Shown here in pieces: positions 1 to 64,000 of a stretch of DNA of 64,000 bases. The stretch lies in the IMG/VR virus record IMGVR_UViG_3300031673_000001. One strand, written 5' to 3'. The stretch is from a virus (lineage: Duplodnaviria > Caudoviricetes). The notes beneath the pieces are model-generated. The model was not told the origin of the DNA and searched no databases. It was given only the letters and a program-made list of their open reading frames with translations. The translations under genes and the position numbers were made by a program. How positions within the stretch are numbered: position 1 is the first letter of the stretch; the number at the start of each line of letters is the position of its first letter.

Positions 1-391
1 AAGAGAAATCTTTTACATCTTTCCACCATTCGTTTATATCTTCCATTATAAGTTCGCCATCATCTTCATTTCTATCTGTTCGATCTATATTCCTATAAAA
101 TTTTGGAGACCATTTTTTTATAAAACTTTTTGCATCTTCTAATGTTTCGCCTTTCCATGTTACTACTAAATTTTTCTCAATTGCTTTTATAAATTTTTTT
201 TGTTTATTTGTTGGAGGAAATGGTTTATTATTTTTAATATAGTACAGTCTTTGTTCGTTTTTATGTTTCGATATAAATGCTTCTACTTCTTCTCTATCCA
301 TCAATTTTCCAGAGTATTTAATATTAAGATCTCTACATATAGATTTTAAATATTCTCTTTGTGCTTTGGTGCTTTTTATTATATTTTTCAT
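1..391 (-). CDS. Hypothetical protein, runs off the window start (MKNIIKSTKAQREYL...)
   Basis: Manual translation: ATG at 391 overlaps the TGA of 388..588 (ATGA); frame stays open to position 1; two imperfect T-x-x-Q...FI repeats. Confidence 0.6.
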   Translation of the reverse strand, partial: MKNIIKSTKAQREYLKSICRDLNIKYSGKLMDREEVEAFISKHKNEQRLYYIKNNKPFPPTNKQKKFIKAIEKNLVVTWKGETLEDAKSFIKKWSPKFYRNIDRTDRNEDDGELIMEDINEWWKDVKDFS

Positions 392-588
392 TTGTTATAC
401 TCCTCTAAATATAAATCAGATATTTTCTTTATTGTTTCTATAATGTTTGTCTTTGATAACCATGCATCATTTGAAATATCAGTTATTAGAGAAGAAAATT
501 TTTGTCCAAACGATTCAATGAGATCTTCAAATTCCGAAAATCTAATGTCTTCGGAGAGAGTTTTATATACAGCTTCTTCTATTTCCAT
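388..588 (-). CDS. Hypothetical protein
   Basis: ORF track; AGGA-type RBS upstream; coupled to next gene. Confidence 0.55.
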   Translation of the reverse strand: MEIEEAVYKTLSEDIRFSEFEDLIESFGQKFSSLITDISNDAWLSKTNIIETIKKISDLYLEEYNK

Positions 589-603
589 TAGATTTTATCC
601 TCC

Positions 604-1059
604 CTATATATGTGGCAAAGTATTTACAATCTGATAAAACTCCATAGCACATTTTTCATGAGTCATAAAATCACCATAGGCAGATGAACAGAACAACTTA
701 TCAACATACCAACAGACAATCACACCTTCTGCAACTCCACGTTTCACTTTATTATAATGCTTTACAATTTCATCACTCAACATACCACATGTATTTCTCA
801 CACCTTGAATTGTTCCATTTACAAAATCAAGTTCTCTTGCTCCATCCATAATATCATTTACAACGTCATCTAAATCATTGAGATTTGCGTCACATATAAT
901 ACCAATATACATTGGCCATCCTTCCATTTGATATTTCCTGACAATTAAAGGACTCCAATTTTTATCTAATAATCTTGTAGAAGTTGAACTATCATCTCTT
1001 GTCATTCCAGCATTTGCTTCACTTCCCATATTCTTATTTCTCTCTACATGATCGGTCAT
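604..1059 (-). CDS. Hypothetical protein
   Basis: ORF track 604..1080; likely start ATG 1059 overlaps the stop of 1056..1250. Confidence 0.6.
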   Translation of the reverse strand: MTDHVERNKNMGSEANAGMTRDDSSTSTRLLDKNWSPLIVRKYQMEGWPMYIGIICDANLNDLDDVVNDIMDGARELDFVNGTIQGVRNTCGMLSDEIVKHYNKVKRGVAEGVIVCWYVDKLFCSSAYGDFMTHEKCAMEFYQIVNTLPHI

Positions 1060-1250
1060 TTGCTTTTCATCTCCTTCCATTTTGTTATTACTTCTTGAAC
1101 TATTTCTTCACTTGATGCAGGTAAATAAAATACAGTATTCCCACCTTTTGAATTGCCACTATACCACCAAGCATCTGGAAATTTCATTAATATATATTGC
1201 TCTTCTTCATAGGATTCTGTAATTATTTCTATTACCAATTTATGTTTCAT
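1056..1250 (-). CDS. Hypothetical protein
   Basis: ORF track; overlaps both neighbours in operon fashion. Confidence 0.55.
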   Translation of the reverse strand: MKHKLVIEIITESYEEEQYILMKFPDAWWYSGNSKGGNTVFYLPASSEEIVQEVITKWKEMKSK

Positions 1251-1737
1251 TATTATGTTCCTTTAATAGTCCATTGTATTCTTTATCTTTACCTTCCCTA
1301 ACCAACCTTCTCCACATTTCTATTCTACGATTTCTCTCCTCTTCATCCATCAAATCTAAAGTATATGGAATTCTTTCATCTTGTCCAATACCATTTCTTT
1401 CATACTCCATAAGAGCAAAACATCCCCACACAACCATCGCTAAGTGATGGCAATTACTTTCTTCGTCTAATTTCTCACCACGAATCCATTTCCATAGATG
1501 TCTCAAAAGTGGACCAATAACATCCTTTCTCCATTTTAATCCCTTCCACCAATTATAATTTTCATCATCGTATTTGGTTGTAGCATATGTATAGACCTTC
1601 GCTAATTCATGCAATGGCGAAGCAGGGATCAAATCATGGCGAGTTTTACCTTCACTGAACCTTGCACCTGTATCACATAATAACTCTTGCTCTTCCTCGA
1701 CATTTTTAATATACTCTTTAATTTTATTATCTTTCAC
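1240..1737 (-). CDS. dATP/dGTP diphosphohydrolase domain protein (DUF5664-like)
   Basis: Motifs GARFSEGKTRHDLIP, KY..NW.KG, LLRHL..W..GE..DEES..HHLA. Confidence 0.85.
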   Translation of the reverse strand: MKDNKIKEYIKNVEEEQELLCDTGARFSEGKTRHDLIPASPLHELAKVYTYATTKYDDENYNWWKGLKWRKDVIGPLLRHLWKWIRGEKLDEESNCHHLAMVVWGCFALMEYERNGIGQDERIPYTLDLMDEEERNRRIEMWRRLVREGKDKEYNGLLKEHNNET

Positions 1738-1755
1738 TATTCTAATTCCTTTTTT

Positions 1756-2025
1756 TTACATACCAACTCTTTTATATGTCCATCCTTTTTCCAAATAAAT
1801 TAGATTAGGAACACTTATACTTTCACAAAGCATATCTTTAACAACCATATATTTACTTTCACAAAGTGCTTCTTTAATATCAGAATAAGCTTTTCTCGTA
1901 AACTCCATAGTCGTCCCATATACTACCCTATTGTGAATATCAATAATTTCTTTCTTATCACATATAGTGGAACAAGCTGGCATAACAAAACAATTTTTAC
2001 AGGGATCATCTCTAACCTTTTTCAT
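1756..2025 (-). CDS. Small Cys-rich hypothetical protein
   Basis: PCKNCFVMPACSTIC motif; GTGA overlap with upstream gene. Confidence 0.55.
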   Translation of the reverse strand: MKKVRDDPCKNCFVMPACSTICDKKEIIDIHNRVVYGTTMEFTRKAYSDIKEALCESKYMVVKDMLCESISVPNLIYLEKGWTYKRVGM

Positions 2026-2423
2026 ACTATTTCAATTCTCCAATCATCTATATGTGATTTGACATATTTTCTCAATGTATCTTCTGTTCCGCCTGTCTTT
2101 CTTTTTAGAACTTTTTCTACTCCCTCTTGATGTCTCATAACACAAGCAATTATTAAATCTGAATTTTTAGCTATATCACTATTTCTTACAAATCCAGCAC
2201 CTTTTCCAAATTTTTTCCAATTAGCATAAAATATAATAATTGGAATGCCATGATCTTTAGCGATCATTTCAGCAAATCTATCTCCACCTTTTGAACATCC
2301 ACCAGAACAAATAAAATCTCCTTCTTCATAAATACTTAAAAACTTTTGTTCAACAAGCTTATAAGAAAATTGATCATCCCTTCCTCTAGTCCCAACTATT
2401 CCTATTACTCTTTTTATTTTCAT
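2022..2423 (-). CDS. SLOG-family protein (YspA/DUF2493-like)
   Basis: VIGIVGTR, ICSGGCSKGGDRFAE, ANWKKFGKGAGFVRNSDI. Confidence 0.85.
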   Translation of the reverse strand: MKIKRVIGIVGTRGRDDQFSYKLVEQKFLSIYEEGDFICSGGCSKGGDRFAEMIAKDHGIPIIIFYANWKKFGKGAGFVRNSDIAKNSDLIIACVMRHQEGVEKVLKRKTGGTEDTLRKYVKSHIDDWRIEIV

Positions 2424-2425
2424 TT

Positions 2426-2776
2426 CTATTCCTTAAACTTACCTTCAACTCCTCTTCTTTGTCTATCTTGTGTTCTAGAATCTAACCAGTGTAAAGCTTC
2501 TTCTAATTTTGTCAAAGCTAAAGCATTTTCACGACAAGGAAAATTACCACTCTGAAATCCACGTAATCTATCAATAACAACTGCAATTAAATCTTCATTG
2601 AAGCAACCATTGGCCACTGTCTCTTCAACTGGTCCTTTTTGAAATTTAATCCTTGTGACCATTTGCCTACCTTCTTTTCTAATAATGTCATACTCATGAC
2701 AAGCTCCTCCCATACCAGGTTCATCAAAAGCATAAATAGTGGTAAATCTTTCTGATCCAATTTCTACTTTTCTCAT
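2426..2776 (-). CDS. tad1: Tad1-like (Acb2/Tad1 hairpin) immune-signal sponge protein
   Basis: GGACHEY...IKFQKGP...EDLI.VVIDRLRGFQSG.F.CRENALALTKLEEALHWL..R..DR..RGVEG matches recalled Tad1 pattern; start 2776 chosen from GAGGAG RBS (track start 2791). Confidence 0.85.
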   Translation of the reverse strand: MRKVEIGSERFTTIYAFDEPGMGGACHEYDIIRKEGRQMVTRIKFQKGPVEETVANGCFNEDLIAVVIDRLRGFQSGNFPCRENALALTKLEEALHWLDSRTQDRQRRGVEGKFKE

Positions 2777-2787
2777 TTTATTTCTCC

Positions 2788-3357
2788 TCAATATTCTTCA
2801 TTTTCATTAATATTTAAATGATTATAAACCCTATATTTTATTCCTGATTCTTTAAGCAAATATTGAGATGAGTAATCATAGTAACTTATCTTCGTAACTA
2901 TGATCTCATCTATTCCAGCATTTATAATTTCCACCATACATTGAGAACAAGGAATGCCACAATTCATATACAACTTTGCACCATTGGTAGCAATTCCATG
3001 TCTTGCAGCATTAATCAATACATTTCGTTCCGCGTGTCCTGCTAAACACCATTCAAGACCTTCACCTGATTTAAATCCCATCTCGGGAATATGTCTTGGA
3101 CATTTTCCTTCTAGATTTTCTTCATAAAATTCTTTAGTAACAAACTTAAAATTTGCCGCCTCTTGCATCTTCACATCATAATTCCATCTTTCATCACAAG
3201 TTCTTATTCCCCTTGGAGGTCCATTATATCCCTGACATATAATTGTTTTATCTCTAACTAATATAGCTCCAATTTGTCTAGATAGACATTGACTCTTTTT
3301 TGCCACAGTTCTACACATCTCATGATACCAAGGATCCCATTCCATCCCTTTTCTCAT
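2788..3357 (-). CDS. dCMP deaminase
   Basis: CLSRQIGAILV, GYNGPPRG, HAERN, PCSQC zinc motifs. Confidence 0.92.
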   Translation of the reverse strand: MRKGMEWDPWYHEMCRTVAKKSQCLSRQIGAILVRDKTIICQGYNGPPRGIRTCDERWNYDVKMQEAANFKFVTKEFYEENLEGKCPRHIPEMGFKSGEGLEWCLAGHAERNVLINAARHGIATNGAKLYMNCGIPCSQCMVEIINAGIDEIIVTKISYYDYSSQYLLKESGIKYRVYNHLNINENEEY

Positions 3358-3695
3358 CTATCATCTCCTTCTCCCTTTATTTTATTTCTTTCTTTCCTAT
3401 CTAATAATTTTTTCAAATTCTCTTCTGCAACTTCATCAAAATCTATTCCAAGAGTATCCATAAGTCTAGCAAGATACCACATAATATCTCCAGCTTCTTT
3501 GATAATCTCATCCATCCTTTTAGGAGTCATTTGACCATAATCATCTCTAAAATGTTTCTTTACCTTTTCAATAAGTTCTCCAGTTTCACCTCCAATTCCC
3601 AAAACATAATACAACCATGCTGGACTAATTCCATGCTCAGGTCCAGTTCCTCTATCCGTAATTCTAGTACTCATCTGATATTCTCTTAATTCCAT
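3354..3695 (-). CDS. MazG-like nucleotide pyrophosphohydrolase
   Basis: LGIGGETGELIEKVKK...KEAGDIMWYL. Confidence 0.88.
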   Translation of the reverse strand: MELREYQMSTRITDRGTGPEHGISPAWLYYVLGIGGETGELIEKVKKHFRDDYGQMTPKRMDEIIKEAGDIMWYLARLMDTLGIDFDEVAEENLKKLLDRKERNKIKGEGDDR

Positions 3696-4265
3696 TTATA
3701 AATCTCCATATCCACTAAAGATTTCACTTTTATCAATCTTCTTTTTTCTTAAAATTAAATTTACAATCCTCTTTGACATTCCGCTCAATGGAGCTTCTAA
3801 CCTTATTCGTTTTGATCCATTAACTTTGAGGACCTTATTTACACGACCCAACCATTCTTGTTTACAATCTGCAAATTGATTTAAATAATCATCCCAATCT
3901 GCTCCTAACCAAATAGTCTCTATTCCCTTACTTTCTGCTATAGATGCTGCAATTGATACAAACATCAAGTTACGACTAGGAACATGCATCTCATTGACTC
4001 CTTCATATGTTCCCTTAACACCATCCCCTGTTAAACCGCTATTGATATTAAGTCCATTAATCTTTACTGTATCCCAAGGAATTTGCTTCTTTGCTAAATA
4101 CTCACATGCTTTATCAAGTTCCTCAATATGAAGTTGTCCATATTCAATCAAAACACAATGCGGTTTCATATCTAAACCAAGTGCCAACTCCAACATCAAT
4201 ACGCTATCCGCACCACCACTAAATAAAATTACTACATCATCATCTCTCTTATTCCTCTTTCCCAT
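3696..4265 (-). CDS. queC: QueC-like 7-cyano-7-deazaguanine synthase, lacking the C-terminal Zn-binding Cys cluster
   Basis: ILFSGGADS PP-loop, YGQ.H..E, VPSRNL.F.SIAAS.AE, ADC; start 4265 from AAGGAG RBS (track start 4283). Confidence 0.8.
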   Translation of the reverse strand: MGKRNKRDDDVVILFSGGADSVLMLELALGLDMKPHCVLIEYGQLHIEELDKACEYLAKKQIPWDTVKINGLNINSGLTGDGVKGTYEGVNEMHVPSRNLMFVSIAASIAESKGIETIWLGADWDDYLNQFADCKQEWLGRVNKVLKVNGSKRIRLEAPLSGMSKRIVNLILRKKKIDKSEIFSGYGDL

Positions 4266-4351
4266 TTTTAAATCTCCTTTCAATCAATTTTATTATTTGT
4301 TACCTTTAATAATTAAAACATCTCATAAATAAATTAGATATTAATCTCATT

Positions 4352-4373
4352 ACTATATATATAAATAATTGAA
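4352..4373 (+). promoter_or_regulatory. Conserved 22-nt promoter-like motif ACTATATATATAAATAATTGAA
   Basis: Near-identical copies at 7697 and 10610, each upstream of a + strand gene at a divergent strand switch. Confidence 0.65.
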
Positions 4374-4409
4374 TATAAACTGTCACCCCTCTAAAAAGGA
4401 GATTAATAT

Positions 4410-4577
4410 ATGGAAAAATTAACAAAATCCATATTAATTATTCTGCAACTTGGAGTAATTGTCATGACCATATTTATGAAAATATTTTCAAACCTAGTTG
4501 GAAAATTTTCTGGAGCAATAGAAACATCAGACCCAAATGGGAATGGAAATGAGAATAATGGAAAGGATACAGTATGA
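4410..4577 (+). CDS. Small membrane protein, 55 aa (not in ORF track)
   Basis: AAGGAG RBS; MEKLTKSILIILQLGVIVMTIFMKIF hydrophobic helix; ATGA overlap with 4574. Confidence 0.65.
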   Translation: MEKLTKSILIILQLGVIVMTIFMKIFSNLVGKFSGAIETSDPNGNGNENNGKDTV

Positions 4578-4783
4578 AAAACAAATTTGTAGGTTTAGAC
4601 ATAGCATACTCTTCATTTGCATCGTTTCTGCATATGTTATTTCTAATATTAAATGGAATATCATATGTAGGTTTGTTGATGTTAAAATCTAACATCAACA
4701 AATTAAAACCAAAATCAGACGATACAAAGAAAAAAAAGAAACAATCAATCAGAGAAGAAATTAAAAAATTTCTAACAGTCTAA
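4574..4783 (+). CDS. Small membrane protein with basic C-terminal tail
   Basis: Hydrophobic segment followed by a Lys-rich tail. Confidence 0.6.
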   Translation: MKNKFVGLDIAYSSFASFLHMLFLILNGISYVGLLMLKSNINKLKPKSDDTKKKKKQSIREEIKKFLTV

Positions 4784-4801
4784 AGAAAAGGAGAAATTAT
4801 C

Positions 4802-5569
4802 ATGGAAAAAGAAAAAGCAGAAAAAATCTTGAAAATTGCTAAAACCGCAGGTAAGATTGTAACAACTCTTTCAAAAATCCTGTTGGTATTATTGGTAATA
4901 GCTGGCAGCGGATTCATTGGTGCTGGAGCTCACATGATCTTCAGAGTTCCGGAACCTCTTCCTATTATTCCCCCATGTCCAACGTGTGAAACCTGTCCCG
5001 AGGTTGCGGAAGTTGCGGAATGTCCCGAAGTTGCAGAAACTCCAAAGTCTGAATCTGCCTGGTATGCCCAGTTATGGGATGCAGTAACTCCAGGTAACGC
5101 AACAGCTGAAATTCCTCCTGCTGTTGTTACGAAATATCAAAAACTTACTCCTACCATTGTTCCTGCTACCAAAATTACTATTACTCCTCCTGTTGCTGCT
5201 CCTCCCCCGGAACCAAGATCACTATTTAAAATCTGGTGGGAAGATACCTTTCAAACCTGGTTGAGTAAGACGTTTGGTTGGAAAGAACAAATAACTACAA
5301 TTACCAAAGAAACAACAGTGGTTGTTCAAACAACATTGTCCAATGATACAAAAGAATTATTGAACAAAAACATGGCAAGAATAGTTGAACTGACAGCTAA
5401 GATGACCGATAAAAAGATGAACGTTAAAAATAGAAAGGGAATTCAGAAAAGAATAAACTTTCATATTGAGACTATTGTTGCCCTAATCGAAAAAGATGAT
5501 GGGAAAAAAGTTGCTCCTATTATCGACTTAGATTCAAAACCTAAAAAACCAGTCGCTCCCAAAGGATAA
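4802..5569 (+). CDS. Membrane-anchored Pro/Thr-rich protein
   Basis: AAGGAG RBS; N-terminal TM helix; PPCPTCETCPEVAEVAECPEVAE; helical C-terminus. Confidence 0.7.
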   Translation: MEKEKAEKILKIAKTAGKIVTTLSKILLVLLVIAGSGFIGAGAHMIFRVPEPLPIIPPCPTCETCPEVAEVAECPEVAETPKSESAWYAQLWDAVTPGNATAEIPPAVVTKYQKLTPTIVPATKITITPPVAAPPPEPRSLFKIWWEDTFQTWLSKTFGWKEQITTITKETTVVVQTTLSNDTKELLNKNMARIVELTAKMTDKKMNVKNRKGIQKRINFHIETIVALIEKDDGKKVAPIIDLDSKPKKPVAPKG

Positions 5570-5587
5570 TGGTTCAGCATACGATTC

Positions 5588-5631
5588 AAAAAAAATATAA
5601 GTGGATTTCTATAACCCACTTATATTTTTTT
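5588..5631. terminator. Bidirectional intrinsic terminator
   Basis: AAAAAAATATAAGTGG...CCACTTATATTTTTTT inverted repeat between convergent genes. Confidence 0.75.
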
Positions 5632-6639
5632 CCAAATATCATAATTTTTTTTGTTGACATTTTCAAAAGAATAAATTTTCTCTCTTCCATCCAATGCATT
5701 TTTCTTAAATCTATCTCTGGATTTTATCCCATCCCTTAATCTTCTCATAGCTGTATTTGCATTACATTCTATCACCCCTTGTTGTTTAAAAAATGGCAAT
5801 AATCTAACTGTATCTCTAACAATCAATGGAGTTCCAGACATTAATATTTCTGTTGATACTCTCGGGCAACCATCATTTTGATTACTCATATTTATTCCAA
5901 AGAAACTTCTATTTAAAATTTCATTCAACTTTTCTCTAACAACTGATCCCATAAAATGGATATTCTTTAATCCCCTATCTTTTGCCATTTGATGTCCAAC
6001 TTCTGGTTTATTACCGCAATGAACAATTTTCATTTTTCTTAAACTACTACAACTACCAATTACATCCATAAAAAATGCTTGACCTTTATATGATGACTGA
6101 CTAAAATTGGATGGCCAGCAGAAGTGCCAGTCTTTTGTAACATTCTCTAATGGTTTAAATATTTCTGGAGAAGCTGTTTTGTAGAAAGGCATTGAATTCT
6201 TTGCTTTTTCAATATCTCTCTCATCTTCTATCAAATAGATATCATATTTACCACCCCATTGAGATGTTATTCTACGACCAGCACCTAAATACAATTTAAG
6301 ACCAAATTGTTTTGGTTTTTCTTTTGTGATCTTATCGTATTCCAGAAACCCGCCTCTAAAAAATGATATTTCTGGTTTTTCATAATCATATGTTTCATTA
6401 AAATTACGAACCCATCTCTGTATAAACTGTTTTCCATTAACGTCAAATATAATATCTGGTCTATCTCTTTTAGTCAATCTCCAGATAATTACTTCATCAA
6501 AAAAATTATTTTTCAGCAACCATAGAGGTAGGAGTAAATAATAATCGTGACACTTCTTTTCAAATGTTTCAAGATCTTTAAATTTATGATAATATTCTAA
6601 ACTCTTTATATCTGATCTAAACAACCAAAAGCTTCTCAT
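5620..6639 (-). CDS. Putative GT-B fold glycosyltransferase
   Basis: C-terminal NDGCPRVSTEILMSGTPLIV resembles the GT4 E-x7-E region. Confidence 0.6.
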   Translation of the reverse strand: MRSFWLFRSDIKSLEYYHKFKDLETFEKKCHDYYLLLPLWLLKNNFFDEVIIWRLTKRDRPDIIFDVNGKQFIQRWVRNFNETYDYEKPEISFFRGGFLEYDKITKEKPKQFGLKLYLGAGRRITSQWGGKYDIYLIEDERDIEKAKNSMPFYKTASPEIFKPLENVTKDWHFCWPSNFSQSSYKGQAFFMDVIGSCSSLRKMKIVHCGNKPEVGHQMAKDRGLKNIHFMGSVVREKLNEILNRSFFGINMSNQNDGCPRVSTEILMSGTPLIVRDTVRLLPFFKQQGVIECNANTAMRRLRDGIKSRDRFKKNALDGREKIYSFENVNKKNYDIWKKI

Positions 6640-7292
6640 AATCTATATTCCAATCTTTCAGTAAATTGATCGTAGTCTATTTCTAGATTAGAATTACTTC
6701 TAACTCTATATGCATATGCTCTTTCAGGATTTATTTTTCCAAACTTTAATGTAGTGTTCATAACACTCTTAACTATCTTTTTATCATCTTTTAAATTTAA
6801 AAATTTAAAAATTTTAGATAAATATAATTCAGGTTCTAAAACTAAATCTTCATAAACAATAGTAGCGCATCTTCTATCTGTATTAATAAAATCAATATAC
6901 TTGGGGAGAGAATTAAAAATTAAATCTAATGCATTTTTACCAGGAGAACCATTCAAACTTCCTGATGATGCTACATCAATAGGGTGTCGTAATATATGAA
7001 TTATTCTAGCTTTCTTTCCAAAAAACTTCAACCACTTTTTTGAAAATCCTATTACTCTCTCCCCATGTTTATCACTTGGTCTATTACCCCAAGGGATCTT
7101 TTCTCCCCAAGCATATTTCTTTAAATTAGGGACTCTCTTTTTCGCCATCATCACAATCCAGTCTTTCGGTTTATCAAATTCGATATATCCCTCTTCGGAC
7201 TCAATCCAACCAACTTCAGGATGACAATTAATTAATTGTTGTAGCAACGTTGTACCACTATGTTGAAATCCTGTTATCAATATTTTATTCAT
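6636..7292 (-). CDS. Sulfotransferase family protein
   Basis: ILITGFQHSGTTLL PAPS-binding loop, WGEKIP, IIHILRHPIDV, IVYEDLV..PE. Confidence 0.85.
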   Translation of the reverse strand: MNKILITGFQHSGTTLLQQLINCHPEVGWIESEEGYIEFDKPKDWIVMMAKKRVPNLKKYAWGEKIPWGNRPSDKHGERVIGFSKKWLKFFGKKARIIHILRHPIDVASSGSLNGSPGKNALDLIFNSLPKYIDFINTDRRCATIVYEDLVLEPELYLSKIFKFLNLKDDKKIVKSVMNTTLKFGKINPERAYAYRVRSNSNLEIDYDQFTERLEYRL

Positions 7293-7630
7293 TTTGCAGT
7301 AGTATCTTCTGATGGATCTTGTTCAGAAGCTTGATATGGTTCATAAGAAGGTTCTGGATTCCTATAATACATATAATCTATCATACTTTCCGAATACCAT
7401 TTTTCAACACTACCATTATCAAGCAAACAAATATTTCCTCCTGTCTGATTAACACCCAACGCTGTAATATTTCCTACAAAACCAATATTTCTAACCTGAA
7501 CATAATCTCCAATATAATGTTCGAAAACAACAATATTCTCTATTGGAGGTGGTGGTGGCATTGGTCCAGGCATAATATTAGGATCTGGAATCATTCTTGC
7601 CTCTTTACTTTCACCAGTTTTCTTACTCAT
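7289..7630 (-). CDS. Hypothetical protein
   Basis: ORF track; AGGAGG RBS. Confidence 0.6.
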   Translation of the reverse strand: MSKKTGESKEARMIPDPNIMPGPMPPPPPIENIVVFEHYIGDYVQVRNIGFVGNITALGVNQTGGNICLLDNGSVEKWYSESMIDYMYYRNPEPSYEPYQASEQDPSEDTTAK

Positions 7631-7696
7631 TTTGTATTCCTCCTTGCTAGTTTATTAGTTTGTACAACACTTATAAATAACTTTATATTATTTACA

Positions 7697-7718
7697 ACTA
7701 TATATATAAATAAATGAA
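7697..7718 (+). promoter_or_regulatory. 22-nt promoter-like motif ACTATATATATAAATAAATGAA
   Basis: Copy of the 4352 motif, 41 nt upstream of ORF 7760. Confidence 0.65.
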
Positions 7719-7759
7719 TAGGGAACTTTTATACTAAAAATTTAATAAGGGGGTTTTAC

Positions 7760-7999
7760 ATGGATCGACGTAGTTATGAAGACACTAATTATCCAGAGAC
7801 ACCAGAAATAGTTGGCAGAGGAAGTGATATATCATTTACCTCATCAACACAAGGTGGCATGTGGTGTCCTCTTTGCTTCTTCTTAGAGAGAAAATATCAC
7901 TGGATAGAAAATGTATCAGAAAATAAATTTGCACTATGTAACAAACAAAACAAAAAATTTCAAGTGACTAGAGAACATATTAATAGAAAGCATTTATAA
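7760..7999 (+). CDS. Small protein with CPLC motif
   Basis: ORF track; follows promoter motif. Confidence 0.55.
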   Translation: MDRRSYEDTNYPETPEIVGRGSDISFTSSTQGGMWCPLCFFLERKYHWIENVSENKFALCNKQNKKFQVTREHINRKHL

Positions 8000-8872
8000 T
8001 AAACTCCGTGCTCCTGCCAACATATCTCTCGTAACACTCAAATCTCTACATGTCCAGGCATCCCATGCAAAATTACGAACATAGTAATAACTTACATAAC
8101 CATATCCTTTTTGTCCCCACTTATCTGACCAACTATTTTTAAATTTGATGAGTTTTTTATTATCATCATAACCTACAGCACAGACAGCATGACCGCCATA
8201 ACAAAATTGTGGATACTTCGGATCTTCAACTATACCATCATCTCCAACAGACAACATCTCTTCATACACTCCCATTCCAAGAACAACGGGACCATCTTTT
8301 AAAGCATCCCTTAGTTCTTCTAATGATGTAACCCTCCAGTATGAATCAATCAATGCCCACCTGGCAACAAGATGCGCCCACTTCTCTGGAGAACCCTTGA
8401 CTACATCATCATATGGCCAAGCTTTCTCAGTTGGAGATCCAATTCTATGTAAAACTTTCATAGCACATCTAATTGATGTTCCTTCGATGCCTGGCCACGG
8501 ATCAATCTTTTTACTCATCCAATAAATCCAAGCTTCTGAAAGATCATAATACTTATCACTTCTATGATCAAATTTTCCAGATTCAACCTCTGCTCGATGT
8601 TCCTTTTGCTCTTGCCATTCTTTTAAAGCAGCAACTGAAAAACCAACGCAACTCCCCAATCTCATTTGATCTTTAACAGGAGACATAGAATCTGTCCAAT
8701 CAACTGAATTTGGAGATAATAATCTAGCATCAGCTATACTAGCATATGGAGCTCTTGGTTCATATAGATAATCTCTTTCATCATAACTATCTTTTCTATA
8801 AGTAAAACTGTATTGTTTTTCTGTTGGTCTTTTCATTCCTGGCATTTTTATATCCTCGCTTAATATCTCCAA
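7994..8872 (-). CDS. Papain-like C1 cysteine peptidase
   Basis: PVKDQ..LGSCVGFS (Gln and catalytic Cys), GGHAVCAVGYD, FKNSW...WG..GYG. Confidence 0.93.
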   Translation of the reverse strand: MEILSEDIKMPGMKRPTEKQYSFTYRKDSYDERDYLYEPRAPYASIADARLLSPNSVDWTDSMSPVKDQMRLGSCVGFSVAALKEWQEQKEHRAEVESGKFDHRSDKYYDLSEAWIYWMSKKIDPWPGIEGTSIRCAMKVLHRIGSPTEKAWPYDDVVKGSPEKWAHLVARWALIDSYWRVTSLEELRDALKDGPVVLGMGVYEEMLSVGDDGIVEDPKYPQFCYGGHAVCAVGYDDNKKLIKFKNSWSDKWGQKGYGYVSYYYVRNFAWDAWTCRDLSVTRDMLAGARSLL

Positions 8873-9873
8873 TCTGGAATCTGTTCTAATCTAGTATCAA
8901 ATATATTTGCTTTTTTATCAGATCTGATTCTCTTAAAAGATGGATGTGAAAAGGTAATGGATTGTTTATATCCAATTTTTTCATATTTTTTATTTTTAAA
9001 TCTATATGTTGGAGTATCAGTAAATCTAAATCTAAAAAATTTCATCTCAATAACCAATAACGGTTTGATAAAAACTTCTCCACCTTCTCTATATAATTCA
9101 TTATCAATTATAAATTTATACATTGAAGATCTACTCTGATCTGTAAAACCGGTTCCTACCTTTGAACTCGATCTAATCAAATCATTCTTATCAATAAAAC
9201 CTGTTAATAAATATGAAACTTGACTCTTTTCCCAAGCAGGTAATTTTTCTCTACCTGCACCTATGACTAATAAATCAACAGTATTGGAAAATTTAATCTT
9301 ATAATTTTTACCTTTTAGATCTCGAGCTACTATGCCATCAAATCCCTCTTTTGAACTTGCTTCGCTGTATAATTCCCTAAATTTTTCTATTCCTCCAATA
9401 GCTATTTTTGGATTTGAAATATGTTTAGATTTAAATCTATTTTTAATCAATGGAAGTATCTGTCTGAAATTCAAACTTTTATTATCTATAGAATAAACAT
9501 CCAATGGATAATGATAAATTAAATCTTTATTCTCCGGTTTGTGATATGTTTTAACAATACTCATGGTTTCATTGAATGGAAGAATTTCTTTATTTTTCTT
9601 TGCAACCAGTTCCCCTGGAATTTTAGCTTCCTTAATCCCAAGATCTTGTAGAATTTTCATATACTCATCAACCAAAGGAATCTCATTAATTATTCCACCC
9701 CAAGATGTTTGAAAGAATCCACTATTACCATCATAGATAAACATCCCCAACATTCCATCAACCTTTTCCATATATATTACATTCGATTCTGAAGGGAAGT
9801 CAGTAACAAAATCATCATATGAATATTGTATCAACTTCGTTTTCTTTTTCCATTCATACGCATAATTTATCAT
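8860..9873 (-). CDS. ATP-dependent DNA ligase (LigD/LigC-type ligase plus OB domain)
   Basis: EKVDG motif I, FDGIVAR, YKIK, KVGTGFT, HPSFKRIRSDK. Confidence 0.85.
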   Translation of the reverse strand: MINYAYEWKKKTKLIQYSYDDFVTDFPSESNVIYMEKVDGMLGMFIYDGNSGFFQTSWGGIINEIPLVDEYMKILQDLGIKEAKIPGELVAKKNKEILPFNETMSIVKTYHKPENKDLIYHYPLDVYSIDNKSLNFRQILPLIKNRFKSKHISNPKIAIGGIEKFRELYSEASSKEGFDGIVARDLKGKNYKIKFSNTVDLLVIGAGREKLPAWEKSQVSYLLTGFIDKNDLIRSSSKVGTGFTDQSRSSMYKFIIDNELYREGGEVFIKPLLVIEMKFFRFRFTDTPTYRFKNKKYEKIGYKQSITFSHPSFKRIRSDKKANIFDTRLEQIPDWRY

Positions 9874-10571
9874 TATGATATCCTTGCTTTATTTTGATTA
9901 AATTTAAACAGGTCATTATAAGATACCTCCATGCATTTCAATCCAACAAGAGATAATGAATGTAATGTTATATAATTACCTCGAAATTTGTTAGGAGCTA
10001 AATCTATATTTGGAACACCTGCTTTTCGTTTTCCAGATATAGTATATATTTTAGCTAATTCAGATTGTTGTAAAAATTTTTGAAGTAGAAAACGAATTGA
10101 ATCAATTTTCATCTTTCTATTAAAATAGCATATTATATGAAATGAGGTCTTCCCTGTAAATCTTATTTGAGCTTTTCTGACAATTGGCATCTTATCCATT
10201 GCAAATTCATATACATCATTAGTAGCTTTCTGCGCCCATTTGAATCCATCATAATCGGTAACATCAATATCAATAATACCAAAATCTTCATAATTTCCCA
10301 TTGATGAATATATAGTTACTGTTCTACCAGTAATAACTTCATCATAATTTTGTGGAGTTAATCTTATCCAATCTTGACCTTTAGCATGTCTTCGCAATAC
10401 TGTCTTATTCAAATCTACCATAAGTCCAAACATAAGATCCCTAGATTTTGTTTCATTTAAAATTTCACGTTTGACTTTTTGATAATACGTCCAGATATCT
10501 ATCTCTCTCAGACCTTTAGGATAATATGAATTTTTTAAAACTATAGTTTCTGGATTTTTTGGATATGCCAT
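9873..10571 (-). CDS. LigD-type AEP primase-polymerase domain, stand-alone
   Basis: IIDID, FTGKTSFH, IDLAPN...NYITLHSL; start/stop overlap with the ligase. Confidence 0.75.
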   Translation of the reverse strand: MAYPKNPETIVLKNSYYPKGLREIDIWTYYQKVKREILNETKSRDLMFGLMVDLNKTVLRRHAKGQDWIRLTPQNYDEVITGRTVTIYSSMGNYEDFGIIDIDVTDYDGFKWAQKATNDVYEFAMDKMPIVRKAQIRFTGKTSFHIICYFNRKMKIDSIRFLLQKFLQQSELAKIYTISGKRKAGVPNIDLAPNKFRGNYITLHSLSLVGLKCMEVSYNDLFKFNQNKARIS

Positions 10572-10609
10572 TTATTACTCCTTTTTATCTCCTATATATA
10601 TATGTTCTA

Positions 10610-10631
10610 ACTATATATATAAATAACTGAA
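10610..10631 (+). promoter_or_regulatory. 22-nt promoter-like motif ACTATATATATAAATAACTGAA
   Basis: Third copy, upstream of ORF 10669. Confidence 0.65.
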
Positions 10632-10668
10632 CAGAGAACGCTTACACTAAATTTTAAGGAGATGCAAA

Positions 10669-10890
10669 ATGAATACATTAGAACAACAAGAACTTCTAAA
10701 AGAACTTCTAAAAGATCTGAAAAAAGAACAAATGTTTCTAGAAGCTAAAAGAAGAAATCCGGGAAAACAAATTACACCCTGCGGAAACCGAAAAACAATA
10801 CTTCAAAGCTTTGATGAGTTTGGAGGACAACTTGGCTTATGGTATAATGTAGGCAAAGACACTAAATTAGTGCCAGAGAACGATGTATGA
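10669..10890 (+). CDS. Hypothetical protein
   Basis: AAGGAG RBS; own promoter motif and terminator. Confidence 0.7.
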   Translation: MNTLEQQELLKELLKDLKKEQMFLEAKRRNPGKQITPCGNRKTILQSFDEFGGQLGLWYNVGKDTKLVPENDV

Positions 10891-10916
10891 TTTTATATCG
10901 TCTTCTGATTTAACTC

Positions 10917-10952
10917 AAAAAAGGGGTCAATAAAGTTTCAACCCCTTTTTTT
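10917..10952. terminator. Bidirectional intrinsic terminator
   Basis: AAAAAAGGGGT...ACCCCTTTTTTT between convergent genes. Confidence 0.7.
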
Positions 10953-11261
10953 CTAAAAATTTAAACAAAAAGCATCAACATTATAAACATGAACTATCTC
11001 AATACGAACTCTATCACCCTTTGAAAAAGGATGGAGCAATTTTAAATTACTTAAAATTTCAACTATATAACCACAACTACAAACTTCAATAACTCGACCC
11101 CAAATTCTCTCATAACCTTGATTAAATTCAATACAGTAACCAACTTCAACATCTGATAATTTTTGTATAGGATTAGGTGACTCATTACAACTATATTCTC
11201 TTGATAATGCCCAAGCATCAACACAGTCATTACATTTATAATCATATACACTACAACCCAT
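10953..11261 (-). CDS. Cys-rich hypothetical protein
   Basis: ORF track; last gene of the long minus-strand operon. Confidence 0.55.
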   Translation of the reverse strand: MGCSVYDYKCNDCVDAWALSREYSCNESPNPIQKLSDVEVGYCIEFNQGYERIWGRVIEVCSCGYIVEILSNLKLLHPFSKGDRVRIEIVHVYNVDAFCLNF

Positions 11262-11291
11262 AATCTATTTCCCCCAAAGATTATTATTTTT

Positions 11292-12365
11292 TTAAAATCT
11301 ATATTTCTTAATTATCTCTGCCATTCTTTCTGATGCTTTGCCATCATTTAACCTTTTTAATTCTTCAGGAAAATCTGTATGTTTACGTTCATCATTATTC
11401 ATAGGATATATTGCTGCTTTATATATCTTATCTCTATCTGGTTCAACCAACTTATTAGTTCCATACTTAATCGTATATTCAATATTAGTTGTATCTCTAA
11501 TTGAAATACATGGTATATCTAAAACTGAAGTTTCTTGCTGTATGCCATCTGAATCTGTAATTACAACACAAGAATGAATCATATATTTCAAGAAATCAAA
11601 GTATCCCATACCATCACTACAATCAACCATATTTAAATATTTCCACAATTTAAATTCATCAATCATTTTTTTGGTTCGAGGATGGATTGAAAATACAACA
11701 TGATATGATACTGATAACTGATATAATGCAATAATAATTTCTTTTAAATTATTCTCATTATCAACATTAGCTGGTCTATGAACTTCAACCAAAATGTGTT
11801 TTTCATTAGTTGGTGGTTCTTTTAACATCCTTGAGTAATGTAATAGATTATCAATCATTACATCGCCCACTAAATGTATTTTAGATATATCAATACCCTC
11901 ACTAAAAAGATTCAATTTATCTTTAGGAGATATAGGAAATAAATAATCAGATATATGATCGGTGACAATTCGATTTATTTCCTCTGGCATTTTCATATCA
12001 CCTGATCTCATACCAGCTTCTTGATGAGCAACAGGTATATGCATTTTAGAAGCTACAAGTGCAGCTGCCATAGTAGAATTAACATCTCCAACGACACAGA
12101 CTAAACTGGGCACAGAATCAAAACAAAATCTTTCAAATCGTTCCATTATTTTTCCAGTTTGTTCTCCATGAGGACCTGAACCAACTTCTAAATGAACTAA
12201 AGGATCTTTTAAATCAAACTCTTCAAAAAATACTTTACTCATATTATATTCATAATGCTGCCCTGTATGGATAATTTCATATAAAAGATCATACTTTTCA
12301 AATGCTCTTGAGATTGCTGCAATCTTAATAAAATTTGGTCGTGTTCCACCAACTAAATAAATCAT
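11292..12365 (-). CDS. wecB: UDP-N-acetylglucosamine 2-epimerase, non-hydrolysing (WecB/WbpI family)
   Basis: GGTRPNFIK, IHTGQHY, VVGDVNST, AHQEAGMRS, MPEEINR, TDSDGIQQE. Confidence 0.93.
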   Translation of the reverse strand: MIYLVGGTRPNFIKIAAISRAFEKYDLLYEIIHTGQHYEYNMSKVFFEEFDLKDPLVHLEVGSGPHGEQTGKIMERFERFCFDSVPSLVCVVGDVNSTMAAALVASKMHIPVAHQEAGMRSGDMKMPEEINRIVTDHISDYLFPISPKDKLNLFSEGIDISKIHLVGDVMIDNLLHYSRMLKEPPTNEKHILVEVHRPANVDNENNLKEIIIALYQLSVSYHVVFSIHPRTKKMIDEFKLWKYLNMVDCSDGMGYFDFLKYMIHSCVVITDSDGIQQETSVLDIPCISIRDTTNIEYTIKYGTNKLVEPDRDKIYKAAIYPMNNDERKHTDFPEELKRLNDGKASERMAEIIKKYRF

Positions 12366-13222
12366 GATCTCTCCCTTATTTCTTGAACTAATCTTATAGA
12401 TTTTCTTGAATCTTCAATACCAAATCCGTAACCTTTTAAGATATTTATATATGATTCTATATGAAGTTCAGAAAATACATTATCAAATTCTATCTTCTCA
12501 CGATCAACAATCATTCTTCGATAAAATTTTTGAGTTTTAATTGGAAGATCATTTCTATCAATAGATAAATACCAAATAACATTTGCTCTTTCTAATTGTA
12601 AACATCCAACAGATTTCTTTTCATCCCGACTTGTAATTTCAAATTTTTCAGCATCTCCAAATAACCATATCAATATATCGAAAAAATGAATCCCAATGTT
12701 TGTTTCAATCCCTCCAGATTCTCTTTCCCTTCCTTTCCAACTTTGAAAATACCATTGTCCTCTTGGTGTAATATATTTTAAATCAACAAGATATTTTTTA
12801 TTTGAATCAATCTTACTTTTAAGTTCCTTAACATTTGGATGTAGTCTTAACTGTAAAATTGAATATACTTTTTTATTAGTTTGTTTTTCAACTATTTCGA
12901 GTTGGTCAAGATTATCAACTGTCGTTGCTAAAGGTTTTTCACATATAACATTTGCTCCCAATCTCATTCCTAATTTACAATGGGATTCGTGTAAATAATT
13001 AGGAGAACATACAACCATATAATCCAATTGTTCATTCTTTGTGATATGTCTATCAAATGGTTCTTGTTGTGTAAAAAATTTACAGTCTGGAAAATACTTA
13101 TCAAGAATACCAACTGAATCATTTGGGTCAAGAGCAACAACCAATTCATTACCTGTATTTTTAATCGCTTCCATATGTCTTGGAGCAATATATCCACCTG
13201 CTCCGATTAATCCAAATTTCAT
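12362..13222 (-). CDS. wbpB: Gfo/Idh/MocA oxidoreductase, WbpB/WlbA-like UDP-GlcNAcA 3-dehydrogenase
   Basis: FGLIGAGGYIAPRH..AI, DPNDSVGI, CSPNYLH, ICEKPL, TNIGIHFFD. Confidence 0.85.
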   Translation of the reverse strand: MKFGLIGAGGYIAPRHMEAIKNTGNELVVALDPNDSVGILDKYFPDCKFFTQQEPFDRHITKNEQLDYMVVCSPNYLHESHCKLGMRLGANVICEKPLATTVDNLDQLEIVEKQTNKKVYSILQLRLHPNVKELKSKIDSNKKYLVDLKYITPRGQWYFQSWKGRERESGGIETNIGIHFFDILIWLFGDAEKFEITSRDEKKSVGCLQLERANVIWYLSIDRNDLPIKTQKFYRRMIVDREKIEFDNVFSELHIESYINILKGYGFGIEDSRKSIRLVQEIRERS

Positions 13223-13701
13223 AGTATTTCATCCTTTTCAACTTCCTTTATATACCTAGCGGGAACACCAATATATACTCCTTTTGGATTAGTGTTTTTT
13301 GTAACAACTGATCCTGCTCCAATCAAACAATTTTCTCCAATTATAACACCAGGTAACAATGTTACACCAACCCCAATTCTTGCTGCATAACAAATTCTAG
13401 GTGGAGTATTTATATCCTTGTATGGTCTCAAATAAGCAATCTTTCTTGTATTTGAGGTCATACACCCCATTCCAATAAATACTTTATCTTCTATGACAGT
13501 GCTTTTACATATATCAGAAAATGGTCTAATTAAAACATAATTTCCTATTCTTACATCTTCACCTATGTAACAATGAGATCTTATCTGTGTATTATCTCCT
13601 ATTGTAGCTCCTTTTCTTATAAGAGTAAAGTGACCAACATAACAATTTTTTCCCATAATCACATCAGATTCAACAACTGCAGTTGATTCAATTTTATTCA
13701 T
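13219..13701 (-). CDS. Hexapeptide-repeat N-acetyltransferase (WbpD-like)
   Basis: Left-handed beta-helix repeats; IGAGSVVTK...GVPAR. Confidence 0.85.
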   Translation of the reverse strand: MNKIESTAVVESDVIMGKNCYVGHFTLIRKGATIGDNTQIRSHCYIGEDVRIGNYVLIRPFSDICKSTVIEDKVFIGMGCMTSNTRKIAYLRPYKDINTPPRICYAARIGVGVTLLPGVIIGENCLIGAGSVVTKNTNPKGVYIGVPARYIKEVEKDEIL

Positions 13702-13702
13702 A

Positions 13703-14935
13703 CTATTTCCTTTTATAACTCTTAAAAAAAGATTTTTTATTCCTATGCATTTTAAGAATAGATTGTTTATGATAAGATAAAACTGATTTGCTTTTATCTA
13801 TCAAATCATTCTCAACACAATAGTTATATAACTTCGTGCCAGGAAATGGATAGAACCATGTTACTTGAACAAAATCCGGTTCAATTTCTTTATTAAAATC
13901 AGAAGTTATTTTTGTTAATTGATCATCATTATCAAATGGCCACCCTATCATATTGAATGAGATAGTATCTATATTAGCTTTTTTCAACAATTTAAAAGAT
14001 TTTCTTATTTGATCATTAGACATAAATCTATTAAGATATTTTCGTCTAAATTTCTCATCACCACATTCTATTCCCATTGCTACGACTTTACAACCAGTTC
14101 TTTTAAGAAGATCTACCATTTCTTCATTGATACATTCAACTCTACTCATGCATCCATATGGAATATTTAATTCTCTTTTCAATGATGTAAACAAATCTCT
14201 AACATAATTCATATTAGACAACACCGTATCATCACCAAAATGAAATCTTTTGAACTTATAATCATTTCTTAAATCTCCAAGTTCATCAATAACATCTTTT
14301 ACAGGTCGATATCTAACATAATCTTTACCATACATCTTTAAAAAAGTTGAGTTACAGCAGTAAGTGCATGAATATGGACATCCCCTTGTAGCTGTTACAT
14401 TCAAACTACCATTTGGATTAACAACTCTTTTGAATAATTTCCATGGAAATCTCGGAATCTTTGATAAATCCTCTGGTGGTCGTATAGGATTAGAATAAAC
14501 TTTTCCATCCTTCATATAAGCTAAATTCTCTATTTCAAATAGACTATCTTTACCATAATTATCTAAAAAATCTTTAATAAAACTTTCGCCCTCTCCTATA
14601 CACAAATAATCAATGTTTCTATTATCTTTTAAAAGTTCAGGACCAGCTACAGTAGGATGAACCCCACCCATCAAAACAGGAATATTTTTAGCATCTTTGA
14701 TATTTTTTATTAAAATACAAGCATCCAAGTATAATGTAGTAGTAGTAGATATCATAACAATGTCAACATTTTCTTTAACTAATATTTCAGGAAGTTTAGT
14801 GTATTTAGAATCCGTAGAGGGATTCATCATACAATAAAACAATAACTCATGTTCTCGTGGTATAGATGCAGCTACATAACCTGCTCCTCTGACTGGGGCA
14901 CCTTTTGGATCCATTGATACAAAAGCTATTTTCAT
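13703..14935 (-). CDS. Cobalamin-binding radical SAM protein
   Basis: N-terminal B12 domain (MGGVHPT, IGEGE); TRGCPYSCTYC; GIECG. Confidence 0.9.
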   Translation of the reverse strand: MKIAFVSMDPKGAPVRGAGYVAASIPREHELLFYCMMNPSTDSKYTKLPEILVKENVDIVMISTTTTLYLDACILIKNIKDAKNIPVLMGGVHPTVAGPELLKDNRNIDYLCIGEGESFIKDFLDNYGKDSLFEIENLAYMKDGKVYSNPIRPPEDLSKIPRFPWKLFKRVVNPNGSLNVTATRGCPYSCTYCCNSTFLKMYGKDYVRYRPVKDVIDELGDLRNDYKFKRFHFGDDTVLSNMNYVRDLFTSLKRELNIPYGCMSRVECINEEMVDLLKRTGCKVVAMGIECGDEKFRRKYLNRFMSNDQIRKSFKLLKKANIDTISFNMIGWPFDNDDQLTKITSDFNKEIEPDFVQVTWFYPFPGTKLYNYCVENDLIDKSKSVLSYHKQSILKMHRNKKSFFKSYKRK

Positions 14936-14938
14936 ATT

Positions 14939-15496
14939 TTAAACTCCTTTCATTTCTACTACAAACACTCTTTCCTCTTTTTTTCCTTGTTTATTAAAAT
15001 CCTCAAGTTTTAAAACATTACCAAATTTACAAAGTTCTTCTTCTATCCAAATAGATCTGTGTGGACCAAATTTATTTTTGTATTTTCCATATTTTTGTTG
15101 ACTTGGATACATTGGTAAAGAAATAATAGCTTGTTTACAATGCTCTTTTATATCTTGTAATAACGTCATTCCTTGTTTCTTTTCTAAATGTTCTAACATA
15201 TCTACAGATAAAATTAAATCATATAGATCCAACGTTTTAATAATTTTTGTGGCATCTCCTATATAAATATTATCATAGATAATTTTTTGCAACTTGGTTA
15301 TATATTTTTCAAATGCTTCTATACCATCTATTTTAGTCTTCCATTCAAAATGATTTCCATAATGAATATCAGTATATTCACGAGATAGAAAACCATACTT
15401 ACCAAAACCTATTCCTATATCTAATACAGATTTAGGTTTAAATTCTATTATTTTACTACAAATATATGTAAGAGCAGCTGGAGTAGAAGTGCCCAT
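14939..15496 (-). CDS. Class I SAM-dependent methyltransferase
   Basis: VLDIGIGFGKYG, DGIE, DMLEHL. Confidence 0.85.
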   Translation of the reverse strand: MGTSTPAALTYICSKIIEFKPKSVLDIGIGFGKYGFLSREYTDIHYGNHFEWKTKIDGIEAFEKYITKLQKIIYDNIYIGDATKIIKTLDLYDLILSVDMLEHLEKKQGMTLLQDIKEHCKQAIISLPMYPSQQKYGKYKNKFGPHRSIWIEEELCKFGNVLKLEDFNKQGKKEERVFVVEMKGV

Positions 15497-16431
15497 TATA
15501 TTATTTCCTCATATGTTTTTTTAAGTCGCAAACCAATACTTTCCAAACTATGATAATTCTCAACCCACTTTCGAGTTTTATATTTTAGTTTAAGTAATTC
15601 ATCTTTTGATTTTGATAATAATTTTATAAGAATACTTTCCATATCCTTTTCTGAATTAGCTATTTGAAGATAACATTTTCCATATTGTTTCTTATATTCA
15701 GATTCTCCTAAAAAATTAGTTAAAACAACTTTGCCCAATGCAGCAGCTTCAAGAGCAGTCATTCCCCAAACTCCAGTTTTGGACCATTTTTTATTTCTTT
15801 TACCTTTAGTTTTTAAACTCATTCTCTCAACATATATATCAACTGCAGACATCCGCTCAATCTGTTCTCTCCAACAAACTTTTTTATAACTATATCTATA
15901 CTCAAAATCAGAAACTTTATTTCTAATATTTTCTATTATTTTTATAATGTTATCTGATCCCTTTGTTATTCTACTTGATGGAAAGTGGGCCACTATTATC
16001 TTTTTACCTTTTGTTTCATAAATAGGTTTTATTGATTTTGTATCTATTGGAGGTAAAATCCATTTTTCATTTTTAGCGCCAAGTCCAAATAGATCATATG
16101 TTTGTATTAATGAACAATCAACTATAGGATTAAATATTTTACATATCCTTTCATGACCTTCTCTGAATTTTCCACCCCCATGAAAAACTACTATTTTCTT
16201 TCCTACCAAATTGATACCAAATTCTAATTTCTCACTATGCATAAATTGTATAATATCACATTCGATAGAAAACCTTTTAGCTTCATTAACACCTATTGAA
16301 GTGCATGGATGTTTATAATTGCCCAATTTAGAAACGTAAAATTTAGCATCAACTCCAACAGACAAAAGACTTTGTGTTAAAAGATTACCAACTCCTGACC
16401 AATCATTTTTAGCAAGTAATAAAATCTTCAT
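15496..16431 (-). CDS. Glycosyltransferase (GT-B, GT4-like)
   Basis: HFPSSRITKG; GMTALEAAALGKVV. Confidence 0.75.
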   Translation of the reverse strand: MKILLLAKNDWSGVGNLLTQSLLSVGVDAKFYVSKLGNYKHPCTSIGVNEAKRFSIECDIIQFMHSEKLEFGINLVGKKIVVFHGGGKFREGHERICKIFNPIVDCSLIQTYDLFGLGAKNEKWILPPIDTKSIKPIYETKGKKIIVAHFPSSRITKGSDNIIKIIENIRNKVSDFEYRYSYKKVCWREQIERMSAVDIYVERMSLKTKGKRNKKWSKTGVWGMTALEAAALGKVVLTNFLGESEYKKQYGKCYLQIANSEKDMESILIKLLSKSKDELLKLKYKTRKWVENYHSLESIGLRLKKTYEEII

Positions 16432-17342
16432 TATATACTCAATTTTTCAGTAAACTGTTTAACTCTTATAATATTATTATGATTATTTCTCACAAACTCC
16501 ATTCCTTGTATAGCAATTTTTTCACGTTCCTTTTTATTATTTAAATAATATTTTATTTTATCTTTTAAGGCATTTAAATCTTTATAAATAACTAAATGCT
16601 TTCCATCTTCAAATCCTAATCTATCCATATCAGCAGGTTTATCACATAATACAAATGAACCACAACTTGTAAACTCTGTAAATTTCATATTAGGAGAGTT
16701 AAAAACATTATTACTAATTATACAAATTTTACTTTGATTGATACAAGTTATATACTGTTGGTGAACAACCTTTTTCATAACAGCTTTTAGTTTTAATTTA
16801 CCAACTAACTTATTTACTTTTACTCTATTTGGATAAACATCATTCCTTTTAGTTGAAGATGTTAAAACATCATATATTTTTTTAATATTTAATTTCTTAT
16901 AAATATTAGTATCAACTGAAAATGGAAACCAAAAAGTTGGACCAGTAAATCCAATCTCTTTTAAATACTCTGCCTGGCATCCTTGTCGATAAAATAAAAT
17001 ATCATAGTTATTTCTTTCTAAAAATTGTTTATATCTAGTATGCATTCCTCCTCTATATCCTCCAGAGTGGGGAGGAAAAAGATCAACAACAATATGAACT
17101 TTTTTAATTTTTATATCACCAACATTCTTAAATGGCAAAGTATATCTCAAACCATAAGTTAATAAAAGATCAAATGGACCATACTTATCTACTATTTGTG
17201 GTGCTGTCAATTTATTATTAAAATTTGAATAACCATTACCATAATACATAACCTCATGATGTTTACCAATCTCATTTCTAAATAACTGATGCCCCCAATT
17301 ATATCTACCAATTTGATTAGGACTTAATAAGAGTATTTTCAT
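16431..17342 (-). CDS. CgeB-like glycosyltransferase
   Basis: PFSVD, MKFTEFTSCGSFVL, IA..G.EFV..NH. Confidence 0.8.
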   Translation of the reverse strand: MKILLLSPNQIGRYNWGHQLFRNEIGKHHEVMYYGNGYSNFNNKLTAPQIVDKYGPFDLLLTYGLRYTLPFKNVGDIKIKKVHIVVDLFPPHSGGYRGGMHTRYKQFLERNNYDILFYRQGCQAEYLKEIGFTGPTFWFPFSVDTNIYKKLNIKKIYDVLTSSTKRNDVYPNRVKVNKLVGKLKLKAVMKKVVHQQYITCINQSKICIISNNVFNSPNMKFTEFTSCGSFVLCDKPADMDRLGFEDGKHLVIYKDLNALKDKIKYYLNNKKEREKIAIQGMEFVRNNHNNIIRVKQFTEKLSI

Positions 17343-17887
17343 TTCTTAATACAACATAACCATAAAAAATTTTCTAGTATATTTTCATACACGACTCTTA
17401 ATTTATATTCTTCAATATATTCACTTACTTCATAAAAAGTTATTCTTCCACTTGATTTTTCATCTTTGTGTTTATAATAATCATGACTCATCAGACAATC
17501 ATCTTTCTTTAACAATGGGGCAAATCTTTTAAATTGCGGCAATTTTAAAGCACCATCATTTAATATTAAAACTCTACTAAATGATTCTAATAACCTTTCA
17601 ATCATATTATTTTCATTAATATCTTCACAATAAAAACAACCATCTAATTTATTTAATCTACTTTTAACTTTTTCACTAATATCTTTTATATCAAATGTTA
17701 TAAATGTTGCAGACATTTCTTTAGATTTTTTAGCTAAATAAATAGAAAAATTTCCAGAACCAGTGCCAATTTCAATAATAGTTTTAAATTTTTCTTTGGC
17801 AAAAAATGAATCAAAAACATCCAAAACTCCCTTCTTTTGTTTCATTCCTTTTTCACGTTCTCTTAAATTTCCAACTTTAGATTTCAT
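17339..17887 (-). CDS. SAM-dependent methyltransferase-like protein
   Basis: IIEIGTGSG motif I; HDY near C-terminus. Confidence 0.65.
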   Translation of the reverse strand: MKSKVGNLREREKGMKQKKGVLDVFDSFFAKEKFKTIIEIGTGSGNFSIYLAKKSKEMSATFITFDIKDISEKVKSRLNKLDGCFYCEDINENNMIERLLESFSRVLILNDGALKLPQFKRFAPLLKKDDCLMSHDYYKHKDEKSSGRITFYEVSEYIEEYKLRVVYENILENFLWLCCIKK

Positions 17888-18506
17888 ATATCATTCTCCT
17901 AATTATTAATCCTTCTGCGTGTGCATCTATATCATCTGAAACTAAAGTTGCCCAATATGCTTCCATCTTTTGTCTACGATCTAATTTGAGTGCGCCACAT
18001 TTAATCTGTGATTCAAAACAATTAATCATTTCCATTTTCTTTTCATAATCAATAAAACTAAATAAATTAGGATAAAATTCAATAGAAGAACCACAATAAT
18101 AAAAGATTGTAGTTATATTTCTTTTTCGCCCAACTGATTGAGCTATCTTTGAACAACGTATATGATCTTGGTGTGTATCATTATGATACGGAGTATATAT
18201 AATATCCGGTTTCATTTGATCCAACTCTGAAATAATAAAAGCAGAATCATCATTTGTTGAAAACATACAAAGATCATCTTTCATCAAACCATAAACTTCC
18301 ATTGCTTTTAGTTGTTCATTGATTCTTATTTTTGGGTCTCCTGTTCGAAACTCATCTGTACTCATGATAATAACTTTTATTCTATCTCCATTTTCGTGGT
18401 GTCTTAATAATGTGCCTCCAATACCTGTCTCAACATCATCAAAATGAGCTCCAGTTGCTAATATTAGCTTAGGGTTTCTTGTGCCACAATTCATCTTCTC
18501 TAACAT
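17877..18506 (-). CDS. PIG-L/LmbE family N-deacetylase
   Basis: AHFDDVETGIGGT; DTHQDH. Confidence 0.9.
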   Translation of the reverse strand: MLEKMNCGTRNPKLILATGAHFDDVETGIGGTLLRHHENGDRIKVIIMSTDEFRTGDPKIRINEQLKAMEVYGLMKDDLCMFSTNDDSAFIISELDQMKPDIIYTPYHNDTHQDHIRCSKIAQSVGRKRNITTIFYYCGSSIEFYPNLFSFIDYEKKMEMINCFESQIKCGALKLDRRQKMEAYWATLVSDDIDAHAEGLIIRRMIYEI

Positions 18507-19047
18507 CTCTCAATCTCCTCGCTGGTATCCCTGCATATACTCCATTTGGTTCGGTATCCTTATTAACAAAAGCACATGCACCAATTATACAATTTTCAGC
18601 TATTGTAATTCCGCCCATAATAATTGAATTATCTCCAAAAAACGATCCTTCTTTTATATGTAATGCCTTTTGTGTTGCTTGTGCAGAATGATCCAGAAAA
18701 ATAGTTTTCACACCCGCTGTAAAGAAATTATTATCTTCAATAATAACATTTCTTGCAATAACTGTTCTGTATCTTAAAGTAACGTTATTTCCTATACTAC
18801 AAGCTCCAGAAGATAAAACATAACTATCAATATAGCAATCGTTTCCAATTTTTGTACCCGGTTTTAATAAAACATAATTTTGAATATCAACATTATCTCC
18901 CACCACAACATCTCTCATAATTGTATTAAAGCTTCCAACTTTAATATTTCTACCAAATATGAAATCTTGAGAAATATCATTATATTTTCCAAACATCTTT
19001 TGTTTTAGTATATTTTCCATTTCTTCATATCCTGATATACTTTTCAT
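18469..19047 (-). CDS. Hexapeptide-repeat acyltransferase
   Basis: Beta-helix repeats; IGACAFVNKD...AGIPAR. Confidence 0.85.
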   Translation of the reverse strand: MKSISGYEEMENILKQKMFGKYNDISQDFIFGRNIKVGSFNTIMRDVVVGDNVDIQNYVLLKPGTKIGNDCYIDSYVLSSGACSIGNNVTLRYRTVIARNVIIEDNNFFTAGVKTIFLDHSAQATQKALHIKEGSFFGDNSIIMGGITIAENCIIGACAFVNKDTEPNGVYAGIPARRLRDVREDELWHKKP

Positions 19048-19059
19048 TTTTCATCTCCT

Positions 19060-19833
19060 TTATCTCAATGAACTATCATAAGGTTTCACATATTTTGCAG
19101 GACTGCCTATATAAGTTCCCGATTCTCTTATATCTTTTAATACAACAGATCCAGCTCCAATAATAACTTTATCACAAATTGAAATGTTACTTCTTGTTAT
19201 AACCCCCTGCCATATATAACAATAATCCCCTACTGTACATCCTCCTCCCAATAAAACTCCTGGTGCAATAAAAGATCTTTTTCCAATAATACAATTATGT
19301 CCTATATTACACTTAACACAAACTTTAGTTCCCTCACCAATAATTGTAGAAGTCATTCCTGCTCGATGTACAATTGATAGTGCCTCAATGTCTACATTGT
19401 CTTCGATAATAATATTACCCATATGTTTTAAATTTATCATACTTCCATCTGGGCATCGGCAATAAGTATTACCATGAACCCCAAATACAACACTTTCATG
19501 AATATTAACATTCTTTCCGATTATGTTTTCTTTTGGTTCTTTATTTTCATTTATTAGATTGTGGGCATAAGTAAAAACATATTCTATACTATCGGATTCA
19601 TCTATAACGTGAACATTAATATTTTCAGGAAGATTCTTAATAACTTCTTCATCCATATGATATGGAACTACAACATCTAAATTTAAACCTATTTTATTAA
19701 GTCTTCTAAGATAATCAGAACTTCTGGCAAATGTTAAACTATCATCAACAGGTTCTAATATTGAGCATGTTTTATCAAATTTTAATAATTTCGCATATTT
19801 TTTTTCTACTAATCCCATCATTTTTTCTCCCAT
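19060..19833 (-). CDS. LpxD-like acyltransferase
   Basis: HMGNIIIEDNVDIEA.SIVHRA....TIIGEGTKV...CNIGHNC.IG resembles the LpxD core. Confidence 0.7.
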   Translation of the reverse strand: MGEKMMGLVEKKYAKLLKFDKTCSILEPVDDSLTFARSSDYLRRLNKIGLNLDVVVPYHMDEEVIKNLPENINVHVIDESDSIEYVFTYAHNLINENKEPKENIIGKNVNIHESVVFGVHGNTYCRCPDGSMINLKHMGNIIIEDNVDIEALSIVHRAGMTSTIIGEGTKVCVKCNIGHNCIIGKRSFIAPGVLLGGGCTVGDYCYIWQGVITRSNISICDKVIIGAGSVVLKDIRESGTYIGSPAKYVKPYDSSLR

Positions 19834-20555
19834 TTCACAAATGTTTCTCCCTTTGGTTTTCCAAGTTTTAGTTTATTCTTCCACTCCTGTCCTTTCCTAC
19901 CATCTATCATTCTCAAATCACCTTGCTTTGTATATAAACCATATTGCCAATTCTTAATATGTTCTCTCATATAATTTTGTGAAAATCTAAATTGTTTTTC
20001 AGGATTTATATTATCAACCATACATTTAAGAGCACCATCAATAAATGCTTTTTTTATTAAAATCGGGTTCAATCCAAATTGTTTCTTCCAATCCTTAGCT
20101 AAATAAAAACCTTCCGGTTGATAAATCCATTTACAAGAAAATGTGTGTATCACTTTTACTCTTGGGGTTGAGTGTTTATACAATCTCAAGCTTGATAATT
20201 TTGGATACTTTTCATGTATAGAAATCATATCATCAATATCAATTGGTCTTAATATATTAATATCATCTTCCCAATGAAAAGCATATGGTGCCTCAACTTG
20301 TGACCAAACCCATTTAACAGCTTTAGGAAATGATGGTTCTTTAGCAATATTATATTTAACTTCATCAAAGAATTTTTTAGCTGTTTTAACCACCTTCATT
20401 GGATCTATGTCTTCCCCTATTGGATCAACATTAATAATTAAACGAAAACCTTTTTGTTTTTTGATAACATTCTTATGTATTGTTCTAAGGGTGCTGGCAA
20501 GCATTTTTGGTCTAATAACTGCAGTCATTGTAATGTCAACTTTATGATCAATCAT
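19818..20555 (-). CDS. Putative GT-A glycosyltransferase
   Basis: TAVIRP N-terminus; FHWEDD acidic motif. Confidence 0.6.
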   Translation of the reverse strand: MIDHKVDITMTAVIRPKMLASTLRTIHKNVIKKQKGFRLIINVDPIGEDIDPMKVVKTAKKFFDEVKYNIAKEPSFPKAVKWVWSQVEAPYAFHWEDDINILRPIDIDDMISIHEKYPKLSSLRLYKHSTPRVKVIHTFSCKWIYQPEGFYLAKDWKKQFGLNPILIKKAFIDGALKCMVDNINPEKQFRFSQNYMREHIKNWQYGLYTKQGDLRMIDGRKGQEWKNKLKLGKPKGETFVKWEKK

Positions 20556-21382
20556 ATATACCTTCCAAATAATTTACCTTTATCATACAATTTGATCTCT
20601 AAATCATTTTTTGGATTTCTTATAAGAAAAGGTTGTAATCTGGGATGTAATTCATGACCAATCCAAAACTCAACAATAAAACCAATATCAATAGTTCTGC
20701 CACCATTCTCTTTTATTAAACCAGAGTATATTCTTCCTAATTCTCCAGCTGCTACCAACCAGAAATCATATTTATTAGCAAATTCAAAAATTTTATTAGA
20801 AACATTTTTAAATGAATTTTTATATTGATTTTCATATTGACCTACAATTTCAACAATATCAACATCATAACCATAACTTTCTAATGTCTCTTTAATTTTA
20901 GGAACTGCTGTTATAATACAAACTTTCCTATCTTTCATTAAATCTAAAATATTTCTTGTATTTTTATTAAATCTAATTGTCATTAAATAATTAGATTCTG
21001 GATTACAGTAATTTTCATTATCAATCTCAAATCTACTATATAAATCTTTCCAAATAGTTAATTTTTTAGCAGTAGAATCACTAATATTTCTAATATCAGA
21101 TTTTACTCTTGGCCAAAAATATCCATCAAAATACACTTGTGCAGAATCAATAAAATCAGCTTGTCTAGCATAATACCCCCATAGATCGAGTATCTCCAAT
21201 ATTCGGTTATGTGGCATTCCTTCTTTTTTCATAATTTTAGCTAAATGACTGGCATCACCTTTTAACACAGCAGACATATATTTCAAACCGCCATCTCCAA
21301 ATCTAATATGTGAAAATGGTATATCATTTTCAATACAATTTTCTAGCTTTGAAAGAATCTCTCTAACTCTATATATTTTCAT
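20552..21382 (-). CDS. GT-D fold-like glycosyltransferase
   Basis: FSHIRFGDGG; VAAGELG; IDIG. Confidence 0.65.
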   Translation of the reverse strand: MKIYRVREILSKLENCIENDIPFSHIRFGDGGLKYMSAVLKGDASHLAKIMKKEGMPHNRILEILDLWGYYARQADFIDSAQVYFDGYFWPRVKSDIRNISDSTAKKLTIWKDLYSRFEIDNENYCNPESNYLMTIRFNKNTRNILDLMKDRKVCIITAVPKIKETLESYGYDVDIVEIVGQYENQYKNSFKNVSNKIFEFANKYDFWLVAAGELGRIYSGLIKENGGRTIDIGFIVEFWIGHELHPRLQPFLIRNPKNDLEIKLYDKGKLFGRYI

Positions 21383-22397
21383 CTTTTAACCTTTTCAAAA
21401 GATTAACAAATTCAATCATATTTTCTTCTCTACTACCTAGTTCAATAATTTTCTTTCTTCCTCTCTTTCCAAGTTCCTCTTGGAGCTTCAAATCATTCAT
21501 AAGATTTCTAGTTGCTTTGACAAATGATGTTAAATTATTTAAACAAATCAATCCCGTTTTCATATGAGTTAAATAATCCTTCATTCCGTTCATTTCACTG
21601 TCTGTTCCAATGACAGCACACTCTGTTAAAAGAGCTTCAGCAGGAGGCATATGTAAACCCTCAAGAGAACTAGGAGCTAACCAAATATTAACACGATTAT
21701 AAAATTCATTTTTTTCTTTTAATGATGGTTTCTGAATATAATGTTCCATTAAAAAACCTTTTGGTCTTGAATGAGTTCCAAACATCCAAAATTCAACATC
21801 ATTTCTTTTAGTTTTTATTTCAAAAGCTGTTTGATATAACCATGATGTTCTCTTCTCTTGATTTTTTCTATCTTCATTATACAAACCACCAATAATTATT
21901 TTTTGATTATTTTCTCGAATTCCTAAGGGTTTAAAACTATCAATATCATATCCAGGTCTAACAATGTGGCATTTACAATTATAAAATTCAAGTTTCTTTT
22001 GAAGTCCAATACCATTAACTAATTTAATTGTTGGAGCTCCCAAAATTTTTTTGACAATATCACGTTCAGGCATCTGCCATGTCTCCCATGCTCTCAACCA
22101 ATGCAGTTTAATACCACAACTGGAAGGAGCACTAACAGTTGGACCAACTGATTTATAACCTGTCGCAATAATAAAATCTGCATCGGGAATTCTATTACAT
22201 CTCAAATGTTCAGCTTTTAAAGGAGTCCATGTATGACAATTCTTTCCACTATCAACAATATAAACCTCATGACCCAAATCAACTAATGTATTTGCTGAAT
22301 TAATTATTGTGCTACTTCCACCATTATCCCCAAGTCCAACTCTTCTAAGATCGAAAGTAATCCTCATACTGATCAATTCCCTCATCAACTGTATCAC
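21369..22397 (-). CDS. GT4 glycosyltransferase
   Basis: GGSSTI, EGLHMPPAEALLTECAVI. Confidence 0.85.
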   Translation of the reverse strand: MIQLMRELISMRITFDLRRVGLGDNGGSSTIINSANTLVDLGHEVYIVDSGKNCHTWTPLKAEHLRCNRIPDADFIIATGYKSVGPTVSAPSSCGIKLHWLRAWETWQMPERDIVKKILGAPTIKLVNGIGLQKKLEFYNCKCHIVRPGYDIDSFKPLGIRENNQKIIIGGLYNEDRKNQEKRTSWLYQTAFEIKTKRNDVEFWMFGTHSRPKGFLMEHYIQKPSLKEKNEFYNRVNIWLAPSSLEGLHMPPAEALLTECAVIGTDSEMNGMKDYLTHMKTGLICLNNLTSFVKATRNLMNDLKLQEELGKRGRKKIIELGSREENMIEFVNLLKRLKDENI

Positions 22398-23154
22398 ATT
22401 TAATTACTACACTCTTCAATGGATTCATCAAATTTATAGCATCATTAGTAAATTTCTCTTTAACTGTTATTACACTAGTTCCACATAAAACTGCAAATTT
22501 TGCTAAATCATCATCAAAATTTGAAATAACAAATTTACACTTCTTTAAAAGTTCAATCAAACATCCTAATGTAGAAGAACTTTCAGTGCACATATATTTT
22601 ATCTTCTCATAAAAACTCTCACTTGTAATCACATTATAATTTTCTAATTCTATACTTTCATCATTTGTAACTACAATATTCGTTAAATCTTCATAAACTT
22701 TATTGATTATGTAAGAGTTTTCAGATCTTGGTTTATAATCATAATCCATATGTGCTCGTGGAAATTGCCATTTCACTTTATACATAAAACCTTCAATTCT
22801 AGGTGCATAATGATCTACTATCTTATATGTCTTCATATACTTTTTTTCTATAAAATTATAAATATGCACATATTCATCAACATAATATCCTTTAATCTTA
22901 AATCCATCCTCCTTATATATATTGTCATCTATTTTAAGAGGGACCAATATACTTGCGTACTGCCCATATAAATCGAAACTTCTTGATCTCGTAAAAACTA
23001 TTAGATGATAATTAGGAAATCTCTTTTTTAATGAGATAGCATATGGAGCAAATCTATACATCTCCCAATACAACTCACCAATAAAAGGACCAAATATAAA
23101 TGCTTTTTTACTTCCCTTTACCTTTCTCTGGTTTCGGATCATTAGTTTTCTCAT
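22345..23154 (-). CDS. Putative glycosyltransferase-like protein, paralog of 23337..24263
   Basis: Shared GPF.GELYWE..RFAP and FDLYG..ASILVPL.ID. Confidence 0.55.
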   Translation of the reverse strand: MRKLMIRNQRKVKGSKKAFIFGPFIGELYWEMYRFAPYAISLKKRFPNYHLIVFTRSRSFDLYGQYASILVPLKIDDNIYKEDGFKIKGYYVDEYVHIYNFIEKKYMKTYKIVDHYAPRIEGFMYKVKWQFPRAHMDYDYKPRSENSYIINKVYEDLTNIVVTNDESIELENYNVITSESFYEKIKYMCTESSSTLGCLIELLKKCKFVISNFDDDLAKFAVLCGTSVITVKEKFTNDAINLMNPLKSVVIKCDTVDEGIDQYEDYFRS

Positions 23155-23344
23155 TCACTAATATAGTTAGTCTTTTAACCTCACCTTGTAATTTTGCAAT
23201 CTCATATTTCATACCACTTAGCATTCCTCTAATTTCTCTAATCGGAAATTCTTCATAACTTCCGCCCATCATTTCTAATTCAATAAGATGTTTATCAATC
23301 TTCTCAATCTTTCTTAAATTCGCTTCCAAAAATGCATTATCCAT
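23108..23344 (-). CDS. Small coiled-coil hypothetical protein
   Basis: ORF track; overlaps both neighbours. Confidence 0.5.
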   Translation of the reverse strand: MDNAFLEANLRKIEKIDKHLIELEMMGGSYEEFPIREIRGMLSGMKYEIAKLQGEVKRLTILVNEKTNDPKPEKGKGK

Positions 23345-24263
23345 TTTTTATTTCTCCTTTTTTTCTATTTAAAATTTTCTTAAAATTTTCATATATTTTC
23401 TTTGGTTCAATATCGTATTTACAATCATCAATAAATACGATTGAAGTATTATGAACATTATACGTTTTCGTATGCAACGATTTCTGACATCCAAATTCTA
23501 ACACTGGAACTTTATACAGCAAAGAAATATTTGGAATGGCACTTTGAGAACCAAATGTGAAAAATGCCTTTTCCATTATTACTAATAAAATACCAACCAA
23601 GGAAGAGCTTCCATTTAGTTTTATTTTATTCATATCCAAAAATCTATCATACTTATCCGGTACATATTCATTAACCTTTCCACAGATTATAAAATTATAA
23701 AATTCATTTAAATCTTTATCCTCATAAAGCATATCATAAAAACTTTGCCAGTGTATCCAATTTCTTCTAAATCCAATTCTAAATCTCGGGGAAATAACCA
23801 CAATAGGTTTGTCTTTTGGTAAATATGCGTCAACCAAATTATAATTATTTTCTCTTGGAGCAAATTTGAAAACCATACGTTGTCTATCATACTGATGTTT
23901 TCTATCAAAGAATCCCTTCTTGACATTGGGATAGATATGTTCCATTATATTATACTTAACTTCATATTTTTTTCTAAATTTTTTACTAATTTCTTCATAT
24001 TCTTCAGGATTCAAACCATTTAATCTAAAACAATTTGGTTGTTTTTTACCTACATAATCTCCATCAATTCTTAAAGGAACTAAAATACTAGCAAACTTTC
24101 CATATAAATCAAACCTTTCTTCTCTAGTATAAATAATATATTTAACATTTCTTTTTTTATATTTTTTAGATCTCATAAAAGGAAGCATTGGTGCAAATCT
24201 ACCACATTCCCAATAAAGCTCTCCAACGAAAGGTCCCATAAGAACAGCATCTTCTTTCTTCAT
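23337..24263 (-). CDS. Putative GT9-like glycosyltransferase
   Basis: C-terminal FGSQSAIPNISLLYKVPVL; context. Confidence 0.55.
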   Translation of the reverse strand: MKKEDAVLMGPFVGELYWECGRFAPMLPFMRSKKYKKRNVKYIIYTREERFDLYGKFASILVPLRIDGDYVGKKQPNCFRLNGLNPEEYEEISKKFRKKYEVKYNIMEHIYPNVKKGFFDRKHQYDRQRMVFKFAPRENNYNLVDAYLPKDKPIVVISPRFRIGFRRNWIHWQSFYDMLYEDKDLNEFYNFIICGKVNEYVPDKYDRFLDMNKIKLNGSSSLVGILLVIMEKAFFTFGSQSAIPNISLLYKVPVLEFGCQKSLHTKTYNVHNTSIVFIDDCKYDIEPKKIYENFKKILNRKKGEIKNG

Positions 24264-24264
24264 A

Positions 24265-25098
24265 TTACCAATCCTTGTTCATAGATTGATCATTAGAAAC
24301 CTTTTCATAGAAATCTTTAAATGTAAAGCTTTCAATATTCTTTTCAGCTTCTACAAATTGAATTAATTTTTCCCTTTTTGGATCATTTTTATGACTCGTT
24401 AATTTATTACAAACAGACCCCGCCATCTTTCCACAATGAACTCCTAATTTAACACCTATGCCCATTATGTAAGGTTTGTTTTCATTTTTTTGTTGCATAA
24501 GTTTCCAATAGTGTTGATCGTGCTTTTTATCTTGCTTCACTAATGGTCCCAATGCAAGAGTTCCAACATCTGAAAAAAAATTATTTCTCATACTCCAAAG
24601 ACCCGAACCTCCCAAGTGACCAACTTTTGCATCAACTCCATTAATTTTAATATTATCAGAAATTTGTTTAATTCCTCCAGGTAGCTGTCCAATAACTTTA
24701 ATATGTTTCATTTTATTTTCTTTAACATAATTCCATGCCAACTTAAGATTTTTATCCCATTCTGGAGCAACAATAATATCATTATCTAAACATACTAAAA
24801 AATCATACTTGTGTTTTATAGGATCCTCTTCATGCTGTCTACCAAAGAAATTAAATGCTGACGCTTTACTAAAAGCATTGAATGTTGAATCTTTTGTTGT
24901 AAATGTAATCTGCGCAATTTTACCTGCAATATACTGCTCACAAAAATAAGCAAAGTGTTTAGCTACCATATAATTAGTGCTATTATCATAAACATATATT
25001 TGGTGTGGTATTGTTGAATGCCTTCTTAATCCTTCAAGACACTTCTTTGTTATCTCTAATCTATTTCTTACCGAAATAAATATCTTAATCATTAGCAA
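24265..25098 (-). CDS. GT2 glycosyltransferase
   Basis: IFISVRNR...VYDNS...CLDNDI. Confidence 0.8.
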   Translation of the reverse strand: MLMIKIFISVRNRLEITKKCLEGLRRHSTIPHQIYVYDNSTNYMVAKHFAYFCEQYIAGKIAQITFTTKDSTFNAFSKASAFNFFGRQHEEDPIKHKYDFLVCLDNDIIVAPEWDKNLKLAWNYVKENKMKHIKVIGQLPGGIKQISDNIKINGVDAKVGHLGGSGLWSMRNNFFSDVGTLALGPLVKQDKKHDQHYWKLMQQKNENKPYIMGIGVKLGVHCGKMAGSVCNKLTSHKNDPKREKLIQFVEAEKNIESFTFKDFYEKVSNDQSMNKDW

Positions 25099-26389
25099 TT
25101 AACTCCTCAATTTTTTCAACTGCTAGATCCTTATCTATTTGATCGTAACAGGGACTTGCACCATCTGATCCTGCTTTTGGACAAGGATTATGACCATGAA
25201 GAAAACAAGGAGAACAAGGCAAAACACCATCAACCCAACCTGCTTTAGGATATGTTTTTAATCTAATAAAACCTGGGAATGGACCATATATACCATAACA
25301 AGGAATATTCATTGATGCTGCAATGTGATTTAATGCTGAATCGGTTGCTACAGCACATTTTGATAAATAAGTTAGAGCAATTGTATAATCTAGAGTTTTT
25401 GAAAATTTTGAAAAGTTATAAACCTTACTTCTATCACAACTTAAATAATCCTGTATGAAATTATCCATCTGTTCTTCTTGTCTCTTCGTATCAGTTAAAA
25501 CAACATTATGCCCTTTATCTACTAATTTATTAATTAATTCTCCAAAAAACTCTGGTCGAGGTGTACGTATTGGAGAACTAGCTCGAACTTGCATAATAAT
25601 AAAATTCTTTTCTTCCAATTCCCAACCACCAAGAACATCTTTAACCTCATCAACAATATGCCATTTTGGTTCTTGCTCAGGAATTAATAATTTATCATCC
25701 AAGTCCAAACCAATCCATCTAGAAAAAAGATTATATGCATTTTGGTGTTGAGCTAACTTACATCTTTCAATAACACCTTCAAATAAAACATGATAATCAG
25801 AATCTAATAATAATCTTAATTGATAAGGTAGCTCAAGTAACTCATCAATACAATCCCAATTTTCAACCATCGCTTTATATTGCGGACCACAGGCAAATCT
25901 AATATAACAATTTGGATATTTTTCTTTTAGATATTTAAGATTTGGTTGAATAAATAAAAGATCTCCAATGCCACCTGTCCTAGAAACTAAAATTGACTTT
26001 CCATCCAATTCCTCTCCAGCATATGGACGATACACTCTTGAAAATTCAGGTTTGGTAGGTTTTAGAAGTGCTTTGCCACCTTTTTCTGGTTTGTGTAATT
26101 GCTGATAAACCCCTAATCCCATAACATACTTATTACCTTTTTTAAGAACCTGCTCCTTAAAAAAGTTTTGAACAAATGAAACTCTAGTTCTAGCTTCTGC
26201 AACAATAATATTTGGAGGACTCTTTCTCAATTCATCAAAATCAGCAACCATTTTAATATCTGCTGATTTCAAACCAAGTTCACGCATTTTTGATTTTGAT
26301 ACCTTTCGAAACTTTTTCATTTTTGGAAGATCGCTATACCAATACCCAAGATTACTTTCTGAATTCTCACCATTCAATTCAATAGACAT
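25085..26389 (-). CDS. GT9 (heptosyltransferase-like) glycosyltransferase
   Basis: RTGGIGDLL; ATDSALNHIAASMNIPCYGIYGP; PCSPC. Confidence 0.85.
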   Translation of the reverse strand: MSIELNGENSESNLGYWYSDLPKMKKFRKVSKSKMRELGLKSADIKMVADFDELRKSPPNIIVAEARTRVSFVQNFFKEQVLKKGNKYVMGLGVYQQLHKPEKGGKALLKPTKPEFSRVYRPYAGEELDGKSILVSRTGGIGDLLFIQPNLKYLKEKYPNCYIRFACGPQYKAMVENWDCIDELLELPYQLRLLLDSDYHVLFEGVIERCKLAQHQNAYNLFSRWIGLDLDDKLLIPEQEPKWHIVDEVKDVLGGWELEEKNFIIMQVRASSPIRTPRPEFFGELINKLVDKGHNVVLTDTKRQEEQMDNFIQDYLSCDRSKVYNFSKFSKTLDYTIALTYLSKCAVATDSALNHIAASMNIPCYGIYGPFPGFIRLKTYPKAGWVDGVLPCSPCFLHGHNPCPKAGSDGASPCYDQIDKDLAVEKIEELIAND

Positions 26390-26410
26390 TATTCACTTCC
26401 TTTCTTGTAT

Positions 26411-27043
26411 TTATTTTTTCAACTCATTATCTAATTCTACACTTGCAATTGCTTTATAAATTAAAGCTTTTTCTGAAATAACTTCATCATATGCATTCTC
26501 AATAAGATACTTTACACTAAATTCTCTACCTTCAAGTTGATTTCTATCTTCTTCTTCACATCCTAATTCATCTTCAATATTACTCAAAAGCTCATCAGCA
26601 TCTTCATCTGGAACATGATCTATAGCATTAAAGACTTCAGCTACTCCTTTTTTACCTTTCCAACCTTTACTAACTGCAGCAAAAAATTGTTTTTTCTTTT
26701 CTCCTTCTAACTCATTTGGAGAATTAACACCAAATTTTTGTAGCATTCCTTTAAAATATTCTTGATATCCACTTTCTTCTCTTATATTATATTTTTCACT
26801 CATATCTAAAATAATATCAACCATGTCCATAGCTGATTCAATAAGTTTAACTTTACCATATCTTCCATCTAAAATATCGTCAACTAATGTATCTGAATCG
26901 CTCATAATTTTTTGCTCCTTAGTTGGAACTCCCATAGGACCCTGACCTTTTCCTCTGCCTTGACTTTTTTGTTCTCCCTCCGGGATACATTTTTTTCTCA
27001 TTGGTCAATAAACCATCCCTTCTGGACATTTTGGATCTGCCAT
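26411..27043 (-). CDS. Putative head-internal protein with an in-frame TGA at codon 13 (possible selenocysteine)
   Basis: GGAGGAG RBS and ATG 27043 one base after the upstream stop; MADPKCPEGMVY*PMRKKCIP continues in frame into track ORF 26411..27001; YQEYFKGMLQKFGVNSPNEL..EKKKQFF resembles recalled T4-like head-core motif. Confidence 0.65.
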
Positions 27044-27044
27044 T

Positions 27045-27443
27045 TTATTCTCCTCCAGTGCCAGTACGCCTACGATAAGCGGCAACTTTTCTTGTTATTT
27101 GTGATATTCTATTACGTATTTCTAATCGTTTTTTTCTATATGAGTCAACAGCTGCATTGATTCCCTTTGAACATAATTTTGGATTACTTGCTTCCACACA
27201 TTGACTTCTTAATGTAATAATTCTTGCCAGAGCTTTATCAATAGCACCCATATGACAAGTTTCTTTACATAAATCTCTTACATATTTATTTTCTTCTCTC
27301 ACACATCTAGAATCATAACAATCAGTCCAATCCAAATTTTTTTGTCCTTTAATTCTAGCAATAGCTAATGTGGAACTGAATTCCTCTGATAAAAGCTCCA
27401 GCTTTTCATCTACAAGAACTTCAGCGTCATATAATTTAGACAT
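27045..27443 (-). CDS. Cys-rich virion-type protein (divergent member of the 4-Cys family)
   Basis: C...C...LRSQCVEASNPKLC pattern shared with 27454, 30542, 47002, 50700. Confidence 0.65.
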   Translation of the reverse strand: MSKLYDAEVLVDEKLELLSEEFSSTLAIARIKGQKNLDWTDCYDSRCVREENKYVRDLCKETCHMGAIDKALARIITLRSQCVEASNPKLCSKGINAAVDSYRKKRLEIRNRISQITRKVAAYRRRTGTGGE

Positions 27444-27453
27444 TATATTTTCC

Positions 27454-28128
27454 TCAATCTTGTATATAATTTAAATATTTTAAAATCTCTTCTTCTTTTA
27501 ACTTACTTTTATATTTTTTTATCTTCGCTTTAAGTTTATTTATTTTAGAATCCATTTTCTGAATACATTGTTTAGGATTTTTTGTTTCTTTACAATCTTT
27601 TTTCTTATTTTGAATTGCAGAAATATAATGTTCAGCAGCTTTTGATTTAAAACTATTTATACAATTTTCTTTATCATTGCCACTTCTTCCTTTACACGCT
27701 TTAGCTGCTTGAGAAAAGAATTTTTTATAAGCAACAATTCCTACTGCAACAGCAGAACCAACAAGCAAAGCGACTCCAATTCCGATAGCAATATTTTGAT
27801 CTAACCCCAAAATTTTATCAGCAGATGTTGTTTTTGAATGTGACCCTAATGGTATTTTATCTGCATCTTGCCATTTTTCATATGCTCCTCTTGACTTAAA
27901 ATATTTGCTTTGAGCTGTTCGTCTGGCGTCCTTAATTTTTTCATAGTTATCTTTCACAAATTTTATTACATTCTCATCACCAGTTTTTCTAGCATCTTGT
28001 AATACATGAGCTGTATTTCTTTCCTCTCTTTTTAAACTAATAAAATATCTAAAAAGACCATTTAATTTCTTTTCAGCTTCTGGATCATAACGACTCTCTA
28101 ATATATATTCAGTGATTGGATCTATCAT
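27454..28128 (-). CDS. TM plus 4-Cys domain protein
   Basis: TM helix then YKKFFSQAAKAC...C...C..TKNPKQC. Confidence 0.75.
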   Translation of the reverse strand: MIDPITEYILESRYDPEAEKKLNGLFRYFISLKREERNTAHVLQDARKTGDENVIKFVKDNYEKIKDARRTAQSKYFKSRGAYEKWQDADKIPLGSHSKTTSADKILGLDQNIAIGIGVALLVGSAVAVGIVAYKKFFSQAAKACKGRSGNDKENCINSFKSKAAEHYISAIQNKKKDCKETKNPKQCIQKMDSKINKLKAKIKKYKSKLKEEEILKYLNYIQD

Positions 28129-28141
28129 TATTTAGTTCTCC

Positions 28142-29158
28142 CTATTTTCCCATTCCTTTAACATCTGCAATAGTTCTAATAAGTAAACCATTGGCAACAG
28201 CAGTCAAAGGGTTTTTAGCTCGTCGAATCTCTGATACTTCAAATGGTAATTCTTTCTGCATAATTATTTGTCTAAATAAAGTTACAAATCCCTCTGGTAA
28301 AGAAGTTCCACCTGAAATTACAATTGGAATAGCATCATCCAATTCAATATCAGCTTTATCATTAAATTCTTTTATTATTTTTTTAATTGTATATTCAATC
28401 AATGCTTTATGATAATAAAATAAAGCTTCTAACATTCTTTTATCTTTTTTATTTTTAATGTTGACTTCGCCCTTTAACTTCATATACTTTTCTTTTTTAT
28501 TAGTAACTCTATTTACAACTACACCCATATCAGCAGCTACTTGTTCATCAATCCAATCTCCAGCTCTAGCTGTTGAAAATTTCAATACTTCAATACCTTT
28601 ATAAGCTATTGCAGCATTTGCCATACCAGCACCAAAACTAATACCAATTCCACTAAATTTTTCCTTTGCACACTCTGAAAATATAATTGCCATAGCTTCA
28701 TTTACAGATGTATGGTTAACACCCAAACTATTTAAAATTCTTGCAAATACACCTTCGTGATAAGTTATAGAACGTTCATTGTCAATGGACTCTGCTGGAA
28801 TTGAATATGAACAATACATATCTTTATCTTTTGTTTCACCAATCAAATCTTTAATAATCAATGTTAAAACATCAATAGCATTAATTTCCTTGGATGAAAT
28901 AAGACCCTTTTCCATAGGTCTTGAAACTTTTTGACCTAACATATTTGCTAACTCAAAAGCATGAGATCCAATCACATAAGTTTCACCTTCACTACTTTCA
29001 ACATAACTTATATCAGCAATATCTGGAATATCATCTTTATCTACTTCTAAAAATACATTTCTTGTCATTCTTATATCATCTGAATCAGATCTAGCACAAA
29101 CAATATTCATCGTACCAACATCGAGACCTATACAAGAAACCTTTGATTTCTCGCTCAT
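28142..29158 (-). CDS. Actin-like ATPase (MreB/MamK/ParM superfamily)
   Basis: Phosphate-1 IGLDVGT, connect-1 VNEAMA, phosphate-2 ISFGAGMAN, AGDWID, adenosine ISGGTSLP, connect-2 NPLTAVANG. Confidence 0.88.
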   Translation of the reverse strand: MSEKSKVSCIGLDVGTMNIVCARSDSDDIRMTRNVFLEVDKDDIPDIADISYVESSEGETYVIGSHAFELANMLGQKVSRPMEKGLISSKEINAIDVLTLIIKDLIGETKDKDMYCSYSIPAESIDNERSITYHEGVFARILNSLGVNHTSVNEAMAIIFSECAKEKFSGIGISFGAGMANAAIAYKGIEVLKFSTARAGDWIDEQVAADMGVVVNRVTNKKEKYMKLKGEVNIKNKKDKRMLEALFYYHKALIEYTIKKIIKEFNDKADIELDDAIPIVISGGTSLPEGFVTLFRQIIMQKELPFEVSEIRRAKNPLTAVANGLLIRTIADVKGMGK

Positions 29159-29745
29159 TTACGTCCTCCCAATAATTTTGATAATGATTTTGCAGCATTA
29201 TCAATTTCTTCTTTTTGATCTTGTTTTAAAGATCTAACAGAAGATGATTTCAATTTTAAACTATCAATATCAACTTCTGGAATAAAGGCAATATCATCTT
29301 CATCATCTCTTTCTTTAATTTTTTGATAAATTAATCCATTACCTTTTTGTTTCTTTAAGATTTCTTGTGACATTCGTTCGAGTTGATTTAGCTTTTCAGT
29401 AATTTGTTCTTTATTTGAATTTTCATTTCCTTTTACTTCTCGATGAAATAGCATCGAGATCATCTTTTCTAATTTATCAAATCGACTTTCAATCTGCTTT
29501 CTATATGGATCAATCTTTTTTTTCTTCTTTTTCTCTGGTGCAAAATCTTTTTCTCTATAAACTTCTCTATGACCTTTTTCATTTACAGCAACTATTTCAT
29601 ATTGACTTATTCCACACACTTGCAAATGACCAATAACTGTTCTTATTTCAATTCTCGAAACATCAATATCAGCGGGTGTTCTAAAAGGAGCTACACCTGG
29701 AATTTCAATCAAGTGACCCTTTTCCATAACTCTTAAAGTTATCAC
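29155..29745 (-). CDS. Hypothetical protein coupled to the actin gene (possible adaptor)
   Basis: ATGA overlap with actin; coiled-coil middle, charged tail. Confidence 0.65.
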   Translation of the reverse strand: MITLRVMEKGHLIEIPGVAPFRTPADIDVSRIEIRTVIGHLQVCGISQYEIVAVNEKGHREVYREKDFAPEKKKKKKIDPYRKQIESRFDKLEKMISMLFHREVKGNENSNKEQITEKLNQLERMSQEILKKQKGNGLIYQKIKERDDEDDIAFIPEVDIDSLKLKSSSVRSLKQDQKEEIDNAAKSLSKLLGGRK

Positions 29746-30533
29746 CTTAATTTTACCTTTGGAATTTTTCTCTTAAAATCGTTAATCATTCCTTTATATT
29801 TTATATCATCTTTTCTATACTTATGGTATGCTGTATATACAATCGCCAATGTTAAATTATATGCTGACTTTCCTAACCATGGAATAGATAAACCAAAAGC
29901 AGCTCCAGTTCCAAATAAAGTTATTAGCATCAATCCCTCAGGACTAGCAAACAATGTAACAAGAGAGTAACTTCCAACTAATGCTAATCCAATATCTGTA
30001 AAATTAAAATCATAATCTAAGTCACCAATAAAAGTCATATTCAACCAAAGATATAAAAGAAGACCAGCAATAACAACACCAGTAATTTTTTTAAGTATAG
30101 GATATTTATTTAAAACTTCATCAACCTTCATTACACCAGCTTCTAATTTTTGAAATACTCTAGTTTTATGAATTTCCTTAAAAACTTGTAACAAACCACC
30201 TCTTATTAATTTTGTAACCTCTCCAATACTTTTAAATATTAACTTAATATTGAATTTAAAAGCTTTAAACATACTATAAATATCTTTTTGTTTAAATGCG
30301 GAAACTAGTTCTGGAACTCCTATTTTAAAATCTTTTGCAATCTTACCAAGATTATATTTTAAATCACCAAATAGTCTCACAAGTTCCCTTGATAAACTCA
30401 TCTGTTTTATTCTATCAAAGAAACCTTCTGTTAACTGATTTGACATTACGAGATCGAACGCTTCACAATAAATCTCATAAGTTATAAAATCAAAATCTGT
30501 TTGAAGATATTCTAGATATGCTTCTGTTTCCAT
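29742..30533 (-). CDS. Membrane protein with N-terminal YLEYLQ motif
   Basis: Hydrophobic helices near the C-terminus. Confidence 0.65.
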   Translation of the reverse strand: METEAYLEYLQTDFDFITYEIYCEAFDLVMSNQLTEGFFDRIKQMSLSRELVRLFGDLKYNLGKIAKDFKIGVPELVSAFKQKDIYSMFKAFKFNIKLIFKSIGEVTKLIRGGLLQVFKEIHKTRVFQKLEAGVMKVDEVLNKYPILKKITGVVIAGLLLYLWLNMTFIGDLDYDFNFTDIGLALVGSYSLVTLFASPEGLMLITLFGTGAAFGLSIPWLGKSAYNLTLAIVYTAYHKYRKDDIKYKGMINDFKRKIPKVKLR

Positions 30534-30541
30534 GTTGATCC

Positions 30542-31399
30542 TTATTTCATCTTTGACTTAACTTTTGAAATTTTTTCATCTAATTTGTCACTACACTTTT
30601 GTGGATTTGGTGTTTTAACACAATAACTTTTAGCTTTTTGTAACATCTCAATCTGTTTTTTTCTACCAGCATTTTTAAATTTTTCAATGCATTTTGTTTT
30701 AGCTTCTCCTTTACTACTCTTACAAGCATCAACTGCACCACTTGCTTTACTTCTATATGCTGAAAATGCTCCAGCTACTGCCCAAGCTAATAGAACTCCT
30801 AATGCTATAGCAGTACGATTACTTATCTGATAATCTGTAGTTGCACTACTATATACTGTAACCCATTCTTTTAGATTTTCTAAATGTTCATCTACAACAT
30901 CATTATCTGAAAAATTATTATCTGGATCCATTGTAATTGACCTCCCTATATTTAAAGCTTTCTCAATTATTTTTCTTTGATCAGGCATGACCAACATACC
31001 AGCTTGTCCCACTTCCAAAATAAATTTATAATCACTATGCTCTTTTGATAGTCTAATTTTTTGATCTGGATTCAACATTCGACATAAAAAATTATAGCAG
31101 GTAGTTTGTCTTTCCCCTCTATCAGCTAAATAAGTAAATTTATCAATGTATTTAATAGGAGTTACATCTAAACCAGTTTCTTCCTTAACTTCTCTTTTTA
31201 AACATTTGATTATATCTTCACCAACAGGTTTATCACATTTTCCGCGAGGAAATTCCCAATGAAGTGGCCAATGATCATCTGCAGATCTCTGTATCAATAA
31301 TATCATTGTCTCACCATTTTCGCCTTCCTTCATTACAATTCCAGCAGCTGCTTTCATAAATACTTTTGGTTTATCACTTATCATCTTCCTTTTCCTCAT
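30542..31399 (-). CDS. NUDIX hydrolase fused to TM plus 4-Cys domain
   Basis: Nudix box FPRGKCD...CLKREVKEETGL; C-terminal AC..SKG..KTKC...C.KT.NPQKC. Confidence 0.85.
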   Translation of the reverse strand: MRKRKMISDKPKVFMKAAAGIVMKEGENGETMILLIQRSADDHWPLHWEFPRGKCDKPVGEDIIKCLKREVKEETGLDVTPIKYIDKFTYLADRGERQTTCYNFLCRMLNPDQKIRLSKEHSDYKFILEVGQAGMLVMPDQRKIIEKALNIGRSITMDPDNNFSDNDVVDEHLENLKEWVTVYSSATTDYQISNRTAIALGVLLAWAVAGAFSAYRSKASGAVDACKSSKGEAKTKCIEKFKNAGRKKQIEMLQKAKSYCVKTPNPQKCSDKLDEKISKVKSKMK

Positions 31400-31883
31400 C
31401 TAACATAAGACTTAAAACTTCCATCTGTCTCGGTGTTATTTTATTTGGATAACAACTCAAAGGAACTTTAACAAATTCAATTTTAGCTGTTTTCTCTAAT
31501 AATGCATCTAATTCTTTTTGTTTATTCTTAACTCCCTCAATATATTTAGAATGTTTTTCATCAACTATTTTCATCTCACCTATAAACAAGTTTTTATTAT
31601 TTCCAGTAAATACAAAATGACCCCGACCATCAATTGGTGACTTTTCACTTTTGAAATTTTTTTGTTCATCTCTTTCAGCATATTTTTCAATTACTGCCAT
31701 TCGATCATTTCTATATTCCTCCCCACCTTCTATGGCAGTTAAAGAAAGCTTTTTAACCTCATCAAGCTCATATAATCCAAGAGCAATATTTTTCATAACA
31801 GCAAAAGAAAACTCAGGAGTTGCTTCAACATTTTCAATCTTTTTCAACTCGTTAACAAATTCTAATATACTTTCTAACTTCAT
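31374..31883 (-). CDS. Hypothetical phage protein
   Basis: ORF track; AAGGA RBS. Confidence 0.65.
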   Translation of the reverse strand: MKLESILEFVNELKKIENVEATPEFSFAVMKNIALGLYELDEVKKLSLTAIEGGEEYRNDRMAVIEKYAERDEQKNFKSEKSPIDGRGHFVFTGNNKNLFIGEMKIVDEKHSKYIEGVKNKQKELDALLEKTAKIEFVKVPLSCYPNKITPRQMEVLSLMLDEEKEDDK

Positions 31884-31905
31884 TTTTATTCCTTTCTTTA
31901 AAAAA

Positions 31906-31980
31906 TCCTATAGTAGCAGGAACTCGAACAATTCAAGACCGATCAGGTGTGCATGATTCACCTGTCCTACTACCATAGGA
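31906..31980 (-). ncRNA. Structured three-way-junction RNA element, copy 1
   Basis: 16-bp outer stem with two G-U pairs only on the minus strand, enclosing two hairpins. Confidence 0.55.
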
Positions 31981-31988
31981 AGATTAAA

Positions 31989-32061
31989 TCCTATGGTAGT
32001 GAGAACTTGACCAATTCAAGTCAATGCCAGGGTGCTTGATTCCCTGCTCACTACCATAGGA
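31989..32061 (-). ncRNA. Structured three-way-junction RNA element, copy 2
   Basis: Perfect 15-bp outer stem; same loops as copy 1 (AATCAWGCA, TTGAATTG); stems covary. Confidence 0.55.
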
Positions 32062-32075
32062 AATTATATTCTACT

Positions 32076-33134
32076 TTATCTTGACAATTTCCAATTCAGT
32101 TTATAATTCGCACTATCTATTAAGTTATCAAATGCTACTACAAATCCATCTACTGTTTTACTTGTAACCATATATTGATAAAATGATGGAGATGGATCAG
32201 TTATATTTTCTAACGTACAGACTGGATGATAATCTTCATCCACTTGTGCTACTACAAATACTACTGCTACTGATGTTGAATCGCTTGAGATATCTTCTAC
32301 ACCACCAATAAACTCATCAACTGTATAACTTGTCAACCACAAACCTGATGTTGAATCCCAAGTAAGTATCGACCCTTCAACTGTTCCAGTAACGTTTACA
32401 TCAGCTAATAGATTTAAATCACCAAAAACTGATGGATATACAAGAATTGATCCATTCACTCCTGATATAATAACAGTTCCTACAAATCCTTTATAATATG
32501 GACTAGGTGGTGGACTATCTCTTAGACCTCCTGGTATTGATTCTGAAACCCATAAACCTGCTCCTTCTGCAAATGTACTTGTATTAATATTACGTACCAT
32601 TCCTAAAAGAGTTATATAGCCATTATTATTATTATCAATACTATGAGTTGCTACTCCTATTCTCTTAATAATTTTCTCTTGTGCAATCGCTTGCGATAAA
32701 TCAACTGTTGGAGTTTGTCCACTTGATCCATTAATATAAACAATTTGTCCACTAAGAATATCACTACCTGTTAAATTCCTAACTCTCACATGCATTTCTT
32801 GACCAACCTGTAAAGTAACATCTGAAACATCATTATATAATCCCAACGTATTTGAACTATCATCCCAGAATACACGACCTCTATTCCAAGATGGAACAAC
32901 ACCATCTGTTTTAAAATCCGTATACTCTATATCTGTTAAACGTTCTACACTAATTTGTAAAACTGAAGTCCCATCATATGTTAATCTAACATTATCAGTT
33001 CCCAATTTACTAAATTCACTCAATAATTGATCTACAGTCACTTTTATTGAAGTATCAGATTGTGACATTTCCATTAACTCGGAACCATTTAATGGAATTG
33101 TTGGATCATTTAATTCTATAATTTTTTTTGCCAT
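32076..33134 (-). CDS. Putative tail-fibre/virion structural protein
   Basis: Beta-rich; VRVRN.TG..I..G..VYI.G, IGVAT..I..N..GYIT..G.VRNINTS pattern seen in phage fibres. Confidence 0.55.
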   Translation of the reverse strand: MAKKIIELNDPTIPLNGSELMEMSQSDTSIKVTVDQLLSEFSKLGTDNVRLTYDGTSVLQISVERLTDIEYTDFKTDGVVPSWNRGRVFWDDSSNTLGLYNDVSDVTLQVGQEMHVRVRNLTGSDILSGQIVYINGSSGQTPTVDLSQAIAQEKIIKRIGVATHSIDNNNNGYITLLGMVRNINTSTFAEGAGLWVSESIPGGLRDSPPPSPYYKGFVGTVIISGVNGSILVYPSVFGDLNLLADVNVTGTVEGSILTWDSTSGLWLTSYTVDEFIGGVEDISSDSTSVAVVFVVAQVDEDYHPVCTLENITDPSPSFYQYMVTSKTVDGFVVAFDNLIDSANYKLNWKLSR

Positions 33135-33149
33135 TATACTATCCTCTTA

Positions 33150-34505
33150 TTATAATACCCTTATATCATCATCATCTGTTAATCTTACTTCTCCATTATC
33201 TGTTAATCTTATTTCAGAAGCTAAACTAGAACTAAAAGAACTAGAACTTAAACTTGAGATACTGATTGATATGGAACTAGAACTTGATGAATTAATATCT
33301 TCATATACAAACAGTTCTAAAAACCAACCTGCTTCAAGTGTAACATTTGCCATTTTAATTCTCAACGTATTTCCATTGCTGACAATTAAAAAATGATCTC
33401 CATAATTCAACTCTCCATACCTTGAATTAACAACTAACATCAATCTATTAGTTATCTGCTCTGGTATTGTAATATCTAAATATGTTTCTTGTGCAGCATC
33501 TGTTGCTGTAACCTCATGAAAATATCTAGTCTTAAAAATATAATCTCCCACATTATCTATTTCACAAGTTGCATCTGAAGGGTCGAGATATGTAATACTA
33601 TTATTTGATGTTTCATCCAATCCCCAATCCCAATGATAATCATATAACTGTCTATTAACGGGAGGTTGATAGTCATTATATGCTGAATATGCTGAACCAT
33701 ATCTCAATTCTAAATTAACATTTTCAGCTAAATAATCTGACTCTAAAATAAGATAATTTGGTATTTCAATTTCATAATTAATAGTTGAAGTTAATCTCCA
33801 TTCAGCTATTTTATCTGGACCACCATATCTATTACTTGCATCTGACATATTAACTAATGAAATTTGTGGTTTAATATTTAATGGCAAAACTACTTCATTT
33901 CTAGCTGTTGATCTCACTAATTGATTTGAGGCATTTGCTGTTGTCCAATCTATATTATAAGTCATACCAGTATACTCATTACTATACTCATATGTCAAAA
34001 ATGAATCTGGTAGAATAATAAATGATGAAAAGAATCTAGGATAGATAATTCTATCCGTTCCACCAAAATAATTAATCAGCATGAGTCTTAAATCACAATA
34101 TTCATAAAAGCTATTCAACATCATTATCAACTCAAACTCACCCTTTATCCTTATAAATCCAGCATGCATAATTAAATGATCATCCTGGTATATAGGATTA
34201 AAAAGTCGTTTGATCATTGTAGGAGCTAAATTTGGATATCTCCACAATTGCCTACCACCAGCATTTCCATCTGCTGGAGAGAAGTCCCCAGAAGGATTTA
34301 AAATTAACGCAGGTAATAGAGGTTGATCTGTTTCTCTATCATATTGTGCTCTTTTCGCCAAATACTCTACAGCTTTGTCATAGGTTCCCACAACTCTATA
34401 TTCAAATCGAGGATAAAGGGTTGTACTGAAATAATCCAACATATCCTTAAAAAAATGACCGAATACATTATGTATAAAATGATATGTTTCCCTAGTTTGT
34501 GCCAT
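33150..34505 (-). CDS. Putative virion structural protein with C-terminal Ser-rich tract
   Basis: 451 aa; GAGG RBS; SSSSSSISISISSLSSSSFSSS then RLTD repeats. Confidence 0.55.
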   Translation of the reverse strand: MAQTRETYHFIHNVFGHFFKDMLDYFSTTLYPRFEYRVVGTYDKAVEYLAKRAQYDRETDQPLLPALILNPSGDFSPADGNAGGRQLWRYPNLAPTMIKRLFNPIYQDDHLIMHAGFIRIKGEFELIMMLNSFYEYCDLRLMLINYFGGTDRIIYPRFFSSFIILPDSFLTYEYSNEYTGMTYNIDWTTANASNQLVRSTARNEVVLPLNIKPQISLVNMSDASNRYGGPDKIAEWRLTSTINYEIEIPNYLILESDYLAENVNLELRYGSAYSAYNDYQPPVNRQLYDYHWDWGLDETSNNSITYLDPSDATCEIDNVGDYIFKTRYFHEVTATDAAQETYLDITIPEQITNRLMLVVNSRYGELNYGDHFLIVSNGNTLRIKMANVTLEAGWFLELFVYEDINSSSSSSISISISSLSSSSFSSSLASEIRLTDNGEVRLTDDDDIRVL

Positions 34506-34544
34506 TTATAAATCCTCATATTGAATTCTATATATAAATACTAA

Positions 34545-35153
34545 TCAAACATCTGATAGTTTAATTGTTTTATCTCTATTTATCTTATCAGTAAAATCAC
34601 TCCTTCCTGCCCATCTTTCACGGTGATAATCGTCAAGCATTTCTAGTGAAGGACTTGTGGCAATCTGTAAACCGCTAGTTCTAACAATTTTTTTTCCTAA
34701 TCTTTTTTGAATATTGTGACGTTCAGTTAAAATAAAAATAAAATCTTCCACATAGGAATTCATTGTAAATCCATAAATATTTAAACAATCAAATACACAC
34801 TTATCTTCAATATCTACTTTAGATAAAACAATAGACTCATTAAAAACAAAAATTATATCACTTGTATATTCCGGTTTAATTCTTTCAAATTGATTTGAAA
34901 TGTCCAAAGTATTCTTTCTAAAATTATGAAGATCAATGAATGTTTCACAAAACTTGGAAGATTCTAAATTTTTGAACATACCTACTTTTACATTTCTTTT
35001 ATAATCATCTCCTTGAGAAAAATCTGGGTCAAGTCTAAAAAGTAAAAATGTAGATCTTTTATCAAAGTACACCCCTATGTTATAAAATCCTTTCAAAATA
35101 GAAATTCTAATATTGTAACATCGGTTAAAAGACTTTCCTAATTTTAATGACAT
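34545..35153 (-). CDS. Hypothetical protein
   Basis: ORF track; GAGGGG RBS. Confidence 0.65.
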   Translation of the reverse strand: MSLKLGKSFNRCYNIRISILKGFYNIGVYFDKRSTFLLFRLDPDFSQGDDYKRNVKVGMFKNLESSKFCETFIDLHNFRKNTLDISNQFERIKPEYTSDIIFVFNESIVLSKVDIEDKCVFDCLNIYGFTMNSYVEDFIFILTERHNIQKRLGKKIVRTSGLQIATSPSLEMLDDYHRERWAGRSDFTDKINRDKTIKLSDV

Positions 35154-35170
35154 TCGTAATTCCCCTCTTC

Positions 35171-37123
35171 TTATAATGAATCAATATCAAAATTATCAAA
35201 ATTAAATTTTGATTCTGTTTGTTCTTCAGAAGCTTCCTTTGCAAAGATGCTTGATCTTGTATGTGCAGATTCTTTCCATATATGTGTCAAATATTTTGCA
35301 CTTTTAATAAGTTTATCATCTTGCTCTGGTTTCCATAAGTATAAAATTTTAATTAAATCATCACCAAACTGCTCATATGGAAAATCAACTTTATCAAATT
35401 CAAAATCTTTATCACCCAAATTAGCAACATATAAAATAAATTCATCTCTAACTGACTCAGGAATCTGTTCCTTAAATATCTCATTACCAATCATTCTTTG
35501 AAGATTTGAAATTGTGCTTTTCTTTACAGTTTTTACTATTTTATGTTTCTGTTTAAAAAACTCAATTATTTCATCCGAGATATTTTGCTTCTCTTTAATC
35601 TTCTCAATTAATGAATCTGTCAACTCATTATTATTTAATTTAATTGAAACTTCTACTGGAATAATCTCATTTGTAATTTGTTCTAAATTATAACTATTTT
35701 GTGTTGTCAATTTGAGATTTCCAGATTCATATCCATCTCTATGTAGAAGATCTATTGTGGGTATTCCACCATTACCTGCAATCTTTTCAGCAAGATCTAT
35801 AATAAAATCTCTTACATCATTTTCACCAACTGCTTGAACACCAAAACTCATACATGAAGTTTTATATTTATCGAAAACTCCCTTGCTATCAAAACAATTA
35901 TATCTATTTAAAATTACAGATACTAATTGTTCCTTCTCAATATCAGTAATAAAACTAAAGATAAAAGAATCCAAGAAACATCTGTATGCTAAATGAAAGA
36001 TACTTTTATTCTCAAGTGCATTTGGAATCTTACTTTCTAATCTTGTTCTTAACAATCTAACATAAACATTGAAAAGTAAAAGATCATACGCTAACTCAAC
36101 ATTTTCATTCGTATAATCTTTTGTTTTAAAACTCAATGGACTAAATCCCTGTGGAATTAAAGATCCATTCTCAATATAACTCTTTTGAAACATTAAAAAT
36201 GTAACTCTTGAGATATAACATAGAGATTTTAAATCGTCTTCTGTTATCCCTGATAATGGTTGAAAATTATCCTCATATCCACCATCTTCAACTAATCTTT
36301 TTCTAAAACCTTCAACTGGATTATGAGAAACTGATAAACCTGAAATTATATTTTCTAATGTAAAAAGATCATTCTTTAAAATATTAGTTACAAACTTACT
36401 TTCAACATCTATAAATACTACTTTATTTTCCTTCTCTTCAATTTTATTATCATCAATCTCTGGAACAGTTACTTTACTCATATCATTTCCACCAATAAAC
36501 TTATCTAAATCTTCTATTGATGTTTCTGTCTTTTCTATAACTTCCTTATCTAAAATCGGCAAATCTAATTCTATTGGCATTTCAACCTGCCTAGACATCC
36601 CTTTTAAAAGAGCTGGTAATTGTAGAATAACTTCTTTTTGTGTTGAATCAATTGTCTTATAGAATATATTCTCACAGATGTTGAAATAGTTATTAGAGAA
36701 ATCTTTTATAGTTCTTCCAAACAACATGAATGTGGGAAATAAAGGGATTACTATAATAGTAAAATCAGTTGAATTTGAAAGCAATGTAATCTTTGCTAAA
36801 TCCGCTCCTTCGTGTTGAAATAGTTCTAATACTAACTGTAAATTAGCTTTGAATTTTTTAACTATTTCTAGCTTTTCCCCTTTGAATGTTTTAATAGCTT
36901 GTGCTAATGCCATAGTTAATTCAAGAGCATTTTCACCACTTAAACTAATGTTTTTTGAATGGTTATTTTTGACTGTAATATTCAGTCTCGGAGGATTGAA
37001 ATTTTTGTTATCATCTGAATTAGTCATAAGAGCTACTCTTAGATAACCTTGGGTGCCATAAACCTTGTCTTTGTACGTTTGAATAGTTTGACTAAACCAA
37101 TGTGTCTCTTCCGTTTGATACAT
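35171..37123 (-). CDS. Large hypothetical protein (650 aa)
   Basis: Long ORF, AAGGAG RBS; no motif recognised. Confidence 0.75.
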   Translation of the reverse strand: MYQTEETHWFSQTIQTYKDKVYGTQGYLRVALMTNSDDNKNFNPPRLNITVKNNHSKNISLSGENALELTMALAQAIKTFKGEKLEIVKKFKANLQLVLELFQHEGADLAKITLLSNSTDFTIIVIPLFPTFMLFGRTIKDFSNNYFNICENIFYKTIDSTQKEVILQLPALLKGMSRQVEMPIELDLPILDKEVIEKTETSIEDLDKFIGGNDMSKVTVPEIDDNKIEEKENKVVFIDVESKFVTNILKNDLFTLENIISGLSVSHNPVEGFRKRLVEDGGYEDNFQPLSGITEDDLKSLCYISRVTFLMFQKSYIENGSLIPQGFSPLSFKTKDYTNENVELAYDLLLFNVYVRLLRTRLESKIPNALENKSIFHLAYRCFLDSFIFSFITDIEKEQLVSVILNRYNCFDSKGVFDKYKTSCMSFGVQAVGENDVRDFIIDLAEKIAGNGGIPTIDLLHRDGYESGNLKLTTQNSYNLEQITNEIIPVEVSIKLNNNELTDSLIEKIKEKQNISDEIIEFFKQKHKIVKTVKKSTISNLQRMIGNEIFKEQIPESVRDEFILYVANLGDKDFEFDKVDFPYEQFGDDLIKILYLWKPEQDDKLIKSAKYLTHIWKESAHTRSSIFAKEASEEQTESKFNFDNFDIDSL

Positions 37124-37205
37124 TTACTAATTCTCCTTTCTTGGATTTACTCTATTATTTATTTGTTACTTACAATAATTGAATAGACTCAATTGTTAGG
37201 ACTTC

Positions 37206-37264
37206 TCCCCCACCGGTGGGGATGTGCTCACCTGGTGCCCGCAAGGGCAGAAAGGTGGAAGCAC
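37206..37264. other. GC-rich palindrome plus GNRA-capped stem-loop
   Basis: CCCCACCGGTGGGG (37208-37221); GTGCT/CACCT/TGCCC-GCAA-GGGCA/AGGTG/AGCAC (37224-37264). Confidence 0.6.
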
Positions 37265-37448
37265 GGAATTACTTTCCTTTTTTATTTAACTCTTCTATAA
37301 TCTCTTTTCTTGTCTCTTTCTTTCTGTTCTAATAACTAGGACTAATAGCTCTTTATACTATATAAGTTCCTTATATAAGCAGTTGTACTTCAGTGAAATA
37401 ATTGAAAAAAATCAATTAATCTATGCCTTAATATATAAGCAGAAGTAA

Positions 37449-38102
37449 TTAGTTGTTTTTATTCGTATTTTCTAAAAAATCCCTTTTTGCCCATCTTCTA
37501 CATGCTATTCTCTTTTTATAACCACTATCCAACTTTTCATATTTAAATTTATATTTTTTTGATATTCCTTTCATATAATTTTTAAGATTGAACTTTTTAC
37601 CAATATGAGTTTTCATATATTCAACTTTATCTAATAGAGCTGTTTCTAAAGCTGTAGTTTCTTGTTTTCTTTCCATTTTAATAACTCTAATCTTATAGAG
37701 CATATTTATATATTCTTTCTCATCTTTAGACAAACTATTCAAAAAATTTCTTCGTTTTTTCTCTTTTAAAGAAATAACATTTTTCGATCTATTAATTACT
37801 TTTGTATAATCAGTATGAACATCATCAATATCTACATATCCACAAATTGAATCTGGATTACTCGATAATTGAAAATCTGAAGTAACTCTTAAATTAGATT
37901 CTCTAAAGAAAACTTTATCAAAAAAGCGATACGTTTCTATAGAATCTTTTATTCCAACATATCCAACTGCGCTTCCATCTCCTGGTTTAAATACATCATA
38001 TACTAAAATAGTGTTGGGAGATAATACGATTTCTCTATCATGGGTTTTAATGAATGCTTGGTGTTTTCTCGGGTTTGGTGATGGTAGGGTTTGACTCGAC
38101 AT
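37449..38102 (-). CDS. Hypothetical protein with basic C-terminus
   Basis: ORF track. Confidence 0.6.
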   Translation of the reverse strand: MSSQTLPSPNPRKHQAFIKTHDREIVLSPNTILVYDVFKPGDGSAVGYVGIKDSIETYRFFDKVFFRESNLRVTSDFQLSSNPDSICGYVDIDDVHTDYTKVINRSKNVISLKEKKRRNFLNSLSKDEKEYINMLYKIRVIKMERKQETTALETALLDKVEYMKTHIGKKFNLKNYMKGISKKYKFKYEKLDSGYKKRIACRRWAKRDFLENTNKNN

Positions 38103-38607
38103 TTTCTTCTTCCTCCTTGTATTCTTCTAAGAATTTCGCCAATACAACTATTGACTGTTGAAATAGCTTTTTCACATTTTTCACTTGTTTCTTCTCTACC
38201 TGACTTATTATTATGTTCCTCATACTAACTAAAAAATCCCCAATTTCTTCATCCTTTATACTTGGGAGATTCATCTTTGCATTTGGACATAGTTCGCCTG
38301 AACGTATAGGTGGGTGTATGGTGTTACATTGTGGGCATACATCTCTTGTTACTGGTTGTGATACTCCAGCAGGTGTGGAATATACTGGAGGAGCTGTAGT
38401 AGGAGCATGTTGTGGATTAACAACTACGCCTGGATTATTAGCTACTGTATTTGCTTCTACTTGTCTTAACACAGCTTGTTGTTCTGGAGTAACTTCAGAA
38501 GGACCTCGACCTGGAGTTCCTTGATTCTTAAAATTCTCTATTGGCGGTGTAGTATAAATTTTATCATGTTGTTCATTAAATATTCTCAATCTTTCGTCTT
38601 CATCCAT
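38047..38607 (-). CDS. Hypothetical protein with CPQC motif
   Basis: GGAGG RBS; CPQCNTIH...C possible Zn finger. Confidence 0.65.
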   Translation of the reverse strand: MDEDERLRIFNEQHDKIYTTPPIENFKNQGTPGRGPSEVTPEQQAVLRQVEANTVANNPGVVVNPQHAPTTAPPVYSTPAGVSQPVTRDVCPQCNTIHPPIRSGELCPNAKMNLPSIKDEEIGDFLVSMRNIIISQVEKKQVKNVKKLFQQSIVVLAKFLEEYKEEEENVESNPTITKPEKTPSIH

Positions 38608-38668
38608 GATTACCTCCTAATGATTGTGTCTTTATTTTTTGTTCTTATTATTTATTATAACATCCTAA

Positions 38669-38689
38669 ACTATATATATTAATTAATGA
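38669..38689 (+). promoter_or_regulatory. Variant of the 22-nt promoter-like motif
   Basis: ACTATATATATTAATTAATGA upstream of the helicase at the main strand switch. Confidence 0.5.
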
Positions 38690-38749
38690 TAATAAAACTA
38701 ATGTTCGAATTTTTTTAACAAATTATAAAAGGGAGGAAATATATATGAT

Positions 38750-40009
38750 ATGGTAGATCAACAAAAGAAGGTTAAAAATGATGTAATGGATATCATTCAT
38801 CACAGTGGTATTAGAAATACAGCAAGCAGTGTTTTAACATCTAACTCTTTTATCACAACTATAGGAGGATATGCAGGAACTGGAAAAACACATCTAATTG
38901 GCCAATTAAGAAAAGAAATAAAAGAAAACTTTCATAGACTATCAGTTGGATTCTGTACATTTACGGGAAAAGCATCAAGTGTTTTAGCGTCTAAACTATA
39001 TGCAAACCAATCCATTCTTTATAATGATTATGTTGGAACCATTCATCGAATGATATACAAACCACAAACGAGGTATGATAAAAATTTAAAATGCCACGTT
39101 ATTGTGGGTTGGACATTATTAGAATCAGGTAGTCTTCCGTATGATCTTATAATTATAGATGAAGCATCTATGGTTTCAAAAGATATATGGACTGATTTAA
39201 AATCATTTGGTGTATCAATAATTGCCGTAGGTGATCATGGACAATTGGGTCCGGTAGGTGATGATTCATTCAATCTTATGAAAAAACCAGAACACACACT
39301 TACTGAAATTCGTCGTCAAGCAAAAGATTCTGAAATAATAAAATTGTCCATAATAGCAAGACAGCAAGGAACCATTCCATTAAAAATCTTTTCTCGAGAT
39401 CCACCTGTATTAAAAGTTCCATGGAAAAGTGGAATCTGTCAAAATATTTGGAAAAAATTACAGTTTGATGAAGATACCATGGCGCTATGTGGATTGAATA
39501 TGACGAGAAACTATATAAACAGAATGATTAGAAAAGATCTTGATTATAATATGGTTGCACCCTATGCAGGTGAAAGAGTTGTCTGTCTAAAAAATAACAG
39601 AGACTTGGGAATTATGAATGGCCAGACAGGAACAGTAGTTTATTTAATGCCAGAAAAATACAAGAATACCTTTAGATTAACATTTCAACTTGATGGTTCT
39701 TCAGATTACACCGAAGCATTTGTAGATGGAACTACATTTGATCAGGTAACATACACAATGTTTGGTGATATGGAGAGAGTGAAAAAACTGAATAAGTATT
39801 CAGGCAAAAATGATCTTCATGGGGTTAACTATTTTGATTATGGATATTGCATTTCCGTTCATAAATCTCAAGGTAGTGAATGGAAAAGAATAGTTCTATT
39901 TGAACAAAGAAATCGTTATCAAAATGATGAGCAATACGCTCGTTGGTTGTACACTGGCATTACTCGGGCAAAAGAAAGATTACTTATAATAACAGATTTT
40001 TATTCGTAG
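38750..40009 (+). CDS. SF1B helicase (Dda/RecD2-like)
   Basis: GYAGTGKT, IIIDEASMV, GDHGQL.PV, LTEIRRQ, YGYCISVHKSQGSEW, WLYTGITRA. Confidence 0.93.
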   Translation: MVDQQKKVKNDVMDIIHHSGIRNTASSVLTSNSFITTIGGYAGTGKTHLIGQLRKEIKENFHRLSVGFCTFTGKASSVLASKLYANQSILYNDYVGTIHRMIYKPQTRYDKNLKCHVIVGWTLLESGSLPYDLIIIDEASMVSKDIWTDLKSFGVSIIAVGDHGQLGPVGDDSFNLMKKPEHTLTEIRRQAKDSEIIKLSIIARQQGTIPLKIFSRDPPVLKVPWKSGICQNIWKKLQFDEDTMALCGLNMTRNYINRMIRKDLDYNMVAPYAGERVVCLKNNRDLGIMNGQTGTVVYLMPEKYKNTFRLTFQLDGSSDYTEAFVDGTTFDQVTYTMFGDMERVKKLNKYSGKNDLHGVNYFDYGYCISVHKSQGSEWKRIVLFEQRNRYQNDEQYARWLYTGITRAKERLLIITDFYS

Positions 40010-40028
40010 AGAAAGGAGAAGAATTTTT

Positions 40029-40331
40029 ATGGGGAGAAATGCACACAGAGATGAACATGAAAAAATGATGAGCGACTTAATTGCAAATCAAACTACAATA
40101 GTAAGAAATTGTTATAAATTAATTCCTGAAACGGGATTGTTTCAACATTGCATCAGAACAGTTTTTTCACATGAAATTTGTGATCCTCCACTTTGTAGCT
40201 GTTTTATTAATCCTATGGCGAAATGGAAAAATGGCGACTGTGCAATGGCAGACGAATTCCTTAGAAAAACTTACGCTGCACCCAAAGAAAAAATAAAAGT
40301 GGGGCAACAAAAACAAAGAAAAAAGAAATAG
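40029..40331 (+). CDS. Cys-rich hypothetical protein
   Basis: AAGGAG RBS. Confidence 0.65.
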   Translation: MGRNAHRDEHEKMMSDLIANQTTIVRNCYKLIPETGLFQHCIRTVFSHEICDPPLCSCFINPMAKWKNGDCAMADEFLRKTYAAPKEKIKVGQQKQRKKK

Positions 40332-40335
40332 ACAA

Positions 40336-40382
40336 TTATGACACATCTTATAAATTTATATAAGATGTGTCATAACTTTTTT
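40336..40382 (+). terminator. Intrinsic terminator
   Basis: TTATGACACATCTTATA stem with its inverted copy, followed by a T-tract. Confidence 0.75.
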
Positions 40383-40445
40383 AAATTTTCTTCCACAAAT
40401 TAAGATTATTTTTTAAATAAAAGGAACAAAATAATAAATACATTT

Positions 40446-40862
40446 GTGGAGGATTGGTCTATGGAAAATATTTGTCAACTTGTAAAAAATAAATTAGAAC
40501 AATATGGTTATGAAGTATCACAATTAAGGCAAACATCTAACTTTAAGGAATTTTGTATTATGTCAAATTCAATGATAATTTTTGTTAATGAGGAGGATAA
40601 ATCTTTAACATTGTCATTTGAGTGTAATTTGGAACCACAAAAAGTTGGGCAAAGAATGACCATACTTAATGATATTAAAGAAATAAATTCTGTCTTTATT
40701 ACAGAATCTCATATGTTTGATAGCATTAATAAAAATTATACAATTGGAAAAGAAGCTAAAGAGTTAGATCTTAAAATGAAAATATATATGTTAATGAAAG
40801 AAATCACTGAACAGCAAGTATATCGTGAAGTTTTAATGACACAGAAATGTCATGAATGTTGA
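40446..40862 (+). CDS. Hypothetical protein
   Basis: ORF track; upstream of clamp loader. Confidence 0.6.
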   Translation: MEDWSMENICQLVKNKLEQYGYEVSQLRQTSNFKEFCIMSNSMIIFVNEEDKSLTLSFECNLEPQKVGQRMTILNDIKEINSVFITESHMFDSINKNYTIGKEAKELDLKMKIYMLMKEITEQQVYREVLMTQKCHEC

Positions 40863-40876
40863 AAAGGAGTTTTTGA

Positions 40877-41866
40877 ATGGAAGAAATTTTAGATAGTCTA
40901 TGGGTAGAGAAATATAGACCAAAAAAATTAGATGATTTAGTTCTGCCAATACAATATAAAAAAGATTTTGAAATAATATTCAATAAACAGTCCATTGGAA
41001 ATCTTTTACTTTCAGGTCCACCTGGAGGAGGAAAGACTACACTGGCAAGAATCATATGTTCAAAAAATGGTATTCTTCAAAATAAAAAAGATAATTTATT
41101 AATGGCAAATGGATCAGCTAAATCGACAAGAAATATTCAATTTGTTGATACAGTAGTAGAACCATTTCTAAAACATCCACCATCCAGAGATAAATTCAAA
41201 GTTGTATTTATTGACGAGGCAGATAAATTAACTCCAGAAGCTTATGATTCATTTAGAGGAATCATAGAAAAATATCAAGTAGCATATGGAAGATTTATTT
41301 GGACTTGTAATTATATCTATAAAATTCCAGATCCAGTTCAAAGTAGATTTACAATTTATAAATTTAAACAAATTTCAAAGGAGTTTATTTTTGATTATTG
41401 TAAAAATATATTAATGAAAGAAAATATAAAATTTGATGAAGAATCAATATATCTAATCATTAATAATTTGTATCCAGATGTAAGAAAGATTGTTACTACA
41501 ATGGCACAATGTTCATTAGAAGGAACATTGAAGGTTTCAGAAAATGATGTTATTACAGCAGAAAAAATAGTAATTGCTCATATCATTGAAATAATCTCTT
41601 TGATTGAAAAAGATCTACCTACACAAATTGGAAAAGAAATTAAAAGTTTAGCTGATATTTTATCAGAGAGAGATTTAGAATATTATAGAATTTATAATGA
41701 ACTCTTTTTTATGGATAAGATACCTGCACCTGCAAAGATAATGATTAATAGATATTCTTTAGATCATCAATCATGTCTATCACCACAGATGCATTTTATG
41801 GCAATGATATTTGATATTATTAAAACATTAAGGGATTTTAGATTAGCAAGGATTGTGAAAAAATGA
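40877..41866 (+). CDS. Clamp loader ATPase subunit (RFC small / T4 gp44-like)
   Basis: WVEKYRP, GPPGGGKTT, FIDEADKLT, RFIWTCNY, VQSR. Confidence 0.93.
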   Translation: MEEILDSLWVEKYRPKKLDDLVLPIQYKKDFEIIFNKQSIGNLLLSGPPGGGKTTLARIICSKNGILQNKKDNLLMANGSAKSTRNIQFVDTVVEPFLKHPPSRDKFKVVFIDEADKLTPEAYDSFRGIIEKYQVAYGRFIWTCNYIYKIPDPVQSRFTIYKFKQISKEFIFDYCKNILMKENIKFDEESIYLIINNLYPDVRKIVTTMAQCSLEGTLKVSENDVITAEKIVIAHIIEIISLIEKDLPTQIGKEIKSLADILSERDLEYYRIYNELFFMDKIPAPAKIMINRYSLDHQSCLSPQMHFMAMIFDIIKTLRDFRLARIVKK

Positions 41867-42153
41867 ATTGGAAGAAATTGAAATTTTGGAAGACAAATGA
41901 ATATAAATTTCCTTGTATTAACTGTTTTGTTAGACCCATTTGTAATCTTTCAAAATCATGTGATAAATTAGAATTGAATGAAAATAAACTTAAAGATTTA
42001 TTTTCAAAATATAAATGTTGTGTTGACTGTGGATCTAAAAAATTTATTGAAGGTCCAAGTGGTGGAATGATAACAAATTTTAAATGTGCTGGTTGTGGTC
42101 ACTGGTTTAATATGGCATTGCCATTATTTATTCAAAGGATTCGAATGCCATGA
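41863..42153 (+). CDS. Zn-finger protein
   Basis: PCINCFVRPIC; C.DCG...NFKCAGCG. Confidence 0.65.
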   Translation: MNWKKLKFWKTNEYKFPCINCFVRPICNLSKSCDKLELNENKLKDLFSKYKCCVDCGSKKFIEGPSGGMITNFKCAGCGHWFNMALPLFIQRIRMP

Positions 42154-43130
42154 TTGGAATTTATCAAGATTCATTTATAGATTATTTAAAAGATAGATTA
42201 GGTGTTCATCCAAAGATAACTGCAAAGAATATTATTACGAGATGCCCATATTGTGAACATGGAAGAGATCGAGATCATTATCATTTATATATAGGGTTGG
42301 ATATTCCAATTTTCAATTGTTTTGGAGCAGGATGTAACACTCATGGATTTATTGCAAAGTTTATAAGTAAAATAGAAGGTCATGATATATCAGATCAATT
42401 TATAGACAAAAAATCATTACAACAAGCAGCAAGATCAAGAAAAGAATTTACGACTGATGAAAAAATAACAAAACTAAAAATACCAGAAATAAATATAAAT
42501 TCTTTTCCATATAAACATCTTTACATTCAAAAAAGATTAAAGTTTGCAAATATTTCAATTAAATATATTAAAGGGTTAATCTTTGATATACACGAATTTT
42601 TGAATATCAATAACATTCCAGTAAGTGAAACCCTTGGAAGATTGAGAGATTATCTACATAATAATTTTGTTGGATTTGTTACAGAAAGACATTCAATGGT
42701 AATCTTTAGAAATATAGATCATTCTCAATCAATGAAACATTATAAGTTATTTATCCAACCAACAAATTTTTTAGATTACTATAAATTATTAGGAAATAAA
42801 AAAGATTCTAATCGAATAATCCTTGCTGAAGGAATATTTGATATTTATACAGAACATATATTTGATTTTTTAAATATTAAACATGATGTCTCTTTATATG
42901 CTTCAGTTCTTTCATCTAAATATCTTTCTTTAATAAAAAGCATAATATTCAATGAACAGATATTCAGACCTGATGTAATTATATTATCAGATAATAATAT
43001 CAAGGATGAAGAATATAAAAAATTGAAGAAATACAATTCACATTTATTTAATTCTCTTACAGTCTATTATAATAAATATAGAAAAGACTTCAATGAGACA
43101 CCTGTTATTTTAGAAGAAAATATCATTTAA
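42150..43130 (+). CDS. DNA primase (T4 gp61-like, Zn finger plus TOPRIM)
   Basis: RCPYC, FNCFGAGC, AEGIFD, SDN. Confidence 0.8.
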   Translation: MIGIYQDSFIDYLKDRLGVHPKITAKNIITRCPYCEHGRDRDHYHLYIGLDIPIFNCFGAGCNTHGFIAKFISKIEGHDISDQFIDKKSLQQAARSRKEFTTDEKITKLKIPEININSFPYKHLYIQKRLKFANISIKYIKGLIFDIHEFLNINNIPVSETLGRLRDYLHNNFVGFVTERHSMVIFRNIDHSQSMKHYKLFIQPTNFLDYYKLLGNKKDSNRIILAEGIFDIYTEHIFDFLNIKHDVSLYASVLSSKYLSLIKSIIFNEQIFRPDVIILSDNNIKDEEYKKLKKYNSHLFNSLTVYYNKYRKDFNETPVILEENII

Positions 43131-43146
43131 AAGGAGACAAATACTA

Positions 43147-43536
43147 ATGAATTATATTGTTGAAAGATTACAAGAAGTTTTTGAATCCACAATTGAATCA
43201 GATCAGACATACGCTGGACCCGTTGAAACTATTGACTATTACTCATTATTTTGTAAAGCAGCATCTAATAATAATTTGTATAAATTAATGGGAAATAATT
43301 TTTGTATGTTTAAATGTGGTTATAAGGGAAAAGATGCAATTATGACAATGTTCTCGATACCAATTAATAATCAAGATGAATCTCCGGGAGCAAAAAATGT
43401 TGCAGAAAGAATTATGGAAGTAGTTGAACATTCAGAAAAATATTTTATTACAATTGACAGTATGAGATCCGAAGAGGTGAAAGAAGATAAATTTGTATAT
43501 GTAACTATGATTAAAGTTTTGGAAGGAGGAATTTGA
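43147..43536 (+). CDS. Hypothetical protein
   Basis: AAGGAG RBS. Confidence 0.65.
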   Translation: MNYIVERLQEVFESTIESDQTYAGPVETIDYYSLFCKAASNNNLYKLMGNNFCMFKCGYKGKDAIMTMFSIPINNQDESPGAKNVAERIMEVVEHSEKYFITIDSMRSEEVKEDKFVYVTMIKVLEGGI

Positions 43537-43769
43537 TGAATAGACAGCGAAGTAAATGGATTCAGAGACTTTTTATTGCAATGGATCCAGGTTTGATTCT
43601 TTCTATGAATAAAATCTATGGAGATGAAGACACTAAACTACAACCAAGAAAATTACATCGAAGAGCAAAAAGAATGTGGAATCAACATGATCCATCAACT
43701 AAAACTTGGGGTAAAATGTCACAAGTTAAAATGAAAGGAGTTAGAAATGACAGAAGAAGCAACAGATAG
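43533..43769 (+). CDS. Small basic hypothetical protein
   Basis: ORF track; AGGAGG RBS. Confidence 0.55.
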   Translation: MMNRQRSKWIQRLFIAMDPGLILSMNKIYGDEDTKLQPRKLHRRAKRMWNQHDPSTKTWGKMSQVKMKGVRNDRRSNR

Positions 43770-44532
43770 AAGTTTTAATCTAGATCAAGAACAATTTGGG
43801 CATTTTATTAGATGTCTGAATAATATAAAAGAAATATGTAATGATATTGATATTCGTGGTGGAATTGTTCGACAGAGAAGTAATGATCGTTCATGTATCT
43901 TTGAATTTGATATGCAAAATATTTTTACCGATATTTCCATGCCAATTTCAGATATTAAAAAGAAATTAGATTTGTTGAAATCGTTTGTAGGACAACAGGA
44001 TATTAAATTTGATATTCATACTGAAGGTCAAGAATCAGAATCCTATTTTATAATTTCAGATCAAATCTCTTCAATTAAATTTATGTTTCCAGCAATACAA
44101 TTCATTGATAATAATTTTATGACTCAAGCAGAACTTGATAGTGTTTTATCCATCAATGAAGAAGAACTTCTTTTAGAAACCAAATTATCAACTTTAATAA
44201 CTGATAGAATTAGAATCATCACAGACAATTTTAATTGTCCAGCTATTCAAGTTGTATTCAATGAGCAAACAGCATCAATTCAAACCCAGACTCAATCAAA
44301 AGATCAATATGCAGTATTTATGAAAGATATACCAACTAATATTATTCTTGAACCTTGTGCAGTTAATTTAGTAACAATGCTTTTTAAAATGGAGCATGAT
44401 ACACAGGTTGATTTTAATATGTATAAGGATTCTGAAAGAGCAATTACAATAAATAAATTAGAAACAACTATTGGAGATATTGAAGCTAGAATCTATTCAA
44501 GATCTTCAGTTGTTCCATTAGATGAAGAATAA
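43747..44532 (+). CDS. Sliding clamp (PCNA / T4 gp45-like)
   Basis: 261 aa two-domain size; IRQRSNDRSCIFEFD resembles clamp N-terminus; near clamp loader. Confidence 0.65.
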   Translation: MTEEATDRSFNLDQEQFGHFIRCLNNIKEICNDIDIRGGIVRQRSNDRSCIFEFDMQNIFTDISMPISDIKKKLDLLKSFVGQQDIKFDIHTEGQESESYFIISDQISSIKFMFPAIQFIDNNFMTQAELDSVLSINEEELLLETKLSTLITDRIRIITDNFNCPAIQVVFNEQTASIQTQTQSKDQYAVFMKDIPTNIILEPCAVNLVTMLFKMEHDTQVDFNMYKDSERAITINKLETTIGDIEARIYSRSSVVPLDEE

Positions 44533-44559
44533 TAGAAGATATGGTTATGAGGTAAAATA

Positions 44560-45687
44560 ATGCATCCAAGTTCTCTATTAAGCTATTATCCCACATATAA
44601 TATATTAGATCAGATTGTTTCATATAATGATTATAAGAAATTAAATATTTTTATTGATTTAAAAAATACTTTGCAAACTACCTATATGGAGCATGCAATT
44701 GTAAATATAATCCAGAATTCAAAGAATACAAAATATGTGGATACTTCAATTTTTTCATCTGTAGTTTCATTTTTAGCATTCCATAAAATCTATGCGATGA
44801 AAAGAGGAATTGAAGTTAATTTTATTATTTTCTTTGAATCTGGAAACTCATCTTATCATAAAAACATATCAAAAAAATATAAAATATCTAGAAAGATTGA
44901 TGACTTATACGGACTTGATAGAGAAGATAGGGAATTATTCTATAATGTTTTAATGAAAAATTTTCAATTGATTGAAAAATCTTTGAATATGATGCCTTCA
45001 GTTACAGTTATTCGTTTGCCAGGGTTAGAAGCTGATTTTATTCCATATTATCTATTGAGTCGTGGTCATATTGCAGTTGACGGTTCTGTCTGTAATATAA
45101 CATATTCAAATGATCACGACTTATGGCAATGTGCTGCTAATCATTCTTATATTTATTCCAAATCAGCAAAATCTAGAAAAATTATAAAAGCAGGAACTAT
45201 CATGGATCTCATTTTGAAAAAACCAAATAATATTCCTGATATTTATGCTCCATTAGCTATGGCAGTCATAGGAGATCCAGGAGATGATATTGACGGAATT
45301 AATGGAGTTGGTCCAGTGGGTTTTCTTGAAATCTTTGATCAGTTAATTGCTTTAACTGGAACGATGGGAGAAATATACAAAAAACTTCAAAAGAATGAAG
45401 ATTTGTTTAAAGTAGTACCTATTAAAGTAGTTAATAAAAAATTAGATAAAGTTATTAAACAAGAAATTAAAACAAAAGTTTTATCAAAAGCTATTAAACT
45501 AATATCATTTGAACTGCTTTCTATAGCATTAGATGATCCAAATACAACAGAAATGTTAGATAAGAGAAACCTAATAGAAAAGAGAATGTCAGAGAAAAAA
45601 ATAGTTCCTTTGGAATCAATGAAAGTCGCTTTAATAAAAAGTGGAGTTTTTCTAGAAGAAAACTCAATAGAATATTTATATATTTAA
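44560..45687 (+). CDS. 5'-3' exonuclease / RNase H (FEN, T4 rnh-like)
   Basis: FIDLKN, EADFI, SNDHDLWQ, H3TH GDPGDDIDGINGVGP. Confidence 0.88.
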   Translation: MHPSSLLSYYPTYNILDQIVSYNDYKKLNIFIDLKNTLQTTYMEHAIVNIIQNSKNTKYVDTSIFSSVVSFLAFHKIYAMKRGIEVNFIIFFESGNSSYHKNISKKYKISRKIDDLYGLDREDRELFYNVLMKNFQLIEKSLNMMPSVTVIRLPGLEADFIPYYLLSRGHIAVDGSVCNITYSNDHDLWQCAANHSYIYSKSAKSRKIIKAGTIMDLILKKPNNIPDIYAPLAMAVIGDPGDDIDGINGVGPVGFLEIFDQLIALTGTMGEIYKKLQKNEDLFKVVPIKVVNKKLDKVIKQEIKTKVLSKAIKLISFELLSIALDDPNTTEMLDKRNLIEKRMSEKKIVPLESMKVALIKSGVFLEENSIEYLYI

Positions 45688-45738
45688 CCAACTTCATTTT
45701 AGAACAAATTAAAAATATGATGTATAGGGGACAATTAA

Positions 45739-46458
45739 ATGCTAAATAAATCAGAAGTGTTAGAATATGTAAAGTCCAATCTAGGTTTTCCTTTTATGCA
45801 TCTTGAGTTAGAAGATGAACAAATACTGGAATATATAACTAAAAACACTCGAAAGACATTCTCTTATTATATTCCACAGAAAGTAATGACCTCATTGAAT
45901 ACTACAGTTGAGTCTAACAAGGTGCCTGGAAAAGGAAATGAATATTATATTACTGAACCAGATGGTATGGAGATATTAAATGTAGTTGATATTTACACAA
46001 CATCTGGTGAACTTTATATGTTTGGTCATCCACCAATGGGAGTGTTTTCACATTTTGAGTTGAGAGAATGGGCACTATCCGTGAGTATGGCAATGGATAC
46101 TAAAATGTTTTCTTCATTTGATTATACATTTGAGTTTAAACATCCTAATGTTATAAGAATTTCTCCTCTAACATCTGCACTTGGTTGGGTTGCTGTTGAA
46201 TATGAAAGAATGCAACCTGAGGATTTATCTGGAATACCCAATGATATTCAACTAGATTTTAAAAATCTAGCACTTGCAGATGTTATGATGGTTATTGGTA
46301 GGATTCGAAAAAGATATGGGGGAGGGACTCTTAGAACTCCATTTGGGGAGATTCCTCTTGAATCAGATGTGTATGATGAGGGGAAAGAGTTAAAGAGAGA
46401 GATCATTGAAAAATTAGAAAGATTATTCATCCCAAATGTGAGAATTGATTTTGGATAA
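45739..46458 (+). CDS. Neck protein (T4 gp13-like)
   Basis: LEYVKSNLGFPFMHLELEDEQI matches recalled gp13-family N-terminus. Confidence 0.7.
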   Translation: MLNKSEVLEYVKSNLGFPFMHLELEDEQILEYITKNTRKTFSYYIPQKVMTSLNTTVESNKVPGKGNEYYITEPDGMEILNVVDIYTTSGELYMFGHPPMGVFSHFELREWALSVSMAMDTKMFSSFDYTFEFKHPNVIRISPLTSALGWVAVEYERMQPEDLSGIPNDIQLDFKNLALADVMMVIGRIRKRYGGGTLRTPFGEIPLESDVYDEGKELKREIIEKLERLFIPNVRIDFG

Positions 46459-46475
46459 AAAAAGGATATTATATA

Positions 46476-47009
46476 ATGTCGAAAGCAAATGAAGTTATTA
46501 GAGCTGAACAGGAAGAATGTACAATTGAAAAGAAATGTTTATCAGACCCCAAGTTTGTTGGATTAGATTTGTCTTATACTGGCACTGGCGTAATTGTGCT
46601 TGACAACGACGGACAAATTTTAGAACAAAAACTTATAAGCACTAATGCTAAATCTGATACGGAGGATAGAATAATAGAAATTCAGAATGAAATTAAATTT
46701 ATTCCAACGATAGTAGGATTGAGCAGTGTTTTTGTTGAAGGACCTTCTTATTCAAGTAGAGGGGATCAAATGATTCAAATGGGTGCTTTAAATATTTTTA
46801 TACGAATTTTTTTTCGTAAAAAAAATATAAAATTTAGAGTAATAGCTCCACAGACACTCAAAAAATGGGTGGCTGGAACTGGGAGAGCTGCAAAGGAAAT
46901 GATGTTACTCCACGTATATAAAAGGTGGGGAATTGAGTTTGAGGATAATAACTTAGCAGATGCCTATGGATTGGCACGAATGTCAATGGAGGAAGAAAAA
47001 AATGAGTAA
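46476..47009 (+). CDS. ruvC: RuvC-like Holliday junction resolvase
   Basis: VGLDLSYTGTG, VEGPSY, APQTLKKW.AG.G.A.KE, NLADAY. Confidence 0.85.
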   Translation: MSKANEVIRAEQEECTIEKKCLSDPKFVGLDLSYTGTGVIVLDNDGQILEQKLISTNAKSDTEDRIIEIQNEIKFIPTIVGLSSVFVEGPSYSSRGDQMIQMGALNIFIRIFFRKKNIKFRVIAPQTLKKWVAGTGRAAKEMMLLHVYKRWGIEFEDNNLADAYGLARMSMEEEKNE

Positions 47010-47706
47010 AGTTGATACACTATTACAAGAGATTTATGTAGACATGATGTTAGAAGAAGCTGATGAGTTCATTGAAAATTTTGAGTTAGGACTTGTCACA
47101 GAAGCAGATACTTGGGCAAAAGTAGCTCAAACCAAACAACAGTATATGGCCATGGTAGATAAAGCTAGAGAAGCAAAAGCAGCTGGCAATTCTGATCTGT
47201 ACAATAAGCTTATGGCACAGGTAGGTAAGTTAAAAGAAAAATGGGAAGAATTAAAAACATTGGCCAAAGGTGCTGCCAGTTCTGCAGCTACAAAAGGTAG
47301 TGAATTAGTGACTAAAGCTCAAGGAGCAGTTGCTGGTGCTACTCCAGGTCAAAAACTTATGGTTGGTGGTGCTGCTGCTGCTGTTGCTGCTATTGCTGCT
47401 GGTGTTGTAATTTATAAAAAGTTCTTTAGTCAAGCAGCTAAAGCGTGTAAAGGCAAATCAGGTCCCGACAAGAAAAAATGTCTGGCAAGTTTTAAAGTTA
47501 AGGGACTACAAGCAGCTAAATCAAAAATTCTTGCTGGTATGTCTAAATGTAAAGATGACAAGTGTAAAGCAAAACTAAAAGCTAAAGCTCAAAGTTTTGA
47601 TGCAAAGATCAATTCTATGAAAGGTGCAGTCGCAGAAGCTGTTATCAATGAATATGTTGGTGAATATATTTCCGAGTTGTTTCTAGAAGGTCTAGAAAAA
47701 AACTAA
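47002..47706 (+). CDS. TM plus 4-Cys domain protein, acidic N- and C-terminal peptides
   Basis: Start 47002 from GGAGG RBS (track start 46960); YKKFFSQAAKACKGKSG.DK..C. Confidence 0.75.
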   Translation: MSKVDTLLQEIYVDMMLEEADEFIENFELGLVTEADTWAKVAQTKQQYMAMVDKAREAKAAGNSDLYNKLMAQVGKLKEKWEELKTLAKGAASSAATKGSELVTKAQGAVAGATPGQKLMVGGAAAAVAAIAAGVVIYKKFFSQAAKACKGKSGPDKKKCLASFKVKGLQAAKSKILAGMSKCKDDKCKAKLKAKAQSFDAKINSMKGAVAEAVINEYVGEYISELFLEGLEKN

Positions 47707-47744
47707 TCGAGACAGTCTCGTATGAACCCAAAAAGGGTGATACG

Positions 47745-48107
47745 ATGTACTGTCAGATATGCGGGAGAAAAGCGCATTGTCTGAATAATGGCAAAGGTCC
47801 TCTCATTTGTTGTGGAAAACCGATGACGAAATCATTAGTAGCTGAAGCTGAAGGATGGGTCGGTTTTCCCAAGGGATGGACAGACAGCAGCGTTGAAAAA
47901 TTTGGAAAAACACTTGTTAAGGGTGGTGCAACCAAAAAGAATTTTTTTGATAAGTGCGTCGAAAAAATGAAAGATAAAGTTGACAATCCACAAGGATTTT
48001 GCGCTGGGTTGAAGGATGAAGCTCATGGTTCAACACACTGGCGAGGGAAGGGAAAGACATCCCAACAAGTACGTAAAGATGTTAAGGCGCATCAAAATGT
48101 TACATAA
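47745..48107 (+). CDS. Desulforedoxin-like rubredoxin domain fused to a basic helical domain
   Basis: CQICG...GKGPLICCGKPM (CxxC...CC). Confidence 0.65.
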   Translation: MYCQICGRKAHCLNNGKGPLICCGKPMTKSLVAEAEGWVGFPKGWTDSSVEKFGKTLVKGGATKKNFFDKCVEKMKDKVDNPQGFCAGLKDEAHGSTHWRGKGKTSQQVRKDVKAHQNVT

Positions 48108-48115
48108 GGATATCA

Positions 48116-49246
48116 ATGCTCAAATATATCACCATAATAATAATATTTGTATTGATGCTTTTCGCATGTAGTGATAAAAAGAGTACGGATCCTATTACAA
48201 ATGATGGAAAGAAATGGAGAATAGGATATTATGAAGGTGGTCCTTATAAAGATTATCAGACATATTTTATAGCATTAGTAAAGGGATTAGAGAAATTAAA
48301 ATGGATACCTGAAGTAAATATTCCAAAACGTATTGGCAATAGCGATAACAGAGAAATATGGGATTATCTTTCAAAAATTGATAGTGAATATATAGAATTT
48401 GTAAAGGAAGCTTATTGGTCAGCTGATTGGTATGAGGAAAAACGGGATATTAATAAGTTAAATGCTATTGTTTATCTTCAAAAGAAAAAGCTCGATTTAA
48501 TAATAGCTGCAGGAACATGGGCAGGATTAGATCTAGCAAATAATAGTCATCAAATACCAGTTATAGTAATATCTAGTAGTGATCCTGTTAGAGCTGGTAT
48601 TATAAAGAGTTGTAAAGATTCTGGATTAACTAACGTTTATTCTCCTTGTGATCCTGAACAATATGTAAGACAAATAAGAGTTTTTCATAATATTGTAGAG
48701 TTTAAAAAATTAGGTATTGTATATGAAGATACACCAGAGGGTAGAATTTATGCATCTTTAGATGATGCAGATATAGTCGCTAAAGAAAAAAATTTTGAAG
48801 TAATTACCTGTATAGCTAGAGATTACAATCAAACTGATTATGAATCAATGCTACTTATGTATAAATGTCATGAAGAATTAGCTACTAAAGTCGACGCTCT
48901 ATATATAACAGCTCATCGAGGAACAGATCCTAAATTTATGCCAAAGGTATTGGAACCCTTATTTAAATATAAAATTCCAACATTCGCACAAGAGGGTCCC
49001 GATCAAGTTGAATGTGGAGTGATGCTGAGCATCGCCAGGAGTGATGAAGAAAATAGAGGTCTGTTCAATGCTACTACAATAGCAAGAATATTTAATGGAG
49101 AAACTCCAAGAAACATTAGTCAAATATTTAAAGAAGAAAAAAGAATAGTTATAAACCTGGAAACAGCAAGAATTATTGGATATAAAATTCCTAAATCCAT
49201 CATAGATGCTGCAGATTATACATATAAGAAGATAGAAAATGATTAG
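48116..49246 (+). CDS. ABC-type substrate-binding lipoprotein
   Basis: Lipobox LFAC; WRIGYYEGGPY, SDPV.AGI, VINLETA..IG. Confidence 0.85.
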   Translation: MLKYITIIIIFVLMLFACSDKKSTDPITNDGKKWRIGYYEGGPYKDYQTYFIALVKGLEKLKWIPEVNIPKRIGNSDNREIWDYLSKIDSEYIEFVKEAYWSADWYEEKRDINKLNAIVYLQKKKLDLIIAAGTWAGLDLANNSHQIPVIVISSSDPVRAGIIKSCKDSGLTNVYSPCDPEQYVRQIRVFHNIVEFKKLGIVYEDTPEGRIYASLDDADIVAKEKNFEVITCIARDYNQTDYESMLLMYKCHEELATKVDALYITAHRGTDPKFMPKVLEPLFKYKIPTFAQEGPDQVECGVMLSIARSDEENRGLFNATTIARIFNGETPRNISQIFKEEKRIVINLETARIIGYKIPKSIIDAADYTYKKIEND

Positions 49247-50687
49247 AAAGAAATCAACATATAAGATTCTATTTGCATCATTCTTATTTGGAATTGCATT
49301 CTGGATACTTCAAAGCATTCAATATTATTTTTTATTTACTGAAAGAATAAGATTTTTAATTTTTCAAGCTCCTATGTCATTTATGGATTCTTTAATTTTT
49401 AATATTCCCCCCAATGATTTAATTGTTAGACTTTCATTTATATTAGCGTGTCTTATAGCAGGTATCTTAACAGCTAGATTTTTATATATTATACAAAATA
49501 GAACAATTGAACAAGAGAATCTAAAAATACAACTTATTCAATCTCAAAAAATGGAAACTGTTGGGGTATTAGCAGGTGGAATGGCGCATGATTTTAACAA
49601 TCTTTTAACTACAATATCAGGATATACTCAATTAATTATTTATGATAAGTCCGAAGATCATGAAGATTATAGTAAATTGCAAAAGATTATAAATTCTGTT
49701 GAAAGAGCTAATGAGATAACATCTAGATTACTTACACTTGGATCTAAAGTTCAAACCCAAAAAAAAATTATTAATTTAAATAATAGTATTGTAGAGTCAC
49801 TAAAATTATTAACCAGCACTATATTTAAAATGATTGAGATTAATAATTTTTTAGAAGATGCTCCTCAAATAATTGAAGCAGATTCTGGGCAGATTCAGCA
49901 AATTATAATGAATCTAGTTATAAATTCTAGAGATTCTATGCCAAATGGGGGCAAAATAACTATAACTACAGAAACTGTAACATGCCCAAAAGAATGTATA
50001 ATAAAACAAAAAAATTATAGCAATACCAGTACCTTTCCTAAGAGTGGAGATTATGTATTACTTAGTATTAAGGATAACGGGGGCGGAATTCCAAAAGAAG
50101 TAATAGATTCTATTTTTGATCCATTTTTTACTACCAAACAAATTAATAAAGGTACAGGTCTTGGTTTAACAATGGTTTATGAAATTGTTAAGAACCATGG
50201 AGCATACATAATATGTTACAGCACAGTTGGAGAAGGAACCACTTTTGAGATATATTTTCCATTGAGTAAAAAAGAAATTGAACCAGAACAATCCAGTGTA
50301 TTTATTGAAACAAAAAGTGGTAGTGAAACAATCCTGGTAATTGATGATGAAGAAAATATAAGAGATATAACCAAAACTGCGCTTAATAGAAAAGGTTATA
50401 ATGTATTTACTTCTTCTACTGGAGAAGATGGTTTAGATATTTATAATAATAATAAAGTAGATTTAGTGGTATTGGATATTATTATGCCTGGAATGGGAGG
50501 AATAAAATGTCTTTCTAAACTTCTTGAAATAAATTCTAAAGCTAAAGTTATTGCAATTAGTGGGTTTTCCAATAAAAACTCAAATGATTTCCTTAAATTG
50601 GGAGCAAAAAGATTTGTTTCAAAACCGTTTGATATTAATTACTTGCTTTTAGAAATTCGAAATACTTTGGATCAAAAAATTAAGTGA
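49239..50687 (+). CDS. Membrane hybrid sensor histidine kinase (HisKA-HATPase-REC)
   Basis: Two TM segments; AHDFNN H-box; NLVINSRD N-box; FTTK...GTGLGL; [18 protein letters not shown]. Confidence 0.93.
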
Positions 50688-50699
50688 GGATAAATTATT

Positions 50700-51587
50700 A
50701 TGCCAAATTTTGACTATGCCAAACTTTATGATAATGCTCGTACAAATGTGGGTTTGATAAAAACATACTTGGGCAAACTTAATGGTTTATTAGTTCGAGC
50801 AAAAGAAACTGGCGATAAAAAATTAATAGATAAAGTTGAAAAAGGTATTCAGCATACAAGTAAAGTATTGAAGAATGGAACGAAAAAACTTGATGATATT
50901 AAACTAGGAACTTCTCATAAACCTACTGGAGCTAAACCTTTATCTTCAGTTCCAGTTCCAAAATTATTACCACAAACTCCAAAATCCGCTCCTCGTGAGT
51001 TTGATAATGTGCAACTTGTTGCATTTACTGGTGCAGCAATAGCTTTTACAGCTATAGTAGCATCTGCTATTTTATATAAACGATTTCTTAGTAGAGCTGC
51101 CAAAGCTTGTACAGGACAAAAAGGATTTCAAAAAGAAAATTGTATGACAAAGTTTAAAATAGCAGGTTATGAAGCTTCTGTAAAGTCATTACAAAGAAAT
51201 TTACCAGATTGTTCTCAAGCACAAGATCCTTTTAAATGTAAACATAAAATTCAAGATAAAATTGTTTCATATGCTGCCAAGATAAGAAAGCATAAAAAGA
51301 AATTAAGTGAAACTACATCTATGAATTTTCTTAATGGTTATTTAGAATATCTAAATGAAGATAGAGGTATTAATCTTCCAATTGAAGCAGATAATAAACC
51401 AAACTATATTAGAATCTGTATGATGCAAGAGGATGATAGAGTTAAAATTAGATGCCTTAGAAAATTAAAAGAGATAACAGCAATGAATCCATTTTATCAA
51501 TATCGTATTGATAGATTTGTTGATGCAATTACTAATACTTATGAAGCAACAAGAGAACCTGGATTCAATGAGTATAAAAATGATTGA
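50700..51587 (+). CDS. TM plus 4-Cys domain protein
   Basis: TM then YKRFLSRAAKAC...KENC...C...DPFKC; internal YLEYLNE. Confidence 0.75.
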   Translation: MPNFDYAKLYDNARTNVGLIKTYLGKLNGLLVRAKETGDKKLIDKVEKGIQHTSKVLKNGTKKLDDIKLGTSHKPTGAKPLSSVPVPKLLPQTPKSAPREFDNVQLVAFTGAAIAFTAIVASAILYKRFLSRAAKACTGQKGFQKENCMTKFKIAGYEASVKSLQRNLPDCSQAQDPFKCKHKIQDKIVSYAAKIRKHKKKLSETTSMNFLNGYLEYLNEDRGINLPIEADNKPNYIRICMMQEDDRVKIRCLRKLKEITAMNPFYQYRIDRFVDAITNTYEATREPGFNEYKND

Positions 51588-51620
51588 TACCTATCTTAAA
51601 TATCTACAAGAGGAAAAGTA

Positions 51621-51947
51621 ATGAAATTACTTGAAATTTATCTATATTTTCTTCAAGAAAAAGAATGGGATGGAGATAGCGATATTAAATCAAATGATTT
51701 AGATATAATTCGCAAATTACTTTTAACTCTTGGTGGACAGGAAGAAGAACTAAATAATAAATGCCATAATATTCAACCAACATTGATGGGTCTTATTGCT
51801 AATACAGGAGGAGATTATAAAGGGAGAACGACAGCAGCAAATACAAAAAGAGATCCAAGAAGTGGTTTTGCTATACTAAAAAAATATTTACCAAAAAATT
51901 GGAAGGAATTGCTACATAAAGCTCCAATTAAAATAGGGCATGATTAA
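51621..51947 (+). CDS. Hypothetical protein with YLYFLQE leader
   Basis: ORF track. Confidence 0.6.
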   Translation: MKLLEIYLYFLQEKEWDGDSDIKSNDLDIIRKLLLTLGGQEEELNNKCHNIQPTLMGLIANTGGDYKGRTTAANTKRDPRSGFAILKKYLPKNWKELLHKAPIKIGHD

Positions 51948-52425
51948 TGGGATTGATAAAATGACTAAATCAGAATTTGTTGTAATGGAACATAAAGCAA
52001 AGAGAGCAGGTTTGCATTTTGATCTACGTTTTAGAATGCCAAGTTCAAGATTGTGGGCATCATTTGCTGTTCCTAAAGGAATTCCAACTGAACCCGGGAA
52101 AAAAGTCTTAGCTATTAGAACAAAAGACCACAATAGACATGGGGCATTATTAACAGGTGTTATTGATGATGGATATGGAGCTGGAGAATTAACAAGATGG
52201 GATGGTGGTCCATGTGTTATATTAAAATTTTCTGATTATCACATGGCAATAGAATTCAATGGAAAAAAAGTTGCAGGATTATACTATCTTATTTCAACTT
52301 CTGTAGCAGGTGATAGAAATAAGAAACAGAAGAGCTATTTCTTATTTAAAAGTAAATCTATAACTCAAGAATCTGGAATTACCATAAGAAAATATATCCA
52401 ATATCTTGGGGTTAATAAATTATGA
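51940..52425 (+). CDS. LigD 3'-phosphoesterase domain, stand-alone
   Basis: FVVMEH.A.RAGLHFDLRF, SFAVPKG, TKDH, GYGAG....WD.G. Confidence 0.9.
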   Translation: MINGIDKMTKSEFVVMEHKAKRAGLHFDLRFRMPSSRLWASFAVPKGIPTEPGKKVLAIRTKDHNRHGALLTGVIDDGYGAGELTRWDGGPCVILKFSDYHMAIEFNGKKVAGLYYLISTSVAGDRNKKQKSYFLFKSKSITQESGITIRKYIQYLGVNKL

Positions 52426-52949
52426 AAGAACAAATTATATTATTTGAGTTTACAACAATGAAGGGGATATTTGTCAAAAAACCAGATGCGAAATTATTAG
52501 CATTTGGAATAACAATGAAAGATGCATTTTTAGTTTTACATATTGTTGGTAAAGTTGAAGATAAATTAATTTCTGTTTTAGCAGCTGGTTGGAGAACAAC
52601 TGATCAAGAATATGCTGATGAAATTATTGACTCAATAAAATATAATGCCCAAAATGAAGTTTTAGAAATTTTACCATCATCATCTAAAATAGGACCAAGT
52701 AATATAATTATAAATCTTAAGAAACCTAGTAAATATATAGGTCCAAAGATTATTTTTGATGTAGATAGTAGATTACCGGATGGATATTATTTTACAAAAA
52801 TTCAGATAAAGAAAAAAGATTATGACCCAATAGTAAATTATAAAGTTAATTCTGATATGGGAAAATTGAACGCGTTTAAAAAATTAGTTGGAACGAAAAT
52901 TGCTGGTATCACAGGAAATAAATTAAATTCATCGTTCAAACTAAAATAA
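52422..52949 (+). CDS. Hypothetical protein
   Basis: ORF track; ATGA overlap. Confidence 0.6.
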   Translation: MKEQIILFEFTTMKGIFVKKPDAKLLAFGITMKDAFLVLHIVGKVEDKLISVLAAGWRTTDQEYADEIIDSIKYNAQNEVLEILPSSSKIGPSNIIINLKKPSKYIGPKIIFDVDSRLPDGYYFTKIQIKKKDYDPIVNYKVNSDMGKLNAFKKLVGTKIAGITGNKLNSSFKLK

Positions 52950-53009
52950 AAAAAAAGAAGGTGATGCCTATGATCACGCAAAGAATATAAAACGAAAACA
53001 TGAAAAGAG

Positions 53010-53243
53010 GTGTTGATAATGACACAAAGATTAATGGAAAAATATAAAGACTCTCTTAGGGAGATGATGATGATACATGAAGAAACTCTCTCTAAGACTG
53101 TGAGTATGTATCAAACACAATTGGAGACACTGATTAATCGACATCAAGATACATTGGCAAAAATCATCGAAACAAATCAAGAACAAATTGATAAGATGAA
53201 GATCGGATCGAGTCCTACTGAAGAACAACTAAAAAATACTTAA
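53010..53243 (+). CDS. Small helical protein of five 11-residue repeats
   Basis: LMEKYKDSLRE/MMMIHEETLSK/TVSMYQTQLET/LINRHQDTLAK/IIETNQEQIDK. Confidence 0.7.
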   Translation: MLIMTQRLMEKYKDSLREMMMIHEETLSKTVSMYQTQLETLINRHQDTLAKIIETNQEQIDKMKIGSSPTEEQLKNT

Positions 53244-53262
53244 ACAATAGGAGAATAAAAAA

Positions 53263-53589
53263 ATGGCACTACACGAAGATATCGTAGCAGATGTTGCAAA
53301 TTCAAACTTTAAGGTTATCGCAAACGCAACCGCATCAGGTATTGCACAAGCTGGTTCATTAGCTGCTTTAAATGCAGCTTCCCATCAACATGCCCTAAAT
53401 CTGATCAGCTCAGCGTTCTTGGCAGAGGCAATTATGCCACGTGCAGGTGTTGATGTAACTGAAGCAGTTGGATCCAAGAAAGTTGCGGAATCAGATCTTG
53501 CTCGCACAGTCGATGAACTAGGAACAGCTATAGCTGCCCTGCAACAAATCATCAAAACCGCACAAACCACACCACCCGTAACCCCGTAA
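53263..53589 (+). CDS. RebB-like (R-body) protein, copy 1
   Basis: I..DV.NSNFKV.A.A, NA.SHQ..LN, C-terminal QQIIKTAQTTPP resemble recalled RebB-like proteins; AGGAG RBS. Confidence 0.6.
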   Translation: MALHEDIVADVANSNFKVIANATASGIAQAGSLAALNAASHQHALNLISSAFLAEAIMPRAGVDVTEAVGSKKVAESDLARTVDELGTAIAALQQIIKTAQTTPPVTP

Positions 53590-53610
53590 TATAGGGTTAT
53601 GATATTTTAG

Positions 53611-53648
53611 AAAAGATCGGGATGGGATAAATCTCACTCCGATCTTTT
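53611..53648 (+). terminator. Stem-loop/terminator after Reb-like copy 1
   Basis: AAAAGATCGG...CCGATCTTTT. Confidence 0.65.
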
Positions 53649-53674
53649 AACATAATTAAATAGGAGAATAAAAA

Positions 53675-54001
53675 ATGGCACTACACGAAGATATAGTAGC
53701 AGATGTTGCAAATTCGAACTTTAAAGTAGTTGCAAACGCAACTGCGTCAGGTGTTGCACAAGCTGGTTCATTAGCTGCTTTAAATGCAGCTTCACATCAA
53801 CAAGGACTAAATCAAATAAGTTCGGCATTCTTGGCAGAGGCAATTATGCCACGTGCAGGTGTTGATATAACAGAAGCAGTTGGAACCAAGAAAGTAGCTG
53901 AGGCAGATCTTTCTAGAAGCGTTGCTGAACTAGGAACAGCTCTAGCTGCTCTCCAACAAATCATTAAAACTGCACAAACTACATTACCTATAACTCCGTA
54001 A
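53675..54001 (+). CDS. RebB-like (R-body) protein, copy 2
   Basis: 14 substitutions in 108 aa versus copy 1; near-identical RBS region. Confidence 0.6.
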   Translation: MALHEDIVADVANSNFKVVANATASGVAQAGSLAALNAASHQQGLNQISSAFLAEAIMPRAGVDITEAVGTKKVAEADLSRSVAELGTALAALQQIIKTAQTTLPITP

Positions 54002-54019
54002 TAGAGTAATTGTTTAATT

Positions 54020-54057
54020 AAATCAGAGTGGAAGAAATTCCTCTCTGATTTTTTTTT
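54020..54057 (+). terminator. Intrinsic terminator after Reb-like copy 2
   Basis: AAATCAGAG...CTCTGATTT plus T-tract. Confidence 0.75.
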
Positions 54058-54095
54058 AAATTAGAAATCCCAAACAAAGTAAAATACAAGGAGGT

Positions 54096-54614
54096 TTGAA
54101 GAAAATGTATGGGCGCACAGTTGTGCTTAATGGAGACTACTCATTTTTAAATACAGTAAATTGGAGAAGAGCTGTTTGTTTATTAATTAAAGAAAAAGCT
54201 GAAGTATTGAAAGAAGCAGATACAGTTATAAGAAATGGATTTGGTCAACCAGTTTTTAAAATGCCTTTAGTTATTAAACTTGTTAAGATTATTCGACTAA
54301 TTTACAAAAATAAAGTCCCATTTAGTAAGCGAAATATTATGGTTAGGGATGATTATAAATGTATGTATTGTGGTGCAATAAGCAATTTAACAATAGATCA
54401 TATCATTCCTATATCAAGGGGAGGAAAAAGTAATTTTGAGAACTGTACAACTTCTTGTCAACCTTGCAATAATAAAAAAGGTAAACATACTCCTTCTGAA
54501 GTAAAAATGTTTTTGATAAGACAACCACATTGTCCCACTATTTCGGAATTTATAATAATGAAAATGAAAAAATTACAAATTAGTGATTTTCTAAAAGAAC
54601 TTGGAGTATACTAA
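54096..54614 (+). CDS. HNH endonuclease
   Basis: VVLNGDY, RD.YKCMYCG, TIDHIIP.SRGG...FEN...SC..CN..KG. Confidence 0.92.
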   Translation: MKKMYGRTVVLNGDYSFLNTVNWRRAVCLLIKEKAEVLKEADTVIRNGFGQPVFKMPLVIKLVKIIRLIYKNKVPFSKRNIMVRDDYKCMYCGAISNLTIDHIIPISRGGKSNFENCTTSCQPCNNKKGKHTPSEVKMFLIRQPHCPTISEFIIMKMKKLQISDFLKELGVY

Positions 54615-54663
54615 AATATATGGATCCAAACAACACTGGGTTTTAGAATAAGGAATAAAAATA

Positions 54664-55104
54664 ATGGATAAAGAAACATATATTAATAATTTAAAAAGCA
54701 CCGAGTTACGTCCAGAAAGAATAAAAATTAAAGAAAGAAAAGAACATATTCTACTTGAGCAAGAAAGAGGAATAGCGGATTTACATGAAGAAATAATAAA
54801 ATGGTTTATAAAAAATCCTGATCCAACAGATGATAAGGTTCATGCGTTAGCAGAAAAGATGGGTGTAGATTCTCATAAGTTTGAGGGTCATATCTATAAG
54901 ATTCTAAGTGATTTGTTACATGAGGGAAGATCTAAAAATTTCACTGGAAAATATGATCCAAAAGAACTTGCTATGGGAATAGAAATAGAATCAGAACATT
55001 TACCATATCCATGTATTGCTGAAAAAATAGCAAAAGATCATTTAGCAGAAATTCCTGACTATTACACAAGATTAAAAAAAATGGAAGCTGAAGCTAAAGT
55101 TTAA
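54664..55104 (+). CDS. DUF5661-like protein
   Basis: ELAMGIEIESEH...IAKDHLAEIPDYYTRLKKME. Confidence 0.7.
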   Translation: MDKETYINNLKSTELRPERIKIKERKEHILLEQERGIADLHEEIIKWFIKNPDPTDDKVHALAEKMGVDSHKFEGHIYKILSDLLHEGRSKNFTGKYDPKELAMGIEIESEHLPYPCIAEKIAKDHLAEIPDYYTRLKKMEAEAKV

Positions 55105-55192
55105 AACTCTTTTATTAAGAATAGATCCAACAAATAACTCGTGAAGAATGATAAGAATATTTTAGTATTATTTAGAACAAATACATACTAAA

Positions 55193-56086
55193 TTGAATAT
55201 TGTAAGGAGGATAGTTTTGAGAATCTGTGAATCAGTATTTGAAATTTCTTATGAATTTTTGAAAAGAAAATCTCCAGTTTTTATTAATGAAAAAGGTATC
55301 AAACAAACTTCAGACTTGATGCTTAAAGAAGGTATTAAGTCATTTCCTATCAAAGAAATCACAAAAAATCACATCTATCGAGCAGTACTTCAAGAATTTG
55401 TCGGTTGTGCAATAAATTATTGTTATTGGTACGGTTTGCCAGATGTTAGATATCAGAAATGTTCTTCTTCTAAAATGTATGCATTAGTAGAGATTGCATT
55501 TAAATATTATCAAGACGGTGATACATTTGAAATTTGTATTTATAAACTAATTCAATATCTTTCCATTAATAGATTTCCTTTACTAGAAGAAAGAGAAAAA
55601 CATTTAAAAGAGTTAATTATAGATGGTGAAGATTTTTGTATTGATATTTCTAATGCTATTTTCTATAAAGATAAAGATGATTTCTATCCTTTTTTTAAAG
55701 ATATGATTATAACATTCCCAGGATATGCATCAGACATATTCTTGAAAAGAGCTTCTCTTTTTTTCATTCAAATGTACAGACAATATAATTGGTTTGAATC
55801 CATAAATAGAAATCTTCCCGTTCCAGCTGATTATCAAGTTCCTAAGATGTTAGAAGAATTTAAATGCATTGAATATGAACCATATTTGAAAAATTTAATT
55901 ATAGAAAATATTATAATACCAAAAGGTTCCAAGGAAGAGTGTTTTATTAGAGCAGCAACAATTATAGCTTGTAAACAACTACAAGAAAAGACAGGATGGG
56001 GAATTGCAGAAATTGATGGATGGTTATGGTTAAAAAGACATTCTGTAAATACCTCTTTCCATCTTACTATAACTACTGACTATTAG
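55193..56086 (+). CDS. Queuosine-salvage-like nucleotide N-glycosylase (DUF2419/QNG1-like)
   Basis: FLKRASLF, PADYQVPKML, IRAATI.A, EIDGWLW; start codon uncertain. Confidence 0.7.
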   Translation: MNIVRRIVLRICESVFEISYEFLKRKSPVFINEKGIKQTSDLMLKEGIKSFPIKEITKNHIYRAVLQEFVGCAINYCYWYGLPDVRYQKCSSSKMYALVEIAFKYYQDGDTFEICIYKLIQYLSINRFPLLEEREKHLKELIIDGEDFCIDISNAIFYKDKDDFYPFFKDMIITFPGYASDIFLKRASLFFIQMYRQYNWFESINRNLPVPADYQVPKMLEEFKCIEYEPYLKNLIIENIIIPKGSKEECFIRAATIIACKQLQEKTGWGIAEIDGWLWLKRHSVNTSFHLTITTDY

Positions 56087-56099
56087 GAGATAAATATAT

Positions 56100-57908
56100 A
56101 TGAAAAAACAATTATCAGAAAATGCAACAACTGTTGCACAAAGCAGATACTTTATGAATGGAGAAGATTGGAATGAATGCTCGTTAAGAGTTGCCAATGT
56201 AATTGCAAGTCCAGAAACAAATGATAAAGCTAAAATAAAAGATACGTTCCATGAAATGATTTATAATATGGATTTTATTCCCGGTGGACGTATTTTAAGA
56301 AATGCTGGAAGACCAAGAGGATCACTATTTAACTGTTATCATTTACCGATAGGGGATTCAATAGAGGAGATTGGTCAACTATATAAGGATGCTTTAACTC
56401 TATGGTCAGAGGGAGGAGGTGTGGGTGTAAATTTTTCATCTCTGAGACCAAAAAATGATCTTATATCTGGAAAGGGAGGAAAGTCATCAGGATTAGTTAG
56501 CTTTATGATAGGAGCAGATTTTTTATCAAAAAAAATTGAAAGTGGTGGAAATAGAAGAGCTGCTGCTATTGGTCATATTGATGTTTCTCATCCTGAGTTA
56601 TTAGATTTTATTGATGCAAAATTATCAAAACCAGATATAAGTAAATGGTTAAAAGAAGACACGCCGGAAGAAATTAAACAATTTGTTAAACAAAACGTGG
56701 ACATTGGTGCTCTAAGTCATTTTAATATTTCTGTTATGATAAATAATGAGTTTCTTGAAAGTGTTGAAGGCAATAGAGATTGGACATTTAAGTTTAAACA
56801 AAAATCATATTCTACTGTTAAGGCAAGAGATATATGGAATAAGATTGTTACCAATATGATAGAATGTGCTGAACCAGGATTGATTAATTGGTCAACTTTT
56901 TCAAAAAATAACTCATACTATTTTGAACCAGTTATTGGAACCAATCCTTGTGGAGAAACAACACTTGGACCCTATGGTGTTTGTGATCTTGGTTCATTAG
57001 TTCTTCCTAATTTCATTACAGGTAATGTTAATACAAATTGGAAGAAACTTGAAACTGTAATAAAAAATGCAGTTCGTTTTTTAGATAATGTAATTGAAGT
57101 TAATAAATATGTTTTAAAAGAGATTGATATTAGTGCACATAAATCAAGGCGTATTGGTATTGGAGTCATAGGACTTGCAGAATATCTATTTGCTAAAAAA
57201 AGTAGATATGGTTCAGAAAAGGCAGTTCGTGAGACTGAATCATTAATGCAGTTTATTCGTAATTCTGTTTATCAAGCATCAGTTGAATTAGCAATTGAAA
57301 AGGGTGCATTTCCACAATTTGATTCAATGGCATACGGAAAAGCATCATTTATTAGAAAACTACCTGCTCAATTAAGAATGGATATTAAAAAATTTGGGGT
57401 TAGAAATTGCACATTGATGGCACTTGCTCCTACCGGCACAATTTCATTATTAGCTGACTATACAAGCGCAATAGAACCCCTATTTGCTAAAGCAATGAAA
57501 AGACACGATAGAATAAGTGATAGAATATACATTCATCCCAAACATCAAGAGTTCGTTAAAAATGAAGAAGAGATTCCAGAATGGTTTGTTGATTCATTTG
57601 ATCTTGAACCTAAACATCACTTTGAAATGCAGGTAGCATGTCAAAAGTATTGTGATTCATCAGTAAGCAAAACTATTAATTTACCTAGTACGACAACAGA
57701 AGAAGATTTAAGTTCTCTATTGCTTGAGTACATTTATGATCTTAAAGGAGTAACTGTATATCGTGATGGTTCAAGAGCAGGACAGATTTTAAATAGAATC
57801 TCAGATGATGAAGTCAGAAAATATTTATTAGAAGAAACTCCAATCAATATTGAAAATAATCTAGATGAAGATCAAGTTAAGTGTGCAATTGGAACTTGTG
57901 AGATATAA
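56100..57908 (+). CDS. nrdJ: Class II (adenosylcobalamin) ribonucleotide reductase
   Basis: PGGRIL.NAG, LFNCY, GGGVG.NFS.LRP, TNPCGE, CDLGSL, APTGTIS, C-terminal CxxxxC. Confidence 0.92.
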   Translation: MKKQLSENATTVAQSRYFMNGEDWNECSLRVANVIASPETNDKAKIKDTFHEMIYNMDFIPGGRILRNAGRPRGSLFNCYHLPIGDSIEEIGQLYKDALTLWSEGGGVGVNFSSLRPKNDLISGKGGKSSGLVSFMIGADFLSKKIESGGNRRAAAIGHIDVSHPELLDFIDAKLSKPDISKWLKEDTPEEIKQFVKQNVDIGALSHFNISVMINNEFLESVEGNRDWTFKFKQKSYSTVKARDIWNKIVTNMIECAEPGLINWSTFSKNNSYYFEPVIGTNPCGETTLGPYGVCDLGSLVLPNFITGNVNTNWKKLETVIKNAVRFLDNVIEVNKYVLKEIDISAHKSRRIGIGVIGLAEYLFAKKSRYGSEKAVRETESLMQFIRNSVYQASVELAIEKGAFPQFDSMAYGKASFIRKLPAQLRMDIKKFGVRNCTLMALAPTGTISLLADYTSAIEPLFAKAMKRHDRISDRIYIHPKHQEFVKNEEEIPEWFVDSFDLEPKHHFEMQVACQKYCDSSVSKTINLPSTTTEEDLSSLLLEYIYDLKGVTVYRDGSRAGQILNRISDDEVRKYLLEETPINIENNLDEDQVKCAIGTCEI

Positions 57909-57919
57909 AGGAGAATATT

Positions 57920-58300
57920 ATGTCTGGAGATACTGTTGCAAAAATGAATTTATTGAATAAATGGATAACGAGATTGGTGTTTCCAGGATTAACAAAAGAT
58001 TTTATTAAAGAAACTAAAAACTTTAAGTATGAGGATTCTCTTTATAAAGAACTATCTTTTTATACATATGAATATAAATATATAATATATGCTATAGATA
58101 GAGTTGAAAATGATGGATATTTGAGTTGTCAAGTATGTGCTAGAAAAGCAAGAGCTGGTGAAGATTGGATAAGAGGAAATTATTTAATAGATGGTTCTTT
58201 TACAAAATCTACTTGGAATAAGATTTTAAACTCAATTATCAATTATGAATTAGTAGAATTATCAAAATTTAAACAACCAGATTCTATACCTGAAGAATAA
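57920..58300 (+). CDS. Hypothetical protein
   Basis: AAGGAG RBS. Confidence 0.65.
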   Translation: MSGDTVAKMNLLNKWITRLVFPGLTKDFIKETKNFKYEDSLYKELSFYTYEYKYIIYAIDRVENDGYLSCQVCARKARAGEDWIRGNYLIDGSFTKSTWNKILNSIINYELVELSKFKQPDSIPEE

Positions 58301-58327
58301 GAACAAAAATAAAAAGGGGTCTATTTC

Positions 58328-58795
58328 ATGAGTGAAAATATTATAGGAAAATCTCAATATGAGAAAAAGATTGATCAGTTACTTTCAATTTATGAAGTAA
58401 ATAGAACTGCAATTATGAATATGATAACTGATCTAGAAAAATTGAAAGATAAATTAGATACAATTTTTCCGGAAACAACTGATGCTAGACATATGAGATT
58501 TTTTGAAGAAAAAGTTAAAGCTGTTTCAGCTTTTTTTAATGTTCTTCTTGATATGAGAAAAGAAATTAATAAAAGTTTAAAGGATGAAATAGACATTAGA
58601 AGAAAAGGCGAAGGGAAGGATGATCAATTAGATATTGAAGGTTTACTTGATATTCGACAAGCTACAAGAAAAATTGAAAAGTTTCAAAAATCTGCTGATA
58701 GAATCAAAGAAAAAAGAATAGCTGATATAAGAAATCTAGAACTTCCTGATGGAGTTGGAGTACCAGGAATAAATGCAAGAGCGGAGGGATTATAA
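58328..58795 (+). CDS. Coiled-coil hypothetical protein
   Basis: ORF track. Confidence 0.65.
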   Translation: MSENIIGKSQYEKKIDQLLSIYEVNRTAIMNMITDLEKLKDKLDTIFPETTDARHMRFFEEKVKAVSAFFNVLLDMRKEINKSLKDEIDIRRKGEGKDDQLDIEGLLDIRQATRKIEKFQKSADRIKEKRIADIRNLELPDGVGVPGINARAEGL

Positions 58796-58797
58796 AC

Positions 58798-60033
58798 ATG
58801 GTAGATATTATTGAAGATGTGAATGAAGAAACAAGTGAAAATATGATTTTAAGCAACTATACACCAGAAGCAACGAAAGAGATGTTAGAAAGTATAAAAT
58901 TAAAAGAAGGTGGAGAAGAAAAAATTGTTGATAAAGAAACCATTAAAGTTATAAAAGGTCATGAAATTGTTGAAGATGTTGAAAAGACAAAAGAATTGTA
59001 TGCAGAATTCAGTTCTTTTTTAGAAACTAAAACAGATATTAAAGGTGATGATGGATTAAAAGGAACTATTCCAACAGGTATTGATTTAGCAGATGCTATT
59101 TTAGGTGGGGGATTTGCTATTGGAGCATTAAATATTATTGTTGGTCAACCAGGCAGTGGAAAAACAATGCTAGCTGCTCAAACATTAGGACAAGGTCAAA
59201 AACAATATAAAGGTCAGTTATTAGGAGGATTTTTAGATTCAGAAGAAGCAACAACATCAATAAGATTAGCTTCATTGGGAGTTAGATATCCAAACATAAA
59301 ACCTTATGTTGATATAACAGTTGAAAAAGTTTTTAAATTTCTTGAAGGTTTATGCTTATTTAAACAAACCAAAAAAATAATGGAATTGCCTTCTGTTGTT
59401 ATTTGGGACAGTATTGCAAATACATTATCTCAAAAAGAAAGAGAAGCTGAAGATGTCAATTCAGTTATTGGATATAAAGCAAGAATGCTTTCTATTTTAA
59501 TTCCAAAATATGTTGCTAAATGTTCTCAACATAATATTTGTTTTATAGCTGTAAATCAATTGAGAGATGTTATTTCAATGGGACCTTTTTCAGCACCAAA
59601 AGATTTAAAATTTATGTCTACATCAAAAGATATGCCTGGAGGAAATGTTCTAAAATTCAATGCATTTCATCTAGTAGAAATGAAAGTTAAATCCGTTTTA
59701 GATCGAGATAAAATGGGGTTTGATGGAGTAGTTGCTAAAATGAAATGTGTCAAGAATAAACTGTTTACTCCAAATATTGAAGTGGAAATAGTAGGATCAT
59801 TCAATAGAGGTTTTTCAAATTTCTGGACTAATTATAATTTTATGAATACCACAAAAAGACTCCAAACAGGAGCATGGAATTATTTAATAACTTTACCTGA
59901 TAAAAAGTTTAGAACTAAAGATGCATATACATTGTATAAGGAAGATGAAATTTTTAAAAATGCATTTGATGATTCTTCAAGAGAAGCAATTCAAACCGAG
60001 ATAATTGATAAGTATAGTGAAGTCATTGATTAA
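58798..60033 (+). CDS. recA: RecA/UvsX-like recombinase
   Basis: TGI..AD.ILGGG, GQPGSGKT, LDSE, IWDSIA, NQLR, PGG..LKF, KNK. Confidence 0.9.
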   Translation: MVDIIEDVNEETSENMILSNYTPEATKEMLESIKLKEGGEEKIVDKETIKVIKGHEIVEDVEKTKELYAEFSSFLETKTDIKGDDGLKGTIPTGIDLADAILGGGFAIGALNIIVGQPGSGKTMLAAQTLGQGQKQYKGQLLGGFLDSEEATTSIRLASLGVRYPNIKPYVDITVEKVFKFLEGLCLFKQTKKIMELPSVVIWDSIANTLSQKEREAEDVNSVIGYKARMLSILIPKYVAKCSQHNICFIAVNQLRDVISMGPFSAPKDLKFMSTSKDMPGGNVLKFNAFHLVEMKVKSVLDRDKMGFDGVVAKMKCVKNKLFTPNIEVEIVGSFNRGFSNFWTNYNFMNTTKRLQTGAWNYLITLPDKKFRTKDAYTLYKEDEIFKNAFDDSSREAIQTEIIDKYSEVID

Positions 60034-60117
60034 TACCAAAAGATGTCTTCTTATATTCAGAACAAAATACAAACCATGTTATGATCGAATAATTGAAATG
60101 AGAAGGAGAAGTTAGAT

Positions 60118-60429
60118 ATGGGTGATATGTCAAATTTACTGAAAGATCAAGTTGAAAATTTTATAAAGTTAGTTGTAGATGCTCCAGATGAAGTAAAAAT
60201 TTCATCATCAGTATCCACAAAAGCAGTTATCATTCAAATAAAGGTTGATAAACAAGACTGTGGAAAAATAATTGGCAAAAAGGGTAGAACTATTGAAGCT
60301 TTAAAAGTTCTTTGTCTTGCAGTAAAAAATACACAATTTCCAGAGGATTCAAGAAGAATAATGCTTGAGGTTTTGGAAGAAGAAAATTCTAGTTTTACAT
60401 ACAGTAGATCTATTAGGGAGGAAGATTAA
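60118..60429 (+). CDS. khpA: KhpA-type KH-domain RNA-binding protein
   Basis: IKLVVDAPDEV...KVDKQDCGKIIGKKGRTIEALK. Confidence 0.88.
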   Translation: MGDMSNLLKDQVENFIKLVVDAPDEVKISSSVSTKAVIIQIKVDKQDCGKIIGKKGRTIEALKVLCLAVKNTQFPEDSRRIMLEVLEEENSSFTYSRSIREED

Positions 60430-60431
60430 AT

Positions 60432-60992
60432 ATGTTATCAAAAGAATCTAAAATTAAAGTATTAGAAGGATTTTACAGTATTGACTATGCTATCTTTGGC
60501 AAACCACTAGGAAGAGTAGTTAATTGTTGTCCTGTTATTAAAGAGGAATATGTTTCTATCAAAGGAGCTCTTCTTTCTGTCTATATCGAGATGTTAAAAT
60601 TGATGAAACATCAACCAAAAGAATTAGCAGAAAAAATCAATATGAAAGCATTACGTGAAAATGCTAAAACAAATGCCAATTCAGCAAGAGAAGCTTCAAA
60701 GAAAGTTGTAGCAACTGAAAGATCAAGAAATGATATTAAAGCTGAATTAAAAGAAGCTTTATCACAAGATAAAAAACTTGATATTACAACACTAGTTGAA
60801 ACCAAGATTAAAGAAAAAGCATTTAGACTAGCAGTTGATAATATTCTAGTTGCTAAAGCATTACAAGAAGCACGAGATGTGAATGCTTTAAAATCTTGGG
60901 AAGGAGAAATCATTGAAGATTCATATAAAATATTAAGAGATAGTTTATGTGAAGTAGCAATGATGATCCTGGATGATGATCAAGCTGAATAA
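60432..60992 (+). CDS. Hypothetical helical protein
   Basis: ORF track; GGAGG RBS. Confidence 0.65.
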   Translation: MLSKESKIKVLEGFYSIDYAIFGKPLGRVVNCCPVIKEEYVSIKGALLSVYIEMLKLMKHQPKELAEKINMKALRENAKTNANSAREASKKVVATERSRNDIKAELKEALSQDKKLDITTLVETKIKEKAFRLAVDNILVAKALQEARDVNALKSWEGEIIEDSYKILRDSLCEVAMMILDDDQAE

Positions 60993-61965
60993 TGAATACG
61001 AGAAACTTTTATCTTATCTTGATGCAAATTTGCCCAAGACGCCTATAAAGCGAAAAAATAAGAATCTTATAAAATCTAAAGTTAAAGAACAATCAAAAAA
61101 AGAAGCTGTTAAAGAATCGACTAGAAAATTAATTGAGAATTCTGAAATTGATGGTTATATGTCTCTACTACAAACTTCGATTCCAGAGCAGCTTAATAGA
61201 TCAATTGGTTTTGATGTTATATCATTTGAAAATAGAATGAGACAGAAATTAATTGATGAGTATAAAAAATCACAAACTTATGAAAGACCTTATATTTCTG
61301 TTACAGAAATTTGTAGTTGCATAAGATCAAATTTCTATAACAGAATGAAATATCAGATAGATTTAAAAAAGAAATTTAGATTTTCATATTTGTATTTAAT
61401 ACAAAGAGTTGGGAATGAGATTCATGATGTAGTTCAGGATCTTTACAACTTTAATGAAACTGAAAAAACAATAGTAAGTGAAATTTTTAAAGTTAAAGGA
61501 AGAGTTGATGGGATTCAAGAAAGTTATCTATATGAACTAAAAACTATAGACGAGGAGAAATTAAAAGGGAATTATATTACAGAACATTATCATCAAGGAA
61601 TTGTATATGCTTATATCTTGAATACAGAATACGAATATAAAATTAAAAAAATTGTCATAGTGTATTTTATGAGAGGTTTAAAAAAGGTTGTTCCTTTTGA
61701 TTTACCTTTAGATGACTCACTTGCAAAATCCCTCCTTCAAAGAGCTATTACGCTCAAATCTTCCATTAACAAAAATGAAGTTCCTGATCCAATTGGAGCA
61801 ACTGCTGATGGTTGTCATTGGTGTTTATTCAAAACATACTGCGAAAGGGACGAGTGTAACAATGTGTTGCAACCGTGGAAAAAATCTAAAAAAGTTAAGA
61901 CAGAAAAGAAAGATAGTCCAAGAGAAGTTAAACCAAATAAAAAAGAGGCGGTCTTCCTTTTATGA
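60973..61965 (+). CDS. Cas4-like PD-(D/E)xK exonuclease
   Basis: ISVTEI.SC.R, GNEIH, GRVDG...ELKT, QG..Y, CHWCLFKTYC. Confidence 0.82.
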   Translation: MMIKLNNEYEKLLSYLDANLPKTPIKRKNKNLIKSKVKEQSKKEAVKESTRKLIENSEIDGYMSLLQTSIPEQLNRSIGFDVISFENRMRQKLIDEYKKSQTYERPYISVTEICSCIRSNFYNRMKYQIDLKKKFRFSYLYLIQRVGNEIHDVVQDLYNFNETEKTIVSEIFKVKGRVDGIQESYLYELKTIDEEKLKGNYITEHYHQGIVYAYILNTEYEYKIKKIVIVYFMRGLKKVVPFDLPLDDSLAKSLLQRAITLKSSINKNEVPDPIGATADGCHWCLFKTYCERDECNNVLQPWKKSKKVKTEKKDSPREVKPNKKEAVFLL

Positions 61966-61980
61966 TTGGAGGAATGATAA

Positions 61981-63195
61981 ATGATTGTTGTATATCCAAT
62001 GATAGTATCAAATGCAGTATCAGAGAACACACTTCCTGCGATTGGAAAAATGCTAGAACAATATATACTAATTTATATGCAAGACGATTTATTAAGTTTT
62101 TTAAATGATACACCAATTCCTGGTTCACCAAGTTTAAGATATAAGGTTAAAGGTAAAAAAATAGTTGGTGAATCCATTGATCTTAATGAAGTTGAGGATG
62201 AGGATGAGAAACAACCATGGGGAGGTCCAGGTCGAGGGAAAGGACCAACTCCAGAAGAACAACAAAAGAGAAGAGATGAAGAAGAACAACAAAAGAGAAG
62301 AGATGAAAAAGAAGCATATAAAGAGAAAGATGAAAGAGATGAGAGAGAACGTAAACAAACTCAACATGATTTAGATAAAGAAAAAATTAGATCGTCAAAA
62401 GAAAAAGATAGAAGAGAAAAAGAAAAAAGTAGAAGAGATAGACAAAAATCAGAAACTGACATAGAAAGAGATCAAAAAAGAGATGCAAGAGAAGAAGAAA
62501 AAGCAGAAAGAGAGAGAGATAAAGAGAAAACAGAAAAAGCACAAGGAGCTAAAGTTGATGTAAAAATAGGATCAGATAGATCTATTTCAATAGAACCAAC
62601 ATGGATGACTGTACATACAGATAGACATGGAACCCAAATGATTGGTATTAAAGTTGTTCCTTATAGAGTTCATTCAGATGCCAAATTATCTCATTTATTA
62701 ATGCATGATATGAAAATTAATAGAATTACTGCATTATGTATAGGAATTGGTAGAGCAATAATTGGAAAATTAATGAGATTAGTAAATAAAGGTCCTGTAT
62801 CTGGAGATCCTAAAAAAGATATTATATATAGAACTACAGGTCATAAAGGAGAAACATTTGTAATTCTTGAAAGAAATCATGATGTTGACGAATACTTTCT
62901 TAGAAGTACGGGAAGAATAAATAGATTATTTAAATTAGGTTGGGGAAATTTTGTTATTGCTGATGATGCTCTTCAAACTGCATACTTTTGTATGCGAGCA
63001 TCTAAAGGGATATGCCAAGGGATGAGTTACAGAATGATGTATAAAACATTAGGACAATCAGGAGTTTATGAAGATTTAGAAGATATAAGAAAGCAAAATG
63101 CATCATTATTTAAAATGAAGGCAGTTCGTTTTTCGAAACTATTAGGAGAATCTAAAGCGGAAAACAAACTAATTAATTATCAGGAGAGGCAATAA
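61981..63195 (+). CDS. Hypothetical protein with long charged low-complexity insert
   Basis: GGAGG RBS; E/K/R/D-rich region about aa 70-190. Confidence 0.7.
   Translation: MIVVYPMIVSNAVSENTLPAIGKMLEQYILIYMQDDLLSFLNDTPIPGSPSLRYKVKGKKIVGESIDLNEVEDEDEKQPWGGPGRGKGPTPEEQQKRRDEEEQQKRRDEKEAYKEKDERDERERKQTQHDLDKEKIRSSKEKDRREKEKSRRDRQKSETDIERDQKRDAREEEKAERERDKEKTEKAQGAKVDVKIGSDRSISIEPTWMTVHTDRHGTQMIGIKVVPYRVHSDAKLSHLLMHDMKINRITALCIGIGRAIIGKLMRLVNKGPVSGDPKKDIIYRTTGHKGETFVILERNHDVDEYFLRSTGRINRLFKLGWGNFVIADDALQTAYFCMRASKGICQGMSYRMMYKTLGQSGVYEDLEDIRKQNASLFKMKAVRFSKLLGESKAENKLINYQERQ
62254..62307 (+). repeat. Two exact 27-nt tandem copies (EEQQKRRDE x2)
   Basis: GAAGAACAACAAAAGAGAAGAGATGAA twice. Confidence 0.9.
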
Positions 63196-63196
63196 A

Positions 63197-63889
63197 ATGG
63201 AACATGATATTTTAGTCGAAGACTATATAGAATCCTTATATTTAACTGTTGATCATCAGTATTTGAATGAGTCCTTTAAAGACTTTATGTCAAATCTAAC
63301 TCCACCAAAAATAAAGCAGTTGTTATCAAAAACACATGAAACATCAGTTTCTATAGATATTCCTAAATTTCTTGATGTGGTAAAGAAATATGGGTTAGAT
63401 TATAAAAGGATTAAACCAAAACAATCGTTAGAAACTTTTAAACAACTTTCGCCAGATATTCAAGATGGTGCTGAATTGAGTTTAAGAGTTTTAAGAAATA
63501 CAATACCTGGAATATCAAAAACTACATCTTTGGTTGCTTCATATTTTGTTGCTATATTAGCTAAAATTAAACATTATAAATCCTCTAATTATATGGGTGC
63601 TGTTAAAACCGAGTTAAAACTTTTTGCTTCAAAAGTTCAACAATTTTATGAAGAAGCAGAGGAAAAATCTACAGGAAATGCATCAGCATCAGATATGAAA
63701 GAAGTTGCAATGGGACTTGCTGTTGTTATTCTAATAGGTAGTTTAACAGCAATTACTATCTACACTATAATTATGTTAGTACCATATCTATATATGGCAG
63801 GAATAATTTTAATTGCTTCATTAGCAGGAACTGGTATTCTTTGGTTACTTCTTAAACTTGCTGAAGCATTTGGTGGTGCTGGCGAATAA
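63197..63889 (+). CDS. Membrane protein with C-terminal hydrophobic hairpin
   Basis: AGGAG RBS; two long hydrophobic helices at the C-terminus; YLNE motif. Confidence 0.7.
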   Translation: MEHDILVEDYIESLYLTVDHQYLNESFKDFMSNLTPPKIKQLLSKTHETSVSIDIPKFLDVVKKYGLDYKRIKPKQSLETFKQLSPDIQDGAELSLRVLRNTIPGISKTTSLVASYFVAILAKIKHYKSSNYMGAVKTELKLFASKVQQFYEEAEEKSTGNASASDMKEVAMGLAVVILIGSLTAITIYTIIMLVPYLYMAGIILIASLAGTGILWLLLKLAEAFGGAGE

Positions 63890-63904
63890 AAAAAGGTAAA
63901 TCAA

Positions 63905-64000
63905 ATGGAAACAATTAGATCAAACGTAGAAAAATTAGAGTTATATAGCGATGATCATCCCTTTAGTTTACGTCTTCGTATAAGAAATTTTGATAGTGAA
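63905..64000 (+). CDS. Hypothetical protein, runs off the window end (METIRSNVEKLELYS...)
   Basis: AAGG RBS and ATG; open to the window edge. Confidence 0.5.
   Translation, partial: METIRSNVEKLELYSDDHPFSLRLRIRNFDSE

Follow-up and report, generated by a model that had tools for sequence, protein, structure and literature searches.

A glycan-building gene island of an uncultured jumbo phage: a probable cytoplasmic assembly line with virion proteins as tentative acceptors

What does a phage build with a long, uninterrupted run of sugar-handling genes, and onto which molecule is the product placed? The question is raised by a glycan island in the window, i.e., the whole 64,000-nucleotide stretch of DNA analysed here, whose features are as follows.

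26389 to 10953, minus strand: glycan island of 20 contiguous genes, closed by a terminator
25085-26389, minus strand: GT9 heptosyltransferase-like enzyme, 434 aa (Pfam PF01075, structure model)
24265-25098, minus strand: probable GT-A-fold glycosyltransferase, 277 aa, core gene (weak Pfam GT2, DND motif)
23337-24263, minus strand: GT9-like GT-B glycosyltransferase, 308 aa, core gene (Atlas structure match)
23108-23344, minus strand: small conserved helical protein, 78 aa (open reading frame; gene-called in relative L039)
22345-23154, minus strand: paralog of the GT9-like gene, 265-269 aa (BLASTP)
21369-22397, minus strand: GT4 glycosyltransferase (PF13692 40.9 bits, PF00534 38.8 bits)
20552-21382, minus strand: GT-D-fold glycosyltransferase (PF22882 42.3 bits, cut-off 27)
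19818-20555, minus strand: GT-A/GT2-like glycosyltransferase (Atlas structure, TM 0.67-0.81 to GT2 clusters)
19060-19833, minus strand: LpxD-like hexapeptide N-acyltransferase (Pfam Hexapep, NCBIfam)
18469-19047, minus strand: hexapeptide sugar acyltransferase, NeuD/PglB/VioB-like (Pfam Hexapep 75 bits)
17877-18506, minus strand: PIG-L family de-N-acetylase (PF02585 52.4 bits, cut-off 28.2)
17339-17887, minus strand: probable SAM methyltransferase (sub-threshold Pfam methyltransferase matches only)
16431-17342, minus strand: CgeB-like glycosyltransferase, Glyco_trans_1_2 (PF13524 72.3 bits, cut-off 25)
15496-16431, minus strand: weak GT4-like protein (PF00534 20.9 bits, under the cut-off of 26.4)
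14939-15496, minus strand: probable SAM methyltransferase (sub-threshold Pfam methyltransferase matches)
13703-14935, minus strand: B12-binding radical SAM enzyme, class B, methylase-like (PF04055 86.9 bits, PF02310 46.1 bits)
13219-13701, minus strand: 3-amino-sugar N-acetyltransferase-like enzyme, WbpD/WlbB/QdtC class (PDB phmmer)
12362-13222, minus strand: WbpB/WlbA-type UDP-GlcNAcA 3-dehydrogenase (full-length PDB sequence match)
11292-12365, minus strand: non-hydrolysing UDP-HexNAc 2-epimerase, WecB equivalog (TIGR00236 278 bits, cut-off 210)
10953-11261, minus strand: Cys-rich 102-aa protein, final operon gene (translation)
10913-10952, minus strand: intrinsic terminator closing the island (14-bp stem, 7-nt loop, U-run)
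5620-7292, minus strand: detached unit of a sulfotransferase (6636-7292) and a GT4 (5620-6639) (Pfam)

The 20 island genes are co-directional and overlap or lie at most 30 nt apart, the apparent 182-nt gap at 23154-23337 being occupied by the conserved 78-aa reading frame, and the closing terminator folds at -15.9 kcal/mol (z -3.58). Nine genes are glycosyltransferase-like; the other enzymes include three hexapeptide acyltransferases, PIG-L, two weak SAM methyltransferases and the B12 radical SAM protein, and a WbpD/WbpB/WbpI-like trio is found among the genes as well. No family was found for the Cys-rich 102-aa protein. This content agrees with, and is slightly richer than, the preliminary description, which had counted roughly eight transferases; sequence matches bear out the acyltransferases, the deacetylase and the radical SAM enzyme, the nucleotide-sugar enzymes prove to be WbpB- and WbpI/WecB-type, and the tight same-strand packing stands. 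Both methyltransferases are present as probable SAM type, but with sub-threshold Pfam matches only. The limits of 10953-26389, on the other hand, were drawn too narrowly. That is, the detached unit, which lies 3.7 kb beyond the island and is preceded by a promoter-like 17-mer (7697-7713), is counted into the glycan system because in relative L001 it adjoins the core, a homolog of its GT4 coming right after the CgeB-like gene.

Since many of the island's families are typical of bacterial surface-polysaccharide loci, host DNA mis-assembled onto a phage, or a very recent host-derived island, had to be considered; the former had also been named in advance as a condition against the original reading. 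However, the exact GT9 protein recurs, in an unchanged arrangement, on 11 contigs ranging from 50 kb to 1 Mb, and exact contigs span both island borders, at even depth, in two source runs and also in an independent marine-sediment run. The GC content of the island (0.26-0.31) is close to that of the flanking minus-strand genes (0.29-0.33), synteny is kept in 28 viral loci, some of them in complete genomes that have terminal repeats, and the nearest homologs of GT9, GT9-like, GT-A and WbpB are held by phage-like contigs. A host chimera is excluded by the 11 contigs, the bridged borders and the 28 loci, and a very recent host origin is most improbable.

Comparison of gene order with relatives from other samples, among which the complete genomes measure 277 and 312 kb, divides the island into two parts. 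The 5' core, comprising GT9, the GT-A-like enzyme, the two GT9-like paralogs, the 78-aa helical protein and GT4, is lineage-wide, with the order neck genes, NUDIX, actin-like, GT9, GT-A-like, GT9-like, small ORF, GT9-like and GT4 being kept. The 3' part, holding the GT-D, GT-A, CgeB-like and GT4-like transferases together with the tailoring enzymes, is fast-changing, and its content differs among close relatives even at 74% GT9 identity. Gene counts across the 28 loci follow the same division (GT9, 28; GT-A-like, 25; GT9-like, 25; GT4, 21; GT-D, 14; GT-A, 10; CgeB-like, 9), recognised tailoring genes occur at 0-4 of the loci, and the GT4-like gene at 15496-16431 is missing from the equivalent place in one compared relative. 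A conserved core with a variable outer part is the pattern typical of exposed glycans.

The core GT-A-like enzyme matches Pfam GT2 weakly (E 0.12) and had no PDB sequence match, but its DxD-type motif (D105-N106-D107), following a hydrophobic strand, is invariant in 5 homologs. The GT9-like protein at 23337-24263 (Atlas feature score 0.98) reaches TM 0.83-0.86 to mostly viral clusters named GT9 vs. 0.67-0.69 to bacterial PF01075 clusters, and its paralog is 35% identical to it over 172 aa (BLASTP, E 6e-28), a position in which relatives hold a gene of 255-266 aa. Homologs of the 78-aa protein (80-117 aa) occur at the same place in relatives. Among the variable genes, the GT-D enzyme also matches NCBIfam GT-D_rel (35 bits, under cut-off), and the nearest Atlas clusters of the GT-A/GT2-like enzyme are mostly viral.

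The tailoring genes suggest what the glycan might contain. The epimerase is closest to the WbpI/WlbD type (PDB 4neq, 274.5 bits; 8sxv, a UDP-2,3-diacetamido-2,3-dideoxy-glucuronic acid 2-epimerase, 265 bits; classical WecB, 118 bits), while the dehydrogenase matches WbpB (3oa2, 293.9 bits; 3o9z, 261.7 bits; next GFO-family member, 46.8) and has homologs in the phage lineage at 59-83% identity. The acetyltransferase-like enzyme matches 7s43 (79 bits), WxcM-like (73.5), QdtC (67) and WlbB 3mqg (61); no WbpA- or WbpE-type gene is present in the window. As for heptose, a heptose-7-phosphate kinase (TIGR02198, 341-362 bits) is encoded by 7 of 10 related records, among them all six with a completeness of 65% or more, a finding that covers the relatives and not the genome of this window, and relative G006 has a GmhA-like gene 3 kb upstream of GT9. 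Donors would hence include nucleotide-activated heptose and a 2,3-diacetamido-uronic acid. N-acetyl groups may be taken off and other acyl groups put in place, with the LpxD-like protein (NCBIfam lipid_A_lpxD, 122.7 bits over the C-terminal 150 residues) and the second acyltransferase (TIGR03570, 77 bits) both scoring under their cut-offs. The chain would further be methylated, and perhaps sulfated: counterparts of the two methyltransferases in relatives match PF13578 (17339-17887) and PF13489 (14939-15496), and a B12 radical SAM gene similar to the one here, which reached no NCBIfam equivalog threshold, is found in the G006 island. The enzyme set supports the complex acylated and methylated oligosaccharide proposed earlier.

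No island protein has a membrane segment, the only hydrophobic stretches being beta-helix repeats, and the system holds no membrane protein, lipid-carrier primer, flippase, polymerase, ligase or exporter. Without membrane machinery, assembly must be cytoplasmic, and without the polymerizing and exporting functions the transferases would attach each sugar in turn to an acceptor located in the cytoplasm. The best explanation is that the island gives an uncultured jumbo phage its own glycan assembly line, one that is autonomous and works wholly in the cytoplasm.

GT9 opens the island and is the best conserved of its genes, with 698 full-length homologs (55-83% identity). Its Pfam match (32.5 bits, cut-off 22) is extended by a structure model (pLDDT 88.8), whose closest structures by VIA Z are GT9 3tov (25.1), WaaF (23.9), WaaC (21.6) and TibC (21.5), the next family scoring at most 13.6. 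TibC is level with WaaC, and structure does not split GT9 from the lipopolysaccharide (LPS) heptosyltransferases. Two features of GT9 are, however, lacking in WaaC and WaaF (320-350 aa): an additional N-terminal domain (about residues 1-125), which is conserved, and a Cys/His finger whose residues C392, C395, H398, C403 and C414 are invariant in 44 sequences. TibC carries a beta-barrel and an iron finger (PMC4358343), compared with the extra N-domain and invariant Cys finger near the C-terminus of GT9. We tentatively favor, at somewhat under even odds, the hypothesis that the sugars are placed on one or more virion proteins while the particle is being assembled, with GT9 starting the chain on protein as the TibC/AAH autotransporter heptosyltransferases do. 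The GT-D and CgeB-like families, which act on serine-rich adhesins and spore crust, add a protein-directed flavour that we count for virion protein glycosylation. Precedents exist in the glycosylated capsid and tail tube of mycobacteriophages (PMC12619734, PMC11256854), and clade-specific fibril glycosylation clusters of 6-33 genes are found in Megavirinae (PMC10117803).

Judged by sequence alone, virion decoration shares the lead with host-surface remodelling. That is, soluble GT9, GT4 and other transferases could use lipid A-Kdo as their acceptor on the inner side of the host membrane, with the product exported by host MsbA/Lpt and the altered cell surface blocking superinfection or changing receptor display. 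The textbook LPS inner core is made with GT9, GT4 and heptose, and its GT9/GT4 enzymes are likewise soluble or peripheral; the lack of membrane proteins does not speak against this alternative because LPS-core transferases work without a dedicated exporter. GT9 is closest to LPS heptosyltransferases (WaaF 45 bits by sequence, in addition to the structural scores), the three GT9-type genes plus GT4 resemble the WaaC/WaaF/WaaQ/WaaG inner-core set, the kinase genes of relatives fit as well, and ManNAc3NAcA-type sugars are known in O antigens and Bordetella LPS. The huge-phage literature also takes such glycosyltransferases as envelope-directed (bioRxiv 10.64898/2026.10.24.761521; PMC10747093; PMC12801897). 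Nonetheless, the core is conserved about as well as the tail-terminator family and keeps a fixed position among the virion-side genes of what is a lytic-type jumbo phage. Both points are odd for an accessory function at the host surface, and rebuilding LPS late in the lytic cycle offers no obvious gain. Kdo transferase, lipid A gene and O-antigen ligase are all absent, GT9 differs from WaaC and WaaF as described above, and the host may be without heptose-containing LPS. We thus consider LPS remodelling the main rival, possible but rather unlikely.

The genes upstream of the island bear on both the virion hypothesis and a third one, and include two further features.

31890-32070, minus strand: two tandem Y-shaped terminator-like hairpins, the second followed by a U-run
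33150-34505, minus strand: gp15-like tail terminator/neck protein (model and Foldseek), the nearest identifiable virion gene

The island had been described as directly downstream of head-type genes; in fact, the adjoining genes (26411-31883) encode small unknown, TM/Cys-rich, NUDIX and actin-like proteins (actin-like: PF25216, 251.7 bits), and the nearest virion gene, sharing one long co-directional gene run with the island, folds like the T4 gp15/phiKZ-neck tail terminator (model pLDDT 65; Foldseek, phiKZ neck 9e-7, T4 portal-neck-tail 3e-6, and T4 gp15). Its C-terminal poly-Ser tail (residues about 406-451, DNA 33210-33290), the sole coding Ser-rich tract in the window, makes it an acceptor candidate, and the tail is kept in 10 of 13 relatives at 80% identity or more. 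But because the tail is limited to close relatives and missing from L001 and L024, both of which retain the transferase core, it cannot be the conserved acceptor. The earlier remark that no terminator was noticed in between is right for 10953-31883, where none was found, but not beyond: the hairpins at 31890-32070 (-37.3 and -34.6 kcal/mol; z -6.9 and -4.6) are probably an attenuating terminator that sets the neck/fibre genes apart from those leading into the island. Their position between neck genes and island counts against the virion hypothesis.

Given these neighbours, which are not classical virion genes, the acceptor might alternatively be another cytoplasmic molecule, such as a non-structural phage or host protein (e.g., the actin-like filament or injected proteins), a small molecule or a glycolipid, and B12 radical SAM enzymes and LpxD-like acyltransferases are indeed common in natural-product and lipid pathways. 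Nine to ten transferases with a hypervariable outer part better fit a displayed polymer, however, and the operon is without polyketide, peptide or lipid scaffold genes, making this alternative improbable. Hypermodification of phage DNA with sugars, evading restriction, is far less probable still. Phage transferases can place heptose or Kdo on 5-hydroxymethylcytosine (bioRxiv 10.1101/2023.12.21.572611), and the nucleotide-modification gene Q_salvage is also found in the window. Yet known systems consist of one to few transferases beside base-hydroxymethylating enzymes in replication-side modules, as opposed to the nine to ten transferases and dozen tailoring genes here; the operon has no hydroxymethylase, and T4 beta-glucosyltransferase is not among the 50 best structures for the GT9 model.

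Under the virion hypothesis that we favor, the particle would gain an inner sugar that is conserved and an outer coat that differs from strain to strain. The lineage-wide first genes and the fast-changing later ones fit such a strain-specific sugar coat on the particle or, alternatively, a rebuilt host surface.

The 20 genes counted at 26389-10953 follow one another on the minus strand with gaps that are all 30 nt or shorter, and family searches confirmed among them GT9, GT4, GT-D and CgeB-like transferases together with a weak GT4-like protein, three hexapeptide acyltransferases (one LpxD-like), a PIG-L deacetylase, two weak SAM-methyltransferase-like proteins, a B12-binding radical SAM enzyme, a GFO/IDH/MocA oxidoreductase and a WecB-equivalog 2-epimerase. 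These searches bear out the preliminary description of the block, which had listed roughly eight glycosyltransferase-like genes along with the same acyltransferase, methyltransferase, deacetylase, radical SAM and nucleotide-sugar enzyme genes; the transferases now number nine to ten. Further genes of the island are listed below.

Further transferase-like genes and the small core ORF of the island
24265-25098, minus strand, GT-A-like; weak GT2 match, DND motif invariant in five homologs
23337-24263, minus strand, GT9-like; predicted structure with TM 0.83-0.86 to viral clusters named GT9 and 0.67-0.69 to bacterial PF01075 clusters
apparent 182-nt gap between the two GT9-like genes, minus strand, occupied by a conserved 78-aa helical ORF
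22345-23154, minus strand, paralog of the GT9-like gene at 23337-24263 (35% identity, E 6e-28)
19818-20555, minus strand, GT-A/GT2-like

A PDB profile search with the GT-A-like core gene at 24265-25098 found nothing, and hhalign shows no relation between the two GT-A-like families. The GC content is 0.26-0.31 in the island vs. 0.29-0.33 in the flanking minus-strand genes, and between 38607 and 1 every gene is on the minus strand. Genes for replication and repair (RecD-like helicase, clamp loader, flap nuclease, ribonucleotide reductase and RecA-like protein) are found in the plus-strand half of the window, and the window therefore belongs to a large tailed phage; these replication genes are accompanied, at 51940-52425 and 55193-56086, respectively, by a protein with a stand-alone LigD 3'-phosphoesterase domain and by a Q_salvage (queuosine-salvage) family protein.

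The concern that the block might be a host chimera created during assembly can be excluded. That is, 11 contigs, 50 kb to 1 Mb in length, encode the exact GT9 protein, with neighbours identical in arrangement, and both island borders are bridged, at even depth, by exact contigs from two source runs as well as from an independent 2022 marine-sediment run. The word depth of the phage in soil and sediment samples was about 16-20x, and among the runs listed as containing the sequence there is no RNA run. In 50,697 GenBank phage records, megablast of 20 kb and tblastn of the GT9, GT9-like, CgeB-like and tail-terminator proteins returned nothing or short matches of 29-34% identity, and an exact-word search in IMG/VR gave no match. 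Among the relatives, two genomes (277 and 312 kb) are complete and carry repeats at their termini.

On its downstream side, the island's last gene is directly followed by a terminator (14-bp stem, -15.9 kcal/mol, z -3.6), which the consensus promoter/terminator scan had missed, as the loop has 7 nt and the stem is A/U-extended; the symmetry of its A-run and U-run would allow function in both directions. In the promoter part of that scan, sigma-70-like matches were at chance level, and the T4-type late promoter word TATAAATA showed no informative placement. A perfect 17-mer, TTATTTATATATATAGT, was found three times on the minus strand (4352-4368, 7697-7713 and 10610-10626), each copy preceding, by about 40-70 nt, the gene that opens a minus-strand group downstream of the island, and a variant with 2 mismatches (38669-38685) heads the long minus-strand run; this 17-mer is probably a phage-specific promoter. 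Since it precedes each downstream group, the island represents a unit separate from the ligase, primase-like and peptidase genes and from the sulfotransferase plus GT4 pair at 5620-7292. The former genes (7994-10571; a papain-family C1 peptidase, an ATP-dependent DNA ligase and an AEP-primase-like protein) constitute their own unit between the island and the pair, and a plus-strand ORF of ~75 aa (~10667-10890) lies antisense between the island terminator and the next 17-mer. At L001, a related locus, the homolog of the pair's GT4 comes directly after the CgeB-like gene, and the detached pair is therefore part of the island's system.

The upstream side differs from what had been described previously. 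The nearest recognisable virion gene (33150-34505) is not of head type; the predicted fold of its product identifies a tail terminator or neck protein of the T4 gp15 type. Specifically, its model, built with 44 homologs, is of moderate quality (pLDDT 65) and matched, at a Foldseek probability of 1.00, the phiKZ neck (9e-7), the T4 portal-neck-tail complex (3e-6), the P1 tail and T4 gp15, and the BFVD viral models matched carry the name tail sheath stabiliser. Further, the virion genes do not run into the island without a terminator-like element: two strong tandem Y-shaped hairpins (-37 and -35 kcal/mol), the second with a U-run, are found at 31890-32070, and neither a terminator nor the 17-mer was detected between 31883 and 26389. 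Hence, the preliminary observation itself largely stands, its genomic context has been corrected, and its interpretation as virion decoration or host-surface remodelling is supported in part. For the 650-aa and 202-aa genes further upstream, PDB profile searches gave no match, and PHROGs was almost blank on the island flanks.

The transferases behave as core genes of the lineage, with a fixed place by the neck genes and a conservation about that of a structural protein. We obtained 698 full-length homologs of GT9 (55-83% identity) and 540 of the tail terminator (56-93% identity among the 120 matches listed), and both are present together on several contigs. Relatives from other samples keep the order neck genes, NUDIX, actin-like (Volactin), small genes, GT9, GT-A-like, GT9-like, small ORF, GT9-like and GT4. 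The actin-like protein of the window (28142-29158; Pfam Volactin, 251.7 bits) is conserved as a neighbour of the glycan core in 18 of the 28 related loci, with the GT9 gene directly following it in L001. In L024, another related locus, the Volactin gene (L024:9578-11833) is a 751-aa frame of which the first ~190 residues alone align to the 338-aa protein of the window, and this frame may contain an intein or inserted element.

Occurrence of island genes in 28 IMG/VR loci
GT9: 28 of 28 loci
GT-A-like: 25 of 28 loci
GT9-like: 25 of 28 loci
GT4: 21 of 28 loci
GT-D: 14 of 28 loci
GT-A: 10 of 28 loci
CgeB-like: 9 of 28 loci
Recognised tailoring genes: 0-4 of 28 loci

The counts drop steadily along the operon from GT9 onward; for genes more than ~10 kb from GT9 they are too low, as the loci do not reach further. 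In content, too, the outer part varies: it comprises a sulfotransferase, a methyltransferase and SDR dehydratases in one related locus (L040), different transferases in another (L041), and, in the ~24.5 kb island of the related genome G006 (L074, G006:C1:236500-254500), a B12 radical SAM enzyme, two SDR epimerases/dehydratases, a DegT aminotransferase, an asparagine-synthase-like amidotransferase and a terminal 2-epimerase.

The gene that leads this conserved core (25085-26389) is a member of CAZy GT9 / PF01075 by sequence and predicted fold, with heptose donor use being putative. It scored 32.5 bits on PF01075 (cut-off 22) and matched WaaF (1psw) by profile at E 5.5e-11, and its model has a GT-B fold, with Z of 25.1 to 3tov, 23.9 to WaaF, 21.6 to WaaC and 21.5 to TibC (287 residues) vs. 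at most 13.6 for other GT-B families. An extra N-domain of 4-5 strands is conserved, and C392, C395, H398, C403 and C414, located in the coil that joins the last strand to the C-terminal helix, are invariant in 44 sequences. These features are of interest with respect to TibC, which carries an N-terminal beta-barrel and a four-Cys iron finger inserted near its C-terminus and, like AAH, uses ADP-heptose as donor to modify protein serines in the cytoplasm (PMC4358343). The phage enzyme shares with TibC/AAH the GT9-related catalytic domain, and its added N-terminal domain and Cys finger near the C-terminus may be comparable to those of TibC; however, the Cys spacing differs (392/395/403/414 vs. 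339/342/358/370 in TibC; PMC4358343), the N-domain shows no match to the TibC beta-barrel, and the phage has no autotransporter substrate. By sequence, TibC gave no match at E <=10. The best TibC alignments start at residue 60 or 115 of the GT9 model, and the 287 aligned residues do not exceed the number reached with GT9 enzymes without such a domain. The phage GT9 is not nearer to TibC than to the LPS heptosyltransferases, with a Z level with that for WaaC and below those for WaaF and 3tov. A two-copy complex prediction scored 0.00 and was counted neither for nor against self-pairing.

Consistent with a role of heptose, a PfkB-family gene is present once in each of the five large relatives first searched, and three of these scored 341-346 bits on the heptose-7-phosphate kinase model NCBIfam TIGR02198 (aligned part alone, cut-off 345), with two further relatives scoring 362 and 245 bits. 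Overall, the kinase was found in seven of ten relatives' records, and completeness is 38-58% for the three records that gave no match.

Heptose-7-phosphate kinase-like genes in related viral genome records
G003:C1:245327-246190
G004:C1:45353-46246
G006:C1:162118-163020
G010:C1:111514-112437, within a 472-aa, HldE-sized frame

G006 also has a GmhA-like isomerase gene (G006:C1:222934-223305) 3 kb 5' of GT9. Small cytidylyltransferase-like ORFs are present in relatives. The kinase, GmhA-like and cytidylyltransferase-like genes may together represent a phage-borne nucleotide-heptose pathway, and they implicate heptose as a sugar of the system.

The main rival to a glycan built on the virion is that the enzymes act on the host LPS inner core. 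In that structure, WaaC, WaaF and WaaQ belong to GT9 and WaaG to GT4, and ADP-heptose is made via GmhA/HldE/GmhB/HldD; the combination of GT9, GT4 and heptose is, in other words, an inner-core signature. The likeness extends to several GT9-type genes plus GT4 in the island, the heptose kinase and GmhA in relatives, the solubility of the enzymes on both sides and the GT9 fold (Z 21-24 to WaaC/WaaF), and structure does not separate the phage GT9 from WaaC/WaaF (Z 21.6-25.1 vs. 21.5 for TibC). On the other hand, the phage GT9 is ~90-110 residues longer than WaaC/WaaF, with its conserved N-domain and invariant Cys finger, and the island has no Kdo or lipid A genes and is virus-encoded in a virion-side gene run. 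Glycosylation of DNA, in turn, is unlikely, considering that the operon holds nine to ten transferases and no gene for a pyrimidine hydroxymethylase or 5mC dioxygenase, and that the 50 structures matching the GT9 model best do not include T4 beta-GT.

A second line of sugar chemistry comes from the tailoring genes. The UDP-ManNAc3NAcA pathway of Pseudomonas O5 (WbpA/B/E/D/I) and Bordetella (WlbA-D) is resembled by three adjacent island genes for a WbpB-type enzyme, a 2-epimerase and a 3-amino-sugar N-acetyltransferase. The WbpB/WlbA-type 3-dehydrogenase (12362-13222) matched PDB 3oa2 at 293.9 bits and 3o9z at 261.7 (46.8 for the next GFO/IDH/MocA member); its gene occurs widely among phages of the lineage (59-83% identity) and has no proper counterpart in the 50,697 GenBank phage records (~24% identity at most). 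The 2-epimerase scored 274 bits against the archaeal UDP-GlcNAc 2-epimerase, 265 against the Thermus UDP-2,3-diacetamido-2,3-dideoxy-glucuronic acid 2-epimerase and 118 against classical WecB, and the small acetyltransferase is nearest to 3-amino-sugar N-acetyltransferases, WlbB included. These family matches support a WbpD-WbpB-WbpI reading of the trio. The pathway is incomplete in the window, however, where B-, D- and I-like genes alone were found and neither a DegT aminotransferase (WbpE) nor a UDP-sugar 6-dehydrogenase (WbpA) among the ORFs scanned; a DegT gene does lie inside the G006 island. Matches to UDPG_MGDP_dh_N in relatives were considered as WbpA and rejected, being partial and in ~290-aa ORFs distant from the island.

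As to where the glycan goes, no transmembrane-like segment was found in the 20 island proteins, hydrophobic beta-helix repeats apart, and no Pfam family of an initiating phosphoglycosyl transferase, flippase, polymerase, ligase or exporter in the island. Therefore, a self-contained Wzx/Wzy- or ABC-dependent surface polysaccharide locus, which would involve polytopic membrane proteins, is ruled out, and assembly on a cytoplasmic acceptor is indicated. Several points favor virion proteins as the candidate acceptor: the core-gene behaviour at a constant position within the virion-side run, the rise in variability from core to outer part, which is typical of displayed glycans, and the presence of GT-D and CgeB-like enzymes, i.e., families of cytoplasmic protein or particle glycosylation. 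The island also shares its co-directional run with the gp15-like tail terminator and its poly-Ser tail. In addition, the added N-domain and invariant Cys finger of GT9 recall the beta-barrel and iron finger of TibC (PMC4358343), and there are precedents in Megavirinae (PMC10117803) and in mycobacteriophages (PMC12619734).

The poly-Ser tail at the tail terminator's C-terminus (DNA 33210-33290) is the sole coding Ser-rich tract of the window and is common to 10 of 13 relatives at >=80% identity. In three of these close relatives it leads into extra domains of ~160-210 aa; behind the linker of P0005, P0007 and P0010, tail-terminator homologues of relatives, we noted either such an extra domain or a short acidic RLTDDGD-type repeat. 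The linker with its added domains resembles a module for variable display on the neck of the phage. As a conserved glycan acceptor the tail was ruled out, because L001 and L024, which are among the distant relatives without it, both have the transferase core. Between the tail terminator and the tandem hairpins, a 352-aa Ser/Thr-rich protein (32076-33134) has no homolog in any of 28 related loci, and its slot is hypervariable, holding a 1675-aa gene in L041 (L041:2-5029) and being empty in other relatives; in this variability, the slot behaves like that of a fibre or receptor-binding protein.

Glycans made by the virus itself have been proven in giant eukaryotic viruses and in a few small mycobacteriophages. 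In the latter (Che8, Corndog and others), phage-encoded transferases decorate the particle in the cytoplasm without export machinery, and the glycans are placed on C-terminal parts of abundant virion proteins (Freeman et al. 2023, as cited in PMC12619734 and PMC11256854). Those systems consist of few transferases in ~60-kb siphoviruses of actinobacteria vs. ~20 genes in a jumbo phage here, and the island, known from its genes, adds nucleotide-sugar and tailoring chemistry, GT9/heptose-type enzymes and a layout of core and variable outer part. The virus clusters for fibril glycosylation in Megavirinae comprise 6-33 genes with rare bacterial-type amino-sugar pathways and transferases, are clade-specific in content, and operate in the cytoplasm independently of host glycosylation machinery (PMC10117803). 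The likeness does not extend to a demonstrated homology of the clusters. Megavirinae are eukaryote-infecting Nucleocytoviricota that use bacillosamine, viosamine and quinovosamine, and their glycans are chemically proven on fibrils, whereas ours is a gene-level description. Large cyanophages, such as S-SCSM2R with 13 transferases and S-SCSM1 and P-SSM2 with transferase-rich regions (PMC12801897), and the 'moraphages', with four glycosyltransferase orthogroups in their lineage core (PMC12619734), similarly combine many transferases with nucleotide-sugar enzymes, but these reports are gene lists without operon anatomy, a heptose link or core/variable analysis, and huge-phage transferases are usually read as host-envelope functions (bioRxiv 10.64898/2026.10.24.761521; PMC10747093). 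What is new here is the operon anatomy, the GT9-led conserved core with a hypervariable tailoring block, the phage-encoded heptose link, the WbpB/D/I trio, the B12 radical SAM enzyme and the lack of membrane machinery. To our knowledge, the WbpB/D/I pathway, B12 radical SAM and LpxD-like N-acylation are rare or unreported chemistry in phages.

A bolder model, put forward tentatively and at clearly less than even odds, is that these uncultured 0.25-0.3 Mb phages would supply their own nucleotide-heptose and that TibC-like GT9 enzymes would assemble an LPS-core-like oligosaccharide directly on virion proteins in the cytoplasm, without a lipid carrier. The inner sugars would be constant throughout the lineage, the outer ones, with their acyl, methyl and sulfate groups and with 2,3-diacetamido-uronic acids among them, would differ between strains, and the resulting particle coat would mimic a bacterial surface and create phage 'serotypes'. 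If the product is indeed on the particle, the system would be the phage counterpart of the Mimivirus glycan coat and a new axis of phage diversity, with a bearing on adsorption, stability, grazing and recognition. If it is instead on LPS, a lytic jumbo phage lineage would rebuild the inner core of its host, which is likewise unreported. On either reading, the conserved GT9 enzyme offers a single testable entry point to the target of the glycan.

What the first reader, a model, noticed from the sequence alone, without database searches (positions are those of the whole stretch)
26970..27057. Candidate phage selenoprotein: in-frame UGA at a Cys-type position with a downstream SECIS-like hairpin
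Seen: the track starts this gene at 27001, but a strong GGAGGAG RBS and ATG at 27043, one base after the upstream stop, give MADPKCPEGMVY-TGA(27007-27005)-PMRKKCIP in frame. The UGA sits in a C-x6-[UGA]-x5-C pattern, the spacing of a C-P-x-G-x-x-Y-C-x5-C motif I recall from T4-like phage proteins. A hairpin UGU-A-UCCC-GGA-GGGA-GA-ACA (26989-26970) has a G-starting apical loop 23 nt after the UGA. Knowledge: bacterial SECIS elements lie just 3' of the UGA with a G at the start of the loop. Inference: Sec insertion by host SelB. The hairpin is short, so a nonsense mutation or sequencing error remains possible.
Basis: partly seen in the sequence, partly recalled or inferred. Interest (0 to 1): 0.82.

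Follow-up and report, generated by a model that had tools for sequence, protein, structure and literature searches.

The report
Selenocysteine-coding mini-module in a giant phage
A small late-operon gene of an uncultured giant phage has an internal UGA "stop" codon that many distant phage relatives keep at a spot where others have cysteine, always followed by a small RNA hairpin; this is the signature of selenocysteine insertion, which I could not find reported for any bacteriophage.

Summary

- **Not an error or reassignment.** Contigs from several runs, including a ~98% variant from another study, keep the TGA. TGA also ends 24 of 81 ORFs in the window.
- **Conserved UGA at a Cys position.** Seven orthologue lineages (35-83% identity) have TGA at this codon, while about 30 others have TGT/TGC and none has TGG. 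U and C forms are interleaved on the tree (about 4 switches).
- **Mobile module.** The motif C-P-x-G-x-x-[WYF]-U-P-x4-C-[IV]-P occurs in at least 7 unrelated phage protein families, nearly always with TGA.
- **Hairpin tracks the UGA.** All 21 distinct TGA sequences carry a compact hairpin with a G[G/U]-type loop 21-26 nt after the UGA. Stem sequences differ between lineages. Cys forms mostly lack it (mean -7.3 vs -2.8 kcal/mol).

Best reading (about 0.75): selenocysteine inserted by host SelB and tRNA-Sec through a minimal in-ORF SECIS.

Weak points: the host is unknown, no Sec machinery was found on the phage contigs searched, and the window's own hairpin is weak (-5.6 kcal/mol). There is no biochemical proof.

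This scan has flagged other candidate phage selenoproteins on other DNA. I found none in the literature I could search.

The parts
27050..27056 (-). Shine-Dalgarno GGAGGAG, 6 nt upstream of the true start codon
   Evidence: Read directly from the sequence. There is no comparable Shine-Dalgarno before the ATG at 27001.
27041..27043 (-). True start codon (ATG) of the gene
   Evidence: Cys-form homologues start at the equivalent position, one or two bases after the upstream gene's stop.
26411..27043 (-). Whole gene, 210 residues with U at position 13 (P0001). N-terminal Sec module, Gly/Lys-rich linker, helical body with a phrog_28651-type domain at residues 91-132.
   Evidence: Translation, alignments A1 and A2, PHROG hit at 7.8e-07. 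Synteny volactin / 130-aa gene / this gene / GT9 is conserved in all relatives.
26981..27028 (-). Coding region of the module C6-P-E-G-M-V-Y-U13-P-M-R-K-K-C19-I-P21
   Evidence: C6, G9, U/C13, P14 and C19 are invariant in 14 orthologues. The same module occurs in at least 7 unrelated phage protein families.
27005..27007 (-). In-frame TGA, the candidate selenocysteine codon (residue 13), in UGA-C context
   Evidence: TGA at the same codon in L005, L001/L006, L017, L013, L004/L033 and L028. TGT/TGC in L007-L012, L014-L016 and about 25 further clusters. Unchanged in contigs from several runs.
26970..26989 (-). SECIS-like hairpin UGU-A-UCCC-(GGA)-GGGA-GA-ACA. The loop begins 23 nt after the UGA and overlaps codons C19-I-P-E-G-E-Q. 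It uses the rare Pro codon CCG.
   Evidence: Folds. CCG is 33 of 604 Pro codons in the window. Equivalent hairpins with different stems occur in all 21 distinct TGA sequences.
26999..27001 (-). ATG used as the start in database gene calls (P0002). It is probably just Met15 of the real protein.
   Evidence: No Shine-Dalgarno precedes it. Most TGA-bearing relatives have no start codon here, reading P-V-K, P-I-R or P-I-K after the TGA.

Best explanation
The gene at 27043-26411 (minus strand) is one 210-codon gene whose 13th codon, UGA, is decoded as selenocysteine. It sits in a late or virion-type operon of an uncultured giant phage (about 30% GC, contigs up to 237 kb).

Mechanism, inferred by analogy with bacterial selenoprotein genes: the ribosome reaches UGA-C, and the hairpin 15-34 nt further on (GGA loop 23 nt after the UGA) recruits the host's SelB-GTP-Sec-tRNA(Sec). 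Sec is then inserted instead of release by RF2.

The Sec lies in a roughly 16-residue module, C-P-x-G-x-x-[WYF]-U-P-x4-C-[IV]-P. The module is predicted with modest confidence to form a beta-hairpin that brings U13 close to C19 and C6. The UGA and its SECIS fit inside about 50 nt that also encode the module, so the unit is self-contained. It is found at N-termini, C-termini or internally in at least 7 unrelated phage protein families.

What the Sec does is not shown. My best guess is a redox-active selenosulfide or a three-ligand metal site that links or anchors small late phage proteins. This fits an anoxic sediment or soil setting, but it is speculation.

Shown: the conserved in-frame UGA at a Cys position, translation of both flanks, and a co-occurring hairpin whose stems vary. 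Inferred: SelB dependence, selenium insertion and function.
For: 1. **Cys at the same codon.** Cys-containing homologues align Cys exactly with the TGA (30 Cys clusters among representatives). The one 'W' (P0010) is a TGA that its source called under code 4.
2. **Conserved TGA.** TGA sits at the same codon in 7 orthologue lineages of 35-83% identity from different metagenomes. Residues on both sides are conserved with synonymous codon changes.
3. **Repeated switches.** The tree needs about 4 U/C switches (bootstrap range 3-5; at least 2 forced by well-supported branches).
4. **Module scans in IMG/VR.** A scan allowing TGA, TGC or TGT gave 8 of 8 TGA. A looser scan gave 33 TGA and 9 TGY; nearly all credible AT-rich hits were TGA, with only 2 Cys variants. 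The TGG version gave no hit in module context.
5. **Hairpin tracks the UGA.** All 21 distinct TGA sequences have a compact hairpin of -5.6 to -11.7 kcal/mol (mean -7.3), with a 3-5 nt loop starting 21-26 nt after the UGA. Eight Cys sequences average -2.8 (Mann-Whitney p = 4e-5).
6. **Stem variation.** Stem sequences differ between lineages; the third pair from the loop is AU in 7, CG in 8 and UA in 6. All loops fit N(0-1)G[G/U].
7. **Natural controls.** L054 carries a TGA copy with a perfect hairpin next to a TGT copy whose hairpin is broken. L001 (U) and L015 (C) are 86% identical in DNA, yet 5 of the 12 hairpin-arm bases differ.
8. **Gly linked to the UGA.** Gly at C-x-P-x-G, which supplies the loop or 3' arm, occurs in 17 of 21 U forms and 4 of 32 C forms (Fisher p = 1e-6).
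9. **TGA is a normal stop here.** It ends 24 of 81 ORFs in the window.
10. **Published criteria.** The criteria for calling a new selenoprotein family (PMC1976440 methods) are met. Three of the four bSECIS model constraints (PMC13188914 Fig. 2) are met by the window's own element.
Against: - No selA, selB, selD or tRNA-Sec, and no tRNA with a UCA anticodon, was found. I searched related phage contigs G001-G011 and about 19 kb of the window's own tRNA array. Decoding must therefore rely on a host that is unidentified.
- The window's hairpin is short (4+3 bp, triloop). At -5.6 to -6.4 kcal/mol it fails the -7.5 kcal/mol criterion of the published model.
- RNAalifold found no single consensus structure on the ungapped alignment, because the hairpins sit in at least 3 registers.
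- For the C-V-P-V-G-T-G variants the hairpin follows almost automatically from the amino-acid sequence (synonymous-resampling p about 0.3).
- The group statistics are not corrected for phylogeny.
- There are no expression, mass-spectrometry or 75Se data.
Confidence: 0.75

Rival explanations
1. Programmed or leaky UGA read-through by a near-cognate standard tRNA (Trp, Cys or Arg). It would be favoured by the weak UGA-C context and perhaps by the downstream hairpin. The protein would carry an ordinary residue at position 13, and the UGA would serve to throttle expression.
For: Every case has the UGA-C context. From my own knowledge, UGA-C is the leakiest bacterial stop context. No Sec machinery was found on any phage contig searched. 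The hairpin is small.
Against: The position is otherwise strictly Cys and never TGG in module context. It is one of five invariant residues, so a Trp or Arg there is unlikely to be tolerated. Near-cognate read-through is typically a few percent, which would waste a gene whose UGA is at codon 13. The hairpin position and G[G/U] loop match the SelB-type model.
Confidence: 0.14
2. Termination at the UGA followed by re-initiation at the ATG two codons downstream (27001). This would give a 12-residue leader peptide plus the 196-residue protein that databases annotate.
For: The window and L001 have ATG two codons after the TGA. Gene callers start there.
Against: Most TGA-bearing relatives have no start codon after the TGA (GTT, ATT or ATC). 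In several families the module is internal or C-terminal (U at residue 72-214), where re-initiation makes no sense. The 12 residues before the TGA are as conserved as the rest of the module. No Shine-Dalgarno precedes 27001.
Confidence: 0.04
3. General suppression or reassignment of UGA, through an alternative genetic code in the host or an opal-suppressor tRNA carried by the phage.
For: The phage and its relative G001 carry an amber suppressor tRNA(CUA), so these phages do interfere with stop-codon decoding. One database called P0010 under code 4.
Against: TGA ends 24 of 81 ORFs, many in ATGA overlaps, and this is the only in-frame TGA with coding sequence on both sides in the window. No tRNA with a UCA anticodon appears among about 28 tRNAs of G001 or the 19 tRNAs found next to the window.
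Confidence: 0.04
4. Nonsense mutation or sequencing error, leaving a decaying or truncated gene.
For: None beyond the bare presence of a stop codon.
Against: P0002 is carried by 17 contigs, and the TGA was read directly in two of them plus a 98% variant from another study. The same codon is TGA in more than 20 distinct sequences from more than 20 metagenomes, with flanks conserved on both sides.
Confidence: 0.01

Closest known systems
Bacterial selenoprotein genes with an in-ORF SECIS (prototype E. coli fdhF; consensus bSECIS model of Zhang and Gladyshev as summarised in PMC13188914)
   Same: In-frame UGA aligned with Cys in homologues and a UGA-C context. A stem-loop lies just downstream within the coding sequence, with a small apical loop that has G[G/U] in its first positions, 16-37 nt from the UGA. 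Sec and Cys forms interchange repeatedly in the family.
   Different: The gene is encoded by a phage, not a cell. The hairpin is at the small end of the model (4-8 bp, mostly 3-4 nt loops) and in this window is weaker than the model's -7.5 kcal/mol. The protein is not a known redox enzyme. Sec sits in a 16-residue portable module shared by unrelated proteins. The decoding machinery and host are unidentified.
Poxvirus glutathione peroxidase selenoproteins (molluscum contagiosum GPx1-like, fowlpox GPx4-like; PMC8310308, PMC1802603)
   Same: A virus-encoded gene with a Sec-UGA decoded by host machinery. In fowlpox the SECIS also lies inside the coding region.
   Different: Those are eukaryotic viruses with captured cellular enzymes and eukaryotic-type SECIS elements. 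Here the virus is a bacteriophage, the SECIS is bacterial-type, and the module has no cellular counterpart: the scan of 185,579 species genomes found only one phage-like contig.
Stop-codon recoding in large phages (TAG or TGA reassigned with phage suppressor tRNAs; known to me from the literature on recoded crAss-like and Lak phages, not re-read here)
   Same: A phage gene that is only open if a stop codon is read as sense. This phage does carry a suppressor tRNA(CUA).
   Different: Here a single, position-specific UGA is involved, TGA remains a normal stop in 30% of ORFs, and no tRNA(UCA) was found. The recoded position is Cys-equivalent and tied to a local hairpin.
Other candidate phage selenoproteins flagged earlier in this scan (PAAR spike tip, Mu-F-like head protein, tailspike, thioredoxin-like, VRR-NUC)
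   Same: The same logic applies: a conserved in-frame UGA at a Cys position plus a downstream hairpin in uncultured, often giant, sediment phages.
   Different: They involve different proteins on different genomes, and they are unchecked AI notes that I did not test. The new point here is a short Sec module shared by many unrelated proteins.

Membership tests
Bacterial-type selenoprotein gene (Sec-UGA plus in-ORF bSECIS) | In-frame UGA that aligns with Cys in at least two homologues | tested here: met
   About 30 Cys-form clusters align Cys with the TGA.
Bacterial-type selenoprotein gene (Sec-UGA plus in-ORF bSECIS) | [quoted passage not shown] | tested here: met
   21 distinct TGA sequences, from 7 orthologue lineages and at least 7 other protein families.
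Bacterial-type selenoprotein gene (Sec-UGA plus in-ORF bSECIS) | Apical loop of 3-9 nt on an upper stem of 4-16 bp (PMC13188914 Fig. 2) | tested here: met
   Window: GGA loop, 4-bp UCCC/GGGA stem extended by 3 bp across an internal loop. Relatives: 3-5 nt loops on 5-8 bp stems.
Bacterial-type selenoprotein gene (Sec-UGA plus in-ORF bSECIS) | G in the first two loop positions, usually followed by G or U | tested here: met
   21 of 21 loops fit (GGA, GGG, GGU, GGC, GUU, GUA, AGUU, CGGGU, CGUGA). Caveat: the G bases come from a Gly or Val codon.
Bacterial-type selenoprotein gene (Sec-UGA plus in-ORF bSECIS) | 16-37 nt between the UGA and the apical loop | tested here: met
   23 nt in the window and 21-26 nt in all relatives.
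Bacterial-type selenoprotein gene (Sec-UGA plus in-ORF bSECIS) | Structure MFE of -7.5 kcal/mol or lower | tested here: not met
   Window: -5.6 (hairpin) and -6.4 (57 nt) kcal/mol. Met by L001, L028, L004, L032, L044 and the L042 group (-7.5 to -11.7). I used ViennaRNA, not bSECISearch itself.
Bacterial-type selenoprotein gene (Sec-UGA plus in-ORF bSECIS) | Sec machinery (selA, selB, selC, selD) available in the translating cell | not testable with these tools
   The host is unknown. The phage contigs searched carry none of these genes.
Bacterial-type selenoprotein gene (Sec-UGA plus in-ORF bSECIS) | Selenium actually incorporated at the UGA | not testable with these tools
   This needs 75Se labelling or mass spectrometry.
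Stop-codon-recoded phage (genome-wide TGA as sense) | Many genes interrupted by in-frame TGA, TGA rarely used as a stop, and a tRNA(UCA) present | tested here: not met
   24 of 81 ORFs end in TGA. Only one in-frame TGA has coding sequence on both sides. No tRNA(UCA) was found.
PHROG phrog_28651 (phage protein domain of unknown function) | Profile match to the family | tested here: met
   Residues 91-132, E = 7.8e-07. The same segment matches Vibrio, Pseudomonas and Tenacibaculum jumbo phages. The A2 profile finds 2357 representative proteins at E <= 1e-3.

The most novel reading that the evidence does not exclude
Phages of anoxic sediments and soils carry a portable selenocysteine cassette. 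It is about 50 nt long and encodes both a 16-residue Cys-Sec-Cys module (C-P-x-G-x-x-aromatic-U-P-x4-C-[IV]-P) and the SECIS hairpin that decodes it. The cassette has been grafted onto the N-terminus, the C-terminus or the interior of at least 7 unrelated phage proteins and has no cellular counterpart. It would be the first phage-specific selenoprotein domain. It would also show that phages routinely use host SelB and tRNA-Sec, probably to give small late or virion proteins a selenosulfide or metal-binding anchor.
Probability: 0.55. Interest if true: 0.88.

Novelty: new variant of a known kind. Interest (0 to 1): 0.8.

Why it matters
Selenocysteine decoding is known in cells and in two poxviruses. 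I found no report of a bacteriophage selenoprotein. A 2021 review of viral recoding (PMC8310308) lists only the poxvirus peroxidases, and a 2026 review of the prokaryotic selenoproteome (PMC13188914) does not mention phages or viruses at all.

If the reading is right, three things follow:
- Phage gene callers systematically truncate or split such genes. Here the database protein lacks its most conserved 14 residues.
- Phages depend on, and reveal, the selenium metabolism of their hosts, which gives a new host-range and ecology marker.
- A very small natural UGA-plus-SECIS unit that also encodes a tolerated peptide would interest people engineering site-specific Sec insertion.

The case is directly testable with a reporter fusion in a Sec-competent bacterium.

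Tried and rejected
- **Consensus structure.** RNAalifold on the ungapped alignment of 21 TGA sequences gave no consensus structure, because the hairpins occupy at least 3 registers. The same was true for the 8 Cys sequences. I relied on per-sequence folds instead.
- **RNA families in the window.** The Rfam gathering scan gave no hit and ARAGORN found no tRNA.
- **Phage-borne Sec machinery.** RF01852 searches of phage records G001-G011 gave only ordinary long-arm tRNAs below the cut-off. selA, selB and selD gave no hits.
- **Host inference.**
  - The genome-contig scan found only a 1.5-kb phage-like contig binned in a Woesearchaeota MAG, probably a binning artefact.
  - The Atlas look-up of the substrate-binding protein gave mixed phyla.
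  - The nearest GenBank phages are uncultured huge phages, matched only through the actin-like gene and lacking the module.
- **Expression.** No RNA holder was listed among public runs.
- **Structure.** AlphaFold2 gave a poor model (mean pLDDT 59.6, pTM 0.26), so I ran no fold search. Only the beta-hairpin of residues 10-21 (pLDDT 67-77) and a helical segment at 91-130 are used, with caution.
- **Family searches.** Pfam and PHROG on eight other module-bearing proteins gave only a cupin domain in one of them.
- **The recalled T4-like motif.** tblastn of the Cys-form motif peptide against GenBank phages gave only noise.
- **Other Sec candidates in the window.** Seven TGA-plus-hairpin sites exist and none is in frame. 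Other single-TGA joins overlap neighbouring genes.
- **Not run.** Complex prediction, because no specific binding claim is made.
Full report
**1. The observation**

On the minus strand the upstream gene ends with TAA at 27047-27045. A GGAGGAG Shine-Dalgarno lies at 27056-27050, and an ATG at 27043 opens the frame. It reads M-A-D-P-K-C-P-E-G-M-V-Y, then TGA (27007-27005), then P-M-R-K-K-C-I-P-E-G and onward to the stop at 26411. Public gene calls start at the ATG at 27001, giving the 196-aa protein P0002.

The hairpin UGU-A-UCCC-GGA-GGGA-GA-ACA occupies 26989-26970. Its loop begins 23 nt after the UGA. ViennaRNA gives -5.6 kcal/mol for the hairpin and -6.4 for the 57 nt after the UGA.

**2. Setting**

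The window is about 30% GC and densely coding under the standard code. It belongs to an uncultured giant phage; contigs carrying the same gene reach 237 kb.

The neighbours are a volactin-type actin-like ATPase (PF25216, 1.6e-74), a 130-aa Cys-rich gene, this gene and a GT9 glycosyltransferase. That order is conserved in every relative recovered.

The nearest GenBank phages are uncultured huge phages, matched only through the actin-like gene. Runs holding the DNA are labelled soil (2019), marine sediment, sediment and aquatic metagenomes.

**3. Not an error and not a reassigned codon**

P0002 occurs on 17 contigs. The two whose DNA I read carry the same TGA. Laying contigs of four runs on 26400-27500 gave these results:
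- The two soil runs, which may be the source of this DNA, are identical to the window.
- A marine-sediment run from another study has 11 substitutions and an 18-nt insertion elsewhere in the gene, but nothing at the TGA or the hairpin.

TGA terminates 24 of 81 ORFs of 90 aa or more in the window, often in ATGA overlaps. No other TGA in the window has convincing coding sequence on both sides.

**4. Homologues**

A protein search with the read-through product found full-length relatives whose N-termini read, for example, K-C-P-E-G-Q-R-W-C-P-V-K-E-Q-C-I-P. They have Cys exactly at the TGA position.

Relatives that databases had called "short" turned out, on reading their DNA, to have TGA at the same codon:

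| Locus | Identity to the window's protein |
|---|---|
| L005 | 83% (alignment A2) |
| L001/L006 | 56% |
| L017 | 58% |
| L013 | 53%; its database protein shows W only because it was called with TGA = W |
| L004/L033 | 35% (best tblastn segment), from a 248-kb IMG/VR contig |
| L028 | 45% |

Cys codons occur in L007-L012 and L014-L016.

In most TGA forms the codons after the TGA are P-V-K, P-I-R or P-I-K, so there is no start codon for re-initiation. In the 14-sequence alignment the invariant residues include C6, G9, U/C13, P14 and C19, which makes this stretch the best-conserved part of the protein.

A maximum-likelihood tree needs about 4 U/C switches (bootstrap range 3-5; at least 2 forced by well-supported branches).

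A profile search of 1.84 billion representatives found 2357 relatives at E <= 1e-3, most of them through the central domain. Of the listed hits with the N-terminal module, 30 have Cys and none has a genuine Trp. Two more (P0058, P0061) start just after the U position, like the window's own gene call.

**5. A mobile module**

I scanned IMG/VR with a DNA pattern for C-P-x-G-x3-[TGA/TGC/TGT]-P-x-[KRE]-K-K-C. All 8 hits had TGA.

A looser pattern gave 42 matches. The AT-rich, Lys/Glu-rich hits with an aromatic residue before the codon are nearly all TGA. Only two are Cys variants (L054a, L074). The GC-rich matches are off-frame noise.

The same pattern with TGG gave three hits, none in this context.

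The module sits in at least 7 unrelated proteins:
- at the N-terminus of this family, of a cupin protein (L032; PF07883, 5e-15) and of L044;
- internally in an "MPVPKPK...ICLG.W" family (U at about residue 72);
- at the C-terminus of an "MELKINESK" family (U at residue 165-214) and of L029, L043 and L071.

Pfam and PHROG recognise nothing else in these proteins.

A further copy (V-P-A-C-P-R-G-F-K-W-TGA) appeared in a second, more abundant contig of the soil runs. A scan of one genome for each of 185,579 prokaryote species found only one real copy, on a 1.5-kb phage-like contig. The module therefore looks phage-specific.

**6. The hairpin**

All 21 distinct TGA sequences have a compact hairpin:
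- Stability is -5.6 to -11.7 kcal/mol, mean -7.3.
- The loop is 3-5 nt and starts 21-26 nt after the UGA.
- The 8 distinct Cys sequences average -2.8 (Mann-Whitney p = 4e-5, not corrected for phylogeny).

Stem sequences differ between lineages. Examples are UCCC/GGGA, UGUCCC/GGGACA, UUCCUGA/UCAGGAA, UCCCUG/CAGGGA, UGUACC/GGUACA, GUUCC/GGAAC and UGCGUACC/GGUGCGUA. The third pair from the loop is AU in 7, CG in 8 and UA in 6. Every loop fits N(0-1)G[G/U].

Resampling synonymous codons with the window's codon usage puts 10 of 21 TGA sequences at p < 0.05, against 1 of 8 Cys sequences. The window itself scores p = 0.055 and uses the rare CCG Pro codon, which is 33 of 604 Pro codons.

For C-V-P-V-G-T-G the amino-acid sequence itself forces the hairpin, because GUN-CCN-GUN-GGN-ACN is self-complementary. 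The Gly in C-x-P-x-G is present in 17 of 21 U forms but only 4 of 32 Cys forms (Fisher p = 1e-6). This suggests the peptide after the module is shaped by the RNA element.

Two natural controls point the same way:
- L054 has a TGA copy with an intact hairpin (V-P-V-G-T-G) next to a TGT copy with a broken one (V-P-V-G-S-G).
- L001 (U) and L015 (C) are 86% identical in DNA and identical for the 20 nt after the codon, but differ at 5 of the 12 hairpin-arm bases.

Caveats:
- RNAalifold found no single consensus on the ungapped alignment, because the hairpins sit in several registers.
- In this window a hairpin of this quality occurs at 0.2% of random positions. It is unremarkable in isolation.

**7. 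Comparison with the published model**

The bSECIS consensus (PMC13188914 Fig. 2) asks for four things:
- a 3-9 nt loop on a 4-16 bp stem;
- a G in the first two loop positions;
- 16-37 nt of spacing from the UGA;
- MFE of -7.5 kcal/mol or lower.

The window's element meets the first three and misses the fourth. Several relatives meet all four.

[quoted passage not shown] All three are met.

**8. Decoding machinery**

No tRNA-Sec above the Rfam cut-off, no tRNA with a UCA anticodon, and no selA, selB or selD were found. I searched:
- the 248-kb relative G001, which has about 28 tRNAs, a tmRNA and a tRNA(CUA);
- ten other related phage contigs;
- about 19 kb of the tRNA array next to the window (19 tRNAs including a tRNA(CUA)).

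Decoding would have to use host machinery.

The host is unidentified. The strong Shine-Dalgarno motifs, the tmRNA in the relative and the LPS-type glycosyltransferase point to a bacterium; this is inference.

**9. Structure and function**

AlphaFold2 on the 14-sequence alignment gave a poor model (mean pLDDT 59.6). The module (residues 1-20, pLDDT 67-77) is drawn as a beta-hairpin with strands 10-13 and 18-21. That would bring U13 and C19 together. Residues 91-130 are helical (pLDDT 75-82).

The function is unknown. My working idea is a selenosulfide or three-ligand metal site serving as an anchor or cross-link for small late proteins. It rests only on the ligand pattern, the modular distribution and the neighbouring Cys-rich genes.

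**10. Literature and earlier notes**

Searches for phage selenoproteins found none. A review of viral recoding lists only poxvirus peroxidases as virus-encoded selenoproteins (PMC8310308). A 2026 review of prokaryotic selenoproteomes does not mention phages or viruses. A marine trace-element survey found few or no viral sequences in the selenoprotein families it examined (PMC9402790).

Earlier notes of this scan list several other candidate phage selenoproteins on other DNA. I did not test them, and they are not independent evidence.

**11. Verdict**

Selenocysteine decoding is the best explanation at about 0.75.

| Rival explanation | Confidence |
|---|---|
| Near-cognate read-through | 0.14 |
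| Termination and re-initiation | 0.04 |
| General suppression of UGA | 0.04 |
| Error or pseudogene | 0.01 |

What goes beyond the original finding is that the Sec codon and its hairpin form a short portable module shared by many unrelated phage proteins.

Noticed in passing
L094:7290-7367 (same phage, about 12 kb before the window's start); also L026:16785-16861 in relative G001: An intact tRNA with anticodon CUA (amber suppressor) sits in the tRNA array of this standard-code phage and of its 248-kb relative. G001 also carries a tmRNA (L026:18212-18562, tag ADDYYTEVALAA).
   Followed up: partly
L054:853-1329 and L054:1344-1955 (minus strand): Two adjacent genes of one phage contig each carry the module. 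One has TGA and an intact hairpin. The other has TGT and a broken hairpin, so Sec and Cys versions coexist in one genome.
   Followed up: yes
window 26975-27007, contigs of runs X1 and X4 (records 6 and 10): A second, more abundant contig (depth about 79) matches these 33 nt with 3 mismatches. Upstream it continues as V-P-A-C-P-R-G-F-K-W-TGA, another module-bearing gene from a different phage in the same samples.
   Followed up: no
window 26639-26773 (residues 91-135 of the protein): This conserved helical domain (phrog_28651) is shared with Vibrio, Pseudomonas and Tenacibaculum jumbo phages, where some records annotate the region as 'DNA ligase 1'. The A2 profile finds 2357 representative proteins. 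The function is unknown.
   Followed up: partly
window 27045-27443 and 27454-28128 (minus); C-termini of P0008, P0009, P0011, P0012: The upstream neighbours carry a Lys-rich multi-Cys helical domain. Some orthologues of the Sec gene have a C-terminal extension (M-K-K-K-V-A-A-A-K-A-K-C...C) that looks like the same domain.
   Followed up: no
L083 (CBFCXS010000229.1, 1576 bp): A phage-like contig identical in type to L030 is binned in a 'Candidatus Woesearchaeota' MAG. This is probably a binning artefact, but it is the only occurrence of the module in the species-genome collection.
   Followed up: no
L084:3726-3772: A 54% GC viral contig has C-P-S-G-Q-E-Y-W-P-S-I-Q-Q-C-I-P with a genuine TGG, inside a Cys-rich protein. 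It may be an unrelated Cys-rich repeat or a distant Trp variant of the module.
   Followed up: no
window 2426-2791 (minus) = L093:8305-8655: A 116-aa called gene product (L093:8305-8655) has a precomputed Pfam hit to PF24729 (Acb2/Tad1 hairpin), an anti-CBASS/anti-Thoeris sponge family. Nearby are QueC, MazG, dCMP deaminase and dGTP diphosphohydrolase-like genes. RtcB lies about 13.5 kb before the window's start (L094:4560-5759).
   Followed up: no

Follow-up and report, generated by a model that had tools for sequence, protein, structure and literature searches.

Analysis of a 64,000-nucleotide stretch of tailed-phage DNA (hereafter the window) revealed five genes, A-E (Table 1), which by sequence comparison are paralogues within a large unnamed protein family, so far encountered only in uncultured T4-like jumbo phages. 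Family members share a cassette of about 95 residues, composed of an Ala/Gly-rich hydrophobic helix, the motif YK(K/R)FxSxAAKAC and the cysteine series C-x10-C-x22-C-x8-C, which is almost always located at the C-terminus and preceded by N-terminal parts of 0 to more than 500 residues. As the family occurs in the head and baseplate gene clusters of relatives, we consider the cassette most likely to be a tag of virion proteins that are packaged, carried in the particle and ejected into the host, a reading to which we assign a probability of about 45%.

Table 1. Coordinates of the five cassette genes, their parts and neighbouring features in the window.
Feature	Position	Strand	Description
Copy A	27045..27443	(-)	132 aa; divergent; without hydrophobic helix; profile E 2e-6, model positions 41-94, window 27129-27290
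Copy B	27454..28128	(-)	224 aa; T4-CTS-like N-terminal tag, helical N-part, cassette, C-terminal YLNYIQD; profile E 9e-33
Copy B, N-terminal tag MIDPITEYILE	28096..28128	(-)	T4-CTS-like
Copy B, cassette (residues 109-206)	27511..27804	(-)	hydrophobic helix, YKKFFSQAAKAC, two basic helices, four Cys
Neighbour gene	29742..30533	(-)	tag motif alone (METEAYLEYLQTD), several hydrophobic segments, without cassette
Copy C	30542..31399	(-)	285 aa; predicted NUDIX hydrolase, then junction motif, then cassette
Copy C, NUDIX domain (residues 17-133)	31001-31351	(-)	PF00293, 60.6 bits vs cut-off 21.1
Copy C, junction VDEHLENLKEW, NUDIX domain to cassette	30863..30895	(-)	LEEYLNLLQEE (L026) and IEEYLRIIQGG (L073) at equivalent place
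Copy C, cassette (residues 194-285)	30545-30820	(-)	profile E 1e-26
Copy D	47002..47706	(+)	234 aa; starts with acidic leader MSKVDTLLQEIY.., ends in acidic tail; helical part and cassette (second loop C-x4-C) in between
Copy D, cassette	47347-47616	(+)	profile E 7.5e-24
Small Cys-rich basic protein	47745..48107	(+)	Desulfoferrodoxin-N-like Cys4 knuckle and basic tail; PF06397, E 1.6e-7
Copy E	50700..51587	(+)	295 aa; N-part homologous to B, cassette, GYLEYLNED junction, extra 2-Cys C-terminal domain
Copy E, cassette	51018-51290	(+)	
Copy E, GYLEYLNED junction	51339-51359	(+)	
Copy E, extra 2-Cys C-terminal domain	51363-51584	(+)	common to P0005 (92%) and P0024 (60%)
Neighbour gene	51621..51947	(+)	tag motif alone (MKLLEIYLYFLQE)

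All five open reading frames, which an earlier note on this DNA had grouped into one dispersed family, were confirmed at the coordinates of Table 1, and the similarity among them exceeds chance. A profile built from metagenomic homologues and searched against all six-frame ORFs of the window recovered exactly these five (E = 9e-33, 2e-30, 1e-26, 7.5e-24 and, as the weakest, 2e-6 for A; next match E 0.24), and BLASTP of pairs among B-E gave values of 8e-4 to 1.5e-22. In B-E, a 19-residue hydrophobic stretch leads into Y(K/R)xxxSxAxxAC and four cysteines, the spacing of which is 10/22/8 except in D, which has 10/22/4. Copy A, with an orthologue in P0085, carries six cysteines (C-x4-C-x11-C-x3-C, then x18-C-x8-C) that contain the series C-x11-C-x22-C-x8-C plus two extra Cys. 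The identical stretch earlier noticed in two copies proved to be YKKFFSQAAKACKG, present in both B and D; near-identity of their DNA is confined to this short stretch, so B and D are not recent duplicates. Homology between B and E extends over about 200 residues at 29% identity, so that the N-termini of the copies are not all different cargoes, as the earlier note had it. Copy D has orthologues in P0008, P0012, P0013 and P0016; an alternative upstream ATG at 46960 is possible for this gene.

With clusters defined at 50% identity, the family comprises at least 1,540 cluster representatives at E<=1e-3 (764 at E<=1e-10), and the 10/22/8 spacing is found in 119 of the 150 best members. Carrier contigs derive from T4-like jumbo phages and have 2-9 copies; in relatives with the family, an S77 protease (Peptidase_S77) was seen together with a capsid protein of the T4 Gp23 type, the head genes of the present genome lying outside the window. 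No match of the cassette was obtained in Pfam, PHROGs, NCBIfam, the PDB or GenBank phages, and tblastn with three queries found no family carrier among cultured phages. In P0002, P0004, P0006 and P0007, the helix-plus-4-Cys unit is repeated 2-3 times and joined by acidic (L/I)xE-rich linkers in a polyprotein-like arrangement.

Structure prediction with AlphaFold2 for the B cassette, based on a 119-sequence alignment, gave a confident model with helices at residues 3-36, 42-73 and 77-97 (mean pLDDT 86.6), in which the cassette is predicted to form a three-helix unit with one Cys pair per turn. The aromatic/basic stretch YK(R/K)FFSxAAKAC is continuous with the hydrophobic helix. Two further helices follow, the first long and rich in lysine, the other basic, and each is preceded by a short loop, the latter of which reads KxKNPxK. 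One invariant Cys stands on either side of each loop (37/48 and 71/80 in the model). The hydrophobic helix is packed into the predicted bundle, fold matches of the model are generic three-helix bundles, and the basic domain has a median pI of 10.2. Loop lengths vary across the family (8-11 and 4-9) while the C2-C3 spacing stays constant at 22; truncated relatives drop C3 and C4 together, one of them retaining C1 and C2 only. Based on the placement of the cysteines at two helix turns, the fixed C2-C3 distance against variable loops, the joint loss of C3 and C4 and the occurrence of twin CX3C-like variants, it is reasonable to infer that the two pairs are disulfide-bonded across the helix turns; alternatively, the cassette cysteines may bind zinc.

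Twin-Cx(n)C helix-hairpin proteins, including the CHCH domain and small Tim proteins, also carry cysteines on both sides of a helix-loop-helix turn. The cassette resembles them in this respect, and copy A (C-x4-C-x11-C-x3-C) as well as a 100-aa ORF in L074 (C-x3-C-x12-C-x3-C) have a twin-CX3C appearance. However, neither homology nor a fold match above background was found, and the canonical cassette has one Cys pair per turn, not two.

As previously proposed, one of the N-terminal cargoes is, judged from its sequence, an enzyme: the N-terminal part of copy C is a predicted NUDIX hydrolase with a PF00293 score above threshold and an intact RE-x2-EE core in its Nudix box (REVKEETG), the first Gly of which lies two residues out of place. 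In NCBIfam, MutT-like models score best, but below their cut-offs. NUDIX orthologues in the syntenic relatives L026 and L073 lack the cassette and share the junction pattern YL-x-x-L-Q-E, after which L073 stops and L026 continues into a different domain. At the syntenic position of B, these relatives carry a different N-domain on the same cassette. These findings support the idea of a modular, swappable C-terminal unit behind varied N-terminal parts.

In the window, copies A-E have replication genes, a glycan cluster and an actin-like gene as neighbours and do not lie in a recognisable head or tail operon. Copy B lies directly downstream of the actin-like Volactin gene, a position that is kept in L026 and L073, and copy D lies two genes from the 'virion structural protein' phrog_18911, its position after a RuvC-like gene being kept in L035. 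TATAAATA, considered as a cue to expression timing, was not enriched. Virion operons containing family members were found in relatives. The gene order in L012/G001 is portal, acidic protein, member, S77 protease, member, two coiled-coil proteins and MCP; P0034 directly follows an S77 protease, P0057 lies two genes upstream of Portal_T4, and in L074 two partial members stand immediately upstream of the portal, the protease being surrounded by degenerate helix-plus-Cys ORFs. A baseplate operon conserved in four jumbo genomes consists of a tail-tube-like protein, 2-4 members, the baseplate hub, a gp25-like wedge, a further member and a gp6-like wedge, and the T4 counterpart of this place is gp28/gp29. 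No member was found in the head operons of three of the four large relatives inspected (G002, G003, G005). The earlier suggestion of virion proteins is supported at the level of gene context in relatives (head and baseplate operons) and of T4-like targeting or cleavage motifs. No support was found for an internal membrane or early-infection vesicle; the relatives are phages of the T4 type, with an S77 protease and a Gp23 capsid protein.

The T4 proteins IPI, IPII, IPIII and Alt are loaded via an N-terminal capsid-targeting sequence (CTS) and trimmed by the prohead protease gp21 (PMC3012670, PMC9026906), and functional roles are reported for CTS residues 4, 7, 8 and 10 (PMC9026906). The pattern E-[FY]-I-x-E ends at residue 11 in B and at residue 10 in T4 IPII/IPIII (MKTYQEFIAE), and T4 Alt starts with MELITE; the resemblance of the tag motif to the T4 CTS comprises 4-5 residues only. 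The first 12-13 residues of B also head the otherwise unrelated family members P0128 and P0006, the leaders of A and D are acidic with LxE, and C and E have no N-terminal tag. An [LI]xE motif is found among the first 12 residues of 36% of members, versus 12% of other ORFs from the same loci. The pattern Y[LI]xx[LI][QN][EDT] occurs five times in the window proteome versus 0.3 expected, and all but one of these sites lie at a terminus or domain junction.

According to our preferred reading, the cassette would mark proteins destined for the inside of the particle, in the prohead core or in the lumen of tail and baseplate. Tags of the T4 CTS type, short and acidic (Y-L-x-Y-L-Q-E or E-Y-I-L-E), would help loading and would be cut after (L/I)-x-E by the T4-type S77 prohead protease. 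The two Cys pairs would clamp the helix turns, probably through disulfides in the extracellular particle, and would thereby hold a compact basic domain (pI ~10) next to the DNA. On infection, the proteins would exit together with the DNA. The greasy helix, along with its aromatic/basic collar, would then lodge in the host inner membrane or rest on it, or else the domain would remain on the DNA. Cargo, for instance copy C's NUDIX hydrolase, could act early in the new host, similar to T4 Alt and the internal proteins. Shared with the latter are an S77 protease and a T4-type capsid protein of the carrier phages, putative short acidic tags in which an aromatic residue, I/L and E would match in spacing, basic predicted mature parts, highly variable cargo with an enzyme among it, and scattered genes, as those for T4 Alt and the internal proteins also lie outside the head cluster. 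In contrast, T4 internal proteins show no sequence homology to the cassette family and lack the C-terminal 95-residue cassette with hydrophobic helix and four Cys that is conserved here; moreover, the tag motif of the family also occurs C-terminally and between domains, and packaging is putative. Against the packaged-tag reading speak the hydrophobic helix, which is unusual among T4-type internal proteins, the lack of an N-terminal tag in C and E, the few residues on which the tag resemblance is based, the three inspected head operons devoid of a member, the lack of a sequence relation to T4 gp68 or gp29 and the location of the window copies outside a recognisable head or tail operon.

The earlier label of a "TM helix" fits the hydrophobicity of B-E (Kyte-Doolittle 1.9-2.5; estimated insertion energy -0.5 to +0.7 kcal/mol), but not copy A, which lacks the helix, nor most of the family, for which the helix is marginal (median estimated energy +3.3 kcal/mol, only 12% <=0.5, by approximate scale values). 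The helices of B-E, with estimated energies near 0, together with the conserved Y-K-R-F-F collar and 5-6 Lys/Arg immediately after it, which resemble a cytoplasmic interface, would suit single-pass inner-membrane proteins of the infected cell, with the helix as anchor, the basic 4-Cys domain on the cytoplasmic face and the N-terminal parts kept at the membrane, where they might anchor assembly, act in exclusion or in the timing of lysis, or tie down the actin-like filament encoded next to them. Copy B directly follows a Volactin-type actin in two relatives, and T4 proheads assemble on the inner membrane (PMC9026906). We nevertheless regard such membrane proteins as unlikely, given a family-wide marginal helix with charged residues within it in several subfamilies, the absence of the helix from copy A, and the conflicting orientations that multi-unit members and the NUDIX fusion impose: in members with 2-3 units, identical basic domains would end up on both sides of the membrane, a basic domain inside would require N-terminal parts of up to 190 residues to cross without a signal peptide, and a NUDIX domain inside, where its nucleotides are, would leave a strongly basic flank outside.

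Two virion-based alternatives were also weighed. The only synteny conserved in the four jumbo genomes, 2-4 tandem members between tail-tube-like and hub/gp25-like genes, could point to tail-lumen or baseplate-hub proteins acting as tape-measure companions or substitutes, which would be expelled first on contraction and whose helices would build or line an inner-membrane channel. T4 gp29, encoded in the same place, is likewise helical with a mid-protein hydrophobic segment, and weak similarities to tape-measure or minor-tail proteins were seen; yet 20 full-length members aligned to gp29 with an hhalign probability of 0.2%, members are multi-copy and much shorter (130-420 aa), many reside in head operons or elsewhere, the fold matches only generic bundles, and an enzyme cargo would be unexpected in a tail tube, so that this explanation appears quite improbable. 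Slimmer still is the chance that the proteins form the prohead core or scaffold or condense DNA with no delivered host function, their helices bundling into the core and their basic domains neutralising DNA. Members beside the protease in L012/G001 occupy the place of T4 gp67/gp68/gp22, the acidic N-terminal and basic C-terminal parts are gp68-like, the pI is ~10 and the hydrophobic helix packs into the modelled bundle, but the intact NUDIX fusion suggests a delivered activity, and an essential scaffold would not be expected to vary so much in copy number and position, three of the four inspected head operons lacking a member. Neither gp67 nor gp68 has a hydrophobic helix or Cys; the cassette profile aligned to gp68 with an hhalign probability of 0.1%, and A-E gave no such Pfam match.

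Giant-phage heads (phiKZ, SPN3US) contain large paralogue families, namely the PF12699 family A and a family B of about 20 members (PMC5694885). Similar to the cassette family, these comprise many paralogues per genome in varying number; propeptides carrying protease motifs and a suspected ejection would be further parallels. They belong to another phage lineage with the protease motif A/S-x-E and were found in particles by mass spectrometry, whereas the cassette family is known here from genes; no PF12699 match was obtained for the five copies or 150 family members.

A more far-reaching and, in our estimation, rather unlikely version of the packaged-tag reading would make the cassette a general delivery tag across a jumbo-phage lineage: whatever protein is fused to it would be loaded into the particle, be held compact by two turn-stapling disulfides for as long as the particle is extracellular, and leave with the DNA, followed by redox-switched membrane entry. 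The acidic T4-like peptide may cooperate with the cassette at either terminus, and the reducing host cytoplasm would open the staples so that the Ala/Gly helix and collar could enter the inner membrane and anchor, at the point of entry, the incoming genome end or a cargo, for instance the NUDIX enzyme. If true, this would represent a redox-switched, membrane-targeting ejection module without a described T4 counterpart.

A homologue of the small Cys-rich protein encoded at 47745..48107 adjoins family copies in L035 and L013 as well.

We tentatively read the cassette, a shared unit of ~95 residues in which an Ala/Gly-rich hydrophobic helix precedes a basic helical part with four cysteines (C1–C4), as the mark of particle-internal, probably ejected proteins of a T4-like jumbo lineage, at a probability of about 0.45, the best supported of the explanations weighed here. 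All five ORFs that the earlier note on this DNA had listed (copies A–E) are present as described, dispersed over an AT-rich window (~30% GC) with densely packed genes, whose coding strand is minus up to ~38.6 kb and plus beyond. Copies B–E have in common a hydrophobic 19-mer (Kyte-Doolittle 1.9–2.5) that leads into Y(K/R)xxxSxAxxAC and the four cysteines, spaced 10/22/8 except in D, which has 10/22/4; copy A reads C-x11-C-x22-C-x8-C with two extra cysteines and no hydrophobic helix, matching its description as divergent and without a TM. A six-frame scan of the window with a profile from metagenomic homologues returned exactly these five matches (9e-33, 2e-30, 1e-26, 7.5e-24, and 2e-6 for A), the sixth-ranked match having an E-value of 0.24. 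As claimed, YKKFFSQAAKACKG is common to B and D; a recent duplication of the two was ruled out, as near-identity is limited to a 42-nt core outside which the DNA has diverged. The claim of differing N-termini stands for C with its intact NUDIX domain and fails for B and E, which are homologous over ~200 residues, so that not every N-terminal part differs.

Features of the window and of two related loci
Feature	Sequence	Coordinates	Strand	Details
Copy A	window	27045-27443	-	divergent
Copy B	window	27454-28128	-	follows actin gene
Volactin-type actin	window	28142-29158	-	338 aa
Copy C	window	30542-31399	-	NUDIX domain + cassette
Copy D	window	47002-47706	+
Desulfoferrodoxin-N-like Cys4 knuckle protein	window	47745-48107	+	120 aa; PF06397 E 1.6e-7; basic tail with C-x14-C, NP turn
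Solute-binding lipoprotein + hybrid histidine-kinase pair	window	48116-50687	+
Copy E	window	50700-51587	+
phrog_18911 'virion structural protein' match	window	45739-46458	+	239 aa; E 4e-36; weak head-tail adaptor match
N-terminal tag (YL-x-YL-Q-E or LxE-type), no cassette	window	29742-30533	-	several hydrophobic segments besides acidic tag
N-terminal tag, no cassette	window	31374-31883	-
N-terminal tag, no cassette	window	51621-51947	+
N-terminal tag, no cassette	window	63197-63889	+
TTATATATATAG box	window	4353-4364; 7698-7709; 10592-10622; 38670-38681	-	intergenic, 5' of minus-strand operons
TTATATATATAG box variant	window	near 34530
Volactin-type actin homologue	L026	7114-9369		751 aa
T4-type portal gene	L074	10252-13308		1,018 aa

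Scoring of a five-copy profile against 1.84 billion representatives yielded 1,540 matches at E<=1e-3 and 764 at E<=1e-10. Among the best 150 matches, the cysteine spacing is exactly 10/22/8 in 119, the cassette is almost always C-terminal (~15–20 residues ahead of the stop), and the part preceding it, 0 to >500 residues long, contains no Pfam domain. The family consensus runs from the A/G-rich helix through YKRFFSKAAKAC, xGKSGxEKTxC, MxKFKxxAxxAQIxxLxxxxxxC and xKSKNPxKC into a basic helix. No model in Pfam, PHROGs or NCBIfam covers the cassette, a PDB sequence search with its profile gave no match, and none of 50,697 GenBank phage records matched any of three cassette queries in tblastn. The huge phage LR745208, which has a Volactin gene in common with the window, carries no copy, and a single scan of prokaryote genomes with the narrow pattern RFFSKAAK revealed no relative. 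As far as the libraries searched reach (Pfam, PHROGs, NCBIfam, PDB, GenBank phages), the cassette is undescribed and its family unnamed and known from metagenomes only.

AlphaFold2 modelled the cassette from 119 sequences as three helices (residues 3–36, 42–73 and 77–97; pLDDT 86.6, pTM 0.73), with Cys 37 and 48 on either side of the first loop and Cys 71 and 80 on either side of the second. Foldseek searches of the PDB and BFVD with this model, as well as a fold search of the ESM Atlas, retrieved nothing beyond generic three-helix bundles or non-significant hits, and the best Z of a wide VIA-align comparison (8.4) lies inside the background for helical models. Loop lengths vary across the family (8–11 and 4–9 residues) at a constant C2–C3 distance of 22, one truncated relative retains only C1 and C2, and copy A has an additional cysteine pair in hairpin register (C-x4-C ... 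C-x3-C); these three features point to C1–C2 and C3–C4 pairs that staple the helix turns, either as disulfides or as metal ligands. A small ORF in the related locus L074 reads C-x3-C-x12-C-x3-C.

The modular nature of the cassette, as proposed in the earlier note, was borne out by the NUDIX orthologues of two syntenic loci, L026 and L073 (53–55% identity over residues 3–178), which end or switch domain at the very junction where C has the cassette: the L073 protein stops just past IEEYLRIIQGG, the L026 protein continues from LEEYLNLLQEE into an unrelated 115-residue domain, and copy C passes from VDEHLENLKEW into the cassette. In both loci, the slot of B after the Volactin gene is filled by a cassette on another N-terminal domain. 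The order of a partner (196 aa), the Volactin-type actin and a cassette protein is likewise kept in both, and this conserved order makes a link between an actin-like filament and copy B possible. The actin homologue of L026 is much longer than that of the window and contains a ~400-residue block with HNH and Hint-like motifs, probably an intein. On the plus-strand side, homologues of D, the small Cys-rich protein and E are nearly adjacent in L035, an otherwise collinear locus that lacks the lipoprotein and histidine-kinase pair, and therefore the pair looks like a recent insertion in the window. Since homologues of the Cys-rich protein adjoin family copies in both L035 and L013, this protein could be a family partner.

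A scan of IMG/VR located the family at 68 loci; thirteen large contigs hold 2–9 copies each, and two of them are complete with terminal repeats (277 and 312 kb). Carrier contigs with enough sequence encode a T4-type Gp23 capsid protein together with an S77 protease, the T4-type prohead protease family. In one head operon (L012/G001), the order is portal, an acidic 297-aa protein, a member of 180 aa, S77 protease, a member of 136 aa, two coiled-coil proteins and MCP, for which the T4 head order 20-67-68-21-22-23 provides the comparison. Member P0034 directly follows an S77 protease, P0057 lies two genes ahead of Portal_T4, and L074 has two partial members immediately 5' of the portal and a protease surrounded by degenerate helix-plus-Cys ORFs. 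The portal gene of L074 contains an inserted endonuclease-like block, probably an intein, and free-standing homing-endonuclease-like ORFs lie within the same head operon. In four large genomes (G003, G005, G007 and G008), tandem members are part of a conserved baseplate operon ordered as tail-tube-like protein, 2–4 members, baseplate hub, gp25-like wedge, member and gp6-like wedge. Not every context points to the virion: the head operon lacks a member in G002, G003 and G005, P0103 sits among nucleotide-metabolism genes, and the window copies lie dispersed. Copy D itself lies two genes past the phrog_18911 match, whose position amid replication genes indicates that virion genes are scattered across the plus-strand side.

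These neighbourhoods bear on two narrower explanations. The tandem arrays occupy the gp28/gp29 place of the T4 order 25-26-51-27-28-29-48-54, as a tail-lumen, tape-measure-like role would have it, and the members next to protease and portal could speak for a structural core or DNA-condensing role; members occur in both settings, homology of the family to T4 gp68 or gp29 is absent, and we regard the former role alone as improbable and the latter alone as slightly more so. A true membrane anchor at work in the infected cell appears unlikely, too, though less so than these two. The label "TM helix" could fit B–E, whose hydrophobic helix, with an aromatic/basic collar directly behind it, has an estimated insertion energy of −0.5 to +0.7 kcal/mol, but it is weaker family-wide, where most helices are marginal (median estimate +3.3 kcal/mol, <=0.5 in only 12%). 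Helices across the family contain 29% Ala and 12% Gly, and those of some subfamilies even include a charged Asp or Lys. Moreover, P0002, P0004, P0006 and P0007 carry two or three complete cassette units per protein, which as anchors would place identical basic domains on both membrane sides, and with the basic flank inside, the 190-residue NUDIX domain of C would need export without a signal peptide. Marginal or charged helices, multi-unit members and this export problem therefore make a classical anchor in the producing cell not the easiest reading; a better fit is a marginal helix kept shielded up to a later stage. For an internal membrane or early-infection vesicle, also proposed in the earlier note, the material examined offered no support.

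The reading of the cassette as a mark of particle-internal proteins is complemented by short acidic peptides, DPITEYILE, YLEYLQE or LLQEIY..MEMEE, with which numerous members open. The first 12–13 residues of B recur at 85–92% identity on otherwise unrelated members, which, at the sequence level, is signal-like behaviour. T4 IPII and IPIII begin with MKTYQEFIAE, and in the T4 capsid-targeting peptide, targeting relies on residues 4 and 7 and gp21 cleavage on residues 8 and 10 (PMC9026906); T4 Alt begins with MELITE and has 7 residues removed. The N-terminus of B contains E-Y-I-L-E, ending at residue 11, and an internal motif reads Y-L-E-Y-L-Q-E. Enrichment supports both forms of the motif: within the first 12 residues, [LI]xE is found in 36% of members versus 12% of other ORFs of the same loci, and the strict form Y[LI]xx[LI][QN][EDT] occurs five times in the window proteome (0.3 expected), in four cases at a protein terminus (N or C) or where two domains join. 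Should the tag reading hold, the four window proteins with a tag and no cassette would be further candidates for particle loading.

The marked proteins would be packaged in the head core, the tail lumen or both, with the NUDIX enzyme as cargo, and might bind membrane or DNA upon ejection; the acidic tags would signal loading or cleavage. T4 internal proteins and Alt, as well as the head paralogue families of phiKZ and SPN3US (PMC5694885), follow a similar logic but share no homology with the cassette family. The large aquatic 'moraphages' described in 2025 carry several core glycosyltransferases and are predicted to infect Bacteroidota (PMC12619734). The cassette is among the commonest unnamed protein modules of a widespread uncultured T4-like jumbo lineage, with 2–10 copies in a genome, and is shuffled between cargoes. 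To our knowledge, giant phages contain numerous particle-internal proteins, and the entry route and role of most are unexplained. As a loading and delivery tag, the cassette would make the injected protein set readable from sequence alone, down to candidate anti-defence enzymes, of which the NUDIX hydrolase is one. It would also carry the T4 capsid-targeting principle over to a signal that is new and larger, and offer a handle for foreign-protein packaging. Were it an infected-cell membrane anchor instead, it would still define a large new phage membrane-protein family.

Regarding transcription, the T4 late-promoter box TATAAATA is neither enriched nor located upstream of the genes. The TTATATATATAG box has 7 matches (up to 1 mismatch) versus 1.8 expected, none of them 5' of the plus-strand replication genes. 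It could represent a promoter class serving the block with copies A, B and C.
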